Shown here piece by piece: positions 1-64,000 of a stretch of DNA of 64,000 nucleotides. The DNA comes from Polyangiaceae bacterium (GTDB lineage: Bacteria > Myxococcota_A > Polyangia > Polyangiales > Polyangiaceae). Within the stretch, counting starts at the first letter, position 1. Every line of letters starts with the position of its first letter. The translations under genes and the position numbers were made by a program. The notes below the pieces were generated by a model that was not told where the DNA came from, made no database searches, and saw only the letters and a list, made by a program, of their open reading frames with translations. The DNA is taken from positions 32,001 to 96,000 of the forward strand of contig JBNKBE010000021.1 in assembly GCA_050287085.1 (NCBI GenBank), written 5' to 3'.

Positions 1-170
1 TTGGACGCGTCGTTGGTCAGGAGAAAGACGTCTTTGCCGGTCTGGCGCAGCCACACCAGGAGATCGAGCGCTTGGGGCAAAACGCCGCTGGAGGTCTTGA
101 GGACGCCGAAGGCGTCAAAGAAGACCGTCTGGTAGTCGGTGGCGATCTCGGCGAACGAACTCAGCTTCAT
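1..170 (-). CDS. HAD-IIA family hydrolase (NagD-like), N-terminal part; runs off the window edge
   Basis: Manual translation MKLSSFAEIATDYQTVFFDAFGVLKTSSGVLPQALDLLVWLRQTGKDVFLLTNDAS shows motif I (FDAFGVL) and motif II (LTNDAS). Confidence 0.8.
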   Translation of the reverse strand, partial: MKLSSFAEIATDYQTVFFDAFGVLKTSSGVLPQALDLLVWLRQTGKDVFLLTNDAS

Positions 171-555
171 GATGGGGCGCTCATGGGCACAGCGGATTGG
201 GGCTTTGAATCAAGACCCTCCAGGGCGCGCCAGGGGGGCCGGGGGAGGACGGCCTGGGAGTCAGGGGTCTGGGTCGAGCCATCGCCGCGCCGAAATTCGA
301 ATCTTACCCGGTTGCGGGCGCCGCGTCACCACCCACGGCTGACCTCACGCGCCGGGGGGCCCGCGGGCTTTCAGCCACTACTTCCAGGTGCGACTTCAGG
401 CCCAAGCGGGAGCGAGAAGACTATTAATTCCACCAGGTAACGTGTACGACACGCAGCCGAAACACGCGGCTCGCTACAGCGCGTCGCACGGCTGTGGCCG
501 TGGCGCGCGAGCGTGCGCTCGCACCAACAAGAGACGGTTTATTTAAGGAGAGACA

Positions 556-1968
556 ATGACGACTTCTGCGGATGTTCTGAAGCTTATCTCGGATAAGGGC
601 GTGAAGTACGTGGATCTGCGCTTCGTGGACACGAAGGGCAAAGAGCAGCACGTAACCGTTCCGGCGTCGGAGGTGGGCGCGGGCTTCTTCGAGAACGGCA
701 AGATGTTCGACGGCTCGTCGATCGCTGGTTGGAAGCCCATCAACGAGTCCGACATGATTCTCATGCCGGATGCCGATACGGCCATCATGGACATCTTCAT
801 GAAGGATCCGACCCTCATTCTACGCTGCGACATCGTCGAGCCGAGTGATATGTCGGGCTACAGCCGTGACCCGCGCTCCATTGCGAAGCGCGCCCTCGCT
901 TACCTGACCAGCACGGGTATCGCCGATTCGGCCATCTTTGGGCCTGAGAACGAGTTCTTCGTTTTCGACAGCGTCACCTTCGAAAACAAGATGGGCGCGG
1001 CCAGCTACGCCGTCGAGTCTTCGGAAGCTGCATGGTCGTCGGCCATCAGGTACGAAGGGGGCAACTCCGGTCATCGTCCGGGCGTCAAGGGCGGCTACTT
1101 CCCCGTGCCGCCCGTCGACTCCCTGCAGGATATCCGCAGCGAGATGTGCAACGCCCTGGAGAAGATGGGCCTGGTCGTTGAGGTTCACCACCACGAGGTG
1201 GCCACTGCAGGTCAGTGCGAGATCGGCGTGGGTGGCAACAAGCTCGTCAGCAAGGCTGACGAGGTGCTCATGCTCAAGTACGTCGTGTGGCAGGTAGCAG
1301 CCCAATACGGCAAGACCGCGACCTTCATGCCGAAGCCCCTGGTCGGCGACAACGGCAGCGGCATGCACGTGCATCAGTCGCTTTCGAAGGACGGCAAGAA
1401 CATCATGTCGGGCGACGTGTACGCGGGCCTGTCACAGGAAGCGCTCTGGTACACGGGAGGCATCATCAAGCACGCCCGCGCGCTGAACGCCTTCACCAAT
1501 CCGTCGACCAACAGCTACAAGCGCTTGGTCCCCGGGTTTGAGGCTCCCACGATTCTCACCTATTCGGCACGCAACCGCTCGGCATCGATTCGTATCCCAT
1601 GGGTATCGAGCCCCAAGGCGGCGCGTATTGAGGTTCGCTTCCCGGATTCTACTGCCAATCCTTACCTAGCTTTCTCGGCGATGATGATGGCTGGGCTGGA
1701 TGGTATTCAGAACAAGATCGATCCGGGCAAGGCGATGGATCAAGATCTGTACGAGCTGTCGCCTGCAGAAGAGGCCAAGCTCAAGACGGTCGCTCCCTCG
1801 TTGGACGTGGCGCTGGCTGCGCTGGCCGCTGACAACGACTTCCTGAAGAAGGGTGACGTGTTCAACTCCGACATGATCGACGCCTACATCGAGCTGAAGA
1901 TGGAAGAGGTCACCAAGCTCCGCATGTCGACGCATCCGATCGAGTTCGATCAGTACTACAGCCTCTGA
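556..1968 (+). CDS. glnA: Glutamine synthetase type I (GSI-beta)
   Basis: [37 protein letters not shown] and RIEVRFPD motifs; adenylylation-site DLYEL; SD AAGGAG. Confidence 0.98.
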
Positions 1969-2006
1969 GCTAGCTCGGACGGCAGATACTGAAATATTCT
2001 GCCCTT

Positions 2007-2047
2007 AAAAGAACAGGAGTCACCGGATGGTGGCTCCTGTTTCTTTT
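2007..2047 (+). terminator. Intrinsic terminator after glnA, possibly bidirectional
   Basis: ACAGGAGTCACC-GGAT-GGTGGCTCCTGT stem followed by TTCTTTT and preceded by AAAAGA. Confidence 0.85.
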
Positions 2048-2421
2048 GTGGGGGTCTCAAAATCTTTCTCGGACTCTGTAGCAAAGGTGGAGTGAAGCCA
2101 GGGGGTGCCGCATGGGTTGGCCGTTGCGCGGTGGTCGTTGAGCGCGCCGTTCACCTGGGTCGCATCACGTCGGCGACTGAGCGTGCAACTCTAGAATACC
2201 AGTAGAAAATATGCCTGTTCCCGCTCTGCGGGGAGGCGGCGTACCCCCATGACCGGCGCACAGCCCAGGAATGTTCACCTGAAGACCAGTGTGTTCCGTT
2301 GTCGCACACTGTGAACAGCTGCGGTGCGCCTTCAGTACCGTCGGGTGACGGCCATGCTCGTCCTGGCTAGTTCTGGCATGACTTTTTCGACAATTTCGAC
2401 TCAAACGGGTTATGCGTTGTC

Positions 2422-2976
2422 GTGATACCAACTTCCTCGGAGAGAAGTGAATTGACTGAAACACTCGACAAATTGGTGCGTGGTACGAGAGATAAGCTAG
2501 GGCTGACGCAACAGCAGCTTGCCAAAGCCACGAAGACAACGGTTTCTCGGATATCACGTATCGAGCGTGGCTCTGAATTGCTTGGATTTCCCAAGTCGGC
2601 ACGCTTGGCCAAGTGCTTGAAGCTGGACCACACAAAGATCGTAGCCTCCATTCTTCAGTCGCTGCTGGAGCGAGCCGAGTTGGGGTATGAGGTTAAGCTG
2701 CTAAAGGTCGGTCGCAAGCGTCCTCGCTGCGGCGAAGAGGTGGCTCGTCTGCGGTACGCATCGGAGCTGAGTGTGCGTCAACTGGCCAAGATCGCCGGCA
2801 TGCTTCCGTCGCGCGTAGCCAAAGTTGAAAATGACGCGACTCTAGTTCTTCAGCCCGGTACGGCGGCGCGTTTCGCCGAAGCGCTCGGTGTTGAGCCGCC
2901 GGTGCTTGTGGAACTCGCCCTCACTGATTTGCTCCACAAGCACAAGCTCACGCAGCATCGGGTCAAACTGAAGTAG
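2422..2976 (+). CDS. Tandem XRE-family helix-turn-helix protein (two HTH domains)
   Basis: Two HTH_3-like segments: RDKLGLTQQQLAKATKTTVSRISRIERG and RYASELSVRQLAKIAGMLPSRVAKVEND. Confidence 0.75.
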   Translation: MIPTSSERSELTETLDKLVRGTRDKLGLTQQQLAKATKTTVSRISRIERGSELLGFPKSARLAKCLKLDHTKIVASILQSLLERAELGYEVKLLKVGRKRPRCGEEVARLRYASELSVRQLAKIAGMLPSRVAKVENDATLVLQPGTAARFAEALGVEPPVLVELALTDLLHKHKLTQHRVKLK

Positions 2977-3026
2977 CCGTCCACCGGACCACCAGGAGTG
3001 GAGCTAGGGGTACACGGGGTGTTGCT

Positions 3027-4163
3027 CTAGGCCGTGGCGCAGCTTGAACGGCTCGCAAGGGCTTCGAGTCTGGCCTCGTGAGTACGTCCCAAGCCCGCGA
3101 GCAACGTCGAGACGACTTCGTGGAACTCAGGACGACCTTGCAGGGCGGCGCGGGCCCGCTCTAGCGCGGCTAGCGCAGTTCGCGGATGGTCCAATGCTGC
3201 GGCTTGGCGGGCGAACTCCAGCGCGACCTCGGGCTCCCCAGGGGCCTGCAACTGAGCTCCAGCCCAATGGGCGTAGGCCGCGTCAGGGTCGACCGTCTCC
3301 AGGCATAGCGCCAGGGTGCAACGAACGTCGATGGAGCGCGGGAAATCTCGCGACGCCTCATCGCATAGGGCATGTGCGGCAGACAGCTCCCCGTTCAGGA
3401 GGGCGAGCTGTGCAAGTAGGCTAGACGCTCTTGGATGGCGGTGGTGCTTGTCGAGCAGTGCAAGCAGGAGGCCAGCGGCGCGGGTAGCGTTGCCCTCTCC
3501 AATCGCTCGCTCCGCGGCCAGAATCTCTTCTTCGTCCTGGGATTGGGGCGGCTGCTGGTCGCCGCGGACTGCCTCGACGATGGCGCACCCTGCGGGGCTC
3601 TGAACGCTGCGCTGCAAAGCGAAGCCCGCTCCTTCAATCAGGTACGCCAATTCGTCGGCAGTTCGACTTCGGACAATGGGAGGTAGCAGCGGCTGCCCAA
3701 GGATCTGGGGTTCCACCACGACGAGCAACGTCCCAGGCCTGACGTGTCGAAACAGGCTGTCCAGGAGTTTTCTTGGAATCAGCTGAAAGCTGAGGACGTC
3801 GACCAGGGTGACGACGGTTGGCTCGAAGGCTCTTGCCGCTTCCAGCGGAGAGGCTACGACATTCAGTTCTGGATACCACACGCTGGTCACCTGGCGGGCC
3901 TCGGCCTCCGCTTCGATGCCGAGAGCCGGGCAGTGCTCCGCCAGCAGCGCAAGGCCCTCACCTGAGCCGCAGCCGACATCCCAAACACGGTCTGCCGGAG
4001 TCAAGCGCTTGGCGATCGCCCGATAGTACGCGAGGTTCGAAGGCGCAAGTCCGCTCAGATGCGGATCCCGTCGGCCACGGGTGCGGCGTAGAGGCACGAT
4101 CGCAGAGCCGTGGTGGAGCGTCGTCTCCCCGTTGATGGCAGTGTGATATCGCGGACGGGTCAT
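3027..4163 (-). CDS. Class I SAM-dependent methyltransferase with C-terminal TPR-like repeats
   Basis: VWDVGCGSGEG motif I; helical Ala/Leu-rich TPR-like C-terminal half; ATG 8 nt after the fliS stop. Confidence 0.75.
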   Translation of the reverse strand: MTRPRYHTAINGETTLHHGSAIVPLRRTRGRRDPHLSGLAPSNLAYYRAIAKRLTPADRVWDVGCGSGEGLALLAEHCPALGIEAEAEARQVTSVWYPELNVVASPLEAARAFEPTVVTLVDVLSFQLIPRKLLDSLFRHVRPGTLLVVVEPQILGQPLLPPIVRSRTADELAYLIEGAGFALQRSVQSPAGCAIVEAVRGDQQPPQSQDEEEILAAERAIGEGNATRAAGLLLALLDKHHRHPRASSLLAQLALLNGELSAAHALCDEASRDFPRSIDVRCTLALCLETVDPDAAYAHWAGAQLQAPGEPEVALEFARQAAALDHPRTALAALERARAALQGRPEFHEVVSTLLAGLGRTHEARLEALASRSSCATA

Positions 4164-4171
4164 CGACTCAT

Positions 4172-4573
4172 TCAGGCAGACGGTGGTTTGGAGGCCTCGA
4201 TCACCGCTTGTGGAACGGCTTGAGCCCAAGCTTCGCGCAGGGGTGTTAGGACGCGGATCACCTCTTCGATATAGGCGGCGTTCGCGTCGCGATTGGCTTC
4301 AGTAAGCCGTGTCATGGCAAAGTCGTAGACGCTGGCCAAGTTGGCGCATAGATCCGGATTTACCTTGTAGTCTAGAGCCAGGTACAACTCGGATACGACG
4401 GCGTGGGCTTTACATATTAGCTCTCGTCCGCGAGGCTTCTGGTTGTTTTCCAGGCATAGTCGGGCGCCATTGAGGAAACGAAAGAGACCGTCGTAAAGGG
4501 CAAGCAGGAGCTCGCCCGGTGTGAGGGTGTTCTGCTGGACCTGTTTGTAGCGCTGGACTGCGTTGGGGAGCAT
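4172..4573 (-). CDS. fliS: Flagellin export chaperone FliS
   Basis: YKQVQQNTLTPGELLLALYDG, NLASVYDF and LREAW motifs; follows fliD. Confidence 0.93.
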   Translation of the reverse strand: MLPNAVQRYKQVQQNTLTPGELLLALYDGLFRFLNGARLCLENNQKPRGRELICKAHAVVSELYLALDYKVNPDLCANLASVYDFAMTRLTEANRDANAAYIEEVIRVLTPLREAWAQAVPQAVIEASKPPSA

Positions 4574-4628
4574 GGTTCTTGGTTCGAACTAGTTCGCAAA
4601 TGAAGCGCGGGACGATGTGATGTCGTTC

Positions 4629-5984
4629 TCAGCGGGTGAGATAGGACAATTGGGAGTTGTAGGCAGCGACGGTTCCGTCCATTTCGGTGAAGGTCTTGCG
4701 CAAGCGTTCTTCGAGCCGTGTGAGGCGATCTTCCTCGCGCGTTAGTTGGTCGCCAAGCGAACTCGCTCGGCTATCAAGGCCGTCCTTGCGAACACTGAGG
4801 ATGCCCGTGTCGGGTGCGTTCAGCGACTTTGCGATGTCTCGAATGAGGTCCATGATGCCGTCGGCGTCATCACCTCCGGCCAGCACTCTAGGTACCGCAT
4901 TCGGATCGGTTGCCAAGGCGTCGTCCAGCTTGGTCCTGTCCAGCTTCAACGTGCCGTTGTTGTTGAGCTGAACACCCAGCGAGGCGAGGGTGTTGAAGCG
5001 ATCGCCGCCGAATGTGGCCGTCAACTTGCGACTGAGCTGATTGGTAATGCCTCGGAGCGTTGCGTCGCCGGTAAGAAACGGGTTGGTGCCCGCCTTCTCA
5101 CCGAATCCGGCCAGCGTATGAACCTTGTCGATGACGCCGTTGTAGGCCTTCACAAACGCATCCAGCTTGTCTCCCATTGCGGAAGAGTCGTTCTCGATGC
5201 TGACTTGAAAGGAGTCGCTTGTCTCCTTTAGAAGATTGAGTGTTACGCCGGAAATGGCGCTGGTGATCTTGTTGGTGGCACTCGTGACCTCGATGCCGTC
5301 GATCTCGACCAAGGCATTCTGCGCGGAGTGTACGATATTCGCTTGCTCGTTGAGACCGAGGGTGAGTCCGTTCTGGTCTACCGTCAGCTTGTTGTCTGCG
5401 CCGACGTCGAGTCCACGAAGCTGAATTCGGTACTGCTCGCCGTCGAAGAAGGACGAAGCCTGAACTCGTAGCCCGCTGTCATTGATCTTGCCAATGATGC
5501 TGCCAAGCGTGTCTTCGGGGTTGATCTCGATGGCGGCGGTAGCCGCTCCAACGAGGATATTGCCCTCAGGATCCTGCAGGTCCCCGGTGCCGATCTGCAA
5601 CGTTAGGGTACCGTTTTGCCCCAGCGCGCCGTTGGCACTGTCGAAGGCTTGAGAATAGCGGCGCTCGGCGCGCGCCAGCTGCGCGACGCGCACGTCGTAG
5701 CTGCCAGCCTGCGCACCTCCCGCGGCGGTTATCGTCAGTGAGTCTTCGTTGGCAGATGTGGCCTTGAAGCTACCTACTTTGGCTTCAGTGTCGAGGGCGC
5801 CTGCGGCCTTCTCGAGATCGGCCAGCAGGGTGCCCACCTCCGACAGTGACGTAACAGCGGCCCGCGCGGACGCCTGGCGGCTCTGCAGACGACTCAGAGG
5901 CTGGCGTGCTACGCCAACGAGGCCCTGGATGAGCCCCTCAACGTCCATTCCTGAACCGATTCCTCCAAATGTGACTGCGGGCAT
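4629..5984 (-). CDS. fliD: Flagellar filament cap FliD
   Basis: N-terminal FGGIGSGMDVEGLI, AQNALVEIDG, FVKAYN, C-terminal FTEMD...NSQLSYL. Confidence 0.95.
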   Translation of the reverse strand: MPAVTFGGIGSGMDVEGLIQGLVGVARQPLSRLQSRQASARAAVTSLSEVGTLLADLEKAAGALDTEAKVGSFKATSANEDSLTITAAGGAQAGSYDVRVAQLARAERRYSQAFDSANGALGQNGTLTLQIGTGDLQDPEGNILVGAATAAIEINPEDTLGSIIGKINDSGLRVQASSFFDGEQYRIQLRGLDVGADNKLTVDQNGLTLGLNEQANIVHSAQNALVEIDGIEVTSATNKITSAISGVTLNLLKETSDSFQVSIENDSSAMGDKLDAFVKAYNGVIDKVHTLAGFGEKAGTNPFLTGDATLRGITNQLSRKLTATFGGDRFNTLASLGVQLNNNGTLKLDRTKLDDALATDPNAVPRVLAGGDDADGIMDLIRDIAKSLNAPDTGILSVRKDGLDSRASSLGDQLTREEDRLTRLEERLRKTFTEMDGTVAAYNSQLSYLTR

Positions 5985-6043
5985 AATCTTAGTAGTTCCC
6001 GACGGCGGACAACCGTCGGGAAGTCTCGACTCTCAAGGGTGGT

Positions 6044-6059
6044 TGCAATTACTTTGCCA
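6044..6059 (-). promoter_or_regulatory. sigma54 -24/-12 promoter of fliD-fliS
   Basis: TGGCAAAGTAATTGCA matches the sigma54 consensus, ~60 nt upstream of the ATG. Confidence 0.8.
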
Positions 6060-6129
6060 ATAGGTGTCTACCTCAGGCGCGGACGAGTGAAAGGTGGAGG
6101 GCGGGTCGGACGCGCTTAGCGCCGCCTCG

Positions 6130-6957
6130 CTACTGAAGCAGGCTGGCTGCGAGTTGCGGAAGTTGGTTTGCTTGCGTCAAAATTGAGACACCTGCTTGCG
6201 TCAAAACCTGATTGCGGGACATGGCGGCCGTTTCATCGGCAACGTCCACATCGCGAATCCGAGAGTTCGCAGCGGACATGCTAAGGCGCATGGTTTGGAT
6301 GTTGCTCGAGGCGACTTCGAGTCGGTTCATCACCGCGCCAAAGTTGGAACGGGTGGTAGACACCTTCATAATGGCATCGTCGATTACGGAAAGCGCTCCC
6401 AAGGCATTGTCGCTGGTAGCGCCGTCTACGGCCACAGTGCTGACGACCGTCGCTAGGTCGAGGTCGCCGAAATCGACGGTGATTTGATCGGAGGGGTCGT
6501 CGTTGAGCCCGACCTGGAATGTGATACTCGACTGATCGGTGTTGATCAGCTCTTTCCCGTTGAACTTGGCGGAGTTCTGAATTCGAGTGATCTCTTCTTG
6601 GAGAAGTCCGAACTCGGTCTGAACGAAGGAGCGATCTTGCTCGGTGAAACTCCCATTGGCGGCCTGCATGGCCAGCTCTCGCATACGCCCCAGTACTCCG
6701 TGGACTTCTGACAAGGCGCCTTCTGCCGTCTGCGCCATGGATATGGCGTCCGCTGCGTTGCGCTCGGCAACGGAATAGGACCGAATCTGTGACTTCAGGC
6801 CTTCGCTGATGGCAAGTCCAGCTGCATCGTCTGCAGCGGAGTTGATGCGGAAGCCACTTGATAGCTTGTCGAAACTCTTACTGAGCGCTGCCTGGTTTAC
6901 GTGCAGGTTCTTCTGGGCCTGCATGGATGGGATGTTGGTCTGTACGTTCAGTGCCAT
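6130..6957 (-). CDS. fliC: Flagellin 1 (275 aa, no large outer domain)
   Basis: LSSGFRINSAADDAAGLAISE, RMRELAMQAANG, SRIRDVDVA, QANQLPQ; likely start MALNVQTN after SD GGAG. Confidence 0.97.
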   Translation of the reverse strand: MALNVQTNIPSMQAQKNLHVNQAALSKSFDKLSSGFRINSAADDAAGLAISEGLKSQIRSYSVAERNAADAISMAQTAEGALSEVHGVLGRMRELAMQAANGSFTEQDRSFVQTEFGLLQEEITRIQNSAKFNGKELINTDQSSITFQVGLNDDPSDQITVDFGDLDLATVVSTVAVDGATSDNALGALSVIDDAIMKVSTTRSNFGAVMNRLEVASSNIQTMRLSMSAANSRIRDVDVADETAAMSRNQVLTQAGVSILTQANQLPQLAASLLQ

Positions 6958-6962
6958 AGATG

Positions 6963-7006
6963 CTCCGTCCTTGGAGAGAGTAATTCGCCCCCGTCCTTGG
7001 GGCGAA
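6963..7006 (-). promoter_or_regulatory. Two CsrA-binding hairpins in the flagellin 1 leader
   Basis: CAAGGACG occurs twice with GGA in hairpin loops (TTCGCCCC/GGGGCGAA and CTCC/GGAG); the second overlaps the SD. Confidence 0.8.
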
Positions 7007-7035
7007 GAGCGTCGGACTTGACGCTTCGACTTTCG

Positions 7036-7062
7036 GGAACGGCACTTTGAACACCGCCTTGA
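7036..7062 (-). promoter_or_regulatory. Putative sigma28 promoter of flagellin 1
   Basis: TCAA-N15-GCCGTTCC. Confidence 0.6.
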
Positions 7063-7153
7063 GAAGAATCTGACGGTGCGTCTGGCGGAGCATTGCGGAC
7101 ACACTACGCTGATCGGGCAAGCGTAGGCATCCTAGTCGGTTGGGTGGGCCGCT

Positions 7154-7981
7154 CTAGCCGAGGAGGCCAAAAGCGAGCTGTGGCAGCTGGTTGGACTGCG
7201 CCAGAACGGAGATGCCGGCTTGCGTCAGCACTTGATTGCGTGACAATGAGGCGGTCTCTTCCGCAACGTCAACGTCGCGGATGCGGGAGTTTGCGGCCGA
7301 GAGGTTGAGACGCATGGTCTGGATGTTGCTCGATGCAACTTCCAGTCGGTTCATGACCGCCCCGAACTTAGAGCGGGCCGTCGATACGTCCGAGATGGCG
7401 GTATCGATCGCATCCAGCGAACTCAGCGCATTGGTCGCTTCCGCTCCACCGACCTCGATGGTGTCGGTGACACCGCTCAGGTCTACGCCGCCCAATTCGA
7501 TTTCAATCTGATCGTTTGCATCGTTGTTGAGACCCACTTGCAACGTCAGCGTCTCGGCGTCGGTGGCCACCAGCGAGCGATTGTTGAACTTGGCAGAGCC
7601 CTGAATGCGCGATATCTCCGACTGAAGCGACGAAAATTCTGTCTGAAGAAACCCTCTGTCCGTCTCGTTGAGACTGCCGTTTGCGGACTGGACTGCAAGC
7701 TCGCGCATGCGCCCTAGAATATCGTGCACTTCGCCGAGCGCACCTTCCGCTGTTTGCGCCATTGAGATGCCGTCCGACGCGTTGCGTTCCGCCACCGAAA
7801 ATGAACGGATCTGGGACTTCATGCTTTCGCTGATGGCGAGTCCCGCCGCGTCGTCGGCGGCCGTGTTGATGCGATAGCCGCTGGAGAGCTTGTTGAAGCT
7901 CTTCATCAGCCTTGCTTGGCTGGAGCCCAGGTTCTTCTGAGCTTCCATCGAAGCAGTGTTGGTTCTAATGAATAGCGCCAT
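7154..7981 (-). CDS. fliC: Flagellin 2 (275 aa)
   Basis: LSSGYRINTAADDAAGLAISE, RMRELAVQSANG, SRIRDVDVA; likely start MALFIRTN. Confidence 0.97.
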   Translation of the reverse strand: MALFIRTNTASMEAQKNLGSSQARLMKSFNKLSSGYRINTAADDAAGLAISESMKSQIRSFSVAERNASDGISMAQTAEGALGEVHDILGRMRELAVQSANGSLNETDRGFLQTEFSSLQSEISRIQGSAKFNNRSLVATDAETLTLQVGLNNDANDQIEIELGGVDLSGVTDTIEVGGAEATNALSSLDAIDTAISDVSTARSKFGAVMNRLEVASSNIQTMRLNLSAANSRIRDVDVAEETASLSRNQVLTQAGISVLAQSNQLPQLAFGLLG

Positions 7982-8036
7982 ACTTCCTTCCGTGGAATGA
8001 GTAGACCAAATGAGAGCGTCAATGCCCTCACTCCCA

Positions 8037-8063
8037 CGAACGGAGCAAGCAGAACGGGCTTGA
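8037..8063 (-). promoter_or_regulatory. Putative sigma28 promoter of flagellin 2
   Basis: TCAA-N15-TCCGTTCG, same geometry as the flagellin 1 and flgM sites. Confidence 0.55.
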
Positions 8064-8395
8064 GCAAAAATCGCCACACCCTCGGGGTTGACCTGTTGGG
8101 TCAAGCGGTCGCGCTGACAAGAGAAGTCAGGCGCGGGGGAACGGCGTAGTGCGCGCTAGCGAGACGGTGTGATGCGACTTCACACCTATGGTACCGGAAC
8201 TCCCTGGTGGGAGCTCCAAACCGTAGATCGGGTAATCTCGGGTTACGGAAGGGAAGTAGCGCGGGATCGGGTAGTGCGCTGGGCCAGTGGCCTTCCGTAT
8301 CCAGGGGTAACGGTTCGGGGCTCCACTTCTGAAGCGAAAAGCTCGGCCGCGGCGGGGGGGGGCACGCGCGCCAGAACGGCGCGGCCCAACCTGGA

Positions 8396-9226
8396 TCATT
8401 GCAGCAGGTTGAGGGCCAGCTGAGGCAGTTGGTTGGACTGCGACAACACGCTCACACCGGCTTGCGATAGTACTTGGTTGCGCGCCAGCATTGCGGTTTC
8501 CTCGGCCACGTCCACGTCGCGTATGCGGGAGTTCGCTGCGGCCAGGTTCAGGCGCATCGTAGCGATCGAGGAGGTGGTGATCTCGAGCCGGTTCATCGCA
8601 GCACCGTACTTGGCTCGCTCGGTCGAGAGCACCTGCATCGAGGCGTCGATGACATCCAACGCCGCGAGGGCTGCGTCAGTGTTGTCTCCGGCGACGGTGT
8701 TTGCGTCGTCGAGGACGGCAGTTAAACCAAAGCCGCCGAAAGTGACTTGTAGTTGGTCCGACGAGGTGTTGTATAGGCCGACCTGGAAGGTGATCGTTTC
8801 GACGATTGAGTCCAGCAGCTCTTTGCCATTGAAGCGCGCGGAGCCCTGAATGCGAGCAACTTCTTGCTTGAGGGCCTGATACTCGGTGTCTAGATACCCG
8901 CGGTCGATTTCGGTCAAGCTACCGTTCGCTCCTTGCATCGCCAGCTCTCGCATGCGGCCCATGATCGACTGCACTTCGCTCAGGGCGCCTTCTGCCGTCT
9001 GCACCATACTGATTGCGTCATTCGCGTTTCTCTCGGCCACCGTGTAGGAGCGAATCTGGGTCATCATGCTTTCGCTGATGGCAAGTCCCGCCGCGTCGTC
9101 GGCAGCGGTATTGATGCGGAACCCGCTCGATAGTCGATTGAAGCTCTTCTGGAGTGACTGGTTGGCTTTGGTGAGGTTCTTCTGAGCCTCTAAGGAGGGC
9201 AGATTGGTGCGAATCAGCAGCGGCAT
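8396..9226 (-). CDS. fliC: Flagellin 3 (276 aa)
   Basis: LSSGFRINTAADDAAGLAISE, SRIRDVDVA; start MPLLIRTN overlaps the maf 3' end by 13 nt. Confidence 0.96.
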   Translation of the reverse strand: MPLLIRTNLPSLEAQKNLTKANQSLQKSFNRLSSGFRINTAADDAAGLAISESMMTQIRSYTVAERNANDAISMVQTAEGALSEVQSIMGRMRELAMQGANGSLTEIDRGYLDTEYQALKQEVARIQGSARFNGKELLDSIVETITFQVGLYNTSSDQLQVTFGGFGLTAVLDDANTVAGDNTDAALAALDVIDASMQVLSTERAKYGAAMNRLEITTSSIATMRLNLAAANSRIRDVDVAEETAMLARNQVLSQAGVSVLSQSNQLPQLALNLLQ

Positions 9227-11127
9227 GTTGAAATCCCTTTCGTTGGGCCGTTTGTTGGGTTGAGCCCTCCAACGAACTGTTGGAGTAGACTCTCGAGCTC
9301 TAGCGCGGAGTGATTGAGTGTCGAAGCAAGCGCTGTGCCGAGACGAAGTGTTTGGTCGGGGCCTCTCGGACCGGCGTCTTGCGACCCAAGCAGGGTGCAG
9401 ACGGCTCCTTGAACCCACGCGTCGAGTAGCGGCGTGTTGTGAACAGCTTTGCGCAGCTGAGCATCCGCTGTGTCGAGTCGTTCGAAGGTTTCCGGAAGAG
9501 TCTTCGGATCGAGGAGCGTGCTCAGCGCATTCTCGGAATAGGTCGTGAATTCCTGGGCACGGGTCCGACTGGTCTTCAGACGAAGAATCTGTGTCTCGGC
9601 CCACGTCGCCAGCTGCTCGGTGGTCAGCGTGTTACCACGGAGGGTCGCGGCTGCATTGATATCATCCGGGGTCAAGGCGCGCTCGGGCAGCGTCAGGAGC
9701 AGGTCACGGAGCGGGACGTCCTCGAAGCCCGGTACGTGGGCGCCGCCTTCGGTGGCATTGACGAGGCGTGGTGAGTCGGAGCGACCCCGAAGTTCCGCGG
9801 CTGCGTCAGAAAACCAGCGGTGCACAGCGCTAAGGCTGACGCCACTGGCGACGCGCGGTCCTTGCCCCCAGCCGGGAAGCCAGTGAAGGGGTTCGGCTAC
9901 TTGGCGCCGGCCGAATTGGGTGCCGTGGGCTTCGATCAGTCGCTCGCTCCAGGCAAATGACAAGGCCTGACCGTCGTCGTCAATGGCTGCAGTTGATTGT
10001 TCGTAGCCAGTGCCGGTTGCGTAGGCACGTCCGTTTGGATACGACATGTCCTGCCCAACCAGGACAATGGGATCGCAGCCGAGCAGCAACGCGGTCGAGA
10101 ATGCGGCGCTGCTCACGCTTCCGGCGACTGTAAGCCCCGGGTGACCCGTGAGCTGCTGGAGCGGGCTTGCAAGCTGCCAGAGGCCCTCGAAGAAGGGCAA
10201 TAGGGGGCCGCTACCAACACGTAGATTGTTGGGGTGAGAGGAAAGACTGAGCACGCGAACCGCCGAGTCGAGCAGCGGGTTGTCTTTGAGCGTATCTGAT
10301 AGGTCGATAGACTCGAGACAGCAGAGCATCTGCGCCTGCACGCCAGCGTGCGCCAGGGCGGCAGCTGACGAGTTTGCGCAGATGACGATTCCTTTCTGCG
10401 TCGCGATGGCTAGCTCACGTACGTTCTTGTCCAAGGAAGGGCCCGCTCCGACGATGAACGCAGGCGTCTTCGAAAAGGCCCCTTGGAGAGACTGAAGCAG
10501 TGGGCGCTGAGTCAAGAGGTCCAAGTTTCTGACAATATGCTCGACCCAGGCGCGGCCGCGCATGCTGATGGTAGACTGTGAGGCGGTGTTGCGCTGAACC
10601 AGTCGATTGATCTCTTCCCGAACTCGAATGGCGGCGTCGGGAAAGGCTGCCTCGTAGCCAGCGGTGACCAGGAGCCGCGCCGATACCGCGTTCGGTACCA
10701 GTTGGTGCCAGGCCGTCAGTAGCTCCTCATAGTTGCCGACGAGCCGGGTGCGGCCGAGCGCTAGCGGGGCTGATGACAAGGCGACGCGTGCGAGCCCAGG
10801 GCAGGGGTCATACACGATGCAGGGGGCGTCGCTGAAGTGGCGGAGCGCCAATACCGTATGGCCAAGCCCAAGCCCAAATACGACCGCGACCTCGTCGCTG
10901 CGAAGCTGTCCGATCTGTTCTTCGAGTGCCAAGGGGCTTGGACCCCGCCCAAGCTCACAACCGTCCCGGAGAAGTACGACGTCTTGCTCATCACTCGTGA
11001 GGAGGGTGCCCTCCGATTGGGCTGCCAGTATCTCGCTCGCATACTGTGGGGCAAGCTCGAGGGTCTCTAGGTTCTCTGCGAGCAGCTCGTCTGGCGAGAC
11101 GTATAGTTCCAGGGGGGCACGGATCAC
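9214..11127 (-). CDS. maf: Motility-associated factor (Maf/DUF115) flagellin glycosyltransferase
   Basis: VVFGLGLGH, AFIVGAGPSLDKN, LLGCDPIVLVGQDMSY and VNATEGGAH motifs; adjacent to the flagellins. Confidence 0.85.
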   Translation of the reverse strand: MIRAPLELYVSPDELLAENLETLELAPQYASEILAAQSEGTLLTSDEQDVVLLRDGCELGRGPSPLALEEQIGQLRSDEVAVVFGLGLGHTVLALRHFSDAPCIVYDPCPGLARVALSSAPLALGRTRLVGNYEELLTAWHQLVPNAVSARLLVTAGYEAAFPDAAIRVREEINRLVQRNTASQSTISMRGRAWVEHIVRNLDLLTQRPLLQSLQGAFSKTPAFIVGAGPSLDKNVRELAIATQKGIVICANSSAAALAHAGVQAQMLCCLESIDLSDTLKDNPLLDSAVRVLSLSSHPNNLRVGSGPLLPFFEGLWQLASPLQQLTGHPGLTVAGSVSSAAFSTALLLGCDPIVLVGQDMSYPNGRAYATGTGYEQSTAAIDDDGQALSFAWSERLIEAHGTQFGRRQVAEPLHWLPGWGQGPRVASGVSLSAVHRWFSDAAAELRGRSDSPRLVNATEGGAHVPGFEDVPLRDLLLTLPERALTPDDINAAATLRGNTLTTEQLATWAETQILRLKTSRTRAQEFTTYSENALSTLLDPKTLPETFERLDTADAQLRKAVHNTPLLDAWVQGAVCTLLGSQDAGPRGPDQTLRLGTALASTLNHSALELESLLQQFVGGLNPTNGPTKGISTCRC

Positions 11128-11507
11128 CCAGCCTCCCTACCGCCCGTAGGCGTGTCATCCGCGGTCGCATCGCGGGCGGGGCGCCGGCGGATGATGTCTG
11201 GACCGTTTTGCTTTTGACGGGCATCGCCGCCAGACAGTTGACGAGCGGCAAGGGGGGCGGGCGCTGCCGCGGGCACGTCTCCTGCGTTGGTCAGCTGCGG
11301 ATCGAGGTCGAGGAGGCCGTCGAGGTTCTCCAACGCATCACGGTTGGCCGATTCTATGCTGTCGTGAACTTCGCCGCGCAACACGGAATAGCCCCGCGGA
11401 GCGCTGATTCCGAGTTTGACGCTGCTTCGGTGCAGCTCCGTGACAACAAGCTCGATCTCGTCGCCAATCGTAATCCGCTGTCCCTTGCGTCTGGAGATAA
11501 CTAGCAT
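11124..11507 (-). CDS. csrA: Carbon storage regulator CsrA with a long C-terminal extension
   Basis: MLVISRRKGQRITIGDEIELVV...VKLGISAPRGYSVLRGEV. Confidence 0.92.
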   Translation of the reverse strand: MLVISRRKGQRITIGDEIELVVTELHRSSVKLGISAPRGYSVLRGEVHDSIESANRDALENLDGLLDLDPQLTNAGDVPAAAPAPLAARQLSGGDARQKQNGPDIIRRRPARDATADDTPTGGREAG

Positions 11508-11523
11508 GATTGAGCCTCTCCTA

Positions 11524-11539
11524 TGCACGAGTGGTGCCA
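11524..11539 (-). promoter_or_regulatory. sigma54 promoter of csrA-maf-flagellin 3
   Basis: TGGCACCACTCGTGCA. Confidence 0.7.
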
Positions 11540-11733
11540 CAGTATTCGGCGGCGCTAGTTTGGGCACAACGGCGCAGAAGAGGAACATGGCCAACGCGTC
11601 GCGGCTGAGGTGTCGCGGTCGACGGCGCCGCCCGGCTTCCCTCCCGCCTCCGCCAAGCGGGCGTGCGCTTCTGACGACCTATGATTCGGTCACCTTGGTC
11701 GACACCCAATGCAGTCGGTTGGGTTTCACGGCG

Positions 11734-12612
11734 CTAGAAGCGCGTCAAGGTCATACCGAGCGTTGAGCGCGCTACCGCGATAGCCTGCTCCAGCGTCTGA
11801 GAAAGAGACGTGAGATCGCTGAACGCAGCCACCATGTCGGCGTCGGTGATATCAGAGCTCCGCTGCGTGAGCGTCACTTCTCCCTGGGCCAATGTCTCGG
11901 ATGCCGTGTCGAGGCGATTGAGAATCAGTCCCGCTTCTGCACGACTGCGGACGATTTGCTCGTGGGCGGCGTCGATGCCGTCCAGGCTGGCCGCGATGCC
12001 GGCACCGTCGTCGGCCTCCAGCGCGGTGATCAGCGCGCTGATTTCGGTGAAGGCATTGACCCCGCCACCGCTTCCGCCGAACGTCTGATTACCATCGATA
12101 TTAACCTGCACGGTGAATCCGGCGGCGATCTCCAGTGAGCGCACGCCATCATCGCCATTGTAGATGCCCCCGTTGGTGAACGCGGCGGTTTCCGTTTGAT
12201 GACCGGAAAACAAATAGCCGTAGGAGCCCTGGGTGTTGGCAAGATTCTTCAGTTCATCCCATAGGCCACGCGCGTCTCTTGCGAGCAAGGCACGATTGTC
12301 TGCGTTCAGCGAGTCGTTGGCGCCCTGTAGCGCCAGTTCTCGGATGCGTCGCATGACGTCGGTGGCCTGTTCGAGGGCATTTTCGGAGGTGGCGACATCT
12401 CCGCGCGCTGTTTGAATGTTCTGCTGGTAGGTCTGAACCATTCGCAACGTACTCTGGATGCGCGTGACCTGACCTGCTCCAAGTGGGTCTTCGGATGGCG
12501 AGTCCAGCCGTAGACCCGTAGACGCTCTGCGAGTGGCGTCTGCGTGTCGCGCCTGCAGAGAGCCTAGGTTTTCGTTTAGGCTCCGAAAGCGCATGTTGTC
12601 GGTGACCCGCAT
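11734..12612 (-). CDS. flgL: Hook-filament junction protein FlgL
   Basis: MRVTDNM, STGLRLDSPSEDP, ANTQGSYGYLFSG; follows flgK. Confidence 0.93.
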   Translation of the reverse strand: MRVTDNMRFRSLNENLGSLQARHADATRRASTGLRLDSPSEDPLGAGQVTRIQSTLRMVQTYQQNIQTARGDVATSENALEQATDVMRRIRELALQGANDSLNADNRALLARDARGLWDELKNLANTQGSYGYLFSGHQTETAAFTNGGIYNGDDGVRSLEIAAGFTVQVNIDGNQTFGGSGGGVNAFTEISALITALEADDGAGIAASLDGIDAAHEQIVRSRAEAGLILNRLDTASETLAQGEVTLTQRSSDITDADMVAAFSDLTSLSQTLEQAIAVARSTLGMTLTRF

Positions 12613-14003
12613 CAGCGAACCTTCACCCGTGAAATGAGCTCTTCGAGCAGCTGGTCGGCGGTGCTTAGCACCTGGGATGCGGCTTGAAACGCCCGCTGGT
12701 ACTTGGTGAGAGCGACCATTTCCTCGTCGAGGTTGACGCCACTGGTCGCCTCTCGCATGGTAAATAGTTGCTCTTCGATGCCCCTTCGCACGACTACGTC
12801 TTGTTCAGCTTGTGCTTTGCGGGAGCCGACGTCCGCGACGATGGCGCCGTAGGCCTCAGCCCCGGTGCGTGTGCCGCCTTGAGCGTAACGCTGGTCGGCG
12901 AGTTGCGACAGGGCGATCGCGTTGTTGCCATCGCCCGGTATCCCCGTGGGCGTGGCGGATGCTGCCACGCGTTGCACCGTAAGCGCTGGATTGAGTCGTA
13001 TCTCGCGTGCGGCGCCGAGCGTTGCCGTGCTGAAGTCGAAAAGGTCTAGGCCCGTTGAACCATCAAGTCCGAACCCGGCTTGGTGTTGAGCGTTGAGGGC
13101 GTCGCCCACCTCCTGGGCGAAGTCGTCCAGTTGCGACAGGATCTGGACAGCATGGACGTCGTGAAGCTCCCGTATCGCTCCCAGGCGACCCGCCGTTACG
13201 AACTTGGTGATTTCGCTTTGCGCTCCAGAGGCGCTCACCGCCGAGATCTTGAGGGAGCTGTCGTCCGCCAGGCTAACGCGGAGCGTTCGATAGACGTCAC
13301 CTTCTACCAGCACAGTGCCCGCGCCTTGGATGACGAGCTGTCCTTTCTCGTTCTCGAAGGTGTGAACGTTGACAAGTTCACTGAGGGAACCGATCAGCTG
13401 ATCGCGCTTGTCCCGAAGGTCAGAAGCGTCGTGACCACCGGCTTCGGCGGTCTGGATCTGTTTGGTGACCTTGGCGATATCCTCCGTCAGGCGATTTACC
13501 TGTTCGGTGGCGTCAACGGCCTGCTCCGTGAGGTCCGTTCTAAAGCGCGAGACCTGGCTAGCGGTTTCGTTGAGCCGTGTGGCGAATTGGTCTGCTCGCG
13601 AGAGGACTGCCGCGCGCGAGGATAGATTGCTTGGATCCGTGGACAGTTGACTGAAGGCGGCGAAGAGATCGGTCAGGGCCGAGCCCACGTCCTGGCCAGA
13701 ATTTACGTCGAAGAGGGACTCAACGTAACCCAGCATTCGATCGCTTTCTTCCGCACTGGCGGACATGCCGAGCGCCGCATAGTGCCGCTGGACGGCGAAG
13801 TTGTCGACGAGGCGGTCGACGCCGCGAACGACAACGGTTCCGAAGCTCGCGTCGCCGAGCGGAAGCGACTCCAGGTTCGCGCGGCGACGCGCATATCCAG
13901 GCGTATTGACGTTGGCGACGTTTTGGCCAGTTACGCCGAGGCCATACGACTGTGCGCTGATCGCGTCGCGCGCCGTATTGAGAATGTCGCTGAGTCCGGC
14001 CAT
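12612..14003 (-). CDS. flgK: Hook-associated protein FlgK
   Basis: VTGQNVANVNTPGYARR, LRDKRDQL, SGVNLDEEMVALTKYQRAFQA. Confidence 0.95.
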   Translation of the reverse strand: MAGLSDILNTARDAISAQSYGLGVTGQNVANVNTPGYARRRANLESLPLGDASFGTVVVRGVDRLVDNFAVQRHYAALGMSASAEESDRMLGYVESLFDVNSGQDVGSALTDLFAAFSQLSTDPSNLSSRAAVLSRADQFATRLNETASQVSRFRTDLTEQAVDATEQVNRLTEDIAKVTKQIQTAEAGGHDASDLRDKRDQLIGSLSELVNVHTFENEKGQLVIQGAGTVLVEGDVYRTLRVSLADDSSLKISAVSASGAQSEITKFVTAGRLGAIRELHDVHAVQILSQLDDFAQEVGDALNAQHQAGFGLDGSTGLDLFDFSTATLGAAREIRLNPALTVQRVAASATPTGIPGDGNNAIALSQLADQRYAQGGTRTGAEAYGAIVADVGSRKAQAEQDVVVRRGIEEQLFTMREATSGVNLDEEMVALTKYQRAFQAASQVLSTADQLLEELISRVKVR

Positions 14004-14054
14004 AGGTCATCGTCTCGTCGCGGGGGGAATTCGTGGCGCGACTGTTGGTGGAGC

Positions 14055-14070
14055 AGCAAGAGTGATGCCA
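14055..14070 (-). promoter_or_regulatory. sigma54 promoter of flgKL
   Basis: TGGCATCACTCTTGCT, ~50 nt upstream of the ATG. Confidence 0.8.
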
Positions 14071-14346
14071 TCCCGGACGCCTCTGAAGTCGCCTGCCATG
14101 GGCCGCCCGGGGGTAGCGCGTTGGGGAGAGCGCCATGAGACAGCCGCTGGGGCCGCCAGCCGCGTGGCGCCCGAAAGGCAACGCGTCCGAGCCTTCCGTC
14201 TGAAGCAGCATCGGGGCAGCCTCACCCCCGGACTGCGGCGCGGGCGTCAGCAACACGTCTCGAGCACCAAGCTTCCAAGGTGGAGCGAGTCCCGAGGGGC
14301 AGGAACGCGGTGGCGGGCGAGGCGCTGCGCGGTGGCGGGCAGGAAG

Positions 14347-14694
14347 CTACCCGCGGATGTTCACGGCGAGCGGTCGTGGTGCGACTTTTGAGGCTTGTCC
14401 ACCAGCACCCGGTAGGGTGGCGCCGGCCAGCATCTGCAGGACACCCTGGGTGCACGCCCGGGCGTGAGCCAGCAGGCGCTGGTTCTCAATCGCGCTGCGG
14501 CGCAGTGAGGTCAGTCGCGTCACGGCCGAGTCCGAAGCCGCGTTCGGGATCGGTAGCTGCTTGAGCCGCACGTCCAACGCGAGCTTGCGTTCCGCGGCTT
14601 GTTCAATGGCGGTGCGGTCGAGGCGTCGAAGCGCCTCCCGCTCGTCGCCGAGGATCTGCTCGAATTCGTCCAGGAGCAGATCGAGCTGCGTCAC
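14347..14694 (-). CDS. flgN: Flagellar export chaperone FlgN
   Basis: Helical protein with EREAL...ERK...ENQRLL pattern, located between flgM and flgK. Confidence 0.75.
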   Translation of the reverse strand: MTQLDLLLDEFEQILGDEREALRRLDRTAIEQAAERKLALDVRLKQLPIPNAASDSAVTRLTSLRRSAIENQRLLAHARACTQGVLQMLAGATLPGAGGQASKVAPRPLAVNIRG

Positions 14695-14979
14695 TTATAG
14701 ACTCCCGCTTTCGAGCATACGCTGCGCGACATGGGTGGAGTCCACCCGGAAGGTGCCGTCCGCAATGGCGGCTCTCAGGGCGTCGACCTTGGCGTGATTG
14801 ACTTGACCAGAGCTGGCCGCCAAGGACTGCGCTTCAGCCGAGATGGAGACCTTGGCTGCTTCGCTTGCACTGCCTCGTGTGGTACTCGAGGTCCCTTCCG
14901 TACGCTGCTGGGGCGCGACGGGTTTGACCGCCATGCGTTGGTATGCGTCGAGGGCTGGGTTTCCGGTAATTCCCTTCAT
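14695..14979 (-). CDS. flgM: Anti-sigma28 factor FlgM
   Basis: KVSISAEAQ and KVDALRAAIADGTFRVDS signature. Confidence 0.9.
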   Translation of the reverse strand: MKGITGNPALDAYQRMAVKPVAPQQRTEGTSSTTRGSASEAAKVSISAEAQSLAASSGQVNHAKVDALRAAIADGTFRVDSTHVAQRMLESGSL

Positions 14980-15049
14980 ACTAATCCTCCATCATGTTGA
15001 AGACTCGGGGCACGGCTCTTCTTCGAGCCTTCGTGGATGCCATACACAT

Positions 15050-15076
15050 ACATCGGCTAGCGCGGCCGCTTCTTGA
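15050..15076 (-). promoter_or_regulatory. sigma28 promoter of flgMN
   Basis: TCAA-N15-GCCGATGT, close to the TAAA-N15-GCCGATAA consensus. Confidence 0.75.
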
Positions 15077-15125
15077 GGAAGTTCTGCGCTCTTTTTTTAC
15101 ATGTGGCATCGCCGATGACCTTTGG

Positions 15126-15524
15126 TCATTTCAGTGTGTGTTGTGATGAAACAGGGTTAGGGGTAGGAGAAGGGGAGTGTACCGGTGTGGGGCCCCCGCG
15201 GGCTGCGTCTCCGGATTCGGAGGCGGAAGAAGGTGTTGGGGAGGCGGGACGTCCGCTGAGTGCTTCGAGCACCAGAGCTGAAAGGCCGATGCCATCCCCT
15301 TGGGTTACGTTGTCCGCGATGGCTCCTACCAGCATTGAACCGTAGACGGCGGAGCCGGTCCGGCTCTGACCCCCAAAAGCGTTGGTCTGCTCGAGAGAGC
15401 TTAGCATCTGACGGACGAAAATCGCCTCGAACTGACGCGCGGCTTGCAAACGCGCCGTCTCTTCGGGCCTGCGCGTCAGCGCGGTGTCCTGGGGGGTTGG
15501 GGGAAGAGCTCCGAGCGGAATCAT
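15126..15524 (-). CDS. flgJ: Short FlgJ (rod-binding domain only, no muramidase)
   Basis: LQAARQFEAIFVRQML...YGSML...GIGLS; follows flgI. Confidence 0.8.
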   Translation of the reverse strand: MIPLGALPPTPQDTALTRRPEETARLQAARQFEAIFVRQMLSSLEQTNAFGGQSRTGSAVYGSMLVGAIADNVTQGDGIGLSALVLEALSGRPASPTPSSASESGDAARGGPTPVHSPSPTPNPVSSQHTLK

Positions 15525-16633
15525 TGAACGAGTACCTCGGCACGCAGCGCACCGGCTGAACGAAGGGCTTGCAAGATGCTTGCCAGTTCTCGCGGCGGCA
15601 CTCCGAAGGTTGCGAGTGCCTGAGCTACTTCGGCAAGCGAGTTGGCCCCGTCCAGGTATGCCACGGTGGGCTTCTCCTCGCTCGCGTCCACCTCGCTATC
15701 GGGGACGACCTGCGTGTTGCCACCCGCGAGAGCGTTTGGCTGTTCAACGCGGGGCTTCTCCGAAACCGTAATGGTAATACCGCCTTGCGCGATAGCGACG
15801 GGAAGCAGGCGCACGTCACCACCGGCGACGATGGTGCCGGTGCGCTCGTTGATGACAACCACCGCGGCTGCCTCAGGCGTCACGTCCAGGGTGCTGAGCT
15901 CGGAGAGAAGTTGAACGCTACGTCCCTTGTAATTCTTGCCGAGCTTGACCGAGATGGCCCCACCGTCGAGCGCCTTCGCGGTGCCCTGACCTAATTTTTC
16001 CTCAATGGCGCTCACGATGCGCTGGGCGGTGACAAAGTCTGGGCGCCGAAGTGCCAGCGTAATGACACCGTCTTCGGCATAGGCCATTTTGATTTCACGT
16101 TCCACCAGCGCACCACCGGGAATGCGTGCCGTGTTGGTCGTACCCGAGCGCACGCTGCTTCCAGAGGAGCCGCCCGCCGAAAACCCACCGATGACCAGGG
16201 GGCCTTGCGCCACCGCATAGGTCTTCCGATCGGCACCGCGCACGGCCGTTTGAACCAGAACTCCGCCCCGCAGGGAACGGGCGTTGCCGATCGATGAGAT
16301 GGTTACGTCGAGCCGAGCTCCAGAGCGGGCGAAGGCTGGAATATCGGCCGTCACCATGACCGCGGCCACGTTCTTCAGCCGAAGCTGGCTTGCGTCCACT
16401 TGAACGCCCAGGCGGCGGAGCAGCGCTCTGAGCGACTGCATGGCAAAGGGGGCGCTGACGTCATCCCCGGTACCGTCCAGTCCGGTGACAACCCCGTAGC
16501 CGACGAGCTGGTTGTCGCGAACACCCACGACATGACACAGGTCCAAAAGGCGGTCTGCCCGTGCACTTCGCGGCACCAGAGCAGCGACTAGACCGAGTAG
16601 GAGGGCTACGAGGGGAAGAATACTTCGGGGCAT
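15521..16633 (-). CDS. flgI: P-ring protein FlgI
   Basis: GVRDNQLVGYGVVTGLDGTGD, KNVAAVMVTA, VVINERTGTIV, LQALRSAGAL. Confidence 0.96.
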   Translation of the reverse strand: MPRSILPLVALLLGLVAALVPRSARADRLLDLCHVVGVRDNQLVGYGVVTGLDGTGDDVSAPFAMQSLRALLRRLGVQVDASQLRLKNVAAVMVTADIPAFARSGARLDVTISSIGNARSLRGGVLVQTAVRGADRKTYAVAQGPLVIGGFSAGGSSGSSVRSGTTNTARIPGGALVEREIKMAYAEDGVITLALRRPDFVTAQRIVSAIEEKLGQGTAKALDGGAISVKLGKNYKGRSVQLLSELSTLDVTPEAAAVVVINERTGTIVAGGDVRLLPVAIAQGGITITVSEKPRVEQPNALAGGNTQVVPDSEVDASEEKPTVAYLDGANSLAEVAQALATFGVPPRELASILQALRSAGALRAEVLVQ

Positions 16634-17391
16634 CAGAATGGGTTTATCCAGTCGAGCGTTTGGGTCAGCCAGCCGCGGTTTACTGTTTGATCTATATCGC
16701 CTCGCCCGGTGAACTCGACTTGGGCATCGGCAATGCGCGATGAGGAGACCGAGTTGTCCATGGCGATATCGGAGGGGCGTACCAGACCGGAGACGTAGAG
16801 GTGATACTCCTCGTGATTGATCATCACGACCTTGGTGCCTTCGACGAATAGGTCGCCATTGGGGACCTCAGCCTTGACGCGAACGGCTACGGCGCCTTGC
16901 AACTGCCCGGCCCGACTTGTCTGGCCGTCGCCCTTGAAGCTGGTTTTACTGAGGATTGAAATGAGCTCCTCAGTATTGATTTCGGGGTGCGCATCTCGCA
17001 GCGCCGGCAGCAGTCCAAGCATGGAGCTGATGCCGTCTTCGCGTGATGTTTCGTGATTGAGTGCGGTCTTGGCGCCCCCTTTTGCATCCGCTCGCTCCTC
17101 GATTCGAATGAGTACGATGTCTCCCACCCGAACCGCGCGCGTGTCCTCCAGGTAGCCAGCGCTGGCTTCGCTGTAGATTGAGCCCTGGGCGGGTGCGGCG
17201 TCCTCGCGCGTCTGGGCGTATGAACCCGTTTCGTACACGCGTGACTTGGGCTTGAATGGGGCGATATGCGCAGGCCCGCAAGCGGTCGCGAGCCACAACA
17301 ACGCGGCCACTGAGCTCGAGCTACGGAACGTGCGTGTATTTGGGTGGATGAGCAGGGACGCCGGGGGCGTTCGGAATGGAAGCTGCGTCAT
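16633..17391 (-). CDS. flgH: L-ring lipoprotein FlgH
   Basis: Lipobox LATAC, RAVRVGDIVLI, PNGDLFVEG, GLVRPSDI, IADAQVEFTGRG, C-terminal PF. Confidence 0.93.
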   Translation of the reverse strand: MTQLPFRTPPASLLIHPNTRTFRSSSSVAALLWLATACGPAHIAPFKPKSRVYETGSYAQTREDAAPAQGSIYSEASAGYLEDTRAVRVGDIVLIRIEERADAKGGAKTALNHETSREDGISSMLGLLPALRDAHPEINTEELISILSKTSFKGDGQTSRAGQLQGAVAVRVKAEVPNGDLFVEGTKVVMINHEEYHLYVSGLVRPSDIAMDNSVSSSRIADAQVEFTGRGDIDQTVNRGWLTQTLDWINPF

Positions 17392-18182
17392 TGTGGGCCT
17401 GTCACGGCCGCGGTATTGGCGCTGACCAAACGCGCTCGCAGCACACGGCCCGTGCTGACTATCCGAAATGTCCCTTCTTCTCCCACGTCCAGGCTTTGAA
17501 GGGCCGTGGCGCGGGCACCCACCGTTGCATTGCCCGTGTGGATCTCGAGTAGCACGGCGGCGCCCCGGACCGCTGCATGCCGAGCCGCGGACGCGTCCAG
17601 CTGCAAGAAGACGGTGAGGGGAACCTGCTGGTAGGGGGTGTGGTCGATGAGCAGTTCGGCGGTGAAGGTGGTCCGCACCACCCCGACCCGTTTGGGAAGC
17701 TTGGGAACTCGGACATTGCCCCACTCGATGTCGTCGGAGATCAGCACGGCGTGATTGGCCGTCACCGCGCGGAGCGTGACCCCCGCGGGCAAGGCGCGCC
17801 GTATGTGTGGCGTCGCGAGTTGAGCCAGTTCTGCGGCCGCCACTCTTCTGCCTGCCTTCTCCGCCACTACGAGCCGCGGTAGCGTGAAGTCCTTGGGGTC
17901 AAAGCCGGCGGCGCGTATTTGATGTTCTAGCTGGGCCAGGGTGAAGGTGCGGCGTTGTCCCGGGTGCGGGGCAGGACCCAGGTCGATGCTGCGGGCGGGC
18001 TCTTCCAGAGCTTCGACAACCTCGCCGAGCTCCACGCGAGCGCCAGCGATCGGGCGAGCGTCGTCCCCGGAGGCAAAGGCGCGGACGGCGCCGAAGAACA
18101 AGGCTGCCACCGCGCCGCGCCGTACCCAGGTTGCATGGCGTGACCACTTGCGCTTGTGTGGACGGGAGCGTTTTTTTGCCAT
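17388..18182 (-). CDS. flgA: P-ring formation chaperone FlgA
   Basis: Signal peptide, IDLGPAP, C-terminal AVRGAAV...ATALQS.DVGE...STGRVLRA; lies between flgG and flgH. Confidence 0.8.
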   Translation of the reverse strand: MAKKRSRPHKRKWSRHATWVRRGAVAALFFGAVRAFASGDDARPIAGARVELGEVVEALEEPARSIDLGPAPHPGQRRTFTLAQLEHQIRAAGFDPKDFTLPRLVVAEKAGRRVAAAELAQLATPHIRRALPAGVTLRAVTANHAVLISDDIEWGNVRVPKLPKRVGVVRTTFTAELLIDHTPYQQVPLTVFLQLDASAARHAAVRGAAVLLEIHTGNATVGARATALQSLDVGEEGTFRIVSTGRVLRARLVSANTAAVTGPQ

Positions 18183-18967
18183 TACTTCATCTGGGTTGCG
18201 GCGCGCAGCATGTCGTCAGCCGCGGTGATAATCTTGGAGTTGACTTCGTAGGCGCGCTGCGTGGATATCAGCCCGACCATTTCGGAGACGACGTCCACGT
18301 TCGACTTCTCGAGCGCACCTTGCAGGAGGGCGCCTCGACTGTCCGTTCCAGGGGCTCCGACCTGCGGATCGCCGCTGGCGGATGTCGCGAGATATAGATT
18401 TCGACCGAGCGAGCTTAACCCTGCCGGGTTCACGAATGCCGCAGTATTGATCTGGCCGAGCTGCGCCGGTGCTGCCTGCCCGTGCAGAGTAGCGTTGACC
18501 GTGCCGTCCGCACCCACGCTTACACTGAGCGCGTCGGGGGGGATAAGGATCGGGGGGTCGAGCGCGAAACCCTCAGCCGTGACGAGCTGACCCTGAGAGT
18601 CTTTCTGCAGGGCTCCCGAGCGCGTGTACGCGGGCACGCCGTCCGGCTGCTGGACGACAAAGAATCCGTCGCCCTCAATGGCGAGATCGAGAGGGGCGTC
18701 GGTCACCAAGATAGTGCCTTGGGAGAACTGGCGAGACGTGCCGGCCACTTTGACTCCGCTTCCGAGCTGGAGCCCGGTCGGTGACGCGGTATTGGCGTTC
18801 GTCTGACTGCCTGCGGCGCGCACCGTCTGGTAGAGCAGGTCCTGAAAGTCGATTCGCTGTTTCTTGTAGCCGTTGGTATTGGCGTTTGCGATGTTGTTGG
18901 CGATGCCGTCGAGCTGAGTCTGCTGTGCGGACATACCCGTCGCCGCAATATTCAAGGAACGAAACAT
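18182..18967 (-). CDS. flgG: Distal rod protein FlgG
   Basis: IANNIANANTNGYKK, FQDLLYQ, YTRSG, LEKSNVDVVSEMV, QRAYEVNSK. Confidence 0.96.
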   Translation of the reverse strand: MFRSLNIAATGMSAQQTQLDGIANNIANANTNGYKKQRIDFQDLLYQTVRAAGSQTNANTASPTGLQLGSGVKVAGTSRQFSQGTILVTDAPLDLAIEGDGFFVVQQPDGVPAYTRSGALQKDSQGQLVTAEGFALDPPILIPPDALSVSVGADGTVNATLHGQAAPAQLGQINTAAFVNPAGLSSLGRNLYLATSASGDPQVGAPGTDSRGALLQGALEKSNVDVVSEMVGLISTQRAYEVNSKIITAADDMLRAATQMK

Positions 18968-18979
18968 GATCTTCCTTGC

Positions 18980-18995
18980 TGCAATAGCGATGCCA
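18980..18995 (-). promoter_or_regulatory. sigma54 promoter of flgG-flgA-flgHIJ
   Basis: TGGCATCGCTATTGCA. Confidence 0.75.
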
Positions 18996-19038
18996 TCAGG
19001 TTCGGCGAAAAAGCCTCAAGGATATGGCTTCGCTGCCG

Positions 19039-19242
19039 TTAAGGCGCTGCCGCATCCGTCGAAACTTCGACACCACCGTCAGCGGGATAACTCTCAGGGC
19101 TTGCCGCGTCAGATTCGTTGCGGAGTTGGCACCAGGTAAGTCGACAGCGGTAGTCGGGAGGACAGTCCGATTGTCGTAGGCACTGTACCTCGGTGCAGCC
19201 GGTCACTAGTAGCAGCCATGGGAGGGTGAGCAGAACGCGCAT
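19039..19242 (-). CDS. Small Cys-rich lipoprotein (67 aa)
   Basis: MRVLLTLPWLLLVTG-C lipobox followed by C-x5-C-x5-C-x4-C. Confidence 0.7.
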   Translation of the reverse strand: MRVLLTLPWLLLVTGCTEVQCLRQSDCPPDYRCRLTWCQLRNESDAASPESYPADGGVEVSTDAAAP

Positions 19243-19244
19243 CG

Positions 19245-19853
19245 TTAGAATCCCACGCGAAAGCCGAGATCGGCCGTTAGCCAAGTCAAAACAGAATCCG
19301 GAGTGGGGCGATCGCTTCCAAGGGGGAATGACGCGAGACCGAGCTCCGCGCTGAGAGCGAGTTCGTCGGTGAAGCGAAAGATATAGCCACCGCCTGCGCG
19401 AGCGCCGAGCAGGGTGCGAGGACGCCAAACCAAGATGGGACCGACGAATCCGGTCAATCCCCAGGGCAAGGTAGCTCTGCCGTGGAAAGCCAGTCCGAAG
19501 GAACCGCTCCGCTCGAGTTCGAACACGCCGAAGAGTCCCATGCTGAAGGGTGTTTCGCTGCCGCCCCATTCCCCACCCAACGTCATGCGCGTTCGCGCGC
19601 GGTGCCAGTAGAGATTGCCCGTTCCAGGATCCGCCCCTTCGATCCCGGTGCCTAGGGCGAGCACTCCTTCAACCTGTCGCGGTCCATCTGCCCGGGCGTG
19701 GGGGCACCAAGTCACCGCGGCCAATGCGAGCAGGCAGGCGTGCGCAGCAACCCGCCCCAGTGCGATTCGGGGCGCGGTTGTTCTGGCGCCAGTATCGGTC
19801 GCCGCGCGGGCGCGCCCGGCGGCGGAGACGCGGCAGCCCGTCTTGAAGGTCAT
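19245..19853 (-). CDS. Putative small outer-membrane beta-barrel protein
   Basis: Signal peptide ending ARA, alternating Gly/aromatic strands, C-terminal LGFRVGF. Confidence 0.65.
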   Translation of the reverse strand: MTFKTGCRVSAAGRARAATDTGARTTAPRIALGRVAAHACLLALAAVTWCPHARADGPRQVEGVLALGTGIEGADPGTGNLYWHRARTRMTLGGEWGGSETPFSMGLFGVFELERSGSFGLAFHGRATLPWGLTGFVGPILVWRPRTLLGARAGGGYIFRFTDELALSAELGLASFPLGSDRPTPDSVLTWLTADLGFRVGF

Positions 19854-19864
19854 GCGGTCCGGCC

Positions 19865-20974
19865 TCAGGCGGCGCGATTGATGCGCTTGCGCTTCAACAT
19901 CTCGACCAGCGTCGTCCGGTTGAGACGAAGCAAGGTGGCGGCGCGATTCTTGTTCCAGCCTGTTCGGTCGAGGGCCTGCTTGATCAGTTCGTTCTCGAAG
20001 GACTCGACGGCCTGTCGCAGGTCCAGGCCCAGTTCTGGCAGCTGTGGCGAGGCGCTGCTCTGAGGAGAGTCGCCCAATCCACGCAGTTTCGCAGGGAGAT
20101 CTTTGGGTTCGATGCGCTCACCGTTGCAGAGCAGTAGCGCTCGCTCGATTGTATTCTCAAGCTCGCGCACGTTTCCAGGCCAGTCGTAAGACGCCAGTAG
20201 CTGCCGGGTGGCGGCGGCCAGCGGGCGCGAAGCCCGCCCCGTCTTATGCGCCGCGCGATCCATGAAGTGTGCAACGAGGGTCGGAATGTCGCTTGCACGT
20301 CGGCGGAGGGGAGGCACTTGCAGATGAATCACGTTGAGGCGGTAGTACAGATCTTGTCTGAACGTGCCCTTGTTCACGGCGTCCTCGAGATCGATATTGG
20401 TAGCCGCGACGACCCGCACATCGGCTTTGAGGGTGCGCGTATCGCCGACTGGTGAATACTCGTGGGCCTGGAGAACGCGCAGAAGCTTGACCTGAAGCGA
20501 GAGCGGCATCTCTCCAATTTCGTCGAGAAAGAGCGTTCCCTTGTCAGCAAGGCCGATGCGTCCAACCTTCGACGTATGGGCTCCCGTGAATGCGCCGCGG
20601 GCGTGGCCAAATAGCTCGCTCTCGAGCAGGTTTTCCGGGATGGCGCCGCAGTTGACCGCGACAAATGGACCGTTCGCGCGGTCGCTTACCTGATGTACCG
20701 AGCGGGCCACCAGTTCTTTGCCGGTTCCGCTTTCGCCTGTGATCAGGACCGTGCAGGCCGTGTCCGCGACTCGATCGACCACCTCGAATACCTCGACCAG
20801 CTCGTCGGCACCACCTACTACGTGAGCCATCGAGCGTGGACGAGGCCGACTTGGCTCCACTGGGGCACTCGCGACAGCGTCGAAGTCTTCCTGGCCGTCG
20901 TTCCCGTTGGCCACCCAGCTTTCGGTGCCATCAAGTACGAGCTCAGAAAGGTAGTCTGCTTGTTGCTTGTCCAT
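19865..20974 (-). CDS. sigma54-dependent activator, FleQ/FlrA-like flagellar master regulator without a receiver domain
   Basis: [38 protein letters not shown]; FleQ-type [12 protein letters not shown]; sits between the two flagellar arms. Confidence 0.85.
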
Positions 20975-21246
20975 AGTCTTGTTCACCAGTGCCTTCGGGG
21001 AGGGATGCCAGGACGCGGGAGAGCGCCCATCTCGAAGGGGTAGTGAGCAAGCATCGGGCCAACGTCGGGCCATTGGCACAAGCCGTTGGTTTCTTGGCGT
21101 TTTTTCCGCCTGCCTGGCTCTCCAAAGACCACACGGTAACCGGGTGTATCAAGACCGGGGCGAAAGCTAGCGCTCGCTGAGAGACACTTAATAAAGCGTA
21201 GCGATCGCACAGGCTTGTCCCGGGCCTGGGATGCAAGACACCCGTT

Positions 21247-21280
21247 GGGGTAAATTCTACCCCGGGGTCTGAAATTACCC
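21247..21280. promoter_or_regulatory. Tandem inverted repeats, candidate activator-binding enhancer
   Basis: GGGGTA-AATTC-TACCCC followed directly by GGGGTCTGAAATTACCC, 110-140 bp upstream of the flgB promoter. Confidence 0.5.
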
Positions 21281-21388
21281 AGATAGTCCTAGCCGACTAA
21301 CTGGGGCTCTTCGTCGGTACAAGCCGCTATTTGCAGGGAAGAACGACGCCGGCCGGGGATCCTCAAACAAAAAAATGCAGAAGTGAGG

Positions 21389-21404
21389 TGGCACGGCGCG
21401 TGCT
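21389..21404 (+). promoter_or_regulatory. sigma54 promoter of the flgB operon
   Basis: TGGCACGGCGCGTGCT. Confidence 0.75.
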
Positions 21405-21416
21405 CATAGGAATCCC

Positions 21417-21815
21417 GTGGCGGATCTCTTTTCGGGCGTGGCCCCTTTCCAGCGTGCACTCGACTTCCATTTGGAACGGCACAACTTGTTGGCCTCGAAC
21501 GTCGCGCATGTGGATACCCCCGGCTACAAGCCGAAGGACGTAGAGCGCACGAGCCACACCGCGTTTGGGGAGGCCTTGAGCGTAGCGATGGCGCGCTCCA
21601 ACCCAACACATATGAACGTGGGGGGGGGCGCCGGCGCAGAAGGTCGCGTTTTCGAAGACCTGAGCGCCGGGGGCGGAGCGGATGGCAACTACGTTTCCTT
21701 GGATCGTGAGGCCGCCAAACTGGCGGCCAATCAGCTGCGCTACGATCTTGTCAGTGTGTTGGTGAGCAGTGAACTGAAGGGGCTGATGTCAGCCGCTGGC
21801 GACATGAAGGGGTGA
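21417..21815 (+). CDS. flgB: Proximal rod protein FlgB
   Basis: LASNVAHVDTPGYKPKD, DGNYVSLDRE, NQLRY. Confidence 0.93.
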   Translation: MADLFSGVAPFQRALDFHLERHNLLASNVAHVDTPGYKPKDVERTSHTAFGEALSVAMARSNPTHMNVGGGAGAEGRVFEDLSAGGGADGNYVSLDREAAKLAANQLRYDLVSVLVSSELKGLMSAAGDMKG

Positions 21816-21821
21816 TGTCTG

Positions 21822-22253
21822 ATGTTGGGTGTCTTTAGTGCAATGGAGATCTCCGCGTCTGGGCTATCGGCCCAGCGCACTCGCATGAACACCATCGCGA
21901 GCAATCTGGCGAACTCGCGGACAACGCGGACTGAAGCTGGCGGACCGTATCAGCGTGTAGATCCAGTGTTTCGAGCCGTGGCTCTGGAGAAGATGCGGGC
22001 GCTAACTCCGGCGGAACACTCCGTGAGTTTGGTGGGGGTTGCGCAGATCGCAAGCGATCCACGTCCAGGACCTGTTGTCTATGAACCGACGCACCCCGAT
22101 GCCAATGCAGAAGGCTACGTCGAGTACCCCAACGTCAACGTCGTAGAAGAAATGGTCAACATGATCACGGCTTCGCGCGCGTATGAGGCCGGCATCACGT
22201 CCATTGAGGCGGTGAAGGGGCTAGCGCAGTCGGCGTTAGAGATAGGCAAGTAA
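21822..22253 (+). CDS. flgC: Proximal rod protein FlgC
   Basis: SGLSAQRTRMNTIASNLAN, HPDANAEGYVEYPNVN, ASRAYEA. Confidence 0.96.
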   Translation: MLGVFSAMEISASGLSAQRTRMNTIASNLANSRTTRTEAGGPYQRVDPVFRAVALEKMRALTPAEHSVSLVGVAQIASDPRPGPVVYEPTHPDANAEGYVEYPNVNVVEEMVNMITASRAYEAGITSIEAVKGLAQSALEIGK

Positions 22254-22254
22254 C

Positions 22255-22581
22255 GTGGGGATCGCACCCGTCGGTCCGGCGCCGTTTCCGCTTGAAGCAG
22301 GCGGGACTTCGAGCCCCCAGGCATTTCGACCGGTATCGCCCGATGGTGGACAGGTCGAGAAGGTCTCCTTTGCTGACGTATTTGGACAGATGGTGGTTTC
22401 TGCCAATCAGCAATCTCAGGTCGCGGAACAGGCGGCTGTGATGCTCGCCGAGGGGCGCAGCGATGATATTCATGGCACGATGATCGAGGGGCAGAAGGCC
22501 GCGATCCAGACCAAGTTGGTGGGTCAGGTGAAGAACAAGGTGGTCGACGCCTTCTATGAGCTCTGGCGGATGAACATCTAG
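22255..22581 (+). CDS. fliE: Hook-basal body protein FliE
   Basis: C-terminal VKNKVVDAFYELWRMNI; synteny. Confidence 0.9.
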   Translation: MGIAPVGPAPFPLEAGGTSSPQAFRPVSPDGGQVEKVSFADVFGQMVVSANQQSQVAEQAAVMLAEGRSDDIHGTMIEGQKAAIQTKLVGQVKNKVVDAFYELWRMNI

Positions 22582-22592
22582 GGCAGCAGACT

Positions 22593-24221
22593 TTGGCTTT
22601 CTGGCAACAACTCAGAACTCTCTGGGCGTCCTTATCTACGGTGAAGCGCTACGCGCTCGTCGGCATGACGCTTGGCGTACTGATCATCGTTGCCGCCGTC
22701 GCTTTGATTGGTGCGCAGGTTAACTACGTCTACCTGTATACGGAGTTGGAACCCCGCGATGCGGCGGCGATTGTGGAGAAGCTGGGCGAGCTGCAGGTCC
22801 CTCACGAGATTGAGGCGGGGGGGACGGCTGTCAAGGTGCCTCGCAAGCGACTGCACGAGGTCCGACTGGCGCTTGCCGCGGAGGGCCTGCCCTCCGGTGG
22901 CGGCGTTGGCAATGAGCTCTTTGATACAGCACGGCTTGGAGCCACGGAGTTCGAGCAAGAGGTCAACCTAAGGCGGGCCCTGGAGGGCGAACTTGCGCGC
23001 ACCATTGCAACGATTGACGGCGTGGACAGTGCGCGTGTTCACCTGGTGCTCCCGAAGCGACGACTCTTTGCCGGTCGTACGGAGGGCGCGTCGGCTTCCG
23101 TATTGCTGCACTCTCGTGGAGGGAGTCGGGTCGGGCGACGCGAGGTAAACGCTATCGTCCATCTCGTGGCGACGGCCGTGCCGCAGCTGACTCATGAGCG
23201 CGTCGCGGTTATCGGTTCGGACGGCGCGACGCTGCATCGACCCGAATCGGAGCAGGAGTCGGGCGTGAGCGACGCACAGCTCGACCGGCAGCGTGAGGCG
23301 GAGCGCGAGCTGGAGTCCCGCGTACGCTCGCTCTTGGAGCGCTCGACGGGACCCGGAGCGGTTGAAGTTCGCGTGCACCTTGACGTGGATACGTCGGCGC
23401 GAGAGCGTACTGAGGAACGCTTCAATCCGACCAATACCGCCGTTCGCAGCGAGCACAAGACGGAGGAACTGACGGGAGTACAGGAGGCGACCGTCGCGGG
23501 GGTGCCCGGAGCGGCGGCAAACCTACCCAACGTTGCCCCGGCGGTGGCTCCGGAACTGGCGGGTGGCGAGGGCAACCTGGTGCGACGCAGCCACACCCGC
23601 AACTGGGAAGTCGACCGGGTTGTCGAAAAGACCCAACTGCCGCCCGGGCAACTGGAGCGCCTCAGCGTTGCCGTGTTGGTGGACGGCAAATACGAACTGA
23701 AAGAAGGTCAGGAAGTATACACCCCGCGACCGCAGGAGGAATTGGATCAGTTCCGCGCTGTCGTGGCGACGGCGGTTGGCTTCGACGAAAAGCGGGGGGA
23801 CTTGATAGAGTTGCGCTCTCTCCGCTTCTCTCGGCCACCGCCGCCGGAGCCCGAGCTCCCCGATCCAATGCGCAAGGTGCGGCAGTACGCCCCCTACGCG
23901 GCGGCAGCTTTTGGGGCATTGGTTGTGTTGTCGGCGCTAGCCATCGTGTTACGACGCAAGCGCAGGTTGGCGCAGAAGTTTGAGAAAGAGCTGCAGGCGC
24001 GCGCCGAACACGAGGAGGAGTTGCGCTTGGCGGCGGCGGAAGCGCGACTGCTGGAGGAAGAGTCTCAGGCGACGACTGATGAGCTCGACCCGACCAGAGC
24101 TTTGCATCGCCGCACCGAGGCCTTGGAGATCGCGACGAGTGATCCGGCGACGGCGGCCATTGTGCTTCGCCAGTGGTTGCATGAAGGGTCGGAAATAAAA
24201 GGAGCAAACGCGGGTGGATAA
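22593..24221 (+). CDS. fliF: MS-ring protein FliF
   Basis: Two TM segments, RALEGELARTI, ARVHLVLP, ASASV, RLSVAVLVD. Confidence 0.95.
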   Translation: MAFWQQLRTLWASLSTVKRYALVGMTLGVLIIVAAVALIGAQVNYVYLYTELEPRDAAAIVEKLGELQVPHEIEAGGTAVKVPRKRLHEVRLALAAEGLPSGGGVGNELFDTARLGATEFEQEVNLRRALEGELARTIATIDGVDSARVHLVLPKRRLFAGRTEGASASVLLHSRGGSRVGRREVNAIVHLVATAVPQLTHERVAVIGSDGATLHRPESEQESGVSDAQLDRQREAERELESRVRSLLERSTGPGAVEVRVHLDVDTSARERTEERFNPTNTAVRSEHKTEELTGVQEATVAGVPGAAANLPNVAPAVAPELAGGEGNLVRRSHTRNWEVDRVVEKTQLPPGQLERLSVAVLVDGKYELKEGQEVYTPRPQEELDQFRAVVATAVGFDEKRGDLIELRSLRFSRPPPPEPELPDPMRKVRQYAPYAAAAFGALVVLSALAIVLRRKRRLAQKFEKELQARAEHEEELRLAAAEARLLEEESQATTDELDPTRALHRRTEALEIATSDPATAAIVLRQWLHEGSEIKGANAGG

Positions 24222-25212
24222 CGGGGCACAGAAAGCGCTTTCCGGACCGGAGAAGGCCGTACTACTGCTGTTGTCGCTTGAGGAGACGGCGGCCTCGCCG
24301 ATCGTGGCTGAGCTCGAAGCCGAGGATGTCCAGCGCTTGCGCGAGGTTGCACAGCATATGCGGAGTGTTCCGGCCTCAGCGCTTGACGCCGTGTACGACG
24401 ACTTCGTGCGGCGCTCTCAGGTGGCCGTGGCTGTGCCCAAAGGTGGCCTGGGCTATCTGCGGCGCCTCACCAGTCGTGCTCTAGGTGAGGAGACCACTCA
24501 GGCGATATTCCAAGATAGTCCGCCCACGGCGATCGAGCGCGTGGCGGCGGCGGATGGGCATACCTTGGCCGGGCTCCTGGAAGGGGAGCATCCGCAGTTG
24601 GTAGCTGCGTTGCTGTCGCAACTGTCAGCGGAACGGTCTGCCGCGGTAATCGAGGCATTGCCCGAAGGCGTTCGTGCAACGGTGCTTCAGCGGCTTGGAG
24701 CGCTGACGGAAATACCGCGCTCATTGCTCGAGGGTGTGGCTGAGGCTCTACTCGCCGAGCTGCCGGGGGAGAGTTCCAACGAGACGCTGGCCATCAATGG
24801 CGTCAAGCGTTCGGCTCAGCTGGTGCGCAGTTTGAGCAAAGAAACCTGCGAGGCACTGCTTGGCGACGTGGAAAACCTCGACGAGGAATTGGCAACGGAG
24901 ATCCGCCGAGCCATGTACTCGTTTGACGACCTTCGAGCGATCGATCCTCGTGCGATGCGTGAGCTGCTCAAGGCAGTTCCAGGCGACCGACTCACTCTTG
25001 CGCTCAAGACCGCTAGCGTGGAGATGCGGACGCATATCTTCGGCGGAATGTCGAAACGCGCTGCGGAGCGGATTCAGGAAGACCTCGATCTCTTGGGCGC
25101 TGTGCGCCTGAGCGAGGTCGAACAAGCCCAGACCGAAATCGTCGAAATCGCTCTGAGGTTGGAAGCAGAAGGTACTCTTTCGTTAGGAAATGACGGTGAA
25201 GACCTCGTTTAA
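24214..25212 (+). CDS. fliG: Motor switch protein FliG
   Basis: KAVLLLLSL, EHPQ, MYSFDDL, torque helix MSKRAAERIQEDL, VRLSEVEQAQ. Confidence 0.95.
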   Translation: MDNGAQKALSGPEKAVLLLLSLEETAASPIVAELEAEDVQRLREVAQHMRSVPASALDAVYDDFVRRSQVAVAVPKGGLGYLRRLTSRALGEETTQAIFQDSPPTAIERVAAADGHTLAGLLEGEHPQLVAALLSQLSAERSAAVIEALPEGVRATVLQRLGALTEIPRSLLEGVAEALLAELPGESSNETLAINGVKRSAQLVRSLSKETCEALLGDVENLDEELATEIRRAMYSFDDLRAIDPRAMRELLKAVPGDRLTLALKTASVEMRTHIFGGMSKRAAERIQEDLDLLGAVRLSEVEQAQTEIVEIALRLEAEGTLSLGNDGEDLV

Positions 25213-25990
25213 AAAGCCTCGAATGACTCCCGACGGTGAGGTGAAGTTTGCAGATGTCGCAAGCCATCGGCCAGCACCGCCGTCGTGGCTGACCTCCGCC
25301 GAGGCGATGCTGACCGACCCCACGGTGAGCAGTCTCAGGCCGCCTCGCATTCCTCGTGAAGGCCTGGAGTTCGTGTCTAGTGAACGACCGCGCGTGGACT
25401 CGACGCCGCCTACTACCGTCGGCACGTGGTTGAAGGATCTTGACGGAATGCGCAAAGCGCGGCCTGCGTCGGTTCCCGCTCCCGGAGAGGTGTCGGACGT
25501 GCTGAGAGGGGGGGAGCCGGCCGTGCGTCGCGTCGACACGCTGATCGATGACCTGAACCCACGGGCGGATGAAGAAGCCGTTCAGGCGATTGAGGCGGCC
25601 CTGGCGGAAGTGGTTGCGGAGCGGCAGCGACAATTGATGGACGCAGAAGAACAACTGTTGGAGTTGGTCAGCGTGATAGCGCGACGGGTGATAGCGCGGG
25701 AGCTATCGCTTGACCCCTCATTGATTCGCGGCGTGGTCACGGAGGGGGTCCTTGCCTTGGCGGAGCAGGATCACGTTGTCGTCAAACTCGGGGACTTCTT
25801 CGGTGAGGTCTTGGAGCAGGTCGCGGCCGCTGCGGCCCAGATCGGCGTTGAGGCGGAGGTGATTGTGGATCCGGCGCTTGGACCTTACGGCTGCAGGATC
25901 GAGACCCGCTGGGGCAGCGTCAACGAGGCGGTGGAGGAGCGGCTATCGAATCTGCTGGCGAGCATTAGCATCTACCCGCCGAGGCGTTGA
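25190..25990 (+). CDS. fliH: Export ATPase regulator FliH (divergent N-terminus; start uncertain)
   Basis: LLELVSVIARRVI, DPALGPYGCRIETRWG; lies between fliG and fliI. Confidence 0.8.
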   Translation: MTVKTSFKKPRMTPDGEVKFADVASHRPAPPSWLTSAEAMLTDPTVSSLRPPRIPREGLEFVSSERPRVDSTPPTTVGTWLKDLDGMRKARPASVPAPGEVSDVLRGGEPAVRRVDTLIDDLNPRADEEAVQAIEAALAEVVAERQRQLMDAEEQLLELVSVIARRVIARELSLDPSLIRGVVTEGVLALAEQDHVVVKLGDFFGEVLEQVAAAAAQIGVEAEVIVDPALGPYGCRIETRWGSVNEAVEERLSNLLASISIYPPRR

Positions 25991-27303
25991 TGTCGGAGCG
26001 GCTTGAACGGTTGGTTGCGCGGGCTCACGACGCACCCATGCACCAGCCCGTGGGCGTCGTAGTCGACGTGGTGGGCCTGGTGGTAGAGGTGGCGGGTCTC
26101 AAGGCGGGGGTCGGTGACTTGCTCGAGGTGGTCGATCCGTCCGCGGGTGGACTGCTCTTGGAGGTGGTGGGGTTTCGCGACAACAAGCTCCAGGCGACGC
26201 CCCTGGGCGCCACCTCCGGGATCCGTCCGGGCGCCGCCGTTCGACTGAGCAGTAGCCAGGCGCAGGTGGCTGTGGGCCCTCATCTGCTAGGACAGATCCT
26301 CGATGCGTTTGGGCGCTCTTTGGAGGGCAAACGAATGCCCCGCGGTCACCGATACCCGCTCAAGGCGGCGCCGCCGCCGCCTTTCGGACGCCGTCCTATC
26401 GACCGGGCATTGGGCACGGGCGTGCGGGCTATCGATACCCTGCTCACCCTGGGCGTGGGGCAGCGCATGGGCATCTTTGCCGGAGCGGGGGTTGGCAAGA
26501 GCACCCTGCTCGGCATGATCTGCCGTAAGTCAACAGCCGACATCAACGTGGTAGGGCTGATCGGAGAACGTGGGCGGGAGCTCAATGACTTCGTGCGCAA
26601 CAGTCTGGGAGCGGACGGCATGGCGCGCAGTGTCGTCGTGGCGGCAACCAGCGATCAGCCGCCTCTTGTGCGTGCGCGTGGTGCTGAGACAGCCACGGCG
26701 ATAGCGGAGTACTTTCGCGATCAGGGCAAGAGCGTGTTGCTCGTCATGGACTCGGTCACACGCTACGCGATGGCTCTGCGTGAAGCCGCGTTGGCGGCGG
26801 GTGAACCGCCGGCGACCAAGGGCTATCCGCCCAGCGTCTTCGCGGCTCTACCCAGGCTGATGGAAAGGCCTGGTACCTCCAGCGGTGAGGGGGTTATCAC
26901 GGCACTCTACACTGTCTTCGTCGAGGGGGACGACCTCAGCGATCCGATCGCCGACGCCGCTCGCGGCATTCTAGACGGACACATCGTCATGTCTCGACGG
27001 CTGGCAGAAAAAGGCCACTTTCCCGCGATTGACGCGCTTCAGAGCGTGTCGCGTCTGGCGCCCGAAGTGACCGACCAGCGACAGCGTGACCTAGCCAACC
27101 ACACTCGGCGACTGCTGGGAGCTTATCGGGATGCCCAGGACCTTATCCAAGTCGGGGCCTATGTCAGTGGAAGCGACCCTGCTGTCGACGAAGCACTGTC
27201 CGCGGTACCGCGCATCGAGGCCTTTTTGCGGCAGCCAGTTGCAGAAACAACTCCGTTCAAGGAGTCGTGGGCGCGCCTGCAGCAGGCTCTCGCCGTACGA
27301 TAA
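25990..27303 (+). CDS. fliI: Flagellar export ATPase FliI
   Basis: GAGVGKST, LIGERGRE, MDSVTRYA, KGYPPSVF, ILDGHI. Confidence 0.96.
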   Translation: MSERLERLVARAHDAPMHQPVGVVVDVVGLVVEVAGLKAGVGDLLEVVDPSAGGLLLEVVGFRDNKLQATPLGATSGIRPGAAVRLSSSQAQVAVGPHLLGQILDAFGRSLEGKRMPRGHRYPLKAAPPPPFGRRPIDRALGTGVRAIDTLLTLGVGQRMGIFAGAGVGKSTLLGMICRKSTADINVVGLIGERGRELNDFVRNSLGADGMARSVVVAATSDQPPLVRARGAETATAIAEYFRDQGKSVLLVMDSVTRYAMALREAALAAGEPPATKGYPPSVFAALPRLMERPGTSSGEGVITALYTVFVEGDDLSDPIADAARGILDGHIVMSRRLAEKGHFPAIDALQSVSRLAPEVTDQRQRDLANHTRRLLGAYRDAQDLIQVGAYVSGSDPAVDEALSAVPRIEAFLRQPVAETTPFKESWARLQQALAVR

Positions 27304-27349
27304 CCTCTGGAGCGGCGCTCCTTACAAGCACTAACCCCGCAACTCTCCC

Positions 27350-27793
27350 ATGGAACAGCGACTGAAGAAGCTTGCTACCTTGCTGAGCCTGCGCGAGCGG
27401 GAGCTTCACGGGGAGATGCGGCTATTGGCTCAGGCACGCGCCCATGAACGGAACGCGGAGGAGGTAGAGCGAGAGGCCAATCAAGCAGTGACCCACGCTA
27501 TCGAGCGTCGGCGCAGCTTGGCGACTCGAGCTGCCGGCGCTGAAGACTACCTCGTCGCCGACAATTGGACAGAGACGACACTCATGCGTCTGCGACGCGC
27601 GCAGCTATCACACCGCCGCGCCAAGACCGAGACTGCACGCTCCGCAGCTCGTGTGATGACGGCTCAAAACCGCGTCACGCAGGTTGAGACACTGATCGCT
27701 CGAGTGCGGGCGGAATTGGATGCTGAGCTGCGTCGCAAAGAGCGCCGACTCGAGGACGAAATCACTCAGAACCTGACCAGGAGAAATCGATGA
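27350..27793 (+). CDS. fliJ: Export protein FliJ
   Basis: 147-aa coiled coil ending KERRLEDE, directly after fliI. Confidence 0.7.
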   Translation: MEQRLKKLATLLSLRERELHGEMRLLAQARAHERNAEEVEREANQAVTHAIERRRSLATRAAGAEDYLVADNWTETTLMRLRRAQLSHRRAKTETARSAARVMTAQNRVTQVETLIARVRAELDAELRRKERRLEDEITQNLTRRNR

Positions 27794-28404
27794 CGGCTGA
27801 TGCAAGCAACGGGGTAGGACGAGGTGTGGCCCCTGGTCACTCAGAGCCAGAGGTGCGAGCCAGCGATGCCCAACGCGAGGAGTGGGCCATGCTCTTGGCG
27901 CGCCGCGTTGAGAGTGAGCTCAGAGACGTCGTAATCCCCGCCGCCGAAGCGGGCGCGGAGGGCGAGGGCCACAGCGCCGGCAGAATGACACCGGTTCGCG
28001 GATCGCTTGACGGTGTGGTGTCGGTCGCCTCCGGGACGGAGACTGGTGCTCAAGAACCCGCGCCTCTAAATCGCGTCTGGGGCGAACTTGAACTTCAGGG
28101 TATGGGTCGCATTCGCTTTGCCGTGGCGCGAGAAAACGGGAATATTTCCGTAGTCTTAGGGGTGGAAAATCTGCAGCAGAGGGCCCTCGTGGAACTGGAG
28201 AAGGGGACTCTTCTGCAGCGCCTCGAGCAAAGTGGCCTAAAGGTTGCTTCTGTGACTGTGACCAGCCCGGAAGCGGCTGGCACCGCGCTTGCTCAACCTC
28301 GGAAGGCAATCCAGCGTCACGGAGCCGATGGGCTCATCAACGCTTACCAACGGCGCAGCAAGCAGGACGAAGAGCAAGAATCTGAGCTTTCGCTCATTGG
28401 TTGA
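27790..28404 (+). CDS. fliK: Short hook-length control protein, FliK-like
   Basis: C-terminal LELQGMGRIRFAV...LLQRLEQSGLKVASVTV resembles the FliK C-terminal domain; lies between fliJ and flgD. Confidence 0.6.
   Translation: MTADASNGVGRGVAPGHSEPEVRASDAQREEWAMLLARRVESELRDVVIPAAEAGAEGEGHSAGRMTPVRGSLDGVVSVASGTETGAQEPAPLNRVWGELELQGMGRIRFAVARENGNISVVLGVENLQQRALVELEKGTLLQRLEQSGLKVASVTVTSPEAAGTALAQPRKAIQRHGADGLINAYQRRSKQDEEQESELSLIG
28278..28293 (+). promoter_or_regulatory. Internal sigma54 promoter for flgD-flgE
   Basis: TGGCACCGCGCTTGCT, full consensus inside the fliK-like gene. Confidence 0.7.
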
Positions 28405-28414
28405 TGGAGCAGTT

Positions 28415-29104
28415 ATGGTAGCAGCAATTGGCGCTTCACAGAGTCTAGGGGCGGGCAGTCTAGCCGACGCGCTCGGTGGCGATGAGTCGCTCGACAAGCA
28501 GGCGTTCTTGAAGCTGCTCGTCGCTCAACTGCAGTATCAAGACCCCCTTGAACCACAAGAGAACTCTGAGTTCGTTGCGCAACTTGCGCAGTTTACCTCG
28601 CTCGAGCAGACCGTTGGCATCAACGACCGCTTGGATATGCTCGCAATTCAGAGTCAAGGCCTGGCCAATACGGAGGTCGTCAATCTCGTCGGAAAGGCTG
28701 CTACCGTGCGAGGTCAGATTGCGACGCTTTCGGAGACGGGCGAGCCGGTCCCATTGCGATTCTCGCTGGGCGGGCCAGCTGAGAAGGTGAATATCACTGT
28801 TCGGGATGAGTCTGGACGCGTGGTCCGGAACCTCGAGCTGGGTCCCCACAAGGTTGGACTCGTAACCAATGCCATCTGGGATGGCAAGAACGACGCCGGT
28901 GTGCTGCAGCCGGCGGGGCGCTATACGATTGGCGTTAGTGCTGAAGCTGCAGGCGAGGTGCCGGTTTCGGTGACGCAAGAGGTCACCGGAATCGTCCAAT
29001 CGGTTTCGTATACTCGGGGCTTCCCCGAGCTGACATTGGATAACGGGCTAGCCGTTCCGGTTGCTGACCTGCTCAAGGTCGAATCTTCCCCCACCACTAA
29101 ATAA
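28415..29104 (+). CDS. flgD: Hook capping protein FlgD
   Basis: FLKLLVAQLQYQDPLEP, QLAQFTSLEQ, WDGKND; ATG at 28415 with SD GGAG. Confidence 0.95.
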   Translation: MVAAIGASQSLGAGSLADALGGDESLDKQAFLKLLVAQLQYQDPLEPQENSEFVAQLAQFTSLEQTVGINDRLDMLAIQSQGLANTEVVNLVGKAATVRGQIATLSETGEPVPLRFSLGGPAEKVNITVRDESGRVVRNLELGPHKVGLVTNAIWDGKNDAGVLQPAGRYTIGVSAEAAGEVPVSVTQEVTGIVQSVSYTRGFPELTLDNGLAVPVADLLKVESSPTTK

Positions 29105-29125
29105 GGATCGAGTCAGGAGGACTCT

Positions 29126-30424
29126 ATGGTTTTGCGTGCAATGTTTTCAGGTGTGTCAGGCCTTCGTGCTGAAGGTGAGGCACTAGGCGTCGTCGGTGAC
29201 AACATCGCCAACGTCAACACTGTTGGATACAAAAGGCAACGGGCGATCTTTCAGGATGTGTTGGGGCACTCCATCTTAGCGGGGACAGCGTCAGCGCTGC
29301 CTGGAGCAGGAACCCGCGTGGGGGACATTCAGCAGATGTTTACCCAGGGGTCACTGGCTAACACTGGTGTTTCAACCGATATCGCTCTCAACGGAGATGG
29401 ATTTTTTGTCGTAAACGGTACTGTCGACGGGATCTCTGGCAATTTCTATACACGTGCCGGTCAGATGACGATCGACAAGGACGGATACCTAGTCAACCCT
29501 GACTCCTTACAGGTGCAGGGGTATGCACAGAATCCGGACGGTACGCTGCAGGCGGCGGTGTCATCGCTCAGAGTTCCCACGGCGTCGCTTGCTCCGCACG
29601 CGACTGAGGCAATCAGTATCACCGCCAACCTTGATGCAGGAACAGCCGTCAGGACAGACACGTTTGATCTGACGCAACCCACAGCTACTGCCGACTACAG
29701 TACTTCGATCGTCGTGTACGATAGCCTGGGGGATGCTCGTACGCTCGACGTCTACTTCCGCAAGACCGCGGAAAATTCGTGGGACTACCATGTCGTGGCA
29801 GACGGGGCTGAACTGGCAACGGGTACTCCGGCCGGAGAGTTCGAGGAGCTGGTTCAGGGTACGCTCAGCTTCACGACGGACGGTGCGCTCGACACGTCTC
29901 CATTGACGACCATCGTGGCGGACTTTGCCGGAGGGGCGACGCCAGGGCAGGAGATCGTCCTCAACTTTGGCGACGATATTGCCAGCGGCGCAAGCGGCCT
30001 CGCCGGCACCACGCAATTCTCGTCGGCTTCGGCTGTTTCATCGCAAAGCCAAGACGGCTACGCGTCGGGCGAGTTCAGCGGCGTTGCCATCGACGGCCAG
30101 GGCCTTGTTCAGGGCTTGTATACCAACGGGCAGAAGATCGGCATCGGTCAACTTGCGGTCGCGAAATTCCGGTCCAATGATGGCCTAGGAAGGGCCGGGG
30201 CGGGGCTGTGGATCGAAACCCGGGAGAGTGGTACGGCCGCGCTCGGTGGGGCCGGTAGCGGTGGTCGTGCGTCCGTTTCGGCGGGAGCACTGGAGCAATC
30301 CAACGTGGATCTCGCTGAGGAGTTCGTGGGCCTGATTCAGCATCAGCGTTCGTTCTCGGCTAACTCGCGAACAATCACGACCGCCGACGAGATGCTACAG
30401 GAACTCATTAACATCAAGCGGTAG
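29126..30424 (+). CDS. flgE: Hook protein FlgE
   Basis: VGDNIANVNTVGYK, YTRAG, VYDSLG, LEQSNVDLAEEF. Confidence 0.96.
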   Translation: MVLRAMFSGVSGLRAEGEALGVVGDNIANVNTVGYKRQRAIFQDVLGHSILAGTASALPGAGTRVGDIQQMFTQGSLANTGVSTDIALNGDGFFVVNGTVDGISGNFYTRAGQMTIDKDGYLVNPDSLQVQGYAQNPDGTLQAAVSSLRVPTASLAPHATEAISITANLDAGTAVRTDTFDLTQPTATADYSTSIVVYDSLGDARTLDVYFRKTAENSWDYHVVADGAELATGTPAGEFEELVQGTLSFTTDGALDTSPLTTIVADFAGGATPGQEIVLNFGDDIASGASGLAGTTQFSSASAVSSQSQDGYASGEFSGVAIDGQGLVQGLYTNGQKIGIGQLAVAKFRSNDGLGRAGAGLWIETRESGTAALGGAGSGGRASVSAGALEQSNVDLAEEFVGLIQHQRSFSANSRTITTADEMLQELINIKR

Positions 30425-30466
30425 CGTCCGTAGTTAGTCACAGAACCCCAAGTACAAAGGTGTGAA

Positions 30467-30976
30467 GTGGCGACCAACGACGACGCTGCCGAGGCAGCTC
30501 CGGCCCCGAAGAAAAGCAAGCTTGGGCTCATCATCACGATTGTAGTCGGGGTGGTGGTCCTCGTCGGCGGTGTGGCTGCTGGGGCGATGCTCGGCCCGAA
30601 GCTATTGGGCGGGCCGGCCCCGGCGGAAGCGGAAGCGACCGCAGCACCGGCGGAGCCGGCTGTCCCCGAGAAGGTCGTTACCGCGACGTTCGACCCCATC
30701 GTGATCGATATCGGGGGTCGCAACAGTATCCGCCATCATCTCAAGGTTGGCCTTTCCGCCGAGCTTAGGGACGGAATCACTGAGGACGACTTTCGACTCG
30801 TTGCACCGCGAGGTCGCGAGGCGGCCTTGACCTATCTCCGCACACTCGACTTCGAGACGGTTACAGATCCCAAGAAGTATCAATCTATCCGCAAGAGTCT
30901 CTCAAAGCGTATCAAGAAGGCCGTTGGCGAAGACAAGGTGCATCGAATCCTGCTGGTCGACTTTGTTGCTCAGTGA
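30467..30976 (+). CDS. fliL: Basal body-associated protein FliL
   Basis: N-terminal TM after KKSK, FDPIVIDI, C-terminal LLVDFVAQ. Confidence 0.85.
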   Translation: MATNDDAAEAAPAPKKSKLGLIITIVVGVVVLVGGVAAGAMLGPKLLGGPAPAEAEATAAPAEPAVPEKVVTATFDPIVIDIGGRNSIRHHLKVGLSAELRDGITEDDFRLVAPRGREAALTYLRTLDFETVTDPKKYQSIRKSLSKRIKKAVGEDKVHRILLVDFVAQ

Positions 30977-31081
30977 CAGCGAGACCCCTGGAGGACGCGG
31001 CCACTCCACGTAGAGGGGGGCGCGTTGTGCTCATAACAGGACTGCGCTCAGGACGAGTTTCGGTTTCGTTGGACGCCAAGG

Positions 31082-31972
31082 ATGGCAAAGTATCAAGAGT
31101 CTCAGATCCGCAAGCTCGACCTGACCGGTCCGGAGCGCCGCCTCGGCAGTGCCGTACGCGCCCTCGGTCGAATCTCGGAGAGTTTTGCCAAAGCCGCGAA
31201 ACGGTCGCTACCTTTCCTGGGGCGTCAAAAGCGACGATTGCTTGCTGGGGATGTTACCCTGGGAGCGGCGCTCCGCCGGGAAGACGATTCGCCAGGGCCG
31301 ACTTTCCGTGTCCTGCTCGAGTCGCAGGAAGCAAACTCCTGGGCGATGGTGCGTCTAGACACCGGCGCGCTTGCGGTGGTGTTGGACGGTGCACTCGGCT
31401 CCACTCAGCTCGAAGCAGCGCTTCCGCTTGAAGAACTGTTCGGCAAGGAGCTTTCGTCCGCGCAGCGCGCGTTGATTGGTCGGGTGGCACAGTCCGTAGC
31501 CGAGGACTTTGCGGCGGCCGTCAAGCATGCGTGCGCCATGTCCTTGACGGTATCGAGCGCTGAGGCGCTGCGAGCGGGCGAGGTGCTAGACCTGCCCAAG
31601 GATGCGATCTGCGCAAGCTGTACGTTTGAAGGCGGAACCATCCCGGCCCACGTGGAGCTCTACATCGGAGCTGAAGCCCTCGAAGCGGCTGTTCACGACA
31701 ACGAAACCGTGGAGCTCAGCGCTGGCGATCCGCGCATGGCCCTGGCGATCCGCGGGGTGACGGTGCCCGTTGTAGCGGAACTTGGGCGCTTGGATCTGTC
31801 CCTTGCACGCGTGTTGTCGCTCAACGTTGGAGAAACCCTTAGGTTGGAGTCAGCCGTCGATGAGCCAGTTACGCTGCGGGTTTCCGGAGTTGCCAAGTTT
31901 GATGTCGTACCCGTCGTTTCGCGGGGCCAGTTGGCGGTGCAGATAAAGGATCGGCTGAGAGGTGACCCATGA
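31082..31972 (+). CDS. fliM: FliM-like C-ring protein lacking the N-terminal CheY-binding peptide
   Basis: C-terminal SpoA domain VVAELGRLDLSL..VLSLNVGETLRL; middle region ELSSAQRALI; between fliL and fliN. Confidence 0.75.
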   Translation: MAKYQESQIRKLDLTGPERRLGSAVRALGRISESFAKAAKRSLPFLGRQKRRLLAGDVTLGAALRREDDSPGPTFRVLLESQEANSWAMVRLDTGALAVVLDGALGSTQLEAALPLEELFGKELSSAQRALIGRVAQSVAEDFAAAVKHACAMSLTVSSAEALRAGEVLDLPKDAICASCTFEGGTIPAHVELYIGAEALEAAVHDNETVELSAGDPRMALAIRGVTVPVVAELGRLDLSLARVLSLNVGETLRLESAVDEPVTLRVSGVAKFDVVPVVSRGQLAVQIKDRLRGDP

Positions 31973-32343
31973 GTGAGGAAGAGCAAGAAGCACAAGGGAC
32001 TGAAACAAGAGGTTTGGACTCCGGCTTCGAGGCAGCTGAGCTCGCTCCTGCGCCCCTTGTGTTCAAGGAAGGCGATAGCCTCGGCTTTGTGATGGACGTT
32101 CCGGTGCGTCTCACGGTCGAGATTGGCCGGAAGGCGATGCGCATTGGGGAGCTATTGAAGTTGGGCCCGGGGGCGATTCTTGAGCTCAACAAGGCCAATG
32201 GAGATCCCCTGGAGGTTTACGCCAATGACCGCTTGGTGGCACGCGGGGAGGCGGTTGTGGTGGGCGAACGATACGGGGTGCGGCTGACCGAGGTCTTGGT
32301 CAACGAAGAGGCTCAGCGAGACGAAATCGAGGAATTGATATGA
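31969..32343 (+). CDS. fliN: Motor switch protein FliN
   Basis: DVPVRLTVEIGR, ARGEAVVVGERYGVRLTE. Confidence 0.95.
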   Translation: MSEEEQEAQGTETRGLDSGFEAAELAPAPLVFKEGDSLGFVMDVPVRLTVEIGRKAMRIGELLKLGPGAILELNKANGDPLEVYANDRLVARGEAVVVGERYGVRLTEVLVNEEAQRDEIEELI

Positions 32344-33023
32344 AGGGGATGGCATCCTGGTGGATCGCTGTTGCACTGCTCGTTGTTGCGCCGGCTCGCG
32401 CGCAGCTACTCGAGGAACTGCCGGTAGAAGGTGAAGAGCCAACGCTGAAGTCAGAGGTGGCTCAGCCGAGCGCGCCTCCAGCGGCCAAGCGAGATTGGCT
32501 TCGCGCTGACCGTCCCGAAGCTGCGGCGGCGCCGGAGAGCGAAGCCGGGGCATTGGGCTGGGCGCCCGCAGTGGCGTTTGTGTTGCTTTCCGCGCTAGCG
32601 GGGGGGGCGGCTTTCCTACGTTTTGGGCGCCGCGAGCGGGTTGGCAGCGAGCGTCCAACGGCGCTCTCGGTCACAGCGCAGACCCGCGTTGGCCCCAAGG
32701 CGTCGGTGGCTCTACTCCGGGTTGGGGGGCGCACGCTATTGCTTGGCGTGACCGAGCACGCTGTCTCAGCGCTTGGGTGGATGGACTCTGCGCCAGCTCA
32801 GAGCGCTGCAGCGGACACGAACGCTGACGACGAAGAGGCGATGCTTGCGCCGGGTGACGGTCGTTTCACGCACCTGCTCAGTTCCGCGCTACGCAGGAAT
32901 CCGGCTGAGGCGGCTGATCCGGCGACGCTGCTCGCCAGTCGTACGGAGGACATCGTAGGAGCGCGTGGGGCTACCCCTCGCGTCGAGGCGCAGGTCGCTG
33001 GACTGACGCGCAGGAGGCGCTAG
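32340..33023 (+). CDS. fliO: Flagellar biogenesis protein FliO
   Basis: TM segment followed by VGPKASVALLRVGGRTLLLGVT. Confidence 0.85.
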   Translation: MKGMASWWIAVALLVVAPARAQLLEELPVEGEEPTLKSEVAQPSAPPAAKRDWLRADRPEAAAAPESEAGALGWAPAVAFVLLSALAGGAAFLRFGRRERVGSERPTALSVTAQTRVGPKASVALLRVGGRTLLLGVTEHAVSALGWMDSAPAQSAAADTNADDEEAMLAPGDGRFTHLLSSALRRNPAEAADPATLLASRTEDIVGARGATPRVEAQVAGLTRRRR

Positions 33024-33026
33024 CTC

Positions 33027-33689
33027 GTGCTCGAGACGACAACGCAGCTGCTGGAAGGGCAGAGTCTTGCCAATTCGCTCAAGATTCTACTCGTTCTCAC
33101 GCTGTTGTCGCTGCTTCCGGCGATCGTGTTGACGATGACCTCGTTCGTCCGGACCGTGGTGGTGCTTTCGTTCTTGCGTCAGGGTGTGGGTTCGCCCCAG
33201 ACGCCTCCGACTCAAGTCGTGGTTGGGTTGGCTCTGTTCCTAACGCTGTTCGTCATGTCGCCCGTGCTCGATCGCATGAATGAGGCTGGGCTCAAGCCGT
33301 ATCTGGCCGGTGATGTCACCGAGATGGTCGCGATGGAGCGCGCGATGGTGCCGCTCCGGGAGTTCATGCTGAGCCAGACGCGTCAGAGCGACCTTCTGCT
33401 GTTCTACTCTGCAACCGACGCTGAGCTGCCCGCGTCGCCGGAGGACGTCTCATTCCGTCTGGCGCTTCCAGCTTTTGTGGTGTCGGAACTGACAACGGCT
33501 TTTCAGATGGGCGTGATCGTCCTGCTCCCATTTTTGGTCGTGGATCTGGCTGTGGCATCGCTGCTGATGAGCATGGGTATGATGATGGTGCCCCCAACGA
33601 CTTTGAGCTTGCCGATCAAGCTCTTGCTCTTCGTGTTGGTGGACGGTTGGCACCTCGTGTGCGGGTCGCTACTCAAGAGCTACGCATGA
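33027..33689 (+). CDS. fliP: Export gate FliP
   Basis: MTSFVR, QTPP, PAFVVSEL, MGMMMVPP, LPIKLLLFVLVDGW. Confidence 0.96.
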   Translation: MLETTTQLLEGQSLANSLKILLVLTLLSLLPAIVLTMTSFVRTVVVLSFLRQGVGSPQTPPTQVVVGLALFLTLFVMSPVLDRMNEAGLKPYLAGDVTEMVAMERAMVPLREFMLSQTRQSDLLLFYSATDAELPASPEDVSFRLALPAFVVSELTTAFQMGVIVLLPFLVVDLAVASLLMSMGMMMVPPTTLSLPIKLLLFVLVDGWHLVCGSLLKSYA

Positions 33690-33698
33690 GGAAATGCG

Positions 33699-33968
33699 AT
33701 GACAACTGATGGTGCAATAGAGTTGTTGCTTGGGGTGATTGTCGCGTGGCTCAAGATGGCTGGCCCGATGCTGATCGCCGCGCTCCTGGTGGGCGTCTTG
33801 GTGGGCGTCTTGCAGGCCGCCACGCAGATCAACGAGGCGAGCATTAGCTTTCTGACCAAGCTATTTGCCGTTGGATTGGTCATCGTCGCGCTGGGTTCAT
33901 GGTCGGCACGCCAGTTGGTGGAGTACACGACGCGCACGATCAGCTCGATTTCGAACGTGGTGCAGTGA
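33699..33968 (+). CDS. fliQ: Export gate FliQ
   Basis: LQAATQINEASISFLTK. Confidence 0.93.
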   Translation: MTTDGAIELLLGVIVAWLKMAGPMLIAALLVGVLVGVLQAATQINEASISFLTKLFAVGLVIVALGSWSARQLVEYTTRTISSISNVVQ

Positions 33969-34736
33969 ATGTCCGAGCTACTCGCCGAGCTCAGCCGATA
34001 TCTGTTGGAGGTGACGCGCCTGAGCGGCGTGTTGGTGGTCGGAACGGCTCCTTTTGAGGGGGCGCCGAGGCAGGCGAAAGTGGGGCTTGTGTTGTTGCTT
34101 GGACTTGTGGCCCACGGCAGTGGCTCCGGCGGCCTAGCACCTATTCACCCCTTGGGCATCGTACCGCTGCTGGTTTCCGAGTTTCTGATAGGGGTCTTGA
34201 TGGGGCTTGTCGTTCGCATGGCGGTAGCCGTGGCTGAGGTAGCGGGCACCACCTTGGCCCCGATGATCGGCTTTGGCGCAGCTCAAGTGTTCGACCCAGG
34301 CACGGGGCAACAAGACTCGGTCCTGACGCGTGTGTACCGACTGTTTGCGGGGTTGGTCGCGGTCTCGGTGGGGTTGCATCGGGTGTTACTCGCGGCGGTG
34401 CTGGAGGGATTCGAGCGCTTGCCGGTGGGGGCCGCCTCACACCTAGAAGCGTCTGCCCAGGGGTTGCTGATCCTCAGCAGCGGTGTGATTTCGGGAGGGT
34501 TGTTGCTGGCTCTACCGGCGCTAGCCGCCCTGCTGATGGTGCAACTAGCCCTCGCCTTTGTCGCCCGCGCGGCGCCCGCGATGCAGATCTTCAACATTGG
34601 CTTCACTATCTTCTTGGGCACGGGCGGTGTCTTGCTGTGGCTAACGCTCCCGGATACGGGGCGCGCGTTGGCTCGCCAGTTCTCTCATGTGGGCGCGCAG
34701 TTGGAAGCTGTCCTTCTGGCGGTGGTACAAGGCTAA
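33969..34736 (+). CDS. fliR: Export gate FliR
   Basis: EFLIG, GFGAAQVFDP, ARAAPAMQIFNIGF. Confidence 0.93.
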   Translation: MSELLAELSRYLLEVTRLSGVLVVGTAPFEGAPRQAKVGLVLLLGLVAHGSGSGGLAPIHPLGIVPLLVSEFLIGVLMGLVVRMAVAVAEVAGTTLAPMIGFGAAQVFDPGTGQQDSVLTRVYRLFAGLVAVSVGLHRVLLAAVLEGFERLPVGAASHLEASAQGLLILSSGVISGGLLLALPALAALLMVQLALAFVARAAPAMQIFNIGFTIFLGTGGVLLWLTLPDTGRALARQFSHVGAQLEAVLLAVVQG

Positions 34737-34827
34737 GGCACAGCGATGAGCCGGCCCGCCACGGCAAGAGGAGCGGCCGGCGTAGTATGACTTTCCCTCC
34801 GCGGGCCCCTAGTCCCTCGGTGCTCAG

Positions 34828-35889
34828 ATGGCAGACGACCAAGAGAAGACAGAGGAGGCGACCCCAGAGCGTCGCAAGAAGGCACGGGACGAAGGGCAGT
34901 TTCCTCGAGGCAAGGATGCGGGCAATACCGCCGGCTCGATCATGGTCCTGCTGACTGTCGTGGCGTTCGGAGATTTCTTCAGGGCCGAGATTGGAAGCTT
35001 TGCCTGGCTCTGCTTTCACGAATCAGACTTTCTGATCCGAGGCAATATCTCGGACTTGCTAGGGCACCTGGTGCGCGTGCTCTTCTTCGTCATCGCTCCG
35101 CTGTCGCTTGCCGCCGCGCTTGGAGCCTTTGCGGTGGGTGTCGCGGAAGCCGGGTTCCACCCAAACATGGACCTCATTGCTCCCAAGTGGAGCCGCTTGG
35201 ACCCGCTCTCCAAACTCAAGCAGATGTTCTCGCCGCAGCAAGCGACGGTCAATGTGGCACTCCAGTTGGGACGGGTGGTTGCCGTCGCCGCAGTCGCTTG
35301 GTTTTCCGTGGCTGGCTCGCTGCCCGAGCTACTGAGTCTCTCCCGGACCGGCATCCGCGGCGCTGCCTTGCAGCTGGCCACAAGTCTACTCAAGTTGGCT
35401 CTCTGGGCATCGCTTGCGCTTGTCGTCTTGGTCGCAGTCGACTTCCTATACAACCGTTTCAAGCACGAAAAGCAGATTCGGATGAGCAAGCAGGAGGTCA
35501 AAGACGAGTACAAGAATCAGGAGGGCGATCCCAGGGTGAAGGCGCGCCAGCGCGCGAAGGCACGCGAGATGGCCAAGCGAAGCATTCTCCAGGCGGTTCA
35601 GTCTGCGGACTTCGTGATCGCCAACCCGACTCACGTGTCGGTGGCCATCCGCTATCGTCCGGAAGAAGGCGCGCCGGTCGTTGTGGCCAAGGGGTTCGAC
35701 CAAGTCGCACTGCACATTCGACAACTGGCGGAGCGTTTCGAGGTTCCGGTGATCGAGAACGTGCCCTTGGCGCGCGCGCTCGCCCGCCAAGTCAAAGTGG
35801 GGCGTCAGATCCCTGTCGATCTCTACGCGGCGGTCGCCGAGGTATTGGCGCTCGTCTATCGACTGAAGAATCGTTCGCTCATGGCATAG
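34828..35889 (+). CDS. flhB: Export switch protein FlhB
   Basis: KTEEATPERRKKARDEG, EGDP, NPTH autocleavage site. Confidence 0.96.
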   Translation: MADDQEKTEEATPERRKKARDEGQFPRGKDAGNTAGSIMVLLTVVAFGDFFRAEIGSFAWLCFHESDFLIRGNISDLLGHLVRVLFFVIAPLSLAAALGAFAVGVAEAGFHPNMDLIAPKWSRLDPLSKLKQMFSPQQATVNVALQLGRVVAVAAVAWFSVAGSLPELLSLSRTGIRGAALQLATSLLKLALWASLALVVLVAVDFLYNRFKHEKQIRMSKQEVKDEYKNQEGDPRVKARQRAKAREMAKRSILQAVQSADFVIANPTHVSVAIRYRPEEGAPVVVAKGFDQVALHIRQLAERFEVPVIENVPLARALARQVKVGRQIPVDLYAAVAEVLALVYRLKNRSLMA

Positions 35890-36023
35890 GACAAGGCTTC
35901 GTATCGGGCCGGGGCGACCGGGTCGCTGCGGAACGGTCCTTCGTCGCGATGCGGAACTTCTGCTCGTTTCGAGGCGCGCGAAAACGGGCCACGCCGGGGG
36001 AGATCGGGGCCCGCTTCTCAGCG

Positions 36024-36039
36024 TGGCACGGTTGGTGCT
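36024..36039 (+). promoter_or_regulatory. sigma54 promoter of flhA-flhF-fliA-flgF
   Basis: TGGCACGGTTGGTGCT. Confidence 0.7.
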
Positions 36040-36126
36040 TCTTCATTGCCCGAGCTGGGCGGACCCGCGTGAGCCAACCTCAAAGCGTTGTCGCTCGCAG
36101 CTCGAGCTAGGAAGAACGGAGCCGTA

Positions 36127-38211
36127 GTGACGACACATGCCGCTGTCAGCAGTGAGGCCAAAGCCTACTCGGACCTAGCGGTTCCTCTTGGCATCGTGGG
36201 GATCGTCATGATGATGGTCCTGCCGCTACCGGCGGTGCTCGTCGATCTGCTCCTTGCCTGCTCGCTGGCGGTAGCCATTGGGGTCTTCCTGATCGGCTTG
36301 TTCATGGACCATCCGCTCCAGTTCAGCGCGTTTCCCGCTGTAATCCTCGTGGCAACGTTGCTTCGTCTGAGCGTCAATGTGGCCACGACGCGGCTGATTC
36401 TGCTCAATGGTGCAGGGGGACAGGCCGCCGCCGGACAGGTGATCGAGACCTTTGGCCTCTTTGTCGTGGGCGGCAACGTGGTCGTCGGTTTGGTCGTCTT
36501 CCTGATCCTCGTGGTGATCAACTTCGTGGTGATCACCAAAGGCGCAGGGCGCGTCGCAGAGGTGGCGGCGCGCTTTGCTCTGGATGGAATGCCTGGCAAG
36601 CAGATGGCCATAGATGCTGACCTGAACGCTGGGATCATCAACTCCGAGCAGGCGCACGATAAGCGGCGCAACGTGGAGCGTGAGGCCGACTTCTTTGGCG
36701 CGATGGACGGCGCGAGCAAGTTCGTCAAGGGCGACGCCATCGCTGGGTTGCTCATTACCGGGATCAACTTGCTCGGTGGTTTGATGCTTGGCATCGCAGC
36801 CGGGATGGACGTCGCGGAGGCGGCGCAGGCGTTTTCGATCTTGTCCGTAGGCGACGCGCTTGTCTCTCAGATGCCGGCACTGCTGATGTCGACGGCCGCT
36901 GGCGTTGTCGTCACGCGTTCCGCCACGGGGGAACAACTTGGCCGTGCCTTGCGCTCGCAGCTGCTGGGGAGTCGACGGGCCGTCGCCTCGACAGCGGGCA
37001 TCTTGACGGTGATGGCCTTCATTCCGGGCATGCCGGCCATTCCCTTCTTGGGTTTGGCAGGGGCGCTGGGGGCGGTTGCCTACCGCGCGGGCAAACGGAG
37101 TGAGAAGGCGCGGCGGGCTCAAGATCAGGCCAAGGAGGAGGTTCCGCAGCGAGAGGAGCCCATCGAGTCGGTGTTGCCCCTGGATGTCTTGAGCCTAGAG
37201 GTCGGCTACGAGCTAATCCGAGCCGTGGATCCGTCGATGGGGGGGACCCTCGTCGAACGCATTTCCAGCCTGCGTCGTCAGATTGCTCAGGAGCTGGGCA
37301 TCGTGGTTCCCCCGGTACACATTCGCGATAATCTGCAGTTGTCACCGGGCCGCTATCGCTTCGTACTGCTGGGTACGGAGATTGCGGGGGGAACTCTGGC
37401 CGGGGGGAAGTTGCTTGCCATGGACCCAACCGGTCAGGCTCCGGCCATCGATGGCGAGGCGACGGTCGACCCGACTTTCGGGACGCCAGCGCGCTGGGTG
37501 CGCAATCAGGACCGCGAGCTCGCAGAGGCTCTTGGCTATACGGTGGTTGACCAAGCCACGATCATCGCCACGCATTTGGCGGAAGTGGTGCGCCGTCACG
37601 CAGACCAGATCCTTGGGCGCTCAGAACTCCAGGCCCTCTTCGATGTCTTTTCTCAGAGCACGCCGAAGCTGGTCGAAGATCTGGTACCAAACTTGCTCTC
37701 GTTCGGTGAGGTGCTCAAGGTGATGCGCAACTTGCTTCGAGAGGGAGTCTCCATTCGTGACCTCAGGACGCTGCTCGAGGCTTTACTGGAAGTGGCCCCG
37801 GCTACGAAGGATCCTGAGCAGCTCACGGAATTGACACGCCAGAAGCTCTATCGTCAGATCACTGCCGCCTATTCGGATTCTGACAACAGCATTGGCACCC
37901 TCATTCTCGACCCCGCGGTGGAAGAGATGTTTCGGCGCTCGTTGACTGAGATCGCTCAGGGGATCGGGGGCGCGCTCGATCCCAATCAAGCGCGGGCTTT
38001 GGGGGATTCGCTTGAGCATGCAGTGGCGAGGATGCAGGCGATGGGGTTGCCCCCCTGTCTCGTGACGAGCCCGGATTTGCGACGTTACGTGCGTGCTTTT
38101 GCGGAGCGCCGGATCCCAGCATTGGGCGTCCTTTCCTTCCGCGAAATCGATCCAACTACGACGATTCGACCGATCGAATCGGTGTCCTTTAACAGTGCAG
38201 TGGCCGCATAG
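36127..38211 (+). CDS. flhA: Export apparatus FlhA
   Basis: RVAEVAARFALDGMPGKQMAIDADL, FFGAMDGASKFVKGD; GTG start chosen. Confidence 0.97.
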   Translation: MTTHAAVSSEAKAYSDLAVPLGIVGIVMMMVLPLPAVLVDLLLACSLAVAIGVFLIGLFMDHPLQFSAFPAVILVATLLRLSVNVATTRLILLNGAGGQAAAGQVIETFGLFVVGGNVVVGLVVFLILVVINFVVITKGAGRVAEVAARFALDGMPGKQMAIDADLNAGIINSEQAHDKRRNVEREADFFGAMDGASKFVKGDAIAGLLITGINLLGGLMLGIAAGMDVAEAAQAFSILSVGDALVSQMPALLMSTAAGVVVTRSATGEQLGRALRSQLLGSRRAVASTAGILTVMAFIPGMPAIPFLGLAGALGAVAYRAGKRSEKARRAQDQAKEEVPQREEPIESVLPLDVLSLEVGYELIRAVDPSMGGTLVERISSLRRQIAQELGIVVPPVHIRDNLQLSPGRYRFVLLGTEIAGGTLAGGKLLAMDPTGQAPAIDGEATVDPTFGTPARWVRNQDRELAEALGYTVVDQATIIATHLAEVVRRHADQILGRSELQALFDVFSQSTPKLVEDLVPNLLSFGEVLKVMRNLLREGVSIRDLRTLLEALLEVAPATKDPEQLTELTRQKLYRQITAAYSDSDNSIGTLILDPAVEEMFRRSLTEIAQGIGGALDPNQARALGDSLEHAVARMQAMGLPPCLVTSPDLRRYVRAFAERRIPALGVLSFREIDPTTTIRPIESVSFNSAVAA

Positions 38212-38222
38212 GGCCGCAAGGA

Positions 38223-39290
38223 GTGACGGTGGAATACCAGACGTTTCGGGGTGCTGATGTCAAAGAAGCTCTATTCGCTGTTCGGCAGGCATTGGGCGCA
38301 GATGCGATGATCGAGTCGACGCGACACCTCACGAATGGACAGAGCGGTGCACTGGGACATTCGGTCGTCGAGATCGTTGCTGCGCCTGCCACGGCGGGGC
38401 GTCCGCGTATGGGCGAAAGGCTGGGGGCACGGGGCGTAGGTCGAGTCAACGCCGCGCGGATTGAACGTGAACTGCTGGCCTTGCGGGCGATGGTCGACGA
38501 ACTCAGCGCAAGCCGTCCGCCTCGCGATCGCATTCGCGCGGTGCTCAATGCGGCGGGCTTCGAGGGAGACCTGGCCAAGAGTCTCGCTGCCGGCGCAACA
38601 AGACCCGCCAAAGATGGTCGAGCGGCTCTCGTGGAGTACCTGCGCTCTCGTGTGGGCGAAAGATTGCTATGTCAGCCGCGGCTGATCGAGAGGAACTTTC
38701 GGCAGCTCATCGCCTGCGTCGGGCCGACTGGCGTGGGCAAGACAACCACCTTGGCCAAGCTTGCCGCGCGCGCGCGACTGGAGCTTCAGCGCAGTGTTAC
38801 CGTGGTGAGCTTGGATACGTTCCGTGTTGGGGCTGTGGAGCAGTGGCAGCGCTACGCTGAGTTGATTGGCGTCCAGTTCTATGTGGCTGAAGACGCTGCA
38901 ACATTTTCTCGCATCGTCGAGTCCTCACCCAGCGACATCATCTTGGTCGACTCTGCGGGTCAGGCTGCCCATGAAGACGCGTCCATGTTGCGACTCGGCA
39001 GCTGTCTGCAATCCGTCAAGAATATCCGCACGGAGGTTCAGCTGGTTCTTCCGGCTTGGATCCGAGCGCGAGACGCCGAACGGATAGCGGCCGCCTATGT
39101 CCGACCTCATCTTACCGGTCTGATTGTGACCAAGCTGGACGAGGCGGAACAGGTGGGTGGCTCGATTCATGCAGCCTTAGCCGGACAGCTTCCCGTGACG
39201 TACCTATGTGACGGGGCGCGCGTCCCCGAGGACATTCGCGACGCGGCGCGGGAGTCCGTCCTAAACGCACTCTTTCCGGAGCAAACTTGA
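38223..39290 (+). CDS. flhF: SRP-family GTPase FlhF
   Basis: VRQALGADAMI, GPTGVGKTTTLAKLAA, DTFRVGAVEQ, TKLDE, VPEDI. Confidence 0.93.
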   Translation: MTVEYQTFRGADVKEALFAVRQALGADAMIESTRHLTNGQSGALGHSVVEIVAAPATAGRPRMGERLGARGVGRVNAARIERELLALRAMVDELSASRPPRDRIRAVLNAAGFEGDLAKSLAAGATRPAKDGRAALVEYLRSRVGERLLCQPRLIERNFRQLIACVGPTGVGKTTTLAKLAARARLELQRSVTVVSLDTFRVGAVEQWQRYAELIGVQFYVAEDAATFSRIVESSPSDIILVDSAGQAAHEDASMLRLGSCLQSVKNIRTEVQLVLPAWIRARDAERIAAAYVRPHLTGLIVTKLDEAEQVGGSIHAALAGQLPVTYLCDGARVPEDIRDAARESVLNALFPEQT

Positions 39291-40092
39291 GCGTGGAAGA
39301 ACAGTCAGCCATTCAACGGACTGCCGGTCGCGGGGTCACCGCCACCGCTGCCGTCAGGGCGCGTGTCGATCCGGGCCAACGCGAGGTATACGAGCGCTAT
39401 CTCCCCATCGTGCGCCGCATCGCCATGCGTACCGTCCGCTCCTTGCCCCCTTCGGTCACGATCGACGACGTCATTTCCGCAGGATGGCTCGGCATGGTCG
39501 AAGCGCTCGGGCGACGTACGGAAGAGATGACGGACGAGCACTTCGAGGCGTTTGCGTCCTATCGGGTACGCGGGGCGATACTCGACCATCTGCGCATGCT
39601 CGATCCCATGAGCCGCAAGCTGCGGGGTGCCTCTCGCAAGATCACCCAGGTGGTCAACGAACTCATTGGTCGTCTCGGTCGTAGCCCGGAGCAAGACGAA
39701 GTGGCTAGCGAGCTCGGCATGGAGCTCGGCGACTATCAGCGGCTTCTGGGTGAGATCAGCGAAGCCGGCTTTGCCCGACTGGAGCTTTCGGAGATCGGGG
39801 AGCCATCGGCGGGTGACGCGTCCCCGAAGCGCTGGCCACTCGGAGCGAGTTGGTGGGCAGCATTGCCGACGCGATCGACGCGTTGCCCGAACGACTGAAC
39901 ACCATCGTTGGTCTGTATTATCAAGAAGAGTGCAGCTTTCGAGAGATCGGTGAGGTTCTGGGAGTGACCGAGTCCAGGGTCTGCCAGTTGCACGCGGAGG
40001 CGATGCATTTGATTCGAGCTACCGTGGAGGGACGGCCGATCACCACCGCTAAGCGCCGCGGTTCACGCGCGCAGCGGAGTCCCGTCAAGTGA
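39287..40092 (+). pseudogene. fliA: sigma28 FliA split by a one-base frameshift (true lesion or assembly error)
   Basis: Regions 2-3 (FASYRVRGAILDHLR) in ORF 39287-39898; region 4 (SFREIGEVLGVTESRVCQLH) in the -1 frame; one extra C at 39822-39825 restores a single ORF. Confidence 0.85.
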
Positions 40093-40826
40093 GCACAGGC
40101 ATCTGGGTCGCGGCGTCTGGCGCCACCTCCCAGCTGACCGCGTTGGATGTCGCCGCTAACAATACGGCCAACGCGACTACCGCTGGCTACAAGGGCGAGG
40201 ACGCGATCTTTCAGGAGTACCTGATCGATGCCGCACGGGCTGGCAATCAGGTATCCGCGATGCGCTACAACGGTGTTGCGGAGGTTCGCAGCGACCATGC
40301 GACAGGGCCCATCCAGGTCACGGACCGCGGGTTGGATGTTGCGATTCGGGGCGAGGGGTTCTTTGCGGTTCAGACCCAAAACGGGGAGCGCTATACGCGA
40401 GCTGGTGCGTTTTCAGTGTCGCCGTCTGGCAATCTCGTTGCCGCCGATGGTGCGCTCGTCTTGAATACCGCGCGCCGTCCGATCCGAGTGAACGGCAATG
40501 CCAATGAGGCACGGATCACCGAAGGGGGAACGTTGATGGTGGGTGGAGAGCCTGCCGGCCAGTTGCGCCTGGTCCGCTTCGCAGACCAAGCTAGACTCGA
40601 GAAGGAAGGCAATACCCTATTTCGCGCGACGCCCACTTCGGGCGCTGCACAACAGGGCCCGATCACGCTCGAGACCGGTGCCTTGGAGATGGCAAATATC
40701 TCAGTCGTCAAGAGCATGACGGACATAGTGTCGACGACCCGAACATTTGACGCTCTCGAGCGCGCCATTGACGTGTTTCGGGACGCAGACACCCGCGCTG
40801 CCAACGACCTAATGCGTCGTCGCTAG
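40089..40826 (+). CDS. flgF: Rod protein FlgF
   Basis: AANNTANATTAGYK, LDVAIRGEGFF, YTRAG, LEMANIS. Confidence 0.88.
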   Translation: MSTGIWVAASGATSQLTALDVAANNTANATTAGYKGEDAIFQEYLIDAARAGNQVSAMRYNGVAEVRSDHATGPIQVTDRGLDVAIRGEGFFAVQTQNGERYTRAGAFSVSPSGNLVAADGALVLNTARRPIRVNGNANEARITEGGTLMVGGEPAGQLRLVRFADQARLEKEGNTLFRATPTSGAAQQGPITLETGALEMANISVVKSMTDIVSTTRTFDALERAIDVFRDADTRAANDLMRRR

Positions 40827-40902
40827 TGAATTGCCACGTCGAGAGATGAAAATGCCGCGGGAATTAGTGCTTTGCTGGTTTTGGGTCCCAATATGGAAAC
40901 GA

Positions 40903-40918
40903 TGGCATGAATGATGCA
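40903..40918 (+). promoter_or_regulatory. sigma54 promoter upstream of the long fliW leader
   Basis: TGGCATGAATGATGCA (GG-N10-GC). Confidence 0.6.
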
Positions 40919-41269
40919 CCGGAGTATTGGTGGGCCCCATGTTGTTCTCGGCGGTATCGGCTGCAAGCAAATGACGAGAGATCGGCGAGAAACGAGCGAA
41001 CCATCAATGGGCAAAGCGTTCAAACCTGTAGCTAGACGCGGCCGCGAGTGCTGCTCGCTGCCGGAGGGTTTAGGAAGAGTAGATTGCGCAGAATCGGCGG
41101 GGCCGGTTTCAAAGGAAAAAGAGAGTCGATCAACGGACGTCGATGGAGCAGCGTTGGGGTGGCTCCCACCCCGAGCGGAGACACGGTGCTGCGGCATTTT
41201 GGAGATCGGTTCTAAGGAGTACTGATGCGACGGCTGGATTGAGCCGTTGCATTCAGAGGAGCTAGAAAG

Positions 41270-41746
41270 ATGAGGATCGAGACAAGTCGTTTTGGTGTGA
41301 TCGAGGCGGCCCCCGAGGAGCTGATCGAGTTTTCGCGCGGGATCGTGGGCTTCCCCCACGACAAGCAGTACGTGCTCATTCCCCATGCGACGTCTTCGAT
41401 TGTCGCCTGGCTTCAGTCCGCGAAGACGCCGAGTCTGGCGTTTCCGGTGGTCTCTGCACACGGGTTGGTCGAAGAATACCCCGACGTAGACCTGGCACCC
41501 CTGGCTCGCCGAGCCGATCTCGGAGAGCGCTTCGACGACCTTGCCATTCTGGCTGTTCTCTCCGCGCCTCGGAATCAACCGGCCACGGTCAACCTAATGG
41601 CGCCGATTGTTGTCAACGCACACACGCGTCAGGGCGCTCAGATATTTCTTGAGGGGTCGCGATATTCCACGCGCGAGCTATTCGTGATCCCACCACGTCC
41701 CGACGAGAACGGTGGGGACAAGCCGCTAGAGGCTCGCGTCGGATAG
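41270..41746 (+). CDS. fliW: Flagellar assembly factor FliW (CsrA antagonist)
   Basis: IETSRFG, FSRGIVGF, WLQS, TVNLMAPIVVN. Confidence 0.92.
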   Translation: MRIETSRFGVIEAAPEELIEFSRGIVGFPHDKQYVLIPHATSSIVAWLQSAKTPSLAFPVVSAHGLVEEYPDVDLAPLARRADLGERFDDLAILAVLSAPRNQPATVNLMAPIVVNAHTRQGAQIFLEGSRYSTRELFVIPPRPDENGGDKPLEARVG

Positions 41747-41899
41747 GCGCGTCCAGCCGGCACATTGCCGCGTGAGCCCAGCCCTATCCCTCGCGGATTG
41801 GGTCGTCTCCGACGCCCGCGCTCCATGATAAGCGCGTCGCCGCGTCGTCGTGCGGCTTCCAAGTTGCTCACCATTCGTCTTCGCGCTAACAGCGAGGGC

Positions 41900-42376
41900 G
41901 TGACGGTCTATATCACCGAACAAGGCGCTCGTCGCCTCGCCGAAGAACTGTCCCGTCTTACGACGGAACAGCGACCCCGAGTGGTCGCGGAGGTCGCGAC
42001 GGCTGCCGCGATGGGGGACCGTTCAGAAAACGCCGAGTACATCTACGGCAAGAAGCGTCTGCGCGAGATCGATCGACGGATCGGCTACATCACGCGACGT
42101 CTAGACGAGGCAAGCGTGGTGCGCGTGTCAGACCTGCCACAGGACTCCACTCGTATCTTCTTTGGCGCGACCGTCGAGGTAGAAGACGAGGTCGGGCACG
42201 TTCGACGCTACCGTCTCGTCGGGCCGGACGAGACGCAACCAGAGTCCGGGGACATCAGTTATCAATCACCTCTAGGCCGCGCTCTGATGGGGCAGCGTGT
42301 AGGGCAGACCGCCGTGGTTCACAGACCCGCTGGCGATCTGGAGTTGACCGTGGTGGCGATCGGCTACGGTCGTTGA
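41900..42376 (+). CDS. greB: Transcription elongation factor GreB
   Basis: YITEQG, GDRSENAEYIYGKKRLREIDRR, IFFGATV, ISYQSPLGRAL. Confidence 0.93.
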   Translation: MTVYITEQGARRLAEELSRLTTEQRPRVVAEVATAAAMGDRSENAEYIYGKKRLREIDRRIGYITRRLDEASVVRVSDLPQDSTRIFFGATVEVEDEVGHVRRYRLVGPDETQPESGDISYQSPLGRALMGQRVGQTAVVHRPAGDLELTVVAIGYGR

Positions 42377-42379
42377 CCC

Positions 42380-43237
42380 TCAGCTTCTCGGGGGCGGGCG
42401 CACGCTTTCGGGCACAAATAGGTCCGTCGCGAGGTCCGGCTCTGGGGCGAGGGAGTAGCCGCTGAAGTCCGTTGTCCCGACTCCTCGCAGCACGTCTTCG
42501 TCGAACAGGCACTGACCGGTCATCAAGAGCTGCTCCGTTGTGACTATCGCGTGGGCGGCGTCGGCCATGATGCGCGGGCTCCGGCTTCGAGACGGCAGCG
42601 TGTCGTCACCCAGCAACCGAAGTGCTGCGGTATCGATGGTGGTGACGGGCCACAGGCTGTTGACCGCGATTCCGTAGGGGCGCAGCTCAGCGGCGAAGCC
42701 GATGGTGCACAGGCTCATTCCGTATTTGGAGAGTGTGTACCCCACGTGAGGCCCGATCCAGTCGGGGCGCAGAGCGGGTGGCGGCGAAAGGGTGAGGATG
42801 TGAGGATTCGGCGCCTGCTTGAGGTAGGGTAGCGCGGTCTTCACGCACAAGAAGGTGGCGCGAGTGTTGACCTGATGCATCAAGTCGAAACGTGCCATCG
42901 ACAGCTCGGACGTCGGCGCAAGGGCGATCGCGCTTGCGTTGTTGACGACGATGTCGATGCCGCCGAAGCGATCGACAGTGGCTTGGACGGCTTGGGCCAC
43001 GGCCTCGTCGGAGCGAACGTCTGCGACGCACGCCAAGGCCTCGCCTCCAGCTGAGCGGACCGCTTCGGCCGTCGAGAAGACGGTTTCTGGCAATGTCGGA
43101 TGCGCTTCGGCGGTCTTGCCTATGATTGCGACCCTAGCCCCATCCTCGGCGGCGCGCAGAGCGATGGCGCGGCCGATGCCTCGCGTTGCGCCGGTGATGA
43201 AGAGCGTCTTTCCCGCCAAGCTGGCTCGTGATGTCAT
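42380..43237 (-). CDS. SDR oxidoreductase (HSDL2-like)
   Basis: TGATRGIG, NNASAI, YTLSK, NSLWP. Confidence 0.9.
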   Translation of the reverse strand: MTSRASLAGKTLFITGATRGIGRAIALRAAEDGARVAIIGKTAEAHPTLPETVFSTAEAVRSAGGEALACVADVRSDEAVAQAVQATVDRFGGIDIVVNNASAIALAPTSELSMARFDLMHQVNTRATFLCVKTALPYLKQAPNPHILTLSPPPALRPDWIGPHVGYTLSKYGMSLCTIGFAAELRPYGIAVNSLWPVTTIDTAALRLLGDDTLPSRSRSPRIMADAAHAIVTTEQLLMTGQCLFDEDVLRGVGTTDFSGYSLAPEPDLATDLFVPESVRPPPRS

Positions 43238-45108
43238 TTCTTTCGCCTCTTCTTCTTGGGTTCTGTTTCTGCGGCTTTGCCCCCACCGCTCAGCGTGATC
43301 TTGAGTGTTTGACCGATTCGGATGGGCTTCTTTCTCGAGATGGCGTTCTCTCTGGTCAGCTGGGCTACGCTGACGCCGTGCTTCTTGGCAATGCCTATCA
43401 GCGTGTCGCCCTTCTTGACCGTATAGGTCTTGACGGTCAGACGCTTTTCTTTCGGACCCAGGGTTACGAAGAGCTTCTGCCCCGGGAGGATAGGTTTACC
43501 CGGACGTAAGCGATTGGCACGCACAATCGCGGCTACCGAAGACGCGTACCGTTGCGCGATGACTGAGAGATTCTCTCCAGACTTGACGGTATGAATCTGG
43601 GTTACCACGGTTGGGCCGAGGTCGCGAGCCCAGCCTGGCGGATATACCTCCACGACCGTGCGGCGATCGCCGCTTATGTAAAGAGAGACGGCGCGCTGGA
43701 CCTCTGCGACGGAGACGTCGCGATAGGCCGCCGGTTCATCCAACACCTCGTTGGCGTGGTTCCACAACAATTCGCGATCCGCAAGCAGCCGGGCTCGTTC
43801 CTCGGAGAGCTGCAAGCGCTCGAGCCAGCGGCGGGCGAGGCGCGCCTTTGCCCTGCTCAATTCATCGGGTCGGGGGCCCCGCTCCCGCAATAGGGTGAGT
43901 TGCTCGTCGAGCCAGTGTTGATTGTTGTCCACGTTTGACAGCGACGAGACGTCGGTTCGTATGCCGAGCAGCGAGACGCCACGCCGTCGATCCAGCCAAC
44001 CACCAACCGCTCGGGCACTTGCCTTGTCGAGCACCTGCGTTTGCACGAGGCGACTTGTGTTCCCTCCGACTAGGATCTCGAGAGCCACCTCCAGGACTCG
44101 ATGCATCCGTGTTCCGAACGGGGGGACCAGCCAGCCCTCGAATACCGCGGGTTGGCGTGCGCGCGGGTCTTCCATCACATTGAGTCGTTCGGTTGTTTGA
44201 CGAGGAAAGTCTGTGGGAACCTCGCGGGCGACGAGCGGGCGGGGAGGGCGTGCGGGACCGAAGTAGCGCTCGATCCAATCGCGCGCTGAGACCGGATCAA
44301 AGGTCCCGGAAATCGCCAGCACGGCCCGGTCGGGCCCATAGTGCTCCGCGTGGAAGCGTTGCACGTCGGCGAAGCGGAGCCGCTCCACGTCTTCCACGTA
44401 GCCGATCGTCGGGTGCTGGTATGCGAAAGCGCCAAGGTAGGCGATTTCACTCAGGCGCTGGGGGCCGAGCCCGTAGCCGCTGTTTGCGTAGCGCTTGCGA
44501 TATTCCTCGAGCACGACTTGGCGCTGGTTTTCGAACTTTTCTGGACTGAGCGCCAAGTGGCGCATTCGCTCCGCTTCCATCCACAATACGGGCTCCAGCG
44601 CTTGCGCTGGGACGGTCGAAAAGAACTGGGCTCTGTCCTTGTTGGTCAATCCGTTGGCGCGTCCTCCAAGCGCTGCGATGCGGAGCTGGTGTTCGCCTGA
44701 GTCCAGGTTCAGGCTGCCCTCGAACATCAGGTGTTCCAAGAGGTGGGCGAGCCCGCTCTGACCCAGGGACTCCTCGCTGGAGCCTGCTCGATAGCTGAGA
44801 CATACCGAAACGAGCGGGACGTCCTGCCGCACATCGAGGACCACCCGGAGCCCGTTGGCGAGTTGGTAGACGATAACTCGGGGTTCGGCTGCTGCGTCGC
44901 TTTCCGCCGCCGGGGCCCCCGTTGCCCCCGCTGGCGGAAGCAGCAAGGCAAGAGCGCACAGAACACCGGCGAAACGGACGCCGAGCTTCCTTCGCGGACG
45001 TGTTGGAGTTGGACTGGTCGCTATCGGGCTGACGCAAGCGGGGCGCGATGGCGTGGACGCAGTCGATGGCTGAAGGCGCGCTGCCGCGGGCAAGAAGAGA
45101 GGAGGCAT
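43234..45108 (-). CDS. Secreted M16 (insulinase-family) peptidase fused to two C-terminal LysM domains; start uncertain
   Basis: Signal-like segment, LANGLRV, GLAHLLEHLMFEG (HXXEH); LysM segments HTVKSGENLSVIAQRY and YTVKKGDTLIGIAKKHGVS. Confidence 0.85.
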   Translation of the reverse strand: MPPLFLPAAARLQPSTASTPSRPACVSPIATSPTPTRPRRKLGVRFAGVLCALALLLPPAGATGAPAAESDAAAEPRVIVYQLANGLRVVLDVRQDVPLVSVCLSYRAGSSEESLGQSGLAHLLEHLMFEGSLNLDSGEHQLRIAALGGRANGLTNKDRAQFFSTVPAQALEPVLWMEAERMRHLALSPEKFENQRQVVLEEYRKRYANSGYGLGPQRLSEIAYLGAFAYQHPTIGYVEDVERLRFADVQRFHAEHYGPDRAVLAISGTFDPVSARDWIERYFGPARPPRPLVAREVPTDFPRQTTERLNVMEDPRARQPAVFEGWLVPPFGTRMHRVLEVALEILVGGNTSRLVQTQVLDKASARAVGGWLDRRRGVSLLGIRTDVSSLSNVDNNQHWLDEQLTLLRERGPRPDELSRAKARLARRWLERLQLSEERARLLADRELLWNHANEVLDEPAAYRDVSVAEVQRAVSLYISGDRRTVVEVYPPGWARDLGPTVVTQIHTVKSGENLSVIAQRYASSVAAIVRANRLRPGKPILPGQKLFVTLGPKEKRLTVKTYTVKKGDTLIGIAKKHGVSVAQLTRENAISRKKPIRIGQTLKITLSGGGKAAETEPKKKRRKK

Positions 45109-45294
45109 TCTCCGGTACACTCTGATCCTATTCCTACTTTCTTTGCATCTGAGGAAGTGTGACCCGCCTCCAACCCACGTTGATCGATGTGCCAGGCCGG
45201 TGATGCGTGAACGAGCACCCTCGGCCGGTTGTTCGCTGCGCAAGGCGCGGATGCCTCGCGCCTCGCCTGGTGCTTTGTGGTTGGGCGTGGAACA

Positions 45295-45768
45295 TTGGCG
45301 TCTGTGGCCAGTCAGGACAAGTCTCCCCGCGCATCGCGGGCTACCCTACACCACTACATGATGCCCGAACACGCAAACCCACGCGGCAGTGTTCACGGTG
45401 GGCTGATCATGAAGATGATGGACGAAGCCGGAGCGATTGCCGCCATGCGTCACGCTCAGCGACCTGTCGTGACTATTGCGGTGGATTCGATGACTTTCAA
45501 GTCGCCGGTGTACGTGGGTCAACTGCTGTGCATGAACGCCAGCGTGCAATACGTGGGACACACCAGTCTTGAGGTGGAGGTGTTGGTCACCGCCGAAGAT
45601 CCGGTGAGCGGCAATACAACCCACACGAACTCGGCGTACCTCGTTTACGTGGCGTTGGACGATGAGGGCCGACCGTGTTCGGTGCCTCAGCTTGCGCTTG
45701 AAAGTGATGACGATCGCCGTCGTTTTGAGTCGGGCAAGTCGCGTCAGCATCGACGCATCGCGGGCTGA
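45295..45768 (+). CDS. Acyl-CoA thioesterase (hotdog fold, YciA-like); start uncertain
   Basis: HANPRGSVHGGLIMKMMDE, VGHTSLEV, YVALDDEGRP. Confidence 0.88.
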   Translation: MASVASQDKSPRASRATLHHYMMPEHANPRGSVHGGLIMKMMDEAGAIAAMRHAQRPVVTIAVDSMTFKSPVYVGQLLCMNASVQYVGHTSLEVEVLVTAEDPVSGNTTHTNSAYLVYVALDDEGRPCSVPQLALESDDDRRRFESGKSRQHRRIAG

Positions 45769-45797
45769 CCGACTTTCGGGTGGGGCTGCCTACCGTG

Positions 45798-46946
45798 TCA
45801 GGTGGCGGCCGTCTCGGTGCGAGGCACTTCGGCGCGCGGCGGTGGCTGCAGAGTCGCGAATTCAGCCGCAAAGGGGAGCAGCAGGGTTTGGCGCCAGCCT
45901 TCGAGCAGAGAGGGCAGCTCGGCGTCTTCTTGCAGCAGGCGCTCCTTCCAGTCTTTCATGATGCGCGCCGGCATTGCCAGTTCTGGCGCAACGCAAGCCC
46001 GCGCGCAGACCTCTGCCCGAAACCAAGCTAGCCAGCCCTCGATGCGGATTTCTTCAAACGTCGCGTAGGGCGCCGGCTCGATTGCCTCAAAGTCCTCTTG
46101 GCGCGCCGTGGAGACGGCCGTGCGCAGCCCGCGCATCCACTGATCGCCGTAGGCGTCCACAGCGTGCGGGGGCAAGCCCTTGATACGGCTCAGATCTTTG
46201 GGCGTTCTTGGCAGACGACTGGCCAAGGCCGTGAGTGTCTTTAGGGCTGGCGCCCGCTGTCGTTCCCATTCCGGAAGGGCGTTGTACCAGTTCATCAAGA
46301 AGCGCAGCGCTGCTTGATGAGGAGGTTGCAGCTGCCAGGCATGCCTAAAGGAATCGAGCGTCAGCGGTGGTGCCTTTTCTGGCTTGGGCCATAGCGACTC
46401 CATGCAGACTTCGTGAACGCAATCGAGACGCCCCAATTCGGAGAGTCGTTGTCGCAGCTGTTGCGCTAGGCGCGGGAGGTGCGCCACGTCATCAGCGGCA
46501 TACTTGAGCTGAGACGCAGGCAGCGGGCGCCGCTGCCAGTCGTCGGTCTGGTGGCTCTTCATCGTGCGCAGGCCCAGTACGCGATATAAGAGGTAGGCGA
46601 GCGAAACGTTGGCCTCGGCGCCCTGCAATGCCCAGGCGATCTGAGTGTCGAAGAGGCGAGGGGGGCGCGGCAGTCGCATCGCCTCGAGCAGCAGCGTCAC
46701 GTCGTGCATGCCAGCATGCAGGACCCAGGTGACATCCTCACGGCCTATTACGGGCGCCAGTTGTCGTAGATCGGGCAGCGCCAGGGCATCGATCAGATAG
46801 GTCTCGTCGGTGGCGACGAGCTGGAGCAAACACAAGGTGGTGCCGCGCCGGTTCGACTCGAACTCAGTATCGATGAAGAACTCACCCGCGCCGGCTAGCT
46901 CCGTTGCTGCAGCCGTGAGTTCCGCTTCTGTTTCAATCCATTTCAC
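45798..46946 (-). CDS. rnd: Ribonuclease D
   Basis: IDTEF, LFDTQIA, TDDWQRRPL, YAADDV; HRDC-like region and GWR near the C-terminus. Confidence 0.88.
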   Translation of the reverse strand: MKWIETEAELTAAATELAGAGEFFIDTEFESNRRGTTLCLLQLVATDETYLIDALALPDLRQLAPVIGREDVTWVLHAGMHDVTLLLEAMRLPRPPRLFDTQIAWALQGAEANVSLAYLLYRVLGLRTMKSHQTDDWQRRPLPASQLKYAADDVAHLPRLAQQLRQRLSELGRLDCVHEVCMESLWPKPEKAPPLTLDSFRHAWQLQPPHQAALRFLMNWYNALPEWERQRAPALKTLTALASRLPRTPKDLSRIKGLPPHAVDAYGDQWMRGLRTAVSTARQEDFEAIEPAPYATFEEIRIEGWLAWFRAEVCARACVAPELAMPARIMKDWKERLLQEDAELPSLLEGWRQTLLLPFAAEFATLQPPPRAEVPRTETAAT

Positions 46947-47079
46947 CCGAGAGGGTCTACACTAGCGTGCCGGGTCAAGCACCCCCGGCCTCGCCTTTTT
47001 TCCGCCAGGAGGCTGAGCTCCCATCCGCGGGCCCCAAGTTGCGAAGCCGCTTCGGTGTCGACGGCACCCGGGTCGCGGG

Positions 47080-48594
47080 TCAGCGTTTGCCGTACTTCTT
47101 GAGCTTGCGGTAGAGCGTGGTGCGACCGATGCCCAGTTCCCGCATGGCCTGGGTCACGTTCTCACCTGTCCTCTGAAGTGTTGCCTCAATCGCGCAACGC
47201 TCGAGATCACGAATCTTCATGGGCTTCTGCGCTAGCATTTCGAATAATACGTGTTGCCGCTGAGCCGCCGAGTCGGGCGCGCGCGACAACGGCTCACCGA
47301 GCTCTGCGCCAACCAGCGCCGGACCCTGCACGATGGCGGGTAAGTCGCTGATGTTGAGCACGGTACCTTGGGCTGCGGCGATGGCGGTCTGCAGAATCTC
47401 GCGCAGTTCACTCACGTTGCGGCGGTATGGGTGTCGTTCGAGCGCAGAGGCAGCCGCTTTGCTCAGCGTCAATCGCGGCTTACCCTGTTCACGGGCCAAG
47501 GTTTCAAGCAGCGCGGAGGCGATGACGGGGATGTCTATTGGACGCGCTCGCAAAGGTAGGAGCGTGAGATGCGAGTGCGCGATGTGCTGCATCAACTCGG
47601 GCCGAAATAGCCCGCGGGAAACGGCTTCACTGAGTTCCGTCTGCGTAGAAGCGATCAGTCGAAAGTCACTTCCTTGCTGGGACGTCAACGCGGCTAGCAG
47701 TTGTTCTTGGAGCGTAGGACTGAGCGAATCGATATTGGCGAGATAGAGGGTACCGCGATCGGCATCATCGATTGCGCCACTAGGTCGGAGCGAGGGGCTG
47801 GCGTGGGCGTTGACAAAGGCGTCTGCGCTGAAAGCCGTGTCACTCAGACGCTCGCAGTTGAGCGCAATGAAGGGACCGCGAGCGCGCGCGCTGTGGTCGT
47901 GAATGGCTCGCGCGGCGAGCGACTTTCCCGTTCCTGCTTCTCCTTCGAGCAGGACGTGTACGTCGGCCGCCGCAAAGGCCTGGACCTTTCGGAAGACACG
48001 CCGGGCCATCGGGGAGGTCCCCGCGATGCCCGCGAATCCGCGTCCGGACGCTTCTACTTCCAGGTGATTGATACGCTTCAGCATGCGGTGATGGGCCACG
48101 GCATGAGCGATGGCCACCATCAATGCCTCGGCGCCCGCCTCTTCGGGGACAGCCGCGTAGAAGCCCAGGCGGATGGGGCCGAGTCCAGGATTGGGATTGG
48201 CGGCTACCAGCACGAGTGGAACCGTTGTGTGCCGGCCTCGGATGATGCGCACCACCTGATCGAGTTGGCCCACGGCGCGTTCGTGAATACAGATGACGTC
48301 CGGTTGCTGATACTTGAGGTGCAGACACAGGCCCGCCAGCGTGTGACAGTCGCCCAGCGCGTGACCGGCGAGCTGCAAGGCGCGGATGGCCGCGGTAGCT
48401 TGTCCGCCCGCCACAAGTAACACGCGCCCCGGTGCGTTGCTGGAAGGAGGCAGGGTGTGGGCTTCGTCCCCCCCGGGACCGTGAAACCCGTGACTTCCGT
48501 AGGCCTGGCCCGATGTGTTGTCTGAGGTCGCGCTCATTTCGGTGGCGCCGCGGAGGTCGTTCATCAGATTGCGCATTCCGTTCATAGTATTCAC
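47080..48594 (-). CDS. Degenerate NtrC-like regulator (pseudo-receiver, defective AAA+, Fis HTH); start uncertain
   Basis: GEAGTGKS, FIALNC and LGIGRTTLYRKLKKY present; GAFTGA absent; Walker B reads LYLANID. Confidence 0.8.
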   Translation of the reverse strand: MNTMNGMRNLMNDLRGATEMSATSDNTSGQAYGSHGFHGPGGDEAHTLPPSSNAPGRVLLVAGGQATAAIRALQLAGHALGDCHTLAGLCLHLKYQQPDVICIHERAVGQLDQVVRIIRGRHTTVPLVLVAANPNPGLGPIRLGFYAAVPEEAGAEALMVAIAHAVAHHRMLKRINHLEVEASGRGFAGIAGTSPMARRVFRKVQAFAAADVHVLLEGEAGTGKSLAARAIHDHSARARGPFIALNCERLSDTAFSADAFVNAHASPSLRPSGAIDDADRGTLYLANIDSLSPTLQEQLLAALTSQQGSDFRLIASTQTELSEAVSRGLFRPELMQHIAHSHLTLLPLRARPIDIPVIASALLETLAREQGKPRLTLSKAAASALERHPYRRNVSELREILQTAIAAAQGTVLNISDLPAIVQGPALVGAELGEPLSRAPDSAAQRQHVLFEMLAQKPMKIRDLERCAIEATLQRTGENVTQAMRELGIGRTTLYRKLKKYGKR

Positions 48595-48873
48595 TCGGGT
48601 TGGGGGGCTGGTGTCGGCTCGCAGCGGGGGCTCGGCTGCGATTCAGCCGCCGACAGGGGGAGGTAAAAGCGAACCAGCTGGCCGGGTGTGTGCTCCCGGC
48701 TTCGTTGCCGCAGTTCGCCGGCCCGAAGCCGTGGCCGCAGAGCCTGCGCTTCAGCATCCCCGTGGATTTCAGGCCTAGCGTAGCACGGCACTGGGCTGCA
48801 CTTGGGCGCCGGACCCGACGGCGCCGGATTCAGTCGGAGCGCAGAGTGGCAGGGCTCTAGCCGGTATTGGTAG

Positions 48874-48981
48874 CCCAGCACCGCGCTGCGACCCGGCACC
48901 GCGCTGCGACCCGGCACCGCGCTGCGACCTAGAGCTGCGCTGCGACCCAAAACTGCGCTGTATCCCTGTGCTGCCCTGCCA
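48874..48981. repeat. 18-bp tandem repeat, about 6 units, degenerating to the right
   Basis: CCCAGCACCGCGCTGCGA, CCCGGCACCGCGCTGCGA x2, CCTAGAGCTGCGCTGCGA, CCCAAAACTGCGCTGTAT, CCCTGTGCTGCCCTGCCA. Confidence 0.85.
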
Positions 48982-49346
48982 CGCCAAGCAGCGTTGCTGG
49001 GTCCAGGCGGTGCCTTTTGGCGGGTTAGGCTTGGGCAGAAAGGTTGTTTCATGGGCGGCTGCGGCGGTCAGACCAGGGGACCGAAGCGATCCGGCCGACT
49101 GCCATTCGTTTCCATCCAGGATCGGTCTTTACCCGTACCGCTTTAGGAAGATCGCACCAAAAAAGCGCAGCGTTGTGTCACGGCCGGGCGGAGCAGCTGG
49201 GTAAGTCTAGCCCATTTGAGCCGCGTCGACCCGCAAAAGTGCTCCGCCAGCAGGACGACTGGTACAAATCCGACCAGAGCTGGCTCGTGCACCAGGGCGC
49301 GCCGTCGCGCTTGACATAAACCCCGTGGTGAGGGAGCCAAGCGACC

Positions 49347-50027
49347 GTGTCCGCGAGCTATTTCGACGTTGATGGCACGCTCGTTGCGAGCAACCTCATC
49401 GCTCCGACGTTCTTTTACATGGTCAACCAGGCCACGCCGCTGAAGGCGTTGGTACGCGTCGGACGTGGTGTGGTCAAAGCCCCCGCCATGGCCGTGGCGG
49501 AGCTGCTAGACCGCCGCACCTTCAACGAGCTGCTGTACAGCACCTATCAGGGCATGAGCGAGGACCGCTTGCTCCTGCTGGCCGACGAAGTGGTGGCCCG
49601 TTGTGTCGTCCCGCGCTTGTTTGCCGGGGCCCGCGACTTGCTCGATCGGAGCCGAGCCGCCGGGCACGAGATCGTGCTCGTCAGCGGGGTGCCCGACTTC
49701 ATCCTGGAGCGCGTGGCTGAAGCCTTAGGCGGCGCTACGGTGATCGCCAATCGCCTCGAGATGAAGAACGGCATAGCGACTGGCAAGTTGTTGAGTCCAG
49801 TTGTGGCCGGACCAGAAAAAGCTCGCCTCATCCGCGAGCATGCTCAGGGCCGCGGATTCGACCTCAGCGGTTGTTACGCCTTCAGTGATAGTTATTCGGA
49901 TGTTCCGATGCTCAGCGTCGTCGGGCATCCCGCCGCGGTCAATCCGGACTGGCGCTTGAAGCTGCTCGCTCGAGCGTACGCTTGGCCAACCATTCACCTT
50001 GCTCCGCCTGTGGACGCTGCCGGCTAG
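49347..50027 (+). CDS. HAD-IB family phosphatase of an elb-like lipid locus
   Basis: FDVDGTL, LVSG, EK, SDSYSDVPML, VNPD motifs. Confidence 0.88.
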   Translation: MSASYFDVDGTLVASNLIAPTFFYMVNQATPLKALVRVGRGVVKAPAMAVAELLDRRTFNELLYSTYQGMSEDRLLLLADEVVARCVVPRLFAGARDLLDRSRAAGHEIVLVSGVPDFILERVAEALGGATVIANRLEMKNGIATGKLLSPVVAGPEKARLIREHAQGRGFDLSGCYAFSDSYSDVPMLSVVGHPAAVNPDWRLKLLARAYAWPTIHLAPPVDAAG

Positions 50028-50065
50028 CGCAGTGTTCCCAAGTCCGAGTCTTTCCGAGTTTGCCG

Positions 50066-51661
50066 ATGAGCCATCCTTGTCTTGTTACCCTCGACCGGCA
50101 TAGCGCTCCGCGCGTGTTGTGCGCGGGGGATCGTCTGGTGGAAGTGGCGCTGCCCGCGGGTACCCGTGTGGTCTATGGAAGTCGCTTGACCGCCGCCCAC
50201 GAAGCCCCAGCCAGCGCCGTCGATCGTGCACTGGCGCAAAGTCATAGCGAGCGTTCCCTGGAGGAGCGTTTGCGTCCCGGCATGCGCGTAACCGTGGTGG
50301 TCGACGCGGGGCAGCACTTCGGGCGGATCGACGCGGCTCGGGATCCGAGACCCGTCATGATTGCAGCTTTGCTGCGTCGCCTCGAGGCGCGCGGCGTGCA
50401 AGACGTCACGGTTCTACTCGCCGTGGGGCTCGAGCGTCGTCTGCGACCCGCTGAGGTTCAGCAGGTCGTCGGAGCCCGAAGCGTGCGTCGTTTGGGGGAG
50501 CGGTTGGTGCAGCATGACGCCGCGGACGCCCGCAGCCTGGCCGTGATCGCGGAAGACGAATTCGGGCATCCGATAGCCGTCAACCGTCGCATCGTCGAAA
50601 GCGATCTGGTGGTGTTGTGCAGCGTCGCGGCGACTTTGGACGACGGTGGCTACAAGCCGCTGATTCTGGGACTTGGCGACTACGAGGCGTGGCGCCGCCA
50701 TTTTGCTCCTGGCGTGCTGGCGATGTGTCCGGGGTATCAAGCTGCCAGCGACTCGCCGCTCAATGCCGCACTGCGACGTCAAGGCGAGTGTTGTGAGGCG
50801 CGCGTTCCGGTCTTTGCCCTGCAGGCGGTGCTGGGGCAGCAACCCTACGCTCGCGGCTACGAATTCCTGGGGAGCAATGAGGACGAGTTGAGTAGCAAAG
50901 AAGCGCTGCTGCTCAAGGGCTTGGTCGGAACGACCGCGCGGGCGCCCGATGTGATTCGCAATGCCCTCTGGAAACGCATCGCGCCCGGGGCGGGGGCGGT
51001 GGCTTTTTTCGCAGGGGACGTTGGGTCGGTCAAGGCGCAGTCAGACGCGTTGCTGGGGCGATTGCTCACCGTGCCTTCCGGACCACCCGCGGACGTTGTC
51101 GTCACGTCGGTTTCGCCGCTGCTGACGCAAGCCGGAACCCATGTGCAGAATCCGGTGCTCGTGCACCATGCCGCGCTGAGTGGGCTGGCGAACTTGCATT
51201 CCGGGCCGCCGCTGGTCCGTCCCGGTGGCACGTTGATCGTAACCCATCCGTGCACGGATCGCTTTGACCCGACCCTACACGCTTCCTACGCGCGCTTCTT
51301 CAACGAACTCCTGCCGGGGCATCCGAGCGTTGAACAGTTGCGTACGGCCGAGGGCCAATACGCGCGTGATCCGGCGTTGGTGGAGATGTTCCGCAAGGCG
51401 CATGGGTATCATCCAGCGCACCCATTTTTCCTTTGGTATCAAGGTTTGGCGGCTAGCCAGGGGTTGGGCAAAGTCATTTGCGTCGGCGCAGACAACGAGT
51501 ACGTGCCTGCGCGCCTTGGTTGGGAGACCGCTGCCAGCATCGACGAAGCGTTGTACCGCGCTCGTGGAGGCAGCGCCCGCGCCCAGGACATTCTTTGCTT
51601 GCGAGCACCTCCGCTCGTCATTGCTCAGACCGAGCCCACAACCACGGGGAGAGCGGCATGA
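50066..51661 (+). CDS. LarA/DUF2088-like domain protein (ElbB-like, divergent)
   Basis: LPAGTRV, HDA, NRRIVESDLVV, GGYK, GGTLI, AHGYHPAHPFFLWY; ATGA overlap with the elbD-like gene. Confidence 0.65.
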   Translation: MSHPCLVTLDRHSAPRVLCAGDRLVEVALPAGTRVVYGSRLTAAHEAPASAVDRALAQSHSERSLEERLRPGMRVTVVVDAGQHFGRIDAARDPRPVMIAALLRRLEARGVQDVTVLLAVGLERRLRPAEVQQVVGARSVRRLGERLVQHDAADARSLAVIAEDEFGHPIAVNRRIVESDLVVLCSVAATLDDGGYKPLILGLGDYEAWRRHFAPGVLAMCPGYQAASDSPLNAALRRQGECCEARVPVFALQAVLGQQPYARGYEFLGSNEDELSSKEALLLKGLVGTTARAPDVIRNALWKRIAPGAGAVAFFAGDVGSVKAQSDALLGRLLTVPSGPPADVVVTSVSPLLTQAGTHVQNPVLVHHAALSGLANLHSGPPLVRPGGTLIVTHPCTDRFDPTLHASYARFFNELLPGHPSVEQLRTAEGQYARDPALVEMFRKAHGYHPAHPFFLWYQGLAASQGLGKVICVGADNEYVPARLGWETAASIDEALYRARGGSARAQDILCLRAPPLVIAQTEPTTTGRAA

Positions 51662-54600
51662 ATCAGGAGACTTCTACGCCGTTGGGTGAACGGATGAGCT
51701 TGGCCGATACCTATCGCAACAAGAGTCTGCTCATTCTCGGCGGCACTGGCTTTCTCGGCAAGGTGTGGTGGACGTTGCTGCTGCATCGCTTTCCGGACAT
51801 CGAGCAATTGTACTTGGTGGTGCGCTCGCGGACGACGCTGAGCTCCGAAGATCGCTTCTGGTCGGAGGTCGCGCAAAATCCTGGGCTCGATCCGTTGCGC
51901 CGTCGCCACGGCGACCGATTCGAAGACTTTTTGCGCCGCAAGGTCACTGTCTTGGACGGGGACATCATTCAGCCTTTCTGTGGAATCGAGGAGGGGGTGC
52001 GGCAATCGCTCCGCGGAAAGGTCCACGCGGTGGCCAACGCCTCGGGGATCGTCGATTTTCAGCCGCCACTCGACGTGGCGCTGGAGGTCAACGCGTTTGG
52101 GTGTCGCAATCTCGTTGCGCTTGCTCGCGACCTAGGTGACGTGCCCATCATGCACACCAGTACCTGCTTCGTTGCAGGCTACCGGACCGGGGTTATCGAG
52201 GAGCAGAATCCGCTTGAGCTGCCCTTTCCCTTCGTGGGTAAGCTGGAACGAGCTCACTGGGATCCAGAGCGAGAAGTTGCAGAGTGCCTCGACATCATCG
52301 AGCAGGCCAAGCATCGGGCGGGTGACGCCTTTCGGCAGAGCGCATTCGTCGACCAAGCCAAGCGTGCTCTGGCCGAGCAAGGTGAGCCCACGCGGGGCGC
52401 GGCGCTCGACGCTGAGGTGGCCGCGGTGCGACGGCGCTTCGTCGAAGGACAACTGTCCGCGTTTGGGCTCGAACGGGCACAGTATTGGGGGTGGCCCAAC
52501 ACCTATACCTATACCAAGAGCATCGGTGAACAGCTTGTGGCCGGCGCGGGATTGCCTTTCTGCATCGTCCGTCCGGCGATCGTCGAATCTTGTGTTGCCT
52601 TTCCTCATTGCGGTTGGAACGAGGGCATCAACACGAGTGCCCCGCTCATCTACGCGATTCGCGAAGGGCAGCCTCAGTTTCCTGGGGGGCCTGTACGGCT
52701 GGACGTCATCCCTTGCGACATGGTGGCCACGGGGATGGTGTTGTCCTTGGCGGAGCTACTTCGGGGCGAAGCCAAGCCCGTTTATCAATACGGAACCGGC
52801 GACAGCAACCCGATCAGCATGGCGCGGATCTACGAGCTGTCCGGCTTGTACAAGCGCAAGCACTTCCTGACCACCGGACGCGGCTCGCGTTTGGAGAATC
52901 GCCTGCAACGCCACCTCGAAGGGGCGTTTATTTCGGCTGATCACTTTGAGCGCTACGGGCCCAAGATGCTTGCGTCTGGTGCAAAGTGGCTAGCTGGCAC
53001 GCTCGACAAGACCCCCCATGGTCCGCTTTCGAGCCTAGCCAGTCCGAGTGCGCGGAGCCTGCGCCGATTCGCGCGCCAGCAAGAGAAGGTCGCTCACATC
53101 ATCGGGCAGTTCATTCCCTTCACGGCACAGCTCGACTATGAGTTTCGTTGCGACAACACCCGCGCCGCCGTCGCTCGTTTGAGCCCGGAGGAGGCAGCTT
53201 CCTTCTACTGGGCGCCGCAGGACTTGGACTGGCGGCAGTGGTTTCTTGAAGTGCACGCCCCGGGTCTTGAACGCTGGGTATTTCCCAATATCGATCGCAA
53301 GCTCAAGAAGCCGCTTCGTCCGATCCGTCCCCATGCAACGCTGGCGGATCTGCTGGACGAAGTGGCGGCTCGATTCGACCTGCAAGTGGCCCTTCAGAAG
53401 CGTGAGCCGGAGGGCTTTTCGCGTGTCACTTATCGCGACGTGCGTTCGGGCGCACTGGCGTTCGCAGAGCGTTTTCGCGTCGCGGGGCTCCGGGCTGGCA
53501 AGCTCATGGTCCTCGCTGGCGCCCCTTCTCCAGCCTGGGTGATGGCCCTTTTTGGAGCCTGGTACTGCGGCGCCGAGGTGGTGCTCTTTCCGGCTGAGCA
53601 GGGATTGGATTTGTCCGGCGTTTGTGCTGAGCGGGGCGCGTGCGTGCTGGCGACTGATCCGGGGACGGCAAGTGCGGTGGGTGAGGCCGTCTACACGTGT
53701 ATCCTGGAGGAACCGGGTGAGGTGGACGGGGCAGCGTTGACACCCGAGTCAGAGCTCGCGCCAAATGCGATTGCGTGTCACGTCTGGAGCGACGGCGCGT
53801 GGGTTTCCGCGACGCACGGTGCGCTTACGAACCTACTGGCGTCGCTCGCTCCGCTCTTCGAGTTGAACCGGGATGATCGCATGCTTGCGGCGCTGCCGCT
53901 CACGGCGCCCTTTGAATTGGTGACAGCCTGTCTGTTGCCCCTATCGCGGGGCGCTCGGGTTGTCTTTTCGGCGGGGCGGTCCGTGGCGGAAGTGGCTGCG
54001 TCACTCCGTGACGCAAGGATCACGGCCTTGGTCGGAGATCGGCAGCTTTGGCGTGAGATCGAGCAGGAGGTCTTGCTGCCGGCTCTTCCACACGCTGGAC
54101 TTCGGGGACGTTGGCTGGAGCAAACTCTCGCGTTCAATCGCGGCGTGTTCGGTTCGACGGGCCTCGACGCGGGGCGACTGCTCTTTGCGGACGTGCATCG
54201 CGCGTTGGGCGGGCATCTCCGGCTGCTCATCAGCGGGGACGGAGAACTGGATACGGCGATCGCGGCTCGCTTCGCGGGTTCAGGGTTACCGTTGGTCAAC
54301 GGCTACGGACGGCCCGGCGTGGGTGCACTGCTGTCTACGACGCGGGCTGGGGGCAGTGCTGTACCGATCCCGGCTGTGGAGCTTTGCGTGCGTGACGCGG
54401 GGGCTGACGGCGTGGGCGCGGTGTATTCGCGAGGAGCTGCTCTACACGGACAGCCAGGACCGGATGGTTGGGCTGACACGGGGGACATGGGGCGCATCGG
54501 CGCGCGGGGCGACGTGCAACTGCTGGGCCCGCGCTCGGAGGTGATTGCCAACGCTCTGACGGGCAATGTTTACCCCGTCGAGCTGGAGCGTCGCTTGCTT

Positions 54601-55722
54601 CGCCCGAGGGCCGTTGCCGCGTGGCGTGTTGTGGCTTTTGAAGGGGCGGCCTTTGGAGTCAGTCCCGCCCTGGTGGTGGTACTGGCACCAGGCTTTTCGA
54701 AAGAGCCCCGCGTTGCGTCGCGGCTCGAACGCACCTTGCAGCGAGTATCGCCCGCAGAACGACCGGTCCGGGTGGTTTGGCTAGAAGAACGTCCGCCGGA
54801 GGGGATCTTTGGCTCACGTTCCGCGCTAGCCAACTGGCTTGTCGAGACCCAGCCGGCTCCTGCAACGGAGGTCTTGGTGCGCGCTCTGGCTCCGTGCCTG
54901 GGCGGACCTACGAGCGCGCCGAACCGCGCGACGGCCTTGTCGGATCTGGGTCTGGGGGCGTCGGAGCTGGAGGCTGTGGCGGCCGCTCTGCCGCCTCGGA
55001 TTGCCAAGGCGCGTTTCTTGGAGGAGGCCATGGGCGCCGAGTTCTTGGGCGACCTGGAGCGTGCGTTCTATCGAGCGTGCGACTTTCCCGGCGTCCGGTC
55101 CCCTGCGGATTCGTCGGCGCGCGGACCTTGGTTTCGCGGCGTGACCCAATTCCTGCTGGGTGCCTGTGAGGCCCCGGCGCTGGCGCGTCTGTTGCCAACG
55201 CGAGTGGTGGGTTCGTCCTACCTACCCCGTTCGGGCGCGGTCTTGGTGGTCGCCACTTCCGCGGGGGAGTGGTCGCCGCACTTGGTTCGTTATGTTCTGT
55301 CGGAGTATCGCGCCCAGGCTCGGGTGCTGCTTTGGGAAGGGGATCTGCCCGCGCCGGGCCTGCTGCGCCGGATGCTTCTAGCGGCGCCTTGGCTCGAAGT
55401 CGTAGCGAGCGGCGAGGGAGCGAGCGGGTTTGGGGCGCGCGTGGCGGCGTTGCTCGAGCGAGGCCAGTGCGTCGCGGTATTGGCTCGGCCGGGCGGGCCA
55501 CGACCGGTGGAGCCGGAGGTGCTAAGCGCGGCTCTGAGCGCCGCAGCCCCGATTGTTCCGCTCCGGATCCGCACTGCGTCGGCTCCCGTAGAGACCGGGC
55601 ATCACCGGGAACTCGTGCGCCGTGGCGCGTTTGAGGCGACGGTGCTTCCGCCGGTCAGCCTTCGCGGAGCCCCGGAGGATCCGGGGGTAGCCGTGGCCAA
55701 CGCACTGCGCGACGGGGTCTGA
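51658..55722 (+). CDS. elbD: ElbD-like multidomain protein: fatty acyl reductase plus degenerate AMP-binding, carrier and acyltransferase domains
   Basis: FAR motifs GGTGFLGKV, HTSTCFVAG, WPNTYTYTK, RPAIV; adenylation remnants NGYG, WADTGDMG, NVYPVELE; LSDLGL carrier-like segment; LPRSGAVLVVA/PIVP acyltransferase-like tail. Confidence 0.7.
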   Translation: MNQETSTPLGERMSLADTYRNKSLLILGGTGFLGKVWWTLLLHRFPDIEQLYLVVRSRTTLSSEDRFWSEVAQNPGLDPLRRRHGDRFEDFLRRKVTVLDGDIIQPFCGIEEGVRQSLRGKVHAVANASGIVDFQPPLDVALEVNAFGCRNLVALARDLGDVPIMHTSTCFVAGYRTGVIEEQNPLELPFPFVGKLERAHWDPEREVAECLDIIEQAKHRAGDAFRQSAFVDQAKRALAEQGEPTRGAALDAEVAAVRRRFVEGQLSAFGLERAQYWGWPNTYTYTKSIGEQLVAGAGLPFCIVRPAIVESCVAFPHCGWNEGINTSAPLIYAIREGQPQFPGGPVRLDVIPCDMVATGMVLSLAELLRGEAKPVYQYGTGDSNPISMARIYELSGLYKRKHFLTTGRGSRLENRLQRHLEGAFISADHFERYGPKMLASGAKWLAGTLDKTPHGPLSSLASPSARSLRRFARQQEKVAHIIGQFIPFTAQLDYEFRCDNTRAAVARLSPEEAASFYWAPQDLDWRQWFLEVHAPGLERWVFPNIDRKLKKPLRPIRPHATLADLLDEVAARFDLQVALQKREPEGFSRVTYRDVRSGALAFAERFRVAGLRAGKLMVLAGAPSPAWVMALFGAWYCGAEVVLFPAEQGLDLSGVCAERGACVLATDPGTASAVGEAVYTCILEEPGEVDGAALTPESELAPNAIACHVWSDGAWVSATHGALTNLLASLAPLFELNRDDRMLAALPLTAPFELVTACLLPLSRGARVVFSAGRSVAEVAASLRDARITALVGDRQLWREIEQEVLLPALPHAGLRGRWLEQTLAFNRGVFGSTGLDAGRLLFADVHRALGGHLRLLISGDGELDTAIAARFAGSGLPLVNGYGRPGVGALLSTTRAGGSAVPIPAVELCVRDAGADGVGAVYSRGAALHGQPGPDGWADTGDMGRIGARGDVQLLGPRSEVIANALTGNVYPVELERRLLRPRAVAAWRVVAFEGAAFGVSPALVVVLAPGFSKEPRVASRLERTLQRVSPAERPVRVVWLEERPPEGIFGSRSALANWLVETQPAPATEVLVRALAPCLGGPTSAPNRATALSDLGLGASELEAVAAALPPRIAKARFLEEAMGAEFLGDLERAFYRACDFPGVRSPADSSARGPWFRGVTQFLLGACEAPALARLLPTRVVGSSYLPRSGAVLVVATSAGEWSPHLVRYVLSEYRAQARVLLWEGDLPAPGLLRRMLLAAPWLEVVASGEGASGFGARVAALLERGQCVAVLARPGGPRPVEPEVLSAALSAAAPIVPLRIRTASAPVETGHHRELVRRGAFEATVLPPVSLRGAPEDPGVAVANALRDGV

Positions 55723-55724
55723 GC

Positions 55725-56363
55725 TTACCGGCGTTCTGCTGGCCGTTGCCACACGGACGTCTCGACGAGTCCGCCGGCGCAGCTTTGGCGGTGGGTTCGT
55801 TGTAATCCTTGGGCCAGCAGTAGGGGCCTCGGATCCACCAAGCGGCGCGCGGAGATGTCGGTCAAGCAGCGGAACGCCGAATACAGCGCTGAGACCCAAA
55901 CGCGTTGTCGTAGACCGACGAGTCCGCGACCATCGAGCACAAAGTCGGCGAGCAGCCACAGGCCGCCCGGCGCCAAGGTGCGATAGAGCTCCGATATCAG
56001 TTGTCCTAGCTGCTCGGCTTCAAAACAGTCCAATACAAATGCGGTGACCACCGCGTCAAAGGGCCCCGAGGGCAGCGTCTGGGTCGCGTCCGCGTGGCAG
56101 AAGGTCACGCGCGGATCGGAGTCGATGCGGCGGCGGGCTAGGCGCAGCATGCGCTTGCTGCTGTCCACTACGGTGATGCGCCCGCCCTCGAGCTCGGCCA
56201 GCAGAGTCGAAAGCAGCCGCCCGTCACCCTCACCAATGATCAGAACATGGCGCTGGCGTTTCAGAACTGGCAAGAGGCAGGTTCGCGCGCGTTCGAGCTG
56301 ACGCCCGAGCAGTATTCGCTCCAGCGGTTCATAGATGGCGGCGACGCGATCGAAGCTTTTCAC
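55725..56363 (-). CDS. Class I SAM-dependent methyltransferase
   Basis: FDRVAAIYE, LIIGEGDG, VDSSKRML, FDAVVTAFVLDCF, LAPGGLWLLADF. Confidence 0.85.
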   Translation of the reverse strand: MKSFDRVAAIYEPLERILLGRQLERARTCLLPVLKRQRHVLIIGEGDGRLLSTLLAELEGGRITVVDSSKRMLRLARRRIDSDPRVTFCHADATQTLPSGPFDAVVTAFVLDCFEAEQLGQLISELYRTLAPGGLWLLADFVLDGRGLVGLRQRVWVSALYSAFRCLTDISARRLVDPRPLLLAQGLQRTHRQSCAGGLVETSVWQRPAERR

Positions 56364-56394
56364 GACGGCTTGCTGAGTGATTGGCGGTAGGGGG

Positions 56395-57279
56395 TTACCA
56401 CCATCCGGGGATTGCGACCAAGAGCAGGGTCGCATCCAGCCAGGCGTGACTACTCTCGGGCTCACGACGGTGCGCGGTTGTGACCACGGCCGCGATGCCC
56501 ACCCCTGCGAGCAGGGCGGACGCCGAGAGAGCGCGGAGCTCTGGCGCAGCGCTGAAGGTGGCAAGCGCCGCGGCCAGGGCCAGCCCGAGCAGTCCAGAAC
56601 GCAAGGTGGGGCGTAGGGGGGGGGGGATAGCGGCCGTTCCGAGCCTCCGATCCAGCGCCTGTTCAACGTCTTGAGTGGCCACCAGGTTCATCCACGCAAG
56701 GGTTAGCAGGCTCGCTAAGTGGAGCAGGGTCAAGGGCGTGGGGGCCGCGGGCCAGACGTAGGCCGTGACGCCAGCGGTGAAGATGGCGGCAACCGAGAAG
56801 AGGCGAGCCCTCACCCGCCACGCTTCGGACGAGGGGGCTCTGGATGCGTGAACGATCGCGAGGTAGGTCAGCGCGAAGGCGAGCAAGCCCAGGCTGGCTC
56901 GCCATGAGGTGGCATCAAAGCTCAGCCAAGCGAGGCCTGCTGTGCCGATTGCGACCACACACCACAGCACCAACACAGGACGCGCCCAACGGCGCTGGAG
57001 CCCGTGCCGCAAAGAGCGGCTGGCGCGCTTTCCCAGGTGTACCGCGTCGAGCCAGCGGTCGGCGCAATAGACCAGCCAGAGCGCAGCGAACAACACGACT
57101 TGTTCGCTGAGCGTGGGGAGCTCGCCGTGAGCGAGTCCAAACGCATATTGCCAGCTCACGCCGACAAGGGGCTCGAGCAAACACAGCGTGGTCAGGATGC
57201 GCACGTCCAGCGTGAGGAGCGAGCCGTCGAGCGCCGCGGGCGGGCGAACCCATGAACCTATCGCCACGTCCGAAGCCAC
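56395..57279 (-). CDS. Multi-pass membrane protein (weak UbiA-like YxxDRxxD motif)
   Basis: About 8 hydrophobic segments; WLVYCADRWLDA. Confidence 0.6.
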   Translation of the reverse strand: MASDVAIGSWVRPPAALDGSLLTLDVRILTTLCLLEPLVGVSWQYAFGLAHGELPTLSEQVVLFAALWLVYCADRWLDAVHLGKRASRSLRHGLQRRWARPVLVLWCVVAIGTAGLAWLSFDATSWRASLGLLAFALTYLAIVHASRAPSSEAWRVRARLFSVAAIFTAGVTAYVWPAAPTPLTLLHLASLLTLAWMNLVATQDVEQALDRRLGTAAIPPPLRPTLRSGLLGLALAAALATFSAAPELRALSASALLAGVGIAAVVTTAHRREPESSHAWLDATLLLVAIPGWW

Positions 57280-57422
57280 CGTTCAGCAATGTGGCCGTCA
57301 AGGGGCGAGAGCCGCTGACGGGGCTTGGACGAACATAGCGCTCGGCTCGGAGATATCATCAGGCCCTTTGTCCTCTAACACAACTTCCCCCATTGCGAAG
57401 CGAAGCTCTTTGACGACCGCCC

Positions 57423-58283
57423 TCAGTCGGCCCCTTCGAGGCGCTCGAGGGTTTGCTCGATCGCGCGTTCGGCAAGGTTTTGCAGGGGCGTACCGAACGC
57501 GTGTCCCCATTGGCCGCTGCCTTCCGTCCAAGCTTCCACGCCCGCCTGCCTCAGCCAGCGCACGGTGCGGGGCGCGGCCCGTTCGCAGGCTCGCGTTCCG
57601 CAGAGCAGCAGCGCGATGCGTCCCCCGCGCGTTCGAAAGCGCTCGGCAGAGCGTATTGTCCACTGCTGATAGCCGCCTTCGATGAGCAGTACCGCGGCGA
57701 ACGCGGTTTCGATGCTGTCGAGGGCGAGTGAGCCCATGGTCGCTCCCTGTGAGTAGCCAATGTAGATGCGACGGCTTTCGTCGACGTTGGCGTACGCCCC
57801 GCCGGCGAGCGCAGCCAGCCCCTCGTTGACACGGGCTGCGAGTGCGCGATGGTTTTCGTAGTAGAACGCGTCCGCGCTCCCCATCGAGCGCCCGGGGATA
57901 CACAATACGCTGGCTCTTTGCGCGACCACCCGCGACCAGAACTGGCAGTGCGCCCGGGGCGAGCCCCCCGCGCCGTGGGCTACCACGAGCAAAGGGAGCG
58001 GCAAGCTGGACGGTGGCGCGTAGACATGTGCCGCCTCACCCCCGCTCAGGACCACTTGGGCACGAAGTACGGCTGGCTCAGTACTCAGAGCGGTGCGCGC
58101 GTTGGGGCGCGCCTTGTCGAGCCGAGTCGCCGATGTTGGCGCAGGAAGTGCCTTCGGCGGAGACAGGGCGCGAGGCGGGGCGAAAGAGTGCGCTGGCGCA
58201 GGCTCCGGGGGCTGTGCTCGCTGCGGCGTGGGGGGAGCGGCGCAGGCGATGACCCACAGACCCAGCGCTCCCGCCGATCTCAT
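57423..58283 (-). CDS. Alpha/beta hydrolase lipoprotein
   Basis: Lipobox VIAC, Pro-rich linker, HGAGG, GYSQG nucleophile elbow, GH near the C-terminus. Confidence 0.8.
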   Translation of the reverse strand: MRSAGALGLWVIACAAPPTPQRAQPPEPAPAHSFAPPRALSPPKALPAPTSATRLDKARPNARTALSTEPAVLRAQVVLSGGEAAHVYAPPSSLPLPLLVVAHGAGGSPRAHCQFWSRVVAQRASVLCIPGRSMGSADAFYYENHRALAARVNEGLAALAGGAYANVDESRRIYIGYSQGATMGSLALDSIETAFAAVLLIEGGYQQWTIRSAERFRTRGGRIALLLCGTRACERAAPRTVRWLRQAGVEAWTEGSGQWGHAFGTPLQNLAERAIEQTLERLEGAD

Positions 58284-59182
58284 CGGGACAGAGCGTCGGC
58301 GACCAGCTCGGCGAGGTCGTCTTGGCGGCTCGGCGCAGGGGGCGAGCGCTTGGGGAGGGGTGACGAGGGCACGGGCTCGCTGCGTTGCGTCCAGCGTTTG
58401 AACCAGCCCCCACCCGTTGAGGCCTCGAGACTGAAGTCACCTTGCGCCACCCGCGCCGGTGCGTCGCGCAAGGCGGTTCCCAGAGCTTGATGGGCGCGGG
58501 CGAAGTCTCGGGCGTCTCCCAGCAAGCTGGCCTGGGTGGCCTGAGCGGCGCGGCGCGCGGCGCGGAGATCGAGCCCGTGGTGGGAGGCAAATAGCGCTGT
58601 CCACAAGGCCAGAGTGGGGGCGTCGGCGGCGGTGAACTGTTGAATGCTCGGACCCCCGCAGCTCTTCTGGTAGACGTGTGCACCGTCGAGGAGTAGGGCT
58701 CCCAGGCCCAGTTGTACCGCGACGATCTCGGCACCGATCGGATTGCGCTCGGGCTCCGAGCCTTCCGCGCGTACCTCCTCGATGAAGATGTGCGCCAAGG
58801 AACGGGCGAGTAGAGTTCCGAGCAGGGGAGGGACGGATAGCGTGCGGGCGTCCAGCTGCAGCTCCCACTCATCCCCGCCGTCGACGATACGGCTGAGCGC
58901 CCCGGAAGGTAGCGCGGGCGCGCAGGTGCCGCCGCAATGAGCGCCCGCTGGCGCGTCGCCCAGCAGGCTGATCCTGATCGGAATATCCGTCAGGCCAGTG
59001 TGGCTCTGGAGTCGGTCGAGGACCCGCTGCGCGCCAGAGCCGTCGCCCGTGAACGGATCCGGGAAGTACTCCGGTGTGGCCAATACGAGCGGGGAGGGGG
59101 TCATCTCCGCGCCGAAGCGCACAAGCTGCGCCGCGTAGGGCGGGACGAGCCGTCGGCACTGCTCAACGTTCGGAAACTCCAT
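58280..59182 (-). CDS. Hypothetical protein
   Basis: 300-aa ORF with typical codon bias, 4-nt overlap with the downstream hydrolase; contains a CGGTC motif. Confidence 0.65.
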   Translation of the reverse strand: MEFPNVEQCRRLVPPYAAQLVRFGAEMTPSPLVLATPEYFPDPFTGDGSGAQRVLDRLQSHTGLTDIPIRISLLGDAPAGAHCGGTCAPALPSGALSRIVDGGDEWELQLDARTLSVPPLLGTLLARSLAHIFIEEVRAEGSEPERNPIGAEIVAVQLGLGALLLDGAHVYQKSCGGPSIQQFTAADAPTLALWTALFASHHGLDLRAARRAAQATQASLLGDARDFARAHQALGTALRDAPARVAQGDFSLEASTGGGWFKRWTQRSEPVPSSPLPKRSPPAPSRQDDLAELVADALSR

Positions 59183-59200
59183 GGCTGGATTATGGCAAAT

Positions 59201-59228
59201 CGACGATGCCCTGGCCAGGGCATCGTCG
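59201..59228. repeat. Perfect 28-bp palindrome
   Basis: CGACGATGCCCTGG|CCAGGGCATCGTCG. Confidence 0.85.
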
Positions 59229-59248
59229 GCGCGCTCGATCTCCTCGCT

Positions 59249-59294
59249 GGGCCAGCTGAGTTGCCGGGCCAGCTGAGTTGCCGGGCTAGCTGAG
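59249..59294. repeat. 17-bp tandem repeat (about 2.7 copies)
   Basis: GGGCCAGCTGAGTTGCC x2 followed by GGGCTAGCTGAG. Confidence 0.8.
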
Positions 59295-60710
59295 GCTCCA
59301 TTGCGGCAGGCGGCCAGGGGGCGTTTTCGGCACCAGCTCCAGTCGCCGTGCCAAGTCTGAAACGAAGCGATTTTCGGGGTCGTAGCGCCGCTTGAGCGCC
59401 AGCCAGTCCTCCACCTGGGGGTACATTTGTCGCAGCGTTTGGGGGCTCAGGAAAGCGTCTTTGCCCAGGTACACGCGGCCCCCGGCTGCAATCACCATCG
59501 CGTCCAGTCTCTTCAGCAGGGCGGCCGTGGTGTCCCGGAGCGGGAAATCGATGGCGAAGGTGTAGCCTGCCGTAGGGAATGAGAGCAGGCCCTGACTTGC
59601 GGGACCAAAGCGCTTGAGAACATTGAGAAACGGCAGGTTGCCGGAACTGATGATCGCTTGCAGTATCTCCTGCATACGCTCGTAGCCGTCTTCCTCTGGG
59701 ATAACGAACTGGTATTGGGTGAATCCGCGTCGGCCATAGCCGCGATTCCAATGGCGTGCGAGACTATCGAGCGGGTAGAAAAAGTGGTCGTAGTGCGAAA
59801 ACGCCGCGCCGCCGCGCAGCTTCGCTTTGAGCACGACGTTCAAGAGCCGAATCGTCAGCGGATTGAGCACAAACTCGGGCAGTTCGAAGGGGAGTGACAA
59901 GCGGGCGGGTCTGCCCACCCGCAACGGATCCCTGCGCAATGCGGTCGGCAGTTCGTCAACGCGCGCGTGGTTGCCCACCGTCAGAACCCCAGAGCCCAAG
60001 CGCGGGCCGGTGGCGACGGGGTCAACGTACGCGACCGAATAGGCGAAGTCGGCGTCATATCGGGCCATCGCCTCGAGCATCTCCCGAAGATCTCGTGCCA
60101 CGATCGCCTTCTGCCGAAAGTAGCTCGACTCGATGCGACGCAGCTCGAGGGTCACGTCGAGCACAGCGCCTAGCAATCCCAACCCCCCAAATGAGCCCCA
60201 AAACAGGTCGGGTTCCACTTCTCGGCTGCACTCGACGATTTTTCCGCTGGCCAGCAGAACGCGCATGGAGTGCACGCAGTTGCAGAATGTGCCTTGGGAG
60301 TGGTGCGCTTTGCCGTGCACATCGTTGGCGATGCAGCCGCCCAAGGTGACGAAGCGAGTCCCCGGCGTAATGGCGGGGAAGAAACCTCGCGGAACGAAGT
60401 CCGTGATGATTTGCTCGAGGCTAACCCCTGATTCGGCGGTCAGCACGCCGGTTGTGCCGTCAAACGCCAGGTAGCGGTCGAAGCGCTCCGTCCCCAGCAC
60501 GTGACCACGGTCGTTTAGGGCCGGATCCCCATAGCTCCGCCCCAGCCCACGCAGGGCCAGTGGGCGAGCCACTGCGTCTTGAAAAGACTTCAGCGCTTCG
60601 GGCTGACTCAGGGTCGAGTGCGAGCGCGGGTAAGCACCCCAACCGGTGAGTTCGGGTTGAAAACACGCGCCGTGGCTGGGCACGGATACACGAGGCGCCG
60701 TATCGACCAT
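59286..60710 (-). CDS. FAD-binding oxidoreductase, DprE1-like
   Basis: LTGWG, RGLGRSYGD, PGTRFVTLGGCIANDVHGK, FFYPLD, GFTQYQ, GGRVYLGKD. Confidence 0.88.
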   Translation of the reverse strand: MVDTAPRVSVPSHGACFQPELTGWGAYPRSHSTLSQPEALKSFQDAVARPLALRGLGRSYGDPALNDRGHVLGTERFDRYLAFDGTTGVLTAESGVSLEQIITDFVPRGFFPAITPGTRFVTLGGCIANDVHGKAHHSQGTFCNCVHSMRVLLASGKIVECSREVEPDLFWGSFGGLGLLGAVLDVTLELRRIESSYFRQKAIVARDLREMLEAMARYDADFAYSVAYVDPVATGPRLGSGVLTVGNHARVDELPTALRRDPLRVGRPARLSLPFELPEFVLNPLTIRLLNVVLKAKLRGGAAFSHYDHFFYPLDSLARHWNRGYGRRGFTQYQFVIPEEDGYERMQEILQAIISSGNLPFLNVLKRFGPASQGLLSFPTAGYTFAIDFPLRDTTAALLKRLDAMVIAAGGRVYLGKDAFLSPQTLRQMYPQVEDWLALKRRYDPENRFVSDLARRLELVPKTPPGRLPQWSLS

Positions 60711-60775
60711 GGGGACCGTGTGCCATACCCGTTCGCAGATGCCAACCCCGCCGCCGCGAAGTCGTACCCAGGCCG

Positions 60776-61255
60776 TCAGCTGGGCGCGGGCAGGTCAGCG
60801 TCCGGTAGATGCCCGCGCCGGACGCGTTCCATTTCCGCCAGCCGCGCCATGACGCCGCGGGCGACGATGGCCAGGACCTGCTCGATCAACTGATGATGAT
60901 GACCCGGGCTGCCTCCGAAGGTCAGTTGGCTCTTAGCGTGTTTTCCGCTGGGAAGCACGCCCTCGGCGACCACCTTGACGCGCAGCAGGTTGTCGCTGGT
61001 GGAGACCTTGAGCTCGTGAACAAAGAACCGGTATTCGATTCGCGAGTCGGCTGAGGCACCCCACTGCAGCGAGCGCGCTTCGCGATGCAAGACACCGGTC
61101 AGGTAGCGACGATAGCGCTTGGCGCCAAGACGTTCCGGGAAGGTCAAGCGATCGAGCACGACCGTGGGGCGGCCATCTCCTGCAAGACTTGCCCGTGTTG
61201 GACCGAGTGCGAGCACGATCGCGATCAATCCTGAGACAAGCAGTCGACCGGTCAT
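60776..61255 (-). CDS. Exported hypothetical protein
   Basis: Signal peptide ending SLA; co-oriented between ctpA and the DprE1-like gene. Confidence 0.6.
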   Translation of the reverse strand: MTGRLLVSGLIAIVLALGPTRASLAGDGRPTVVLDRLTFPERLGAKRYRRYLTGVLHREARSLQWGASADSRIEYRFFVHELKVSTSDNLLRVKVVAEGVLPSGKHAKSQLTFGGSPGHHHQLIEQVLAIVARGVMARLAEMERVRRGHLPDADLPAPS

Positions 61256-61303
61256 GCCTGCGCCCCTACTTCAGACGCGAGGACGGGGCCAACTTTCGGG
61301 GGG

Positions 61304-62653
61304 CTATCGCTGGCGCTCAGCGATGCGGGCGCGCAGAACTTGGAAGCCAATTGAGAGAGCAAAGTCAGGACCGTTCGTGGGATCTCGCGGAACTTGGCGC
61401 GCCACCCCCAGATGCGTCGGAGAGAGCCCGGGTTCTTCTTCCTGCAATTTTCCTGGTCGCAGCGCGCCTCTCGGGGATTGGGCTCCGGCAGCGGGTTCAG
61501 CCGGCAGGTGGTTGTCGAGGTCCGCTTCCCGAACCACGCGGAAGGACGTGTCTTTGACGTAACCTGCTTCGACGAGTACGTCGGGATGAATCCCCCGCGC
61601 CTGGATCGAATGGCCCGCGGGGGTGTAGTACCGCATCGTGGTTAGGCGCAGCGCCGTTTCGTCGGGCAACGTGAACAGCGTTTGCACCGAGCCTTTGCCA
61701 AAGGTGGGAGAGCCGACCACGGTGGCGCGGTGTTGGTCTTGTAGTGCTCCTGCCACGAGTTCGGCGGCACTGGCGCTGAACTCGTTGACCAACACCACAC
61801 AGGGCTCCGAGTGAAGTGCGCCGCCCGTCGTTGCGGACACGTCGTCGACGATACGCCCCCGACTGCGCGTGCTGTAGACCTGTCCGCCATCGAGAAACTC
61901 ATCGGCCACGGCGGCGGCTTCCAGGACCAATCCCCCGGGATTGTTCCTGAGGTCCAATACGACACCCGCTAGCCCTTGCGGCATCTGCTCGCGGAGGTGG
62001 CTTACCTGGTCAAGCAGTTCACGGTGTGTTCCGTGCTGGAATTGCTTGACGCGCACATAGCCGATGCGTTCGACGAGTTCCCGCGTGGCAATGCTGGCCA
62101 CCTCGATGACGCGACGTTCCAGCTCGAACTCTAGCGGCTTGTTATGCCCTCGCCGGCGTATTGTCAGTGTAAGTCGCGTGCCGGGACGCCCGCGCATCTG
62201 CTCGACGAGACGAGATAGGCTTTCTTCCGCCAGACGTTCGCCGTTGACGGCCACGATACGATCGCCCGGCAGGATGCCAGCCTGATCGGCGGGCGAACCC
62301 TCGATGGGGGCGATGACGATCACTTGCTCGTTGCGGAGGTCGACTTCCACCCCGATGCCACCGAAGGCGCCTTCCGTATCCGATCGCAGGCGGGCATAAC
62401 GCTCCTTCGTGAGGTAACTCGAGTGGGGATCGAGCTCTGCCACCATGCCCTCGAGGGCGCCTTCGAGGAGTCGCTCTCGTTCGACGGGCTCGACGTATTC
62501 GTTCTCGATCAGCACCAGGCTTTCAGCCAGTCGTCGTAGCACCCCGTACGGGCTGTCGCTTTCTGCGTGAGCTCCCGCCAAGTGGGTGCATGTCGCACCC
62601 AACGCGTAGCCGGTCAGTAGGAGTAATGTGGACTTGAGAAGAGACCGTCGCAT
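61304..62653 (-). CDS. ctpA: Carboxyl-terminal processing protease (S41A, PDZ)
   Basis: LDPHSSY, GGIG, LDLRNNPGG, SASAAE, GKGSVQ, YYTPAG. Confidence 0.92.
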   Translation of the reverse strand: MRRSLLKSTLLLLTGYALGATCTHLAGAHAESDSPYGVLRRLAESLVLIENEYVEPVERERLLEGALEGMVAELDPHSSYLTKERYARLRSDTEGAFGGIGVEVDLRNEQVIVIAPIEGSPADQAGILPGDRIVAVNGERLAEESLSRLVEQMRGRPGTRLTLTIRRRGHNKPLEFELERRVIEVASIATRELVERIGYVRVKQFQHGTHRELLDQVSHLREQMPQGLAGVVLDLRNNPGGLVLEAAAVADEFLDGGQVYSTRSRGRIVDDVSATTGGALHSEPCVVLVNEFSASAAELVAGALQDQHRATVVGSPTFGKGSVQTLFTLPDETALRLTTMRYYTPAGHSIQARGIHPDVLVEAGYVKDTSFRVVREADLDNHLPAEPAAGAQSPRGALRPGKLQEEEPGLSPTHLGVARQVPRDPTNGPDFALSIGFQVLRARIAERQR

Positions 62654-63130
62654 CACGTGTTTACAATAAAGGATCGACTGCTTTTTATTCAGAACTACAA
62701 ACTTTCTTGCGATTGTCGTCGAATAGAGCATTAATTCTTCACGTAAGTGTGCCGCCTCTAACGTGGCGCCATGACGCTCGACATCCGACATGTTTCACAT
62801 CCTCATCGCCAACGGTCTGTGCGAGCATCCGCTCCGGCACCGGGCGCCGTCAGGGCGGTACGTGTCTGCGAGGCGGGCGGCCTTGGGCTCAGCGCTGGCA
62901 GGGCAGTTCGGGTCGGCCAGCGCTCGCGCGGGGCTCATGCTTCTCGCGCGGCCGGGGTTCGTCGGGCGGCTGTCCTCTGGGCAGTCGAGGCACGGCTGAC
63001 GATTGAGGACGCGGGCACGCCCGGGGGCGGCGTGCAACCGGCGACAACGGCGCCGATTTGTTGAAACCGATGAACGACCGCTTGCACAAGCGGCATCCGA
63101 GACAACCACACCAACACACAGCGAGGTAGA

Positions 63131-63355
63131 ATGACCGAGAATACGACGAACCGGGGTAGTGATAAGCGCAAGCAAAGCCTCTACTTCCCGGAAGCAATGC
63201 TGCAGGAGATCAAGGATGAGGCTGCCCGCTTGGACCGGTCCCTGTCGTGGATCGTGCAGCGTGCATGGAAGATCGCGCGACTGGAGATCAAGAAGATACC
63301 GAGCGTGAACGACATTGAGGAAGAGGCGCTTTCCGCGCCGAAGCCGCAGCTCTGA
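63131..63355 (+). CDS. Small myxobacterial protein (TIGR04563-like, RHH-like)
   Basis: DKRKQSLYFPEAMLQEIKDEAARLDRSLSWIVQRAWKIAR; SD GAGG. Confidence 0.85.
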   Translation: MTENTTNRGSDKRKQSLYFPEAMLQEIKDEAARLDRSLSWIVQRAWKIARLEIKKIPSVNDIEEEALSAPKPQL

Positions 63356-63527
63356 GGGGCGGCCGCGAGCATGCGCATCGCAGCCGGTTCTCGCCGCCTG
63401 AGTGGCCCGGTGCAGTAGTGGGTTGCGCTTTGGGGCGCGCCGGCGGCGGGGTGGAATGTGACCCGAGAAACCGCGAGAGCAGGGGGAGTGGCGGCGATTG
63501 CCAACAGCCAAGGAAGACTGCGTTTTT

Positions 63528-64000
63528 GTGAGCGAGAAGAACATCGAGGTGATAGGTCGTTTGTTGGCCTTGTTGGCACACGACCTGCGAAATCCCCTTT
63601 CGGCGCTGCACTCCAATCTGGGTTTCTTGGCCGCTGTCTTGGAGCATCCCGAGCCGGATGTGAGCGACGCTATTTCAGACGGCCTGATCTCCTGCGAGGG
63701 AGTTGGACACATTATCGACAATATGGATCTGCTGGGGCAGAGCCTGCGAGGCCACGAAGAGCGCGCGGCGGACCGCATCGTTCTGCCTGCGTTCGTCTCT
63801 GAGGTTGTGGCTGGGTGCCGTACGTTGTGCGACAGCCATGGTCTGAGCATCGAAGTGGTCAACGAGTTGCCCGGCAAGACCGTCACCGTGAGCGCAAATC
63901 GCGAACTACTTTCGCGAGCGCTGTCGAATCTGGTGCGCAACTCGATTCAGCATGCGCCTTCAGGCTCGGTGGTGCGCTTGTTCTTGACGGCTACTGAGCA
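63528..64000 (+). CDS. Histidine kinase (HisKA + HATPase), runs off the window edge
   Basis: Manual translation shows H-box LAHDLRNPLSAL and N-box RALSNLVRNSIQHA. Confidence 0.85.
   Translation, partial: MSEKNIEVIGRLLALLAHDLRNPLSALHSNLGFLAAVLEHPEPDVSDAISDGLISCEGVGHIIDNMDLLGQSLRGHEERAADRIVLPAFVSEVVAGCRTLCDSHGLSIEVVNELPGKTVTVSANRELLSRALSNLVRNSIQHAPSGSVVRLFLTATE

Follow-up and report, generated by a model that had tools for sequence, protein, structure and literature searches.

In textbooks, myxobacteria stand for motility that needs no flagella. Nevertheless, an almost complete set of flagellar genes, motAB included, was described in 2008 in Anaeromyxobacter dehalogenans 2CP-C, where it was argued to be ancestral, and swimming was seen in Anaeromyxobacter strain K, according to the accessible part of that paper (PMC2330069). 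For the non-flagellar type III secretion systems (NF-T3SS) of the Myxococcales, the available text lists FlgBCDEK, FliEG, FlgH, and MotAB as lacking (PMC3459982). In other bacteria, the EIDAL peptide of FliM binds both CheY-P and FlhG, and its mutation results in straight swimming and extra flagella, as given in the available portions of two reports (bioRxiv 2022.04.21.489128; PMC5677366). The genes flhF and flhG are described as consistently encoded together in the accessible text of a review (PMC12826062).

The flagellar locus and its host

The window, the whole stretch of 64,000 nucleotides analysed here, carries 44 genes at positions 3027-41746, of which 41 are flagellar based on Pfam and NCBIfam scans of 69 ORFs in the window. 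This bears out the first-pass annotation, which had described about 40 genes for the export gate, rings, rod, hook, junction, cap, flagellins, and regulators. The scans identified the export gate (fliOPQR, flhAB, and fliHIJ), the C, MS, P, and L rings, the rod, hook, junction, and cap, three flagellins, and the regulators: a sigma54 activator, FliA, FlgM, CsrA/FliW, and FlhF. FlhA scores 826.8 bits against TIGR01398 (cut-off 772.1), while the SctV model stays below its own cut-off; FlhF has an SRP-GTPase domain, matching PF00448 and, at 172 bits, TIGR03499 (cut-off 174.15). Matches to FlgN, FliK, and FlgA were below the curated cut-offs only, and no Rfam families were found in the window.

On the reverse strand, the filament operon ends with a methyltransferase-TPR protein (3027..4163) that also adjoins fliS in the comparison genomes G017, G004, and G011, and that has a possible role in flagellin modification. 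Domain scans place beside it fliS and fliD (4172..5984), three short flagellins of 275-276 aa (6130-6957, 7154-7981, and 8396-9226), a Maf/PseD-like flagellin glycosylation protein (9214..11127; PF01973 and NF050051, each partial), csrA, the partner of FliW (11124..11507), flgL and flgK (11734..14003; TIGR02550 and TIGR02492, over cut-off), a flgN-like gene and flgM (14347..14979), and flgJ, with the rod-cap domain only, flgI, flgH (16633-17391), a flgA-like gene, and flgG (15126..18967). A fourth flagellin of the host is outside the cluster (G000:C1:258874-259695). The Cys-rich lipoprotein previously reported inside the cluster is present at 19039-19242 on the reverse strand, and beside it on the same strand is a 202-aa exported protein with no family match (19245-19853); this region (19039..19853) is present in G017 and G004, where the lipoprotein is conserved, and neither it nor the lipoprotein was found in G011. 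The sigma54 enhancer-binding protein (19865..20974, reverse strand) is divergent from flgB, has no matched sensor domain, and would have a FleQ/FlrA-like role.

The forward strand carries flgB, flgC, fliE, fliF, fliG, fliH, fliI, fliJ, fliK, flgD, and flgE (21417..30424), fliL (30467..30976), fliM (31082..31972), fliN, fliO, fliP, fliQ, fliR, flhB, and flhA (31969..38211), flhF with its GTPase motifs (38223..39290), fliA (39287..40092), and flgF and fliW (40089..41746). Upstream of flgB is a sigma54-type -24/-12 site (21389..21404, forward strand), found in all four same-genus genomes examined, using a pattern that matches 4.7 % of random 400-base windows. A second such site, upstream of flhA, was rejected as a conserved element, being found in the host only (1 of 27 family regions). 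A sigma28-like site is near 15075, at flgM; with the patterns used, this was the only one found, and none was found upstream of the flagellins.

In comparison with G017, all 41 flagellar genes are without a frame break and 40 align in a single piece, FliM being split in two by a stretch of Ns in the G017 sequence. The earlier view that every gene but fliA is intact holds for the other genes. It does not hold for fliA, which is broken only in the deposited sequence, by a frameshift near 39822. The Logan contig of run X1 has one extra base at this site (depth 14.1 of 14.1) and otherwise matches the deposited sequence throughout the 15,966 bases compared; read in its frame, fliA encodes a complete 268-aa protein that includes region 4. 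Because X1 may be the run behind the deposited genome, its contig counts as another assembly and not as another sample; the host organism was not found in runs X2 and X3.

Similarity of FlhA and RpoB identifies the host as a member of the Polyangiaceae (Myxococcota), in agreement with the myxobacterial host first suggested from the flanks. The host RpoB is 80-81 % identical to those of two Polyangiaceae-labelled MAGs, 77 % to that of a Myxococcales-labelled MAG, and 59-61 % to that of another deltaproteobacterium, with no match in one of the five comparison genomes; across the larger set, it is 70-89 % identical within the family and 70-75 % to other families of the order. The TIGR04563 myxobacterial small protein (63155..63310, forward strand), a host marker outside the flagellar system, is confirmed at 112 bits (cut-off 65), and a 1414-aa ORF (51478-55722) with male-sterility and AMP-binding domains is presumably elbD, as it had been labelled. 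Genome completeness is 96.8 % and contamination 0.85 %, and no 16S rRNA was found in the assembly. The genome has three PilT matches and one TIGR04565 match over cut-off, and sub-cut-off matches only to the gliding marker GltJ. Type III paralogues are scattered elsewhere in the genome, apart from the flagellar cluster. The contig does not appear chimeric: a single independent contig from run X1 links the cluster to greB and an SDR gene on the right flank, and G017 has the identical gene order, flanks included, from motAB and glnA to greB.

The FliM N-terminus, FlhG, and the stator

The identity of FliM is supported by its fold, and its middle and SPOA domains are intact, yet it lacks the N-terminal EIDAL peptide that would bind CheY-P and FlhG. 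FliM was beyond the fetched stretch in 17 of the 61 regions compared; elsewhere, the peptide is missing from all 21 FliM proteins of the family versus 3 of the 23 from other Myxococcota (present in 20). No EIDAL motif was found upstream of FliN, and EIDAL-like strings occur in only 3 of 30,749 host ORFs, none of them in a flagellar locus.

The gene for FlhG is absent as well. In the host, fliA follows flhF directly, and in all 27 family regions the gap between these genes is too small for flhG, with FlhF kept; flhG is present in all eight regions from other families of the same order. A sister-family FlhG query, which recovers 25 of 25 FlhG proteins in other Myxococcota regions, matches 1 of 301 family genomes. 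The sole match (in G216) is on a different contig from flhA, adjoins a FliA of a different type, and is read as foreign or a contaminant. FlhG without EIDAL was seen in none of 45 regions. A MinD-like paralogue with a degenerate Walker A motif in the host (C5:71671, 102 bits) could substitute for FlhG. Evidence for the co-loss comes from only two independent events, one in the Polyangiaceae and one in a second Myxococcota family (f35), which seems to have arrived at this state on its own.

The new part of the finding, as read from these genomes, is that FlhG and the EIDAL peptide of FliM have both been lost family-wide. In the literature covered, which leaves out most subscription journals, no paper was found on Polyangiaceae flagella or on EIDAL/FlhG co-loss, and neither 'myxo' nor 'Polyangi' has a match in the main texts of bioRxiv 2024.12.05.626484 and PMC13277936. 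Both losses, along with motA/motB and the fourth flagellin on contig C1, had been overlooked in the first-pass annotation.

The stator genes motA and motB (G000:C21:22740-24478) are 10.5 kb upstream of the cluster, just beyond the window. The best model for MotA is PomA (NF006527; 277.7 bits, below the cut-off of 341), and its alignment to Vibrio PomA (8bri) is gap-free, with R88, E96, T158, T185, and T186 kept. A search pattern for the threonines matched nothing in the kin, so that these residues are assessed in the host only. The residues have known roles, and the threonine set is the PomA-type sodium signature. MotB keeps the transmembrane Asp and has a PomB-like transmembrane helix. The stator is probably sodium-coupled on this basis; the host-like PomA type accounts for only 28 of 105 family MotAs. 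Within the family, 104 of 105 MotA-positive genomes are also FlhA-positive, and all of 21 additional FlhA-positive genomes have the MotB plug, versus 0 of 19 that are FlhA-negative.

Inheritance and the case for a rotary flagellum

Of the genomes sampled, 147 of 300 from the family and 163 of 401 from the phylum have FlhA. Its absence from 153 of the 300, and from 6 of 17 same-genus genomes, indicates that the flagellar set has often been lost, with 42 of 75 genera keeping FlhA. Such genes have already been annotated by NCBI in Polyangiaceae MAGs, and the best 120 matches in a FlgI homologue search have metagenome or MAG names only. A single locus of this kind is not exceptional by itself, and the initial surprise at a flagellated myxobacterium was overstated, since Anaeromyxobacter flagellar genes and swimming had been published in 2008 (PMC2330069, in its available text) and FlhA is common in uncultured Myxococcota.

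The FlhA tree follows the species marker. Across 62 genomes, FlhA and RpoB tree distances correlate with a rho of 0.86 (maximum of 999 permutations, 0.28), a branch with an SH-aLRT of 100 separates the 28 family FlhAs from the rest, and the host gene falls within its own genus and family. Seven of 31 well-supported FlhA splits, all inside the family, conflict with RpoB, so some replacement has occurred. Versus G017, 30 cluster genes have a pS of 0.66-0.83, which is saturated, and a dN of 0.14-0.53 (GlnA 0.16, GreB 0.35); because of the saturation, dN/dS ratios are not given. This pattern indicates that the flagellar genes are under long-term purifying selection, answering the question of relaxed selection on that timescale, recent relaxation in the host lineage being beyond the reach of saturated dS.

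The favoured reading, with a probability of roughly 0.62, is that uncultured Polyangiaceae have an intact, vertically inherited rotary flagellum that has lost EIDAL and FlhG and kept FlhF. The co-travelling stators, the RpoB-like tree, and the proteins conserved over saturated synonymous sites argue for an inherited rotary flagellum rather than a secretion or adhesion remnant. That the flagellum functions as a rotary organelle is very likely and, given this, non-canonical or absent chemotactic switching is likely. The flagellum would be used, in addition to type IV pili, when cells disperse by swimming or swarming, with the sigma54 activator driving the basal-body operons, FliA driving flgM and the filament genes, and Maf modifying the short flagellins. 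Lacking both the FlhG brake and a site that binds CheY-P with high affinity, the motor may switch rarely or never and several flagella may occur; the predicted cell swims to disperse, switches poorly, and possibly bears multiple flagella.

An ordinary chemotactic flagellum, in which absence of the peptide would matter little, is the alternative that survives best, though it is unlikely. CheY-P from an Aer2-type or other che cluster would then act via FliG, FliN, or the middle domain of FliM, and a different ATPase would stand in for FlhG. CheY could weakly bind the FliM middle domain, the fold of which is kept, or FliN. The host has two che clusters, at least one CheY-like protein, and three MCPs; the C2 cluster encodes CheA-CheW-Aer2-like MCP-CheR-CheB, plus CheD and a CheY-like gene, and CheA is 19-41 kb from FlhA in some family genomes (G079, G070, and G091). 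MinD is able to assume flagellar regulation in Escherichia coli, according to the accessible text of the review (PMC12826062). Against this, there are no che genes within the flagellar cluster, no flagellar-locus gene among the three host ORFs with EIDAL-like strings, and close orthologues of the Aer2-type cluster, identified through CheA, in no more than 2 of the 27 family genomes with flagellar genes; in flagellated G023, no CheA was found at E<=1e-40.

It is improbable that the genes are a silent or decaying relic, intact but seldom or never expressed and lost piecemeal. The patchy presence within genera, the split or broken flgI in some kin (G005, G009, and G026), reviews calling myxobacteria flagella-less (PMC6060248), and swimming being "not commonly observed" in 2CP-C, in the available text (PMC2330069), would fit such a relic. 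However, the proteins are conserved over saturated synonymous divergence, the sigma54 site is kept in 4 of 4 genomes, the sole lesion, in fliA, is missing from the second assembly, and 42 of 75 genera retain FlhA.

A non-swimming appendage for adhesion, surface sensing, or secretion, in which the stator would serve mechanosensing and not propulsion, is equally improbable. The steering input has been lost and, from what is accessible of that study, Myxococcales repurpose type III parts (PMC3459982), of which there are scattered paralogues in the host. Yet FlgBCDEK, FliEG, FlgH, and MotAB are present, unlike in the NF-T3SS described there, and the hook, junction, cap, four flagellins, torque residues, and stators are kept. 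Of the proposal of a maintained but atypical appendage, maintenance is upheld by the conserved proteins and atypicality stands for a reason that had gone unnoticed, the EIDAL/FlhG loss; adhesion, sensing, or secretion is unsupported as the main reading, as stator genes accompany flagellar genes in the genomes tested.

A binning artefact or recent horizontal acquisition, which might be suggested by the cluster's tetranucleotide distance (0.076 versus a genome median of 0.060, yet exceeded by 16 % of 135 chunks) and by a GC3 slightly below that of flanking genes, is very improbable and largely refuted by the independent contig over the cluster and right flank, the shared order in G017, the placement of FlhA, and the low contamination.

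Beyond the favoured reading of an inherited rotary flagellum, it is tentatively proposed from these comparisons that about half of Polyangiaceae species may have an unobserved flagellated stage, and that losing EIDAL and FlhG together, as the family arose, would have turned its motor into that of a non-chemotactic, FlhF-only, multi-flagellated swimmer, with f35 seemingly in parallel. If the FlhA counts reflect working flagella, the non-flagellated cultured models represent a derived state, an idea put forward in 2008 on the basis of one genome and now testable phylum-wide. The family is a natural experiment in FlhF working without FlhG and in control of the motor without EIDAL.

Comparison with known systems

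As far as is known, the lateral flagella of Vibrio and Aeromonas have a FliM without the CheY-binding N-terminus, rotate one way, and are second systems without FlhF. In the host, by contrast, this is the only flagellum, FlhF is kept, and FlhA is nested within the Myxococcota. With the Myxococcales NF-T3SS, the locus shares a phylum and export-gate homologues; those systems, in the available description, have no rod, hook, L ring, FliG, or stators, all of which the host has (PMC3459982).

The host and A. dehalogenans 2CP-C, which belong to separate classes of the phylum, are both myxobacteria with a near-complete flagellar set and motAB. In 2CP-C, che genes are between motAB and the fli genes, whereas the host cluster has no che genes and motAB is 10.5 kb away; according to the accessible text on 2CP-C, fliJ, flgN, flgA, flgJ, and fliK were not found there, and the host has homologues of all five (PMC2330069). 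The FlhF/FlhG systems of Vibrio, Shewanella, and Pseudomonas, as far as the available texts describe them, share with the host a sigma54 activator, FliA/FlgM, FlhF, a PomA-like stator, and the order flhB-flhA-flhF-fliA, but differ in having flhG and the FliM EIDAL peptide. The natural state of the host resembles that of fliM N-terminal or flhG mutants of these polar systems, as portrayed in the accessible portions of those sources (bioRxiv 2022.04.21.489128; PMC12826062).

Content of the flagellar cluster

The cluster at 3027-41746 is a real, complete, and inherited flagellum, known here from its genes. The window covers C21:32001-96000 of a 6.2 Mb assembly with 96.8 % completeness and 0.85 % contamination. 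From scans of 69 ORFs in the window, 44 genes were found in this interval, in two divergent arms, and 41 of these are flagellar. Of the remaining three, one encodes a methyltransferase-TPR protein, one a lipoprotein rich in Cys, and one an exported protein of 202 aa. The latter two (19039-19853, minus strand), of no known family, lie between a sigma54 activator and flgG; their placement is the same in the host and its relatives G017 and G004, and the pair was not found in another relative, G011. A tandem XRE helix-turn-helix regulator (2422-2976, plus strand) separates glnA from the cluster and has a 75 % identical counterpart at the same position in G017. The TIGR04563 marker reported in the flank is present at 63155-63310, and 51478-55722, examined by its domains alone, is presumably elbD.

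The first-pass annotation considered all flagellar genes intact except fliA. Alignment of the flagellar genes to G017 revealed no frame breaks, and the exception was not borne out. The deposited fliA has a frameshift near 39822, whereas a Logan contig assembled separately from the reads of sequencing run X1, extending from inside fliI to past greB, has one extra base there at full depth, no other differences across 15,966 bases, and a fliA frame encoding a 268-aa sigma28. Since X1 is possibly the source run, this is a second assembly rather than a second sample; the simplest reading of the deposited frameshift is an assembly error. A second FliA-like sigma factor is found at C31:16864 of the host (41 % over 73 aa). 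Scattered host paralogues resembling FlhA, FlhB, FliI, FliN, FliF, and FliP (C4:121563-123383, C4:315130, C5:216474-217604, C7:78803, C8:174290, and C18:8304) probably represent a non-flagellar type III-like system; comparable sub-cut-off FlhA matches occur in many family genomes without flagella.

Prevalence, inheritance, and stator genes

The nearest FlhAs among the matches listed in one scan of named genomes have 63-80 % identity and are mostly labelled Polyangiaceae, and host RpoB is 80-81 % identical to those of two Polyangiaceae-labelled MAGs; these identities place the host, we infer, in this family. In samples of incomplete genomes that include non-independent kin, FlhA (E<=1e-100) was present in 147 of 300 family genomes (one of them, G287, flagged unpublished), spread over 42 of 75 genera; within the host's own genus, 11 of 17 genomes have it. 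FlgI was present in 23 of 36 family kin. Across the phylum sample, likewise of incomplete genomes, 163 of 401 exceeded the curated FlhA cut-off; E<=1e-100 gave 230 matches, those beyond the 163 being SctV-like or partial.

As the first-pass annotation had proposed, FlhA was compared with a species marker, using 62 FlhA-positive genomes picked for spread over genera and families. Path distances agree with those of RpoB (rho 0.86; permutation maximum 0.28), and of 31 FlhA splits with support of at least 0.95 the RpoB tree shares 18 and conflicts with seven, every one within the family. The 28 family FlhAs lie on one side of a single branch (SH-aLRT 100, quick IQ-TREE run). In G011 (L155) and G016 (L156), FlhA falls outside its own genus and RpoB does not, which suggests within-family replacement of the flagellar cluster.

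The motA/motB genes lie outside the window (C21:22740-24478), accompanied by genes for a FlgJ-like muramidase, NeuB, and an HDOD protein. The HDOD protein, this muramidase, a glucosaminidase separate from the rod-cap FlgJ, and NeuB are directly upstream (L103:4889-8641; C21:18889-22641); in several other genera the muramidase sits within the flagellar cluster. Muramidase, motAB, glnA, cluster, and greB are in identical order in G017. FlhA is present in 104 of 105 MotA-positive family genomes; 43 FlhA-positive genomes fall below the MotA threshold, and the MotB plug was detected in 21/21 of those examined versus 0/19 FlhA-negative genomes. In a gap-free alignment with Vibrio PomA, the host MotA retains R88, E96, T158, T185, and T186, suggesting a sodium-coupled stator. 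Flagellated members of the family have at least two stator types, PomA-like (57-74 % identity to the host) and distant (29-36 %), mixed inside genera. Only 28 of 105 family MotAs are of the host type, so stators have been exchanged inside the family. The host also has a divergent second MotA/MotB pair (C26:38777-41975; L104:8777-11975, and neighbours), after which comes a membrane protein of 611 aa matching FliG-like MgtE_N. The operon that holds them otherwise encodes exported products without an assignment and has no flagellar genes.

Losses of the FliM peptide and FlhG

Host FliM begins immediately past the point where the canonical N-terminal EIDAL peptide would sit. No upstream frame encodes such a peptide, and the X1 contig has no indel at this start. 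The FliM model (pLDDT 87) matches Salmonella C ring FliM (E 3e-14). Among the 44 of 61 regions fetched around flhA that contain FliM, an EIDAL-like motif is absent from 21/21 family members versus present in 20/23 others, the three exceptions being two genomes from f35, another Myxococcota family, and a third whose motif is degenerate.

Likewise, flhF directly adjoins fliA in 27/27 family and 2/2 f35 regions, whereas FlhG is present in 25 of 34 non-family regions, 17 of which served to build the profile; these 25 include 8/8 from sister families. A sister-family FlhG query, which recovers 25/25 FlhGs elsewhere, gave a single match in the 301 family genomes, and that match is on a contig without the flagellar genes. 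The host protein closest to FlhG, encoded at C5:71671-73245, is a MinD-like fusion whose Walker A is degenerate. In f35, L204 (G478) and L205 (G556) have neither flhG next to flhF nor the EIDAL motif, which looks like a separate co-loss and brings the independent events to two only. Published work describes the peptide as binding both CheY-P and FlhG, its mutation or deletion as giving additional flagella and few reversals (bioRxiv 2022.04.21.489128; PMC5677366), and flhF/flhG pairing as consistent (PMC12826062). Sister-family genomes G041 and G500 retain EIDAL and FlhG with CheA undetected, which fits the peptide tracking FlhG.

Proposed motor and known flagella

At sequence level the analysis demonstrates which genes are present, that the stator is linked to them, that the system is inherited, and that EIDAL and FlhG are lost. 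A sigma54 activator would control FliA in a regulatory cascade, the sigma54 site at flgB being conserved in 4/4 genomes, and a sodium-coupled stator would drive a seldom-switching, possibly multi-flagellated motor, used for dispersal alongside type IV pili. The best-placed rival is a chemotactic motor switching via some other site: the host has three MCPs and two che clusters. The Aer2-type che cluster (C2:184140-194027; L147), with close orthologues in 2/61 genomes examined and 2/27 flagellated kin, was probably acquired separately. A silent relic is less probable; the claim that the genes are maintained holds for old purifying selection, evident in 30 cluster genes compared with G017 (dN 0.14-0.53), and recent relaxation would be invisible at their saturated synonymous sites. 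An appendage without a swimming role is likewise less probable, as stator genes accompany the flagellar genes. An artefact is at odds with the conserved gene order and the X1 contig.

The dispersal motor would not be the first flagellum in Myxococcota, where flagella are already known in part. PMC6060248 still describes myxobacteria as without flagella. Other papers temper the surprise expressed by the first-pass annotation: they describe Anaeromyxobacter as swimming and as carrying a flagellar cluster, proposing that flagella are ancestral and lost by most myxobacteria (PMC2330069), note flagellar assembly genes in uncultured Myxococcota (bioRxiv 2021.07.06.451402), and record flagellum gene expression in Bdellovibrionota and Myxococcota MAGs taken together (PMC11937823); Myxococcota have also been termed a motile phylum (bioRxiv 2026.06.16.732483). 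The searched literature yielded no account of flagella in Polyangiaceae or of EIDAL/FlhG co-loss, though its supplements may list such genomes. What appears undescribed so far is the family-wide design, FlhF-only and EIDAL-less.
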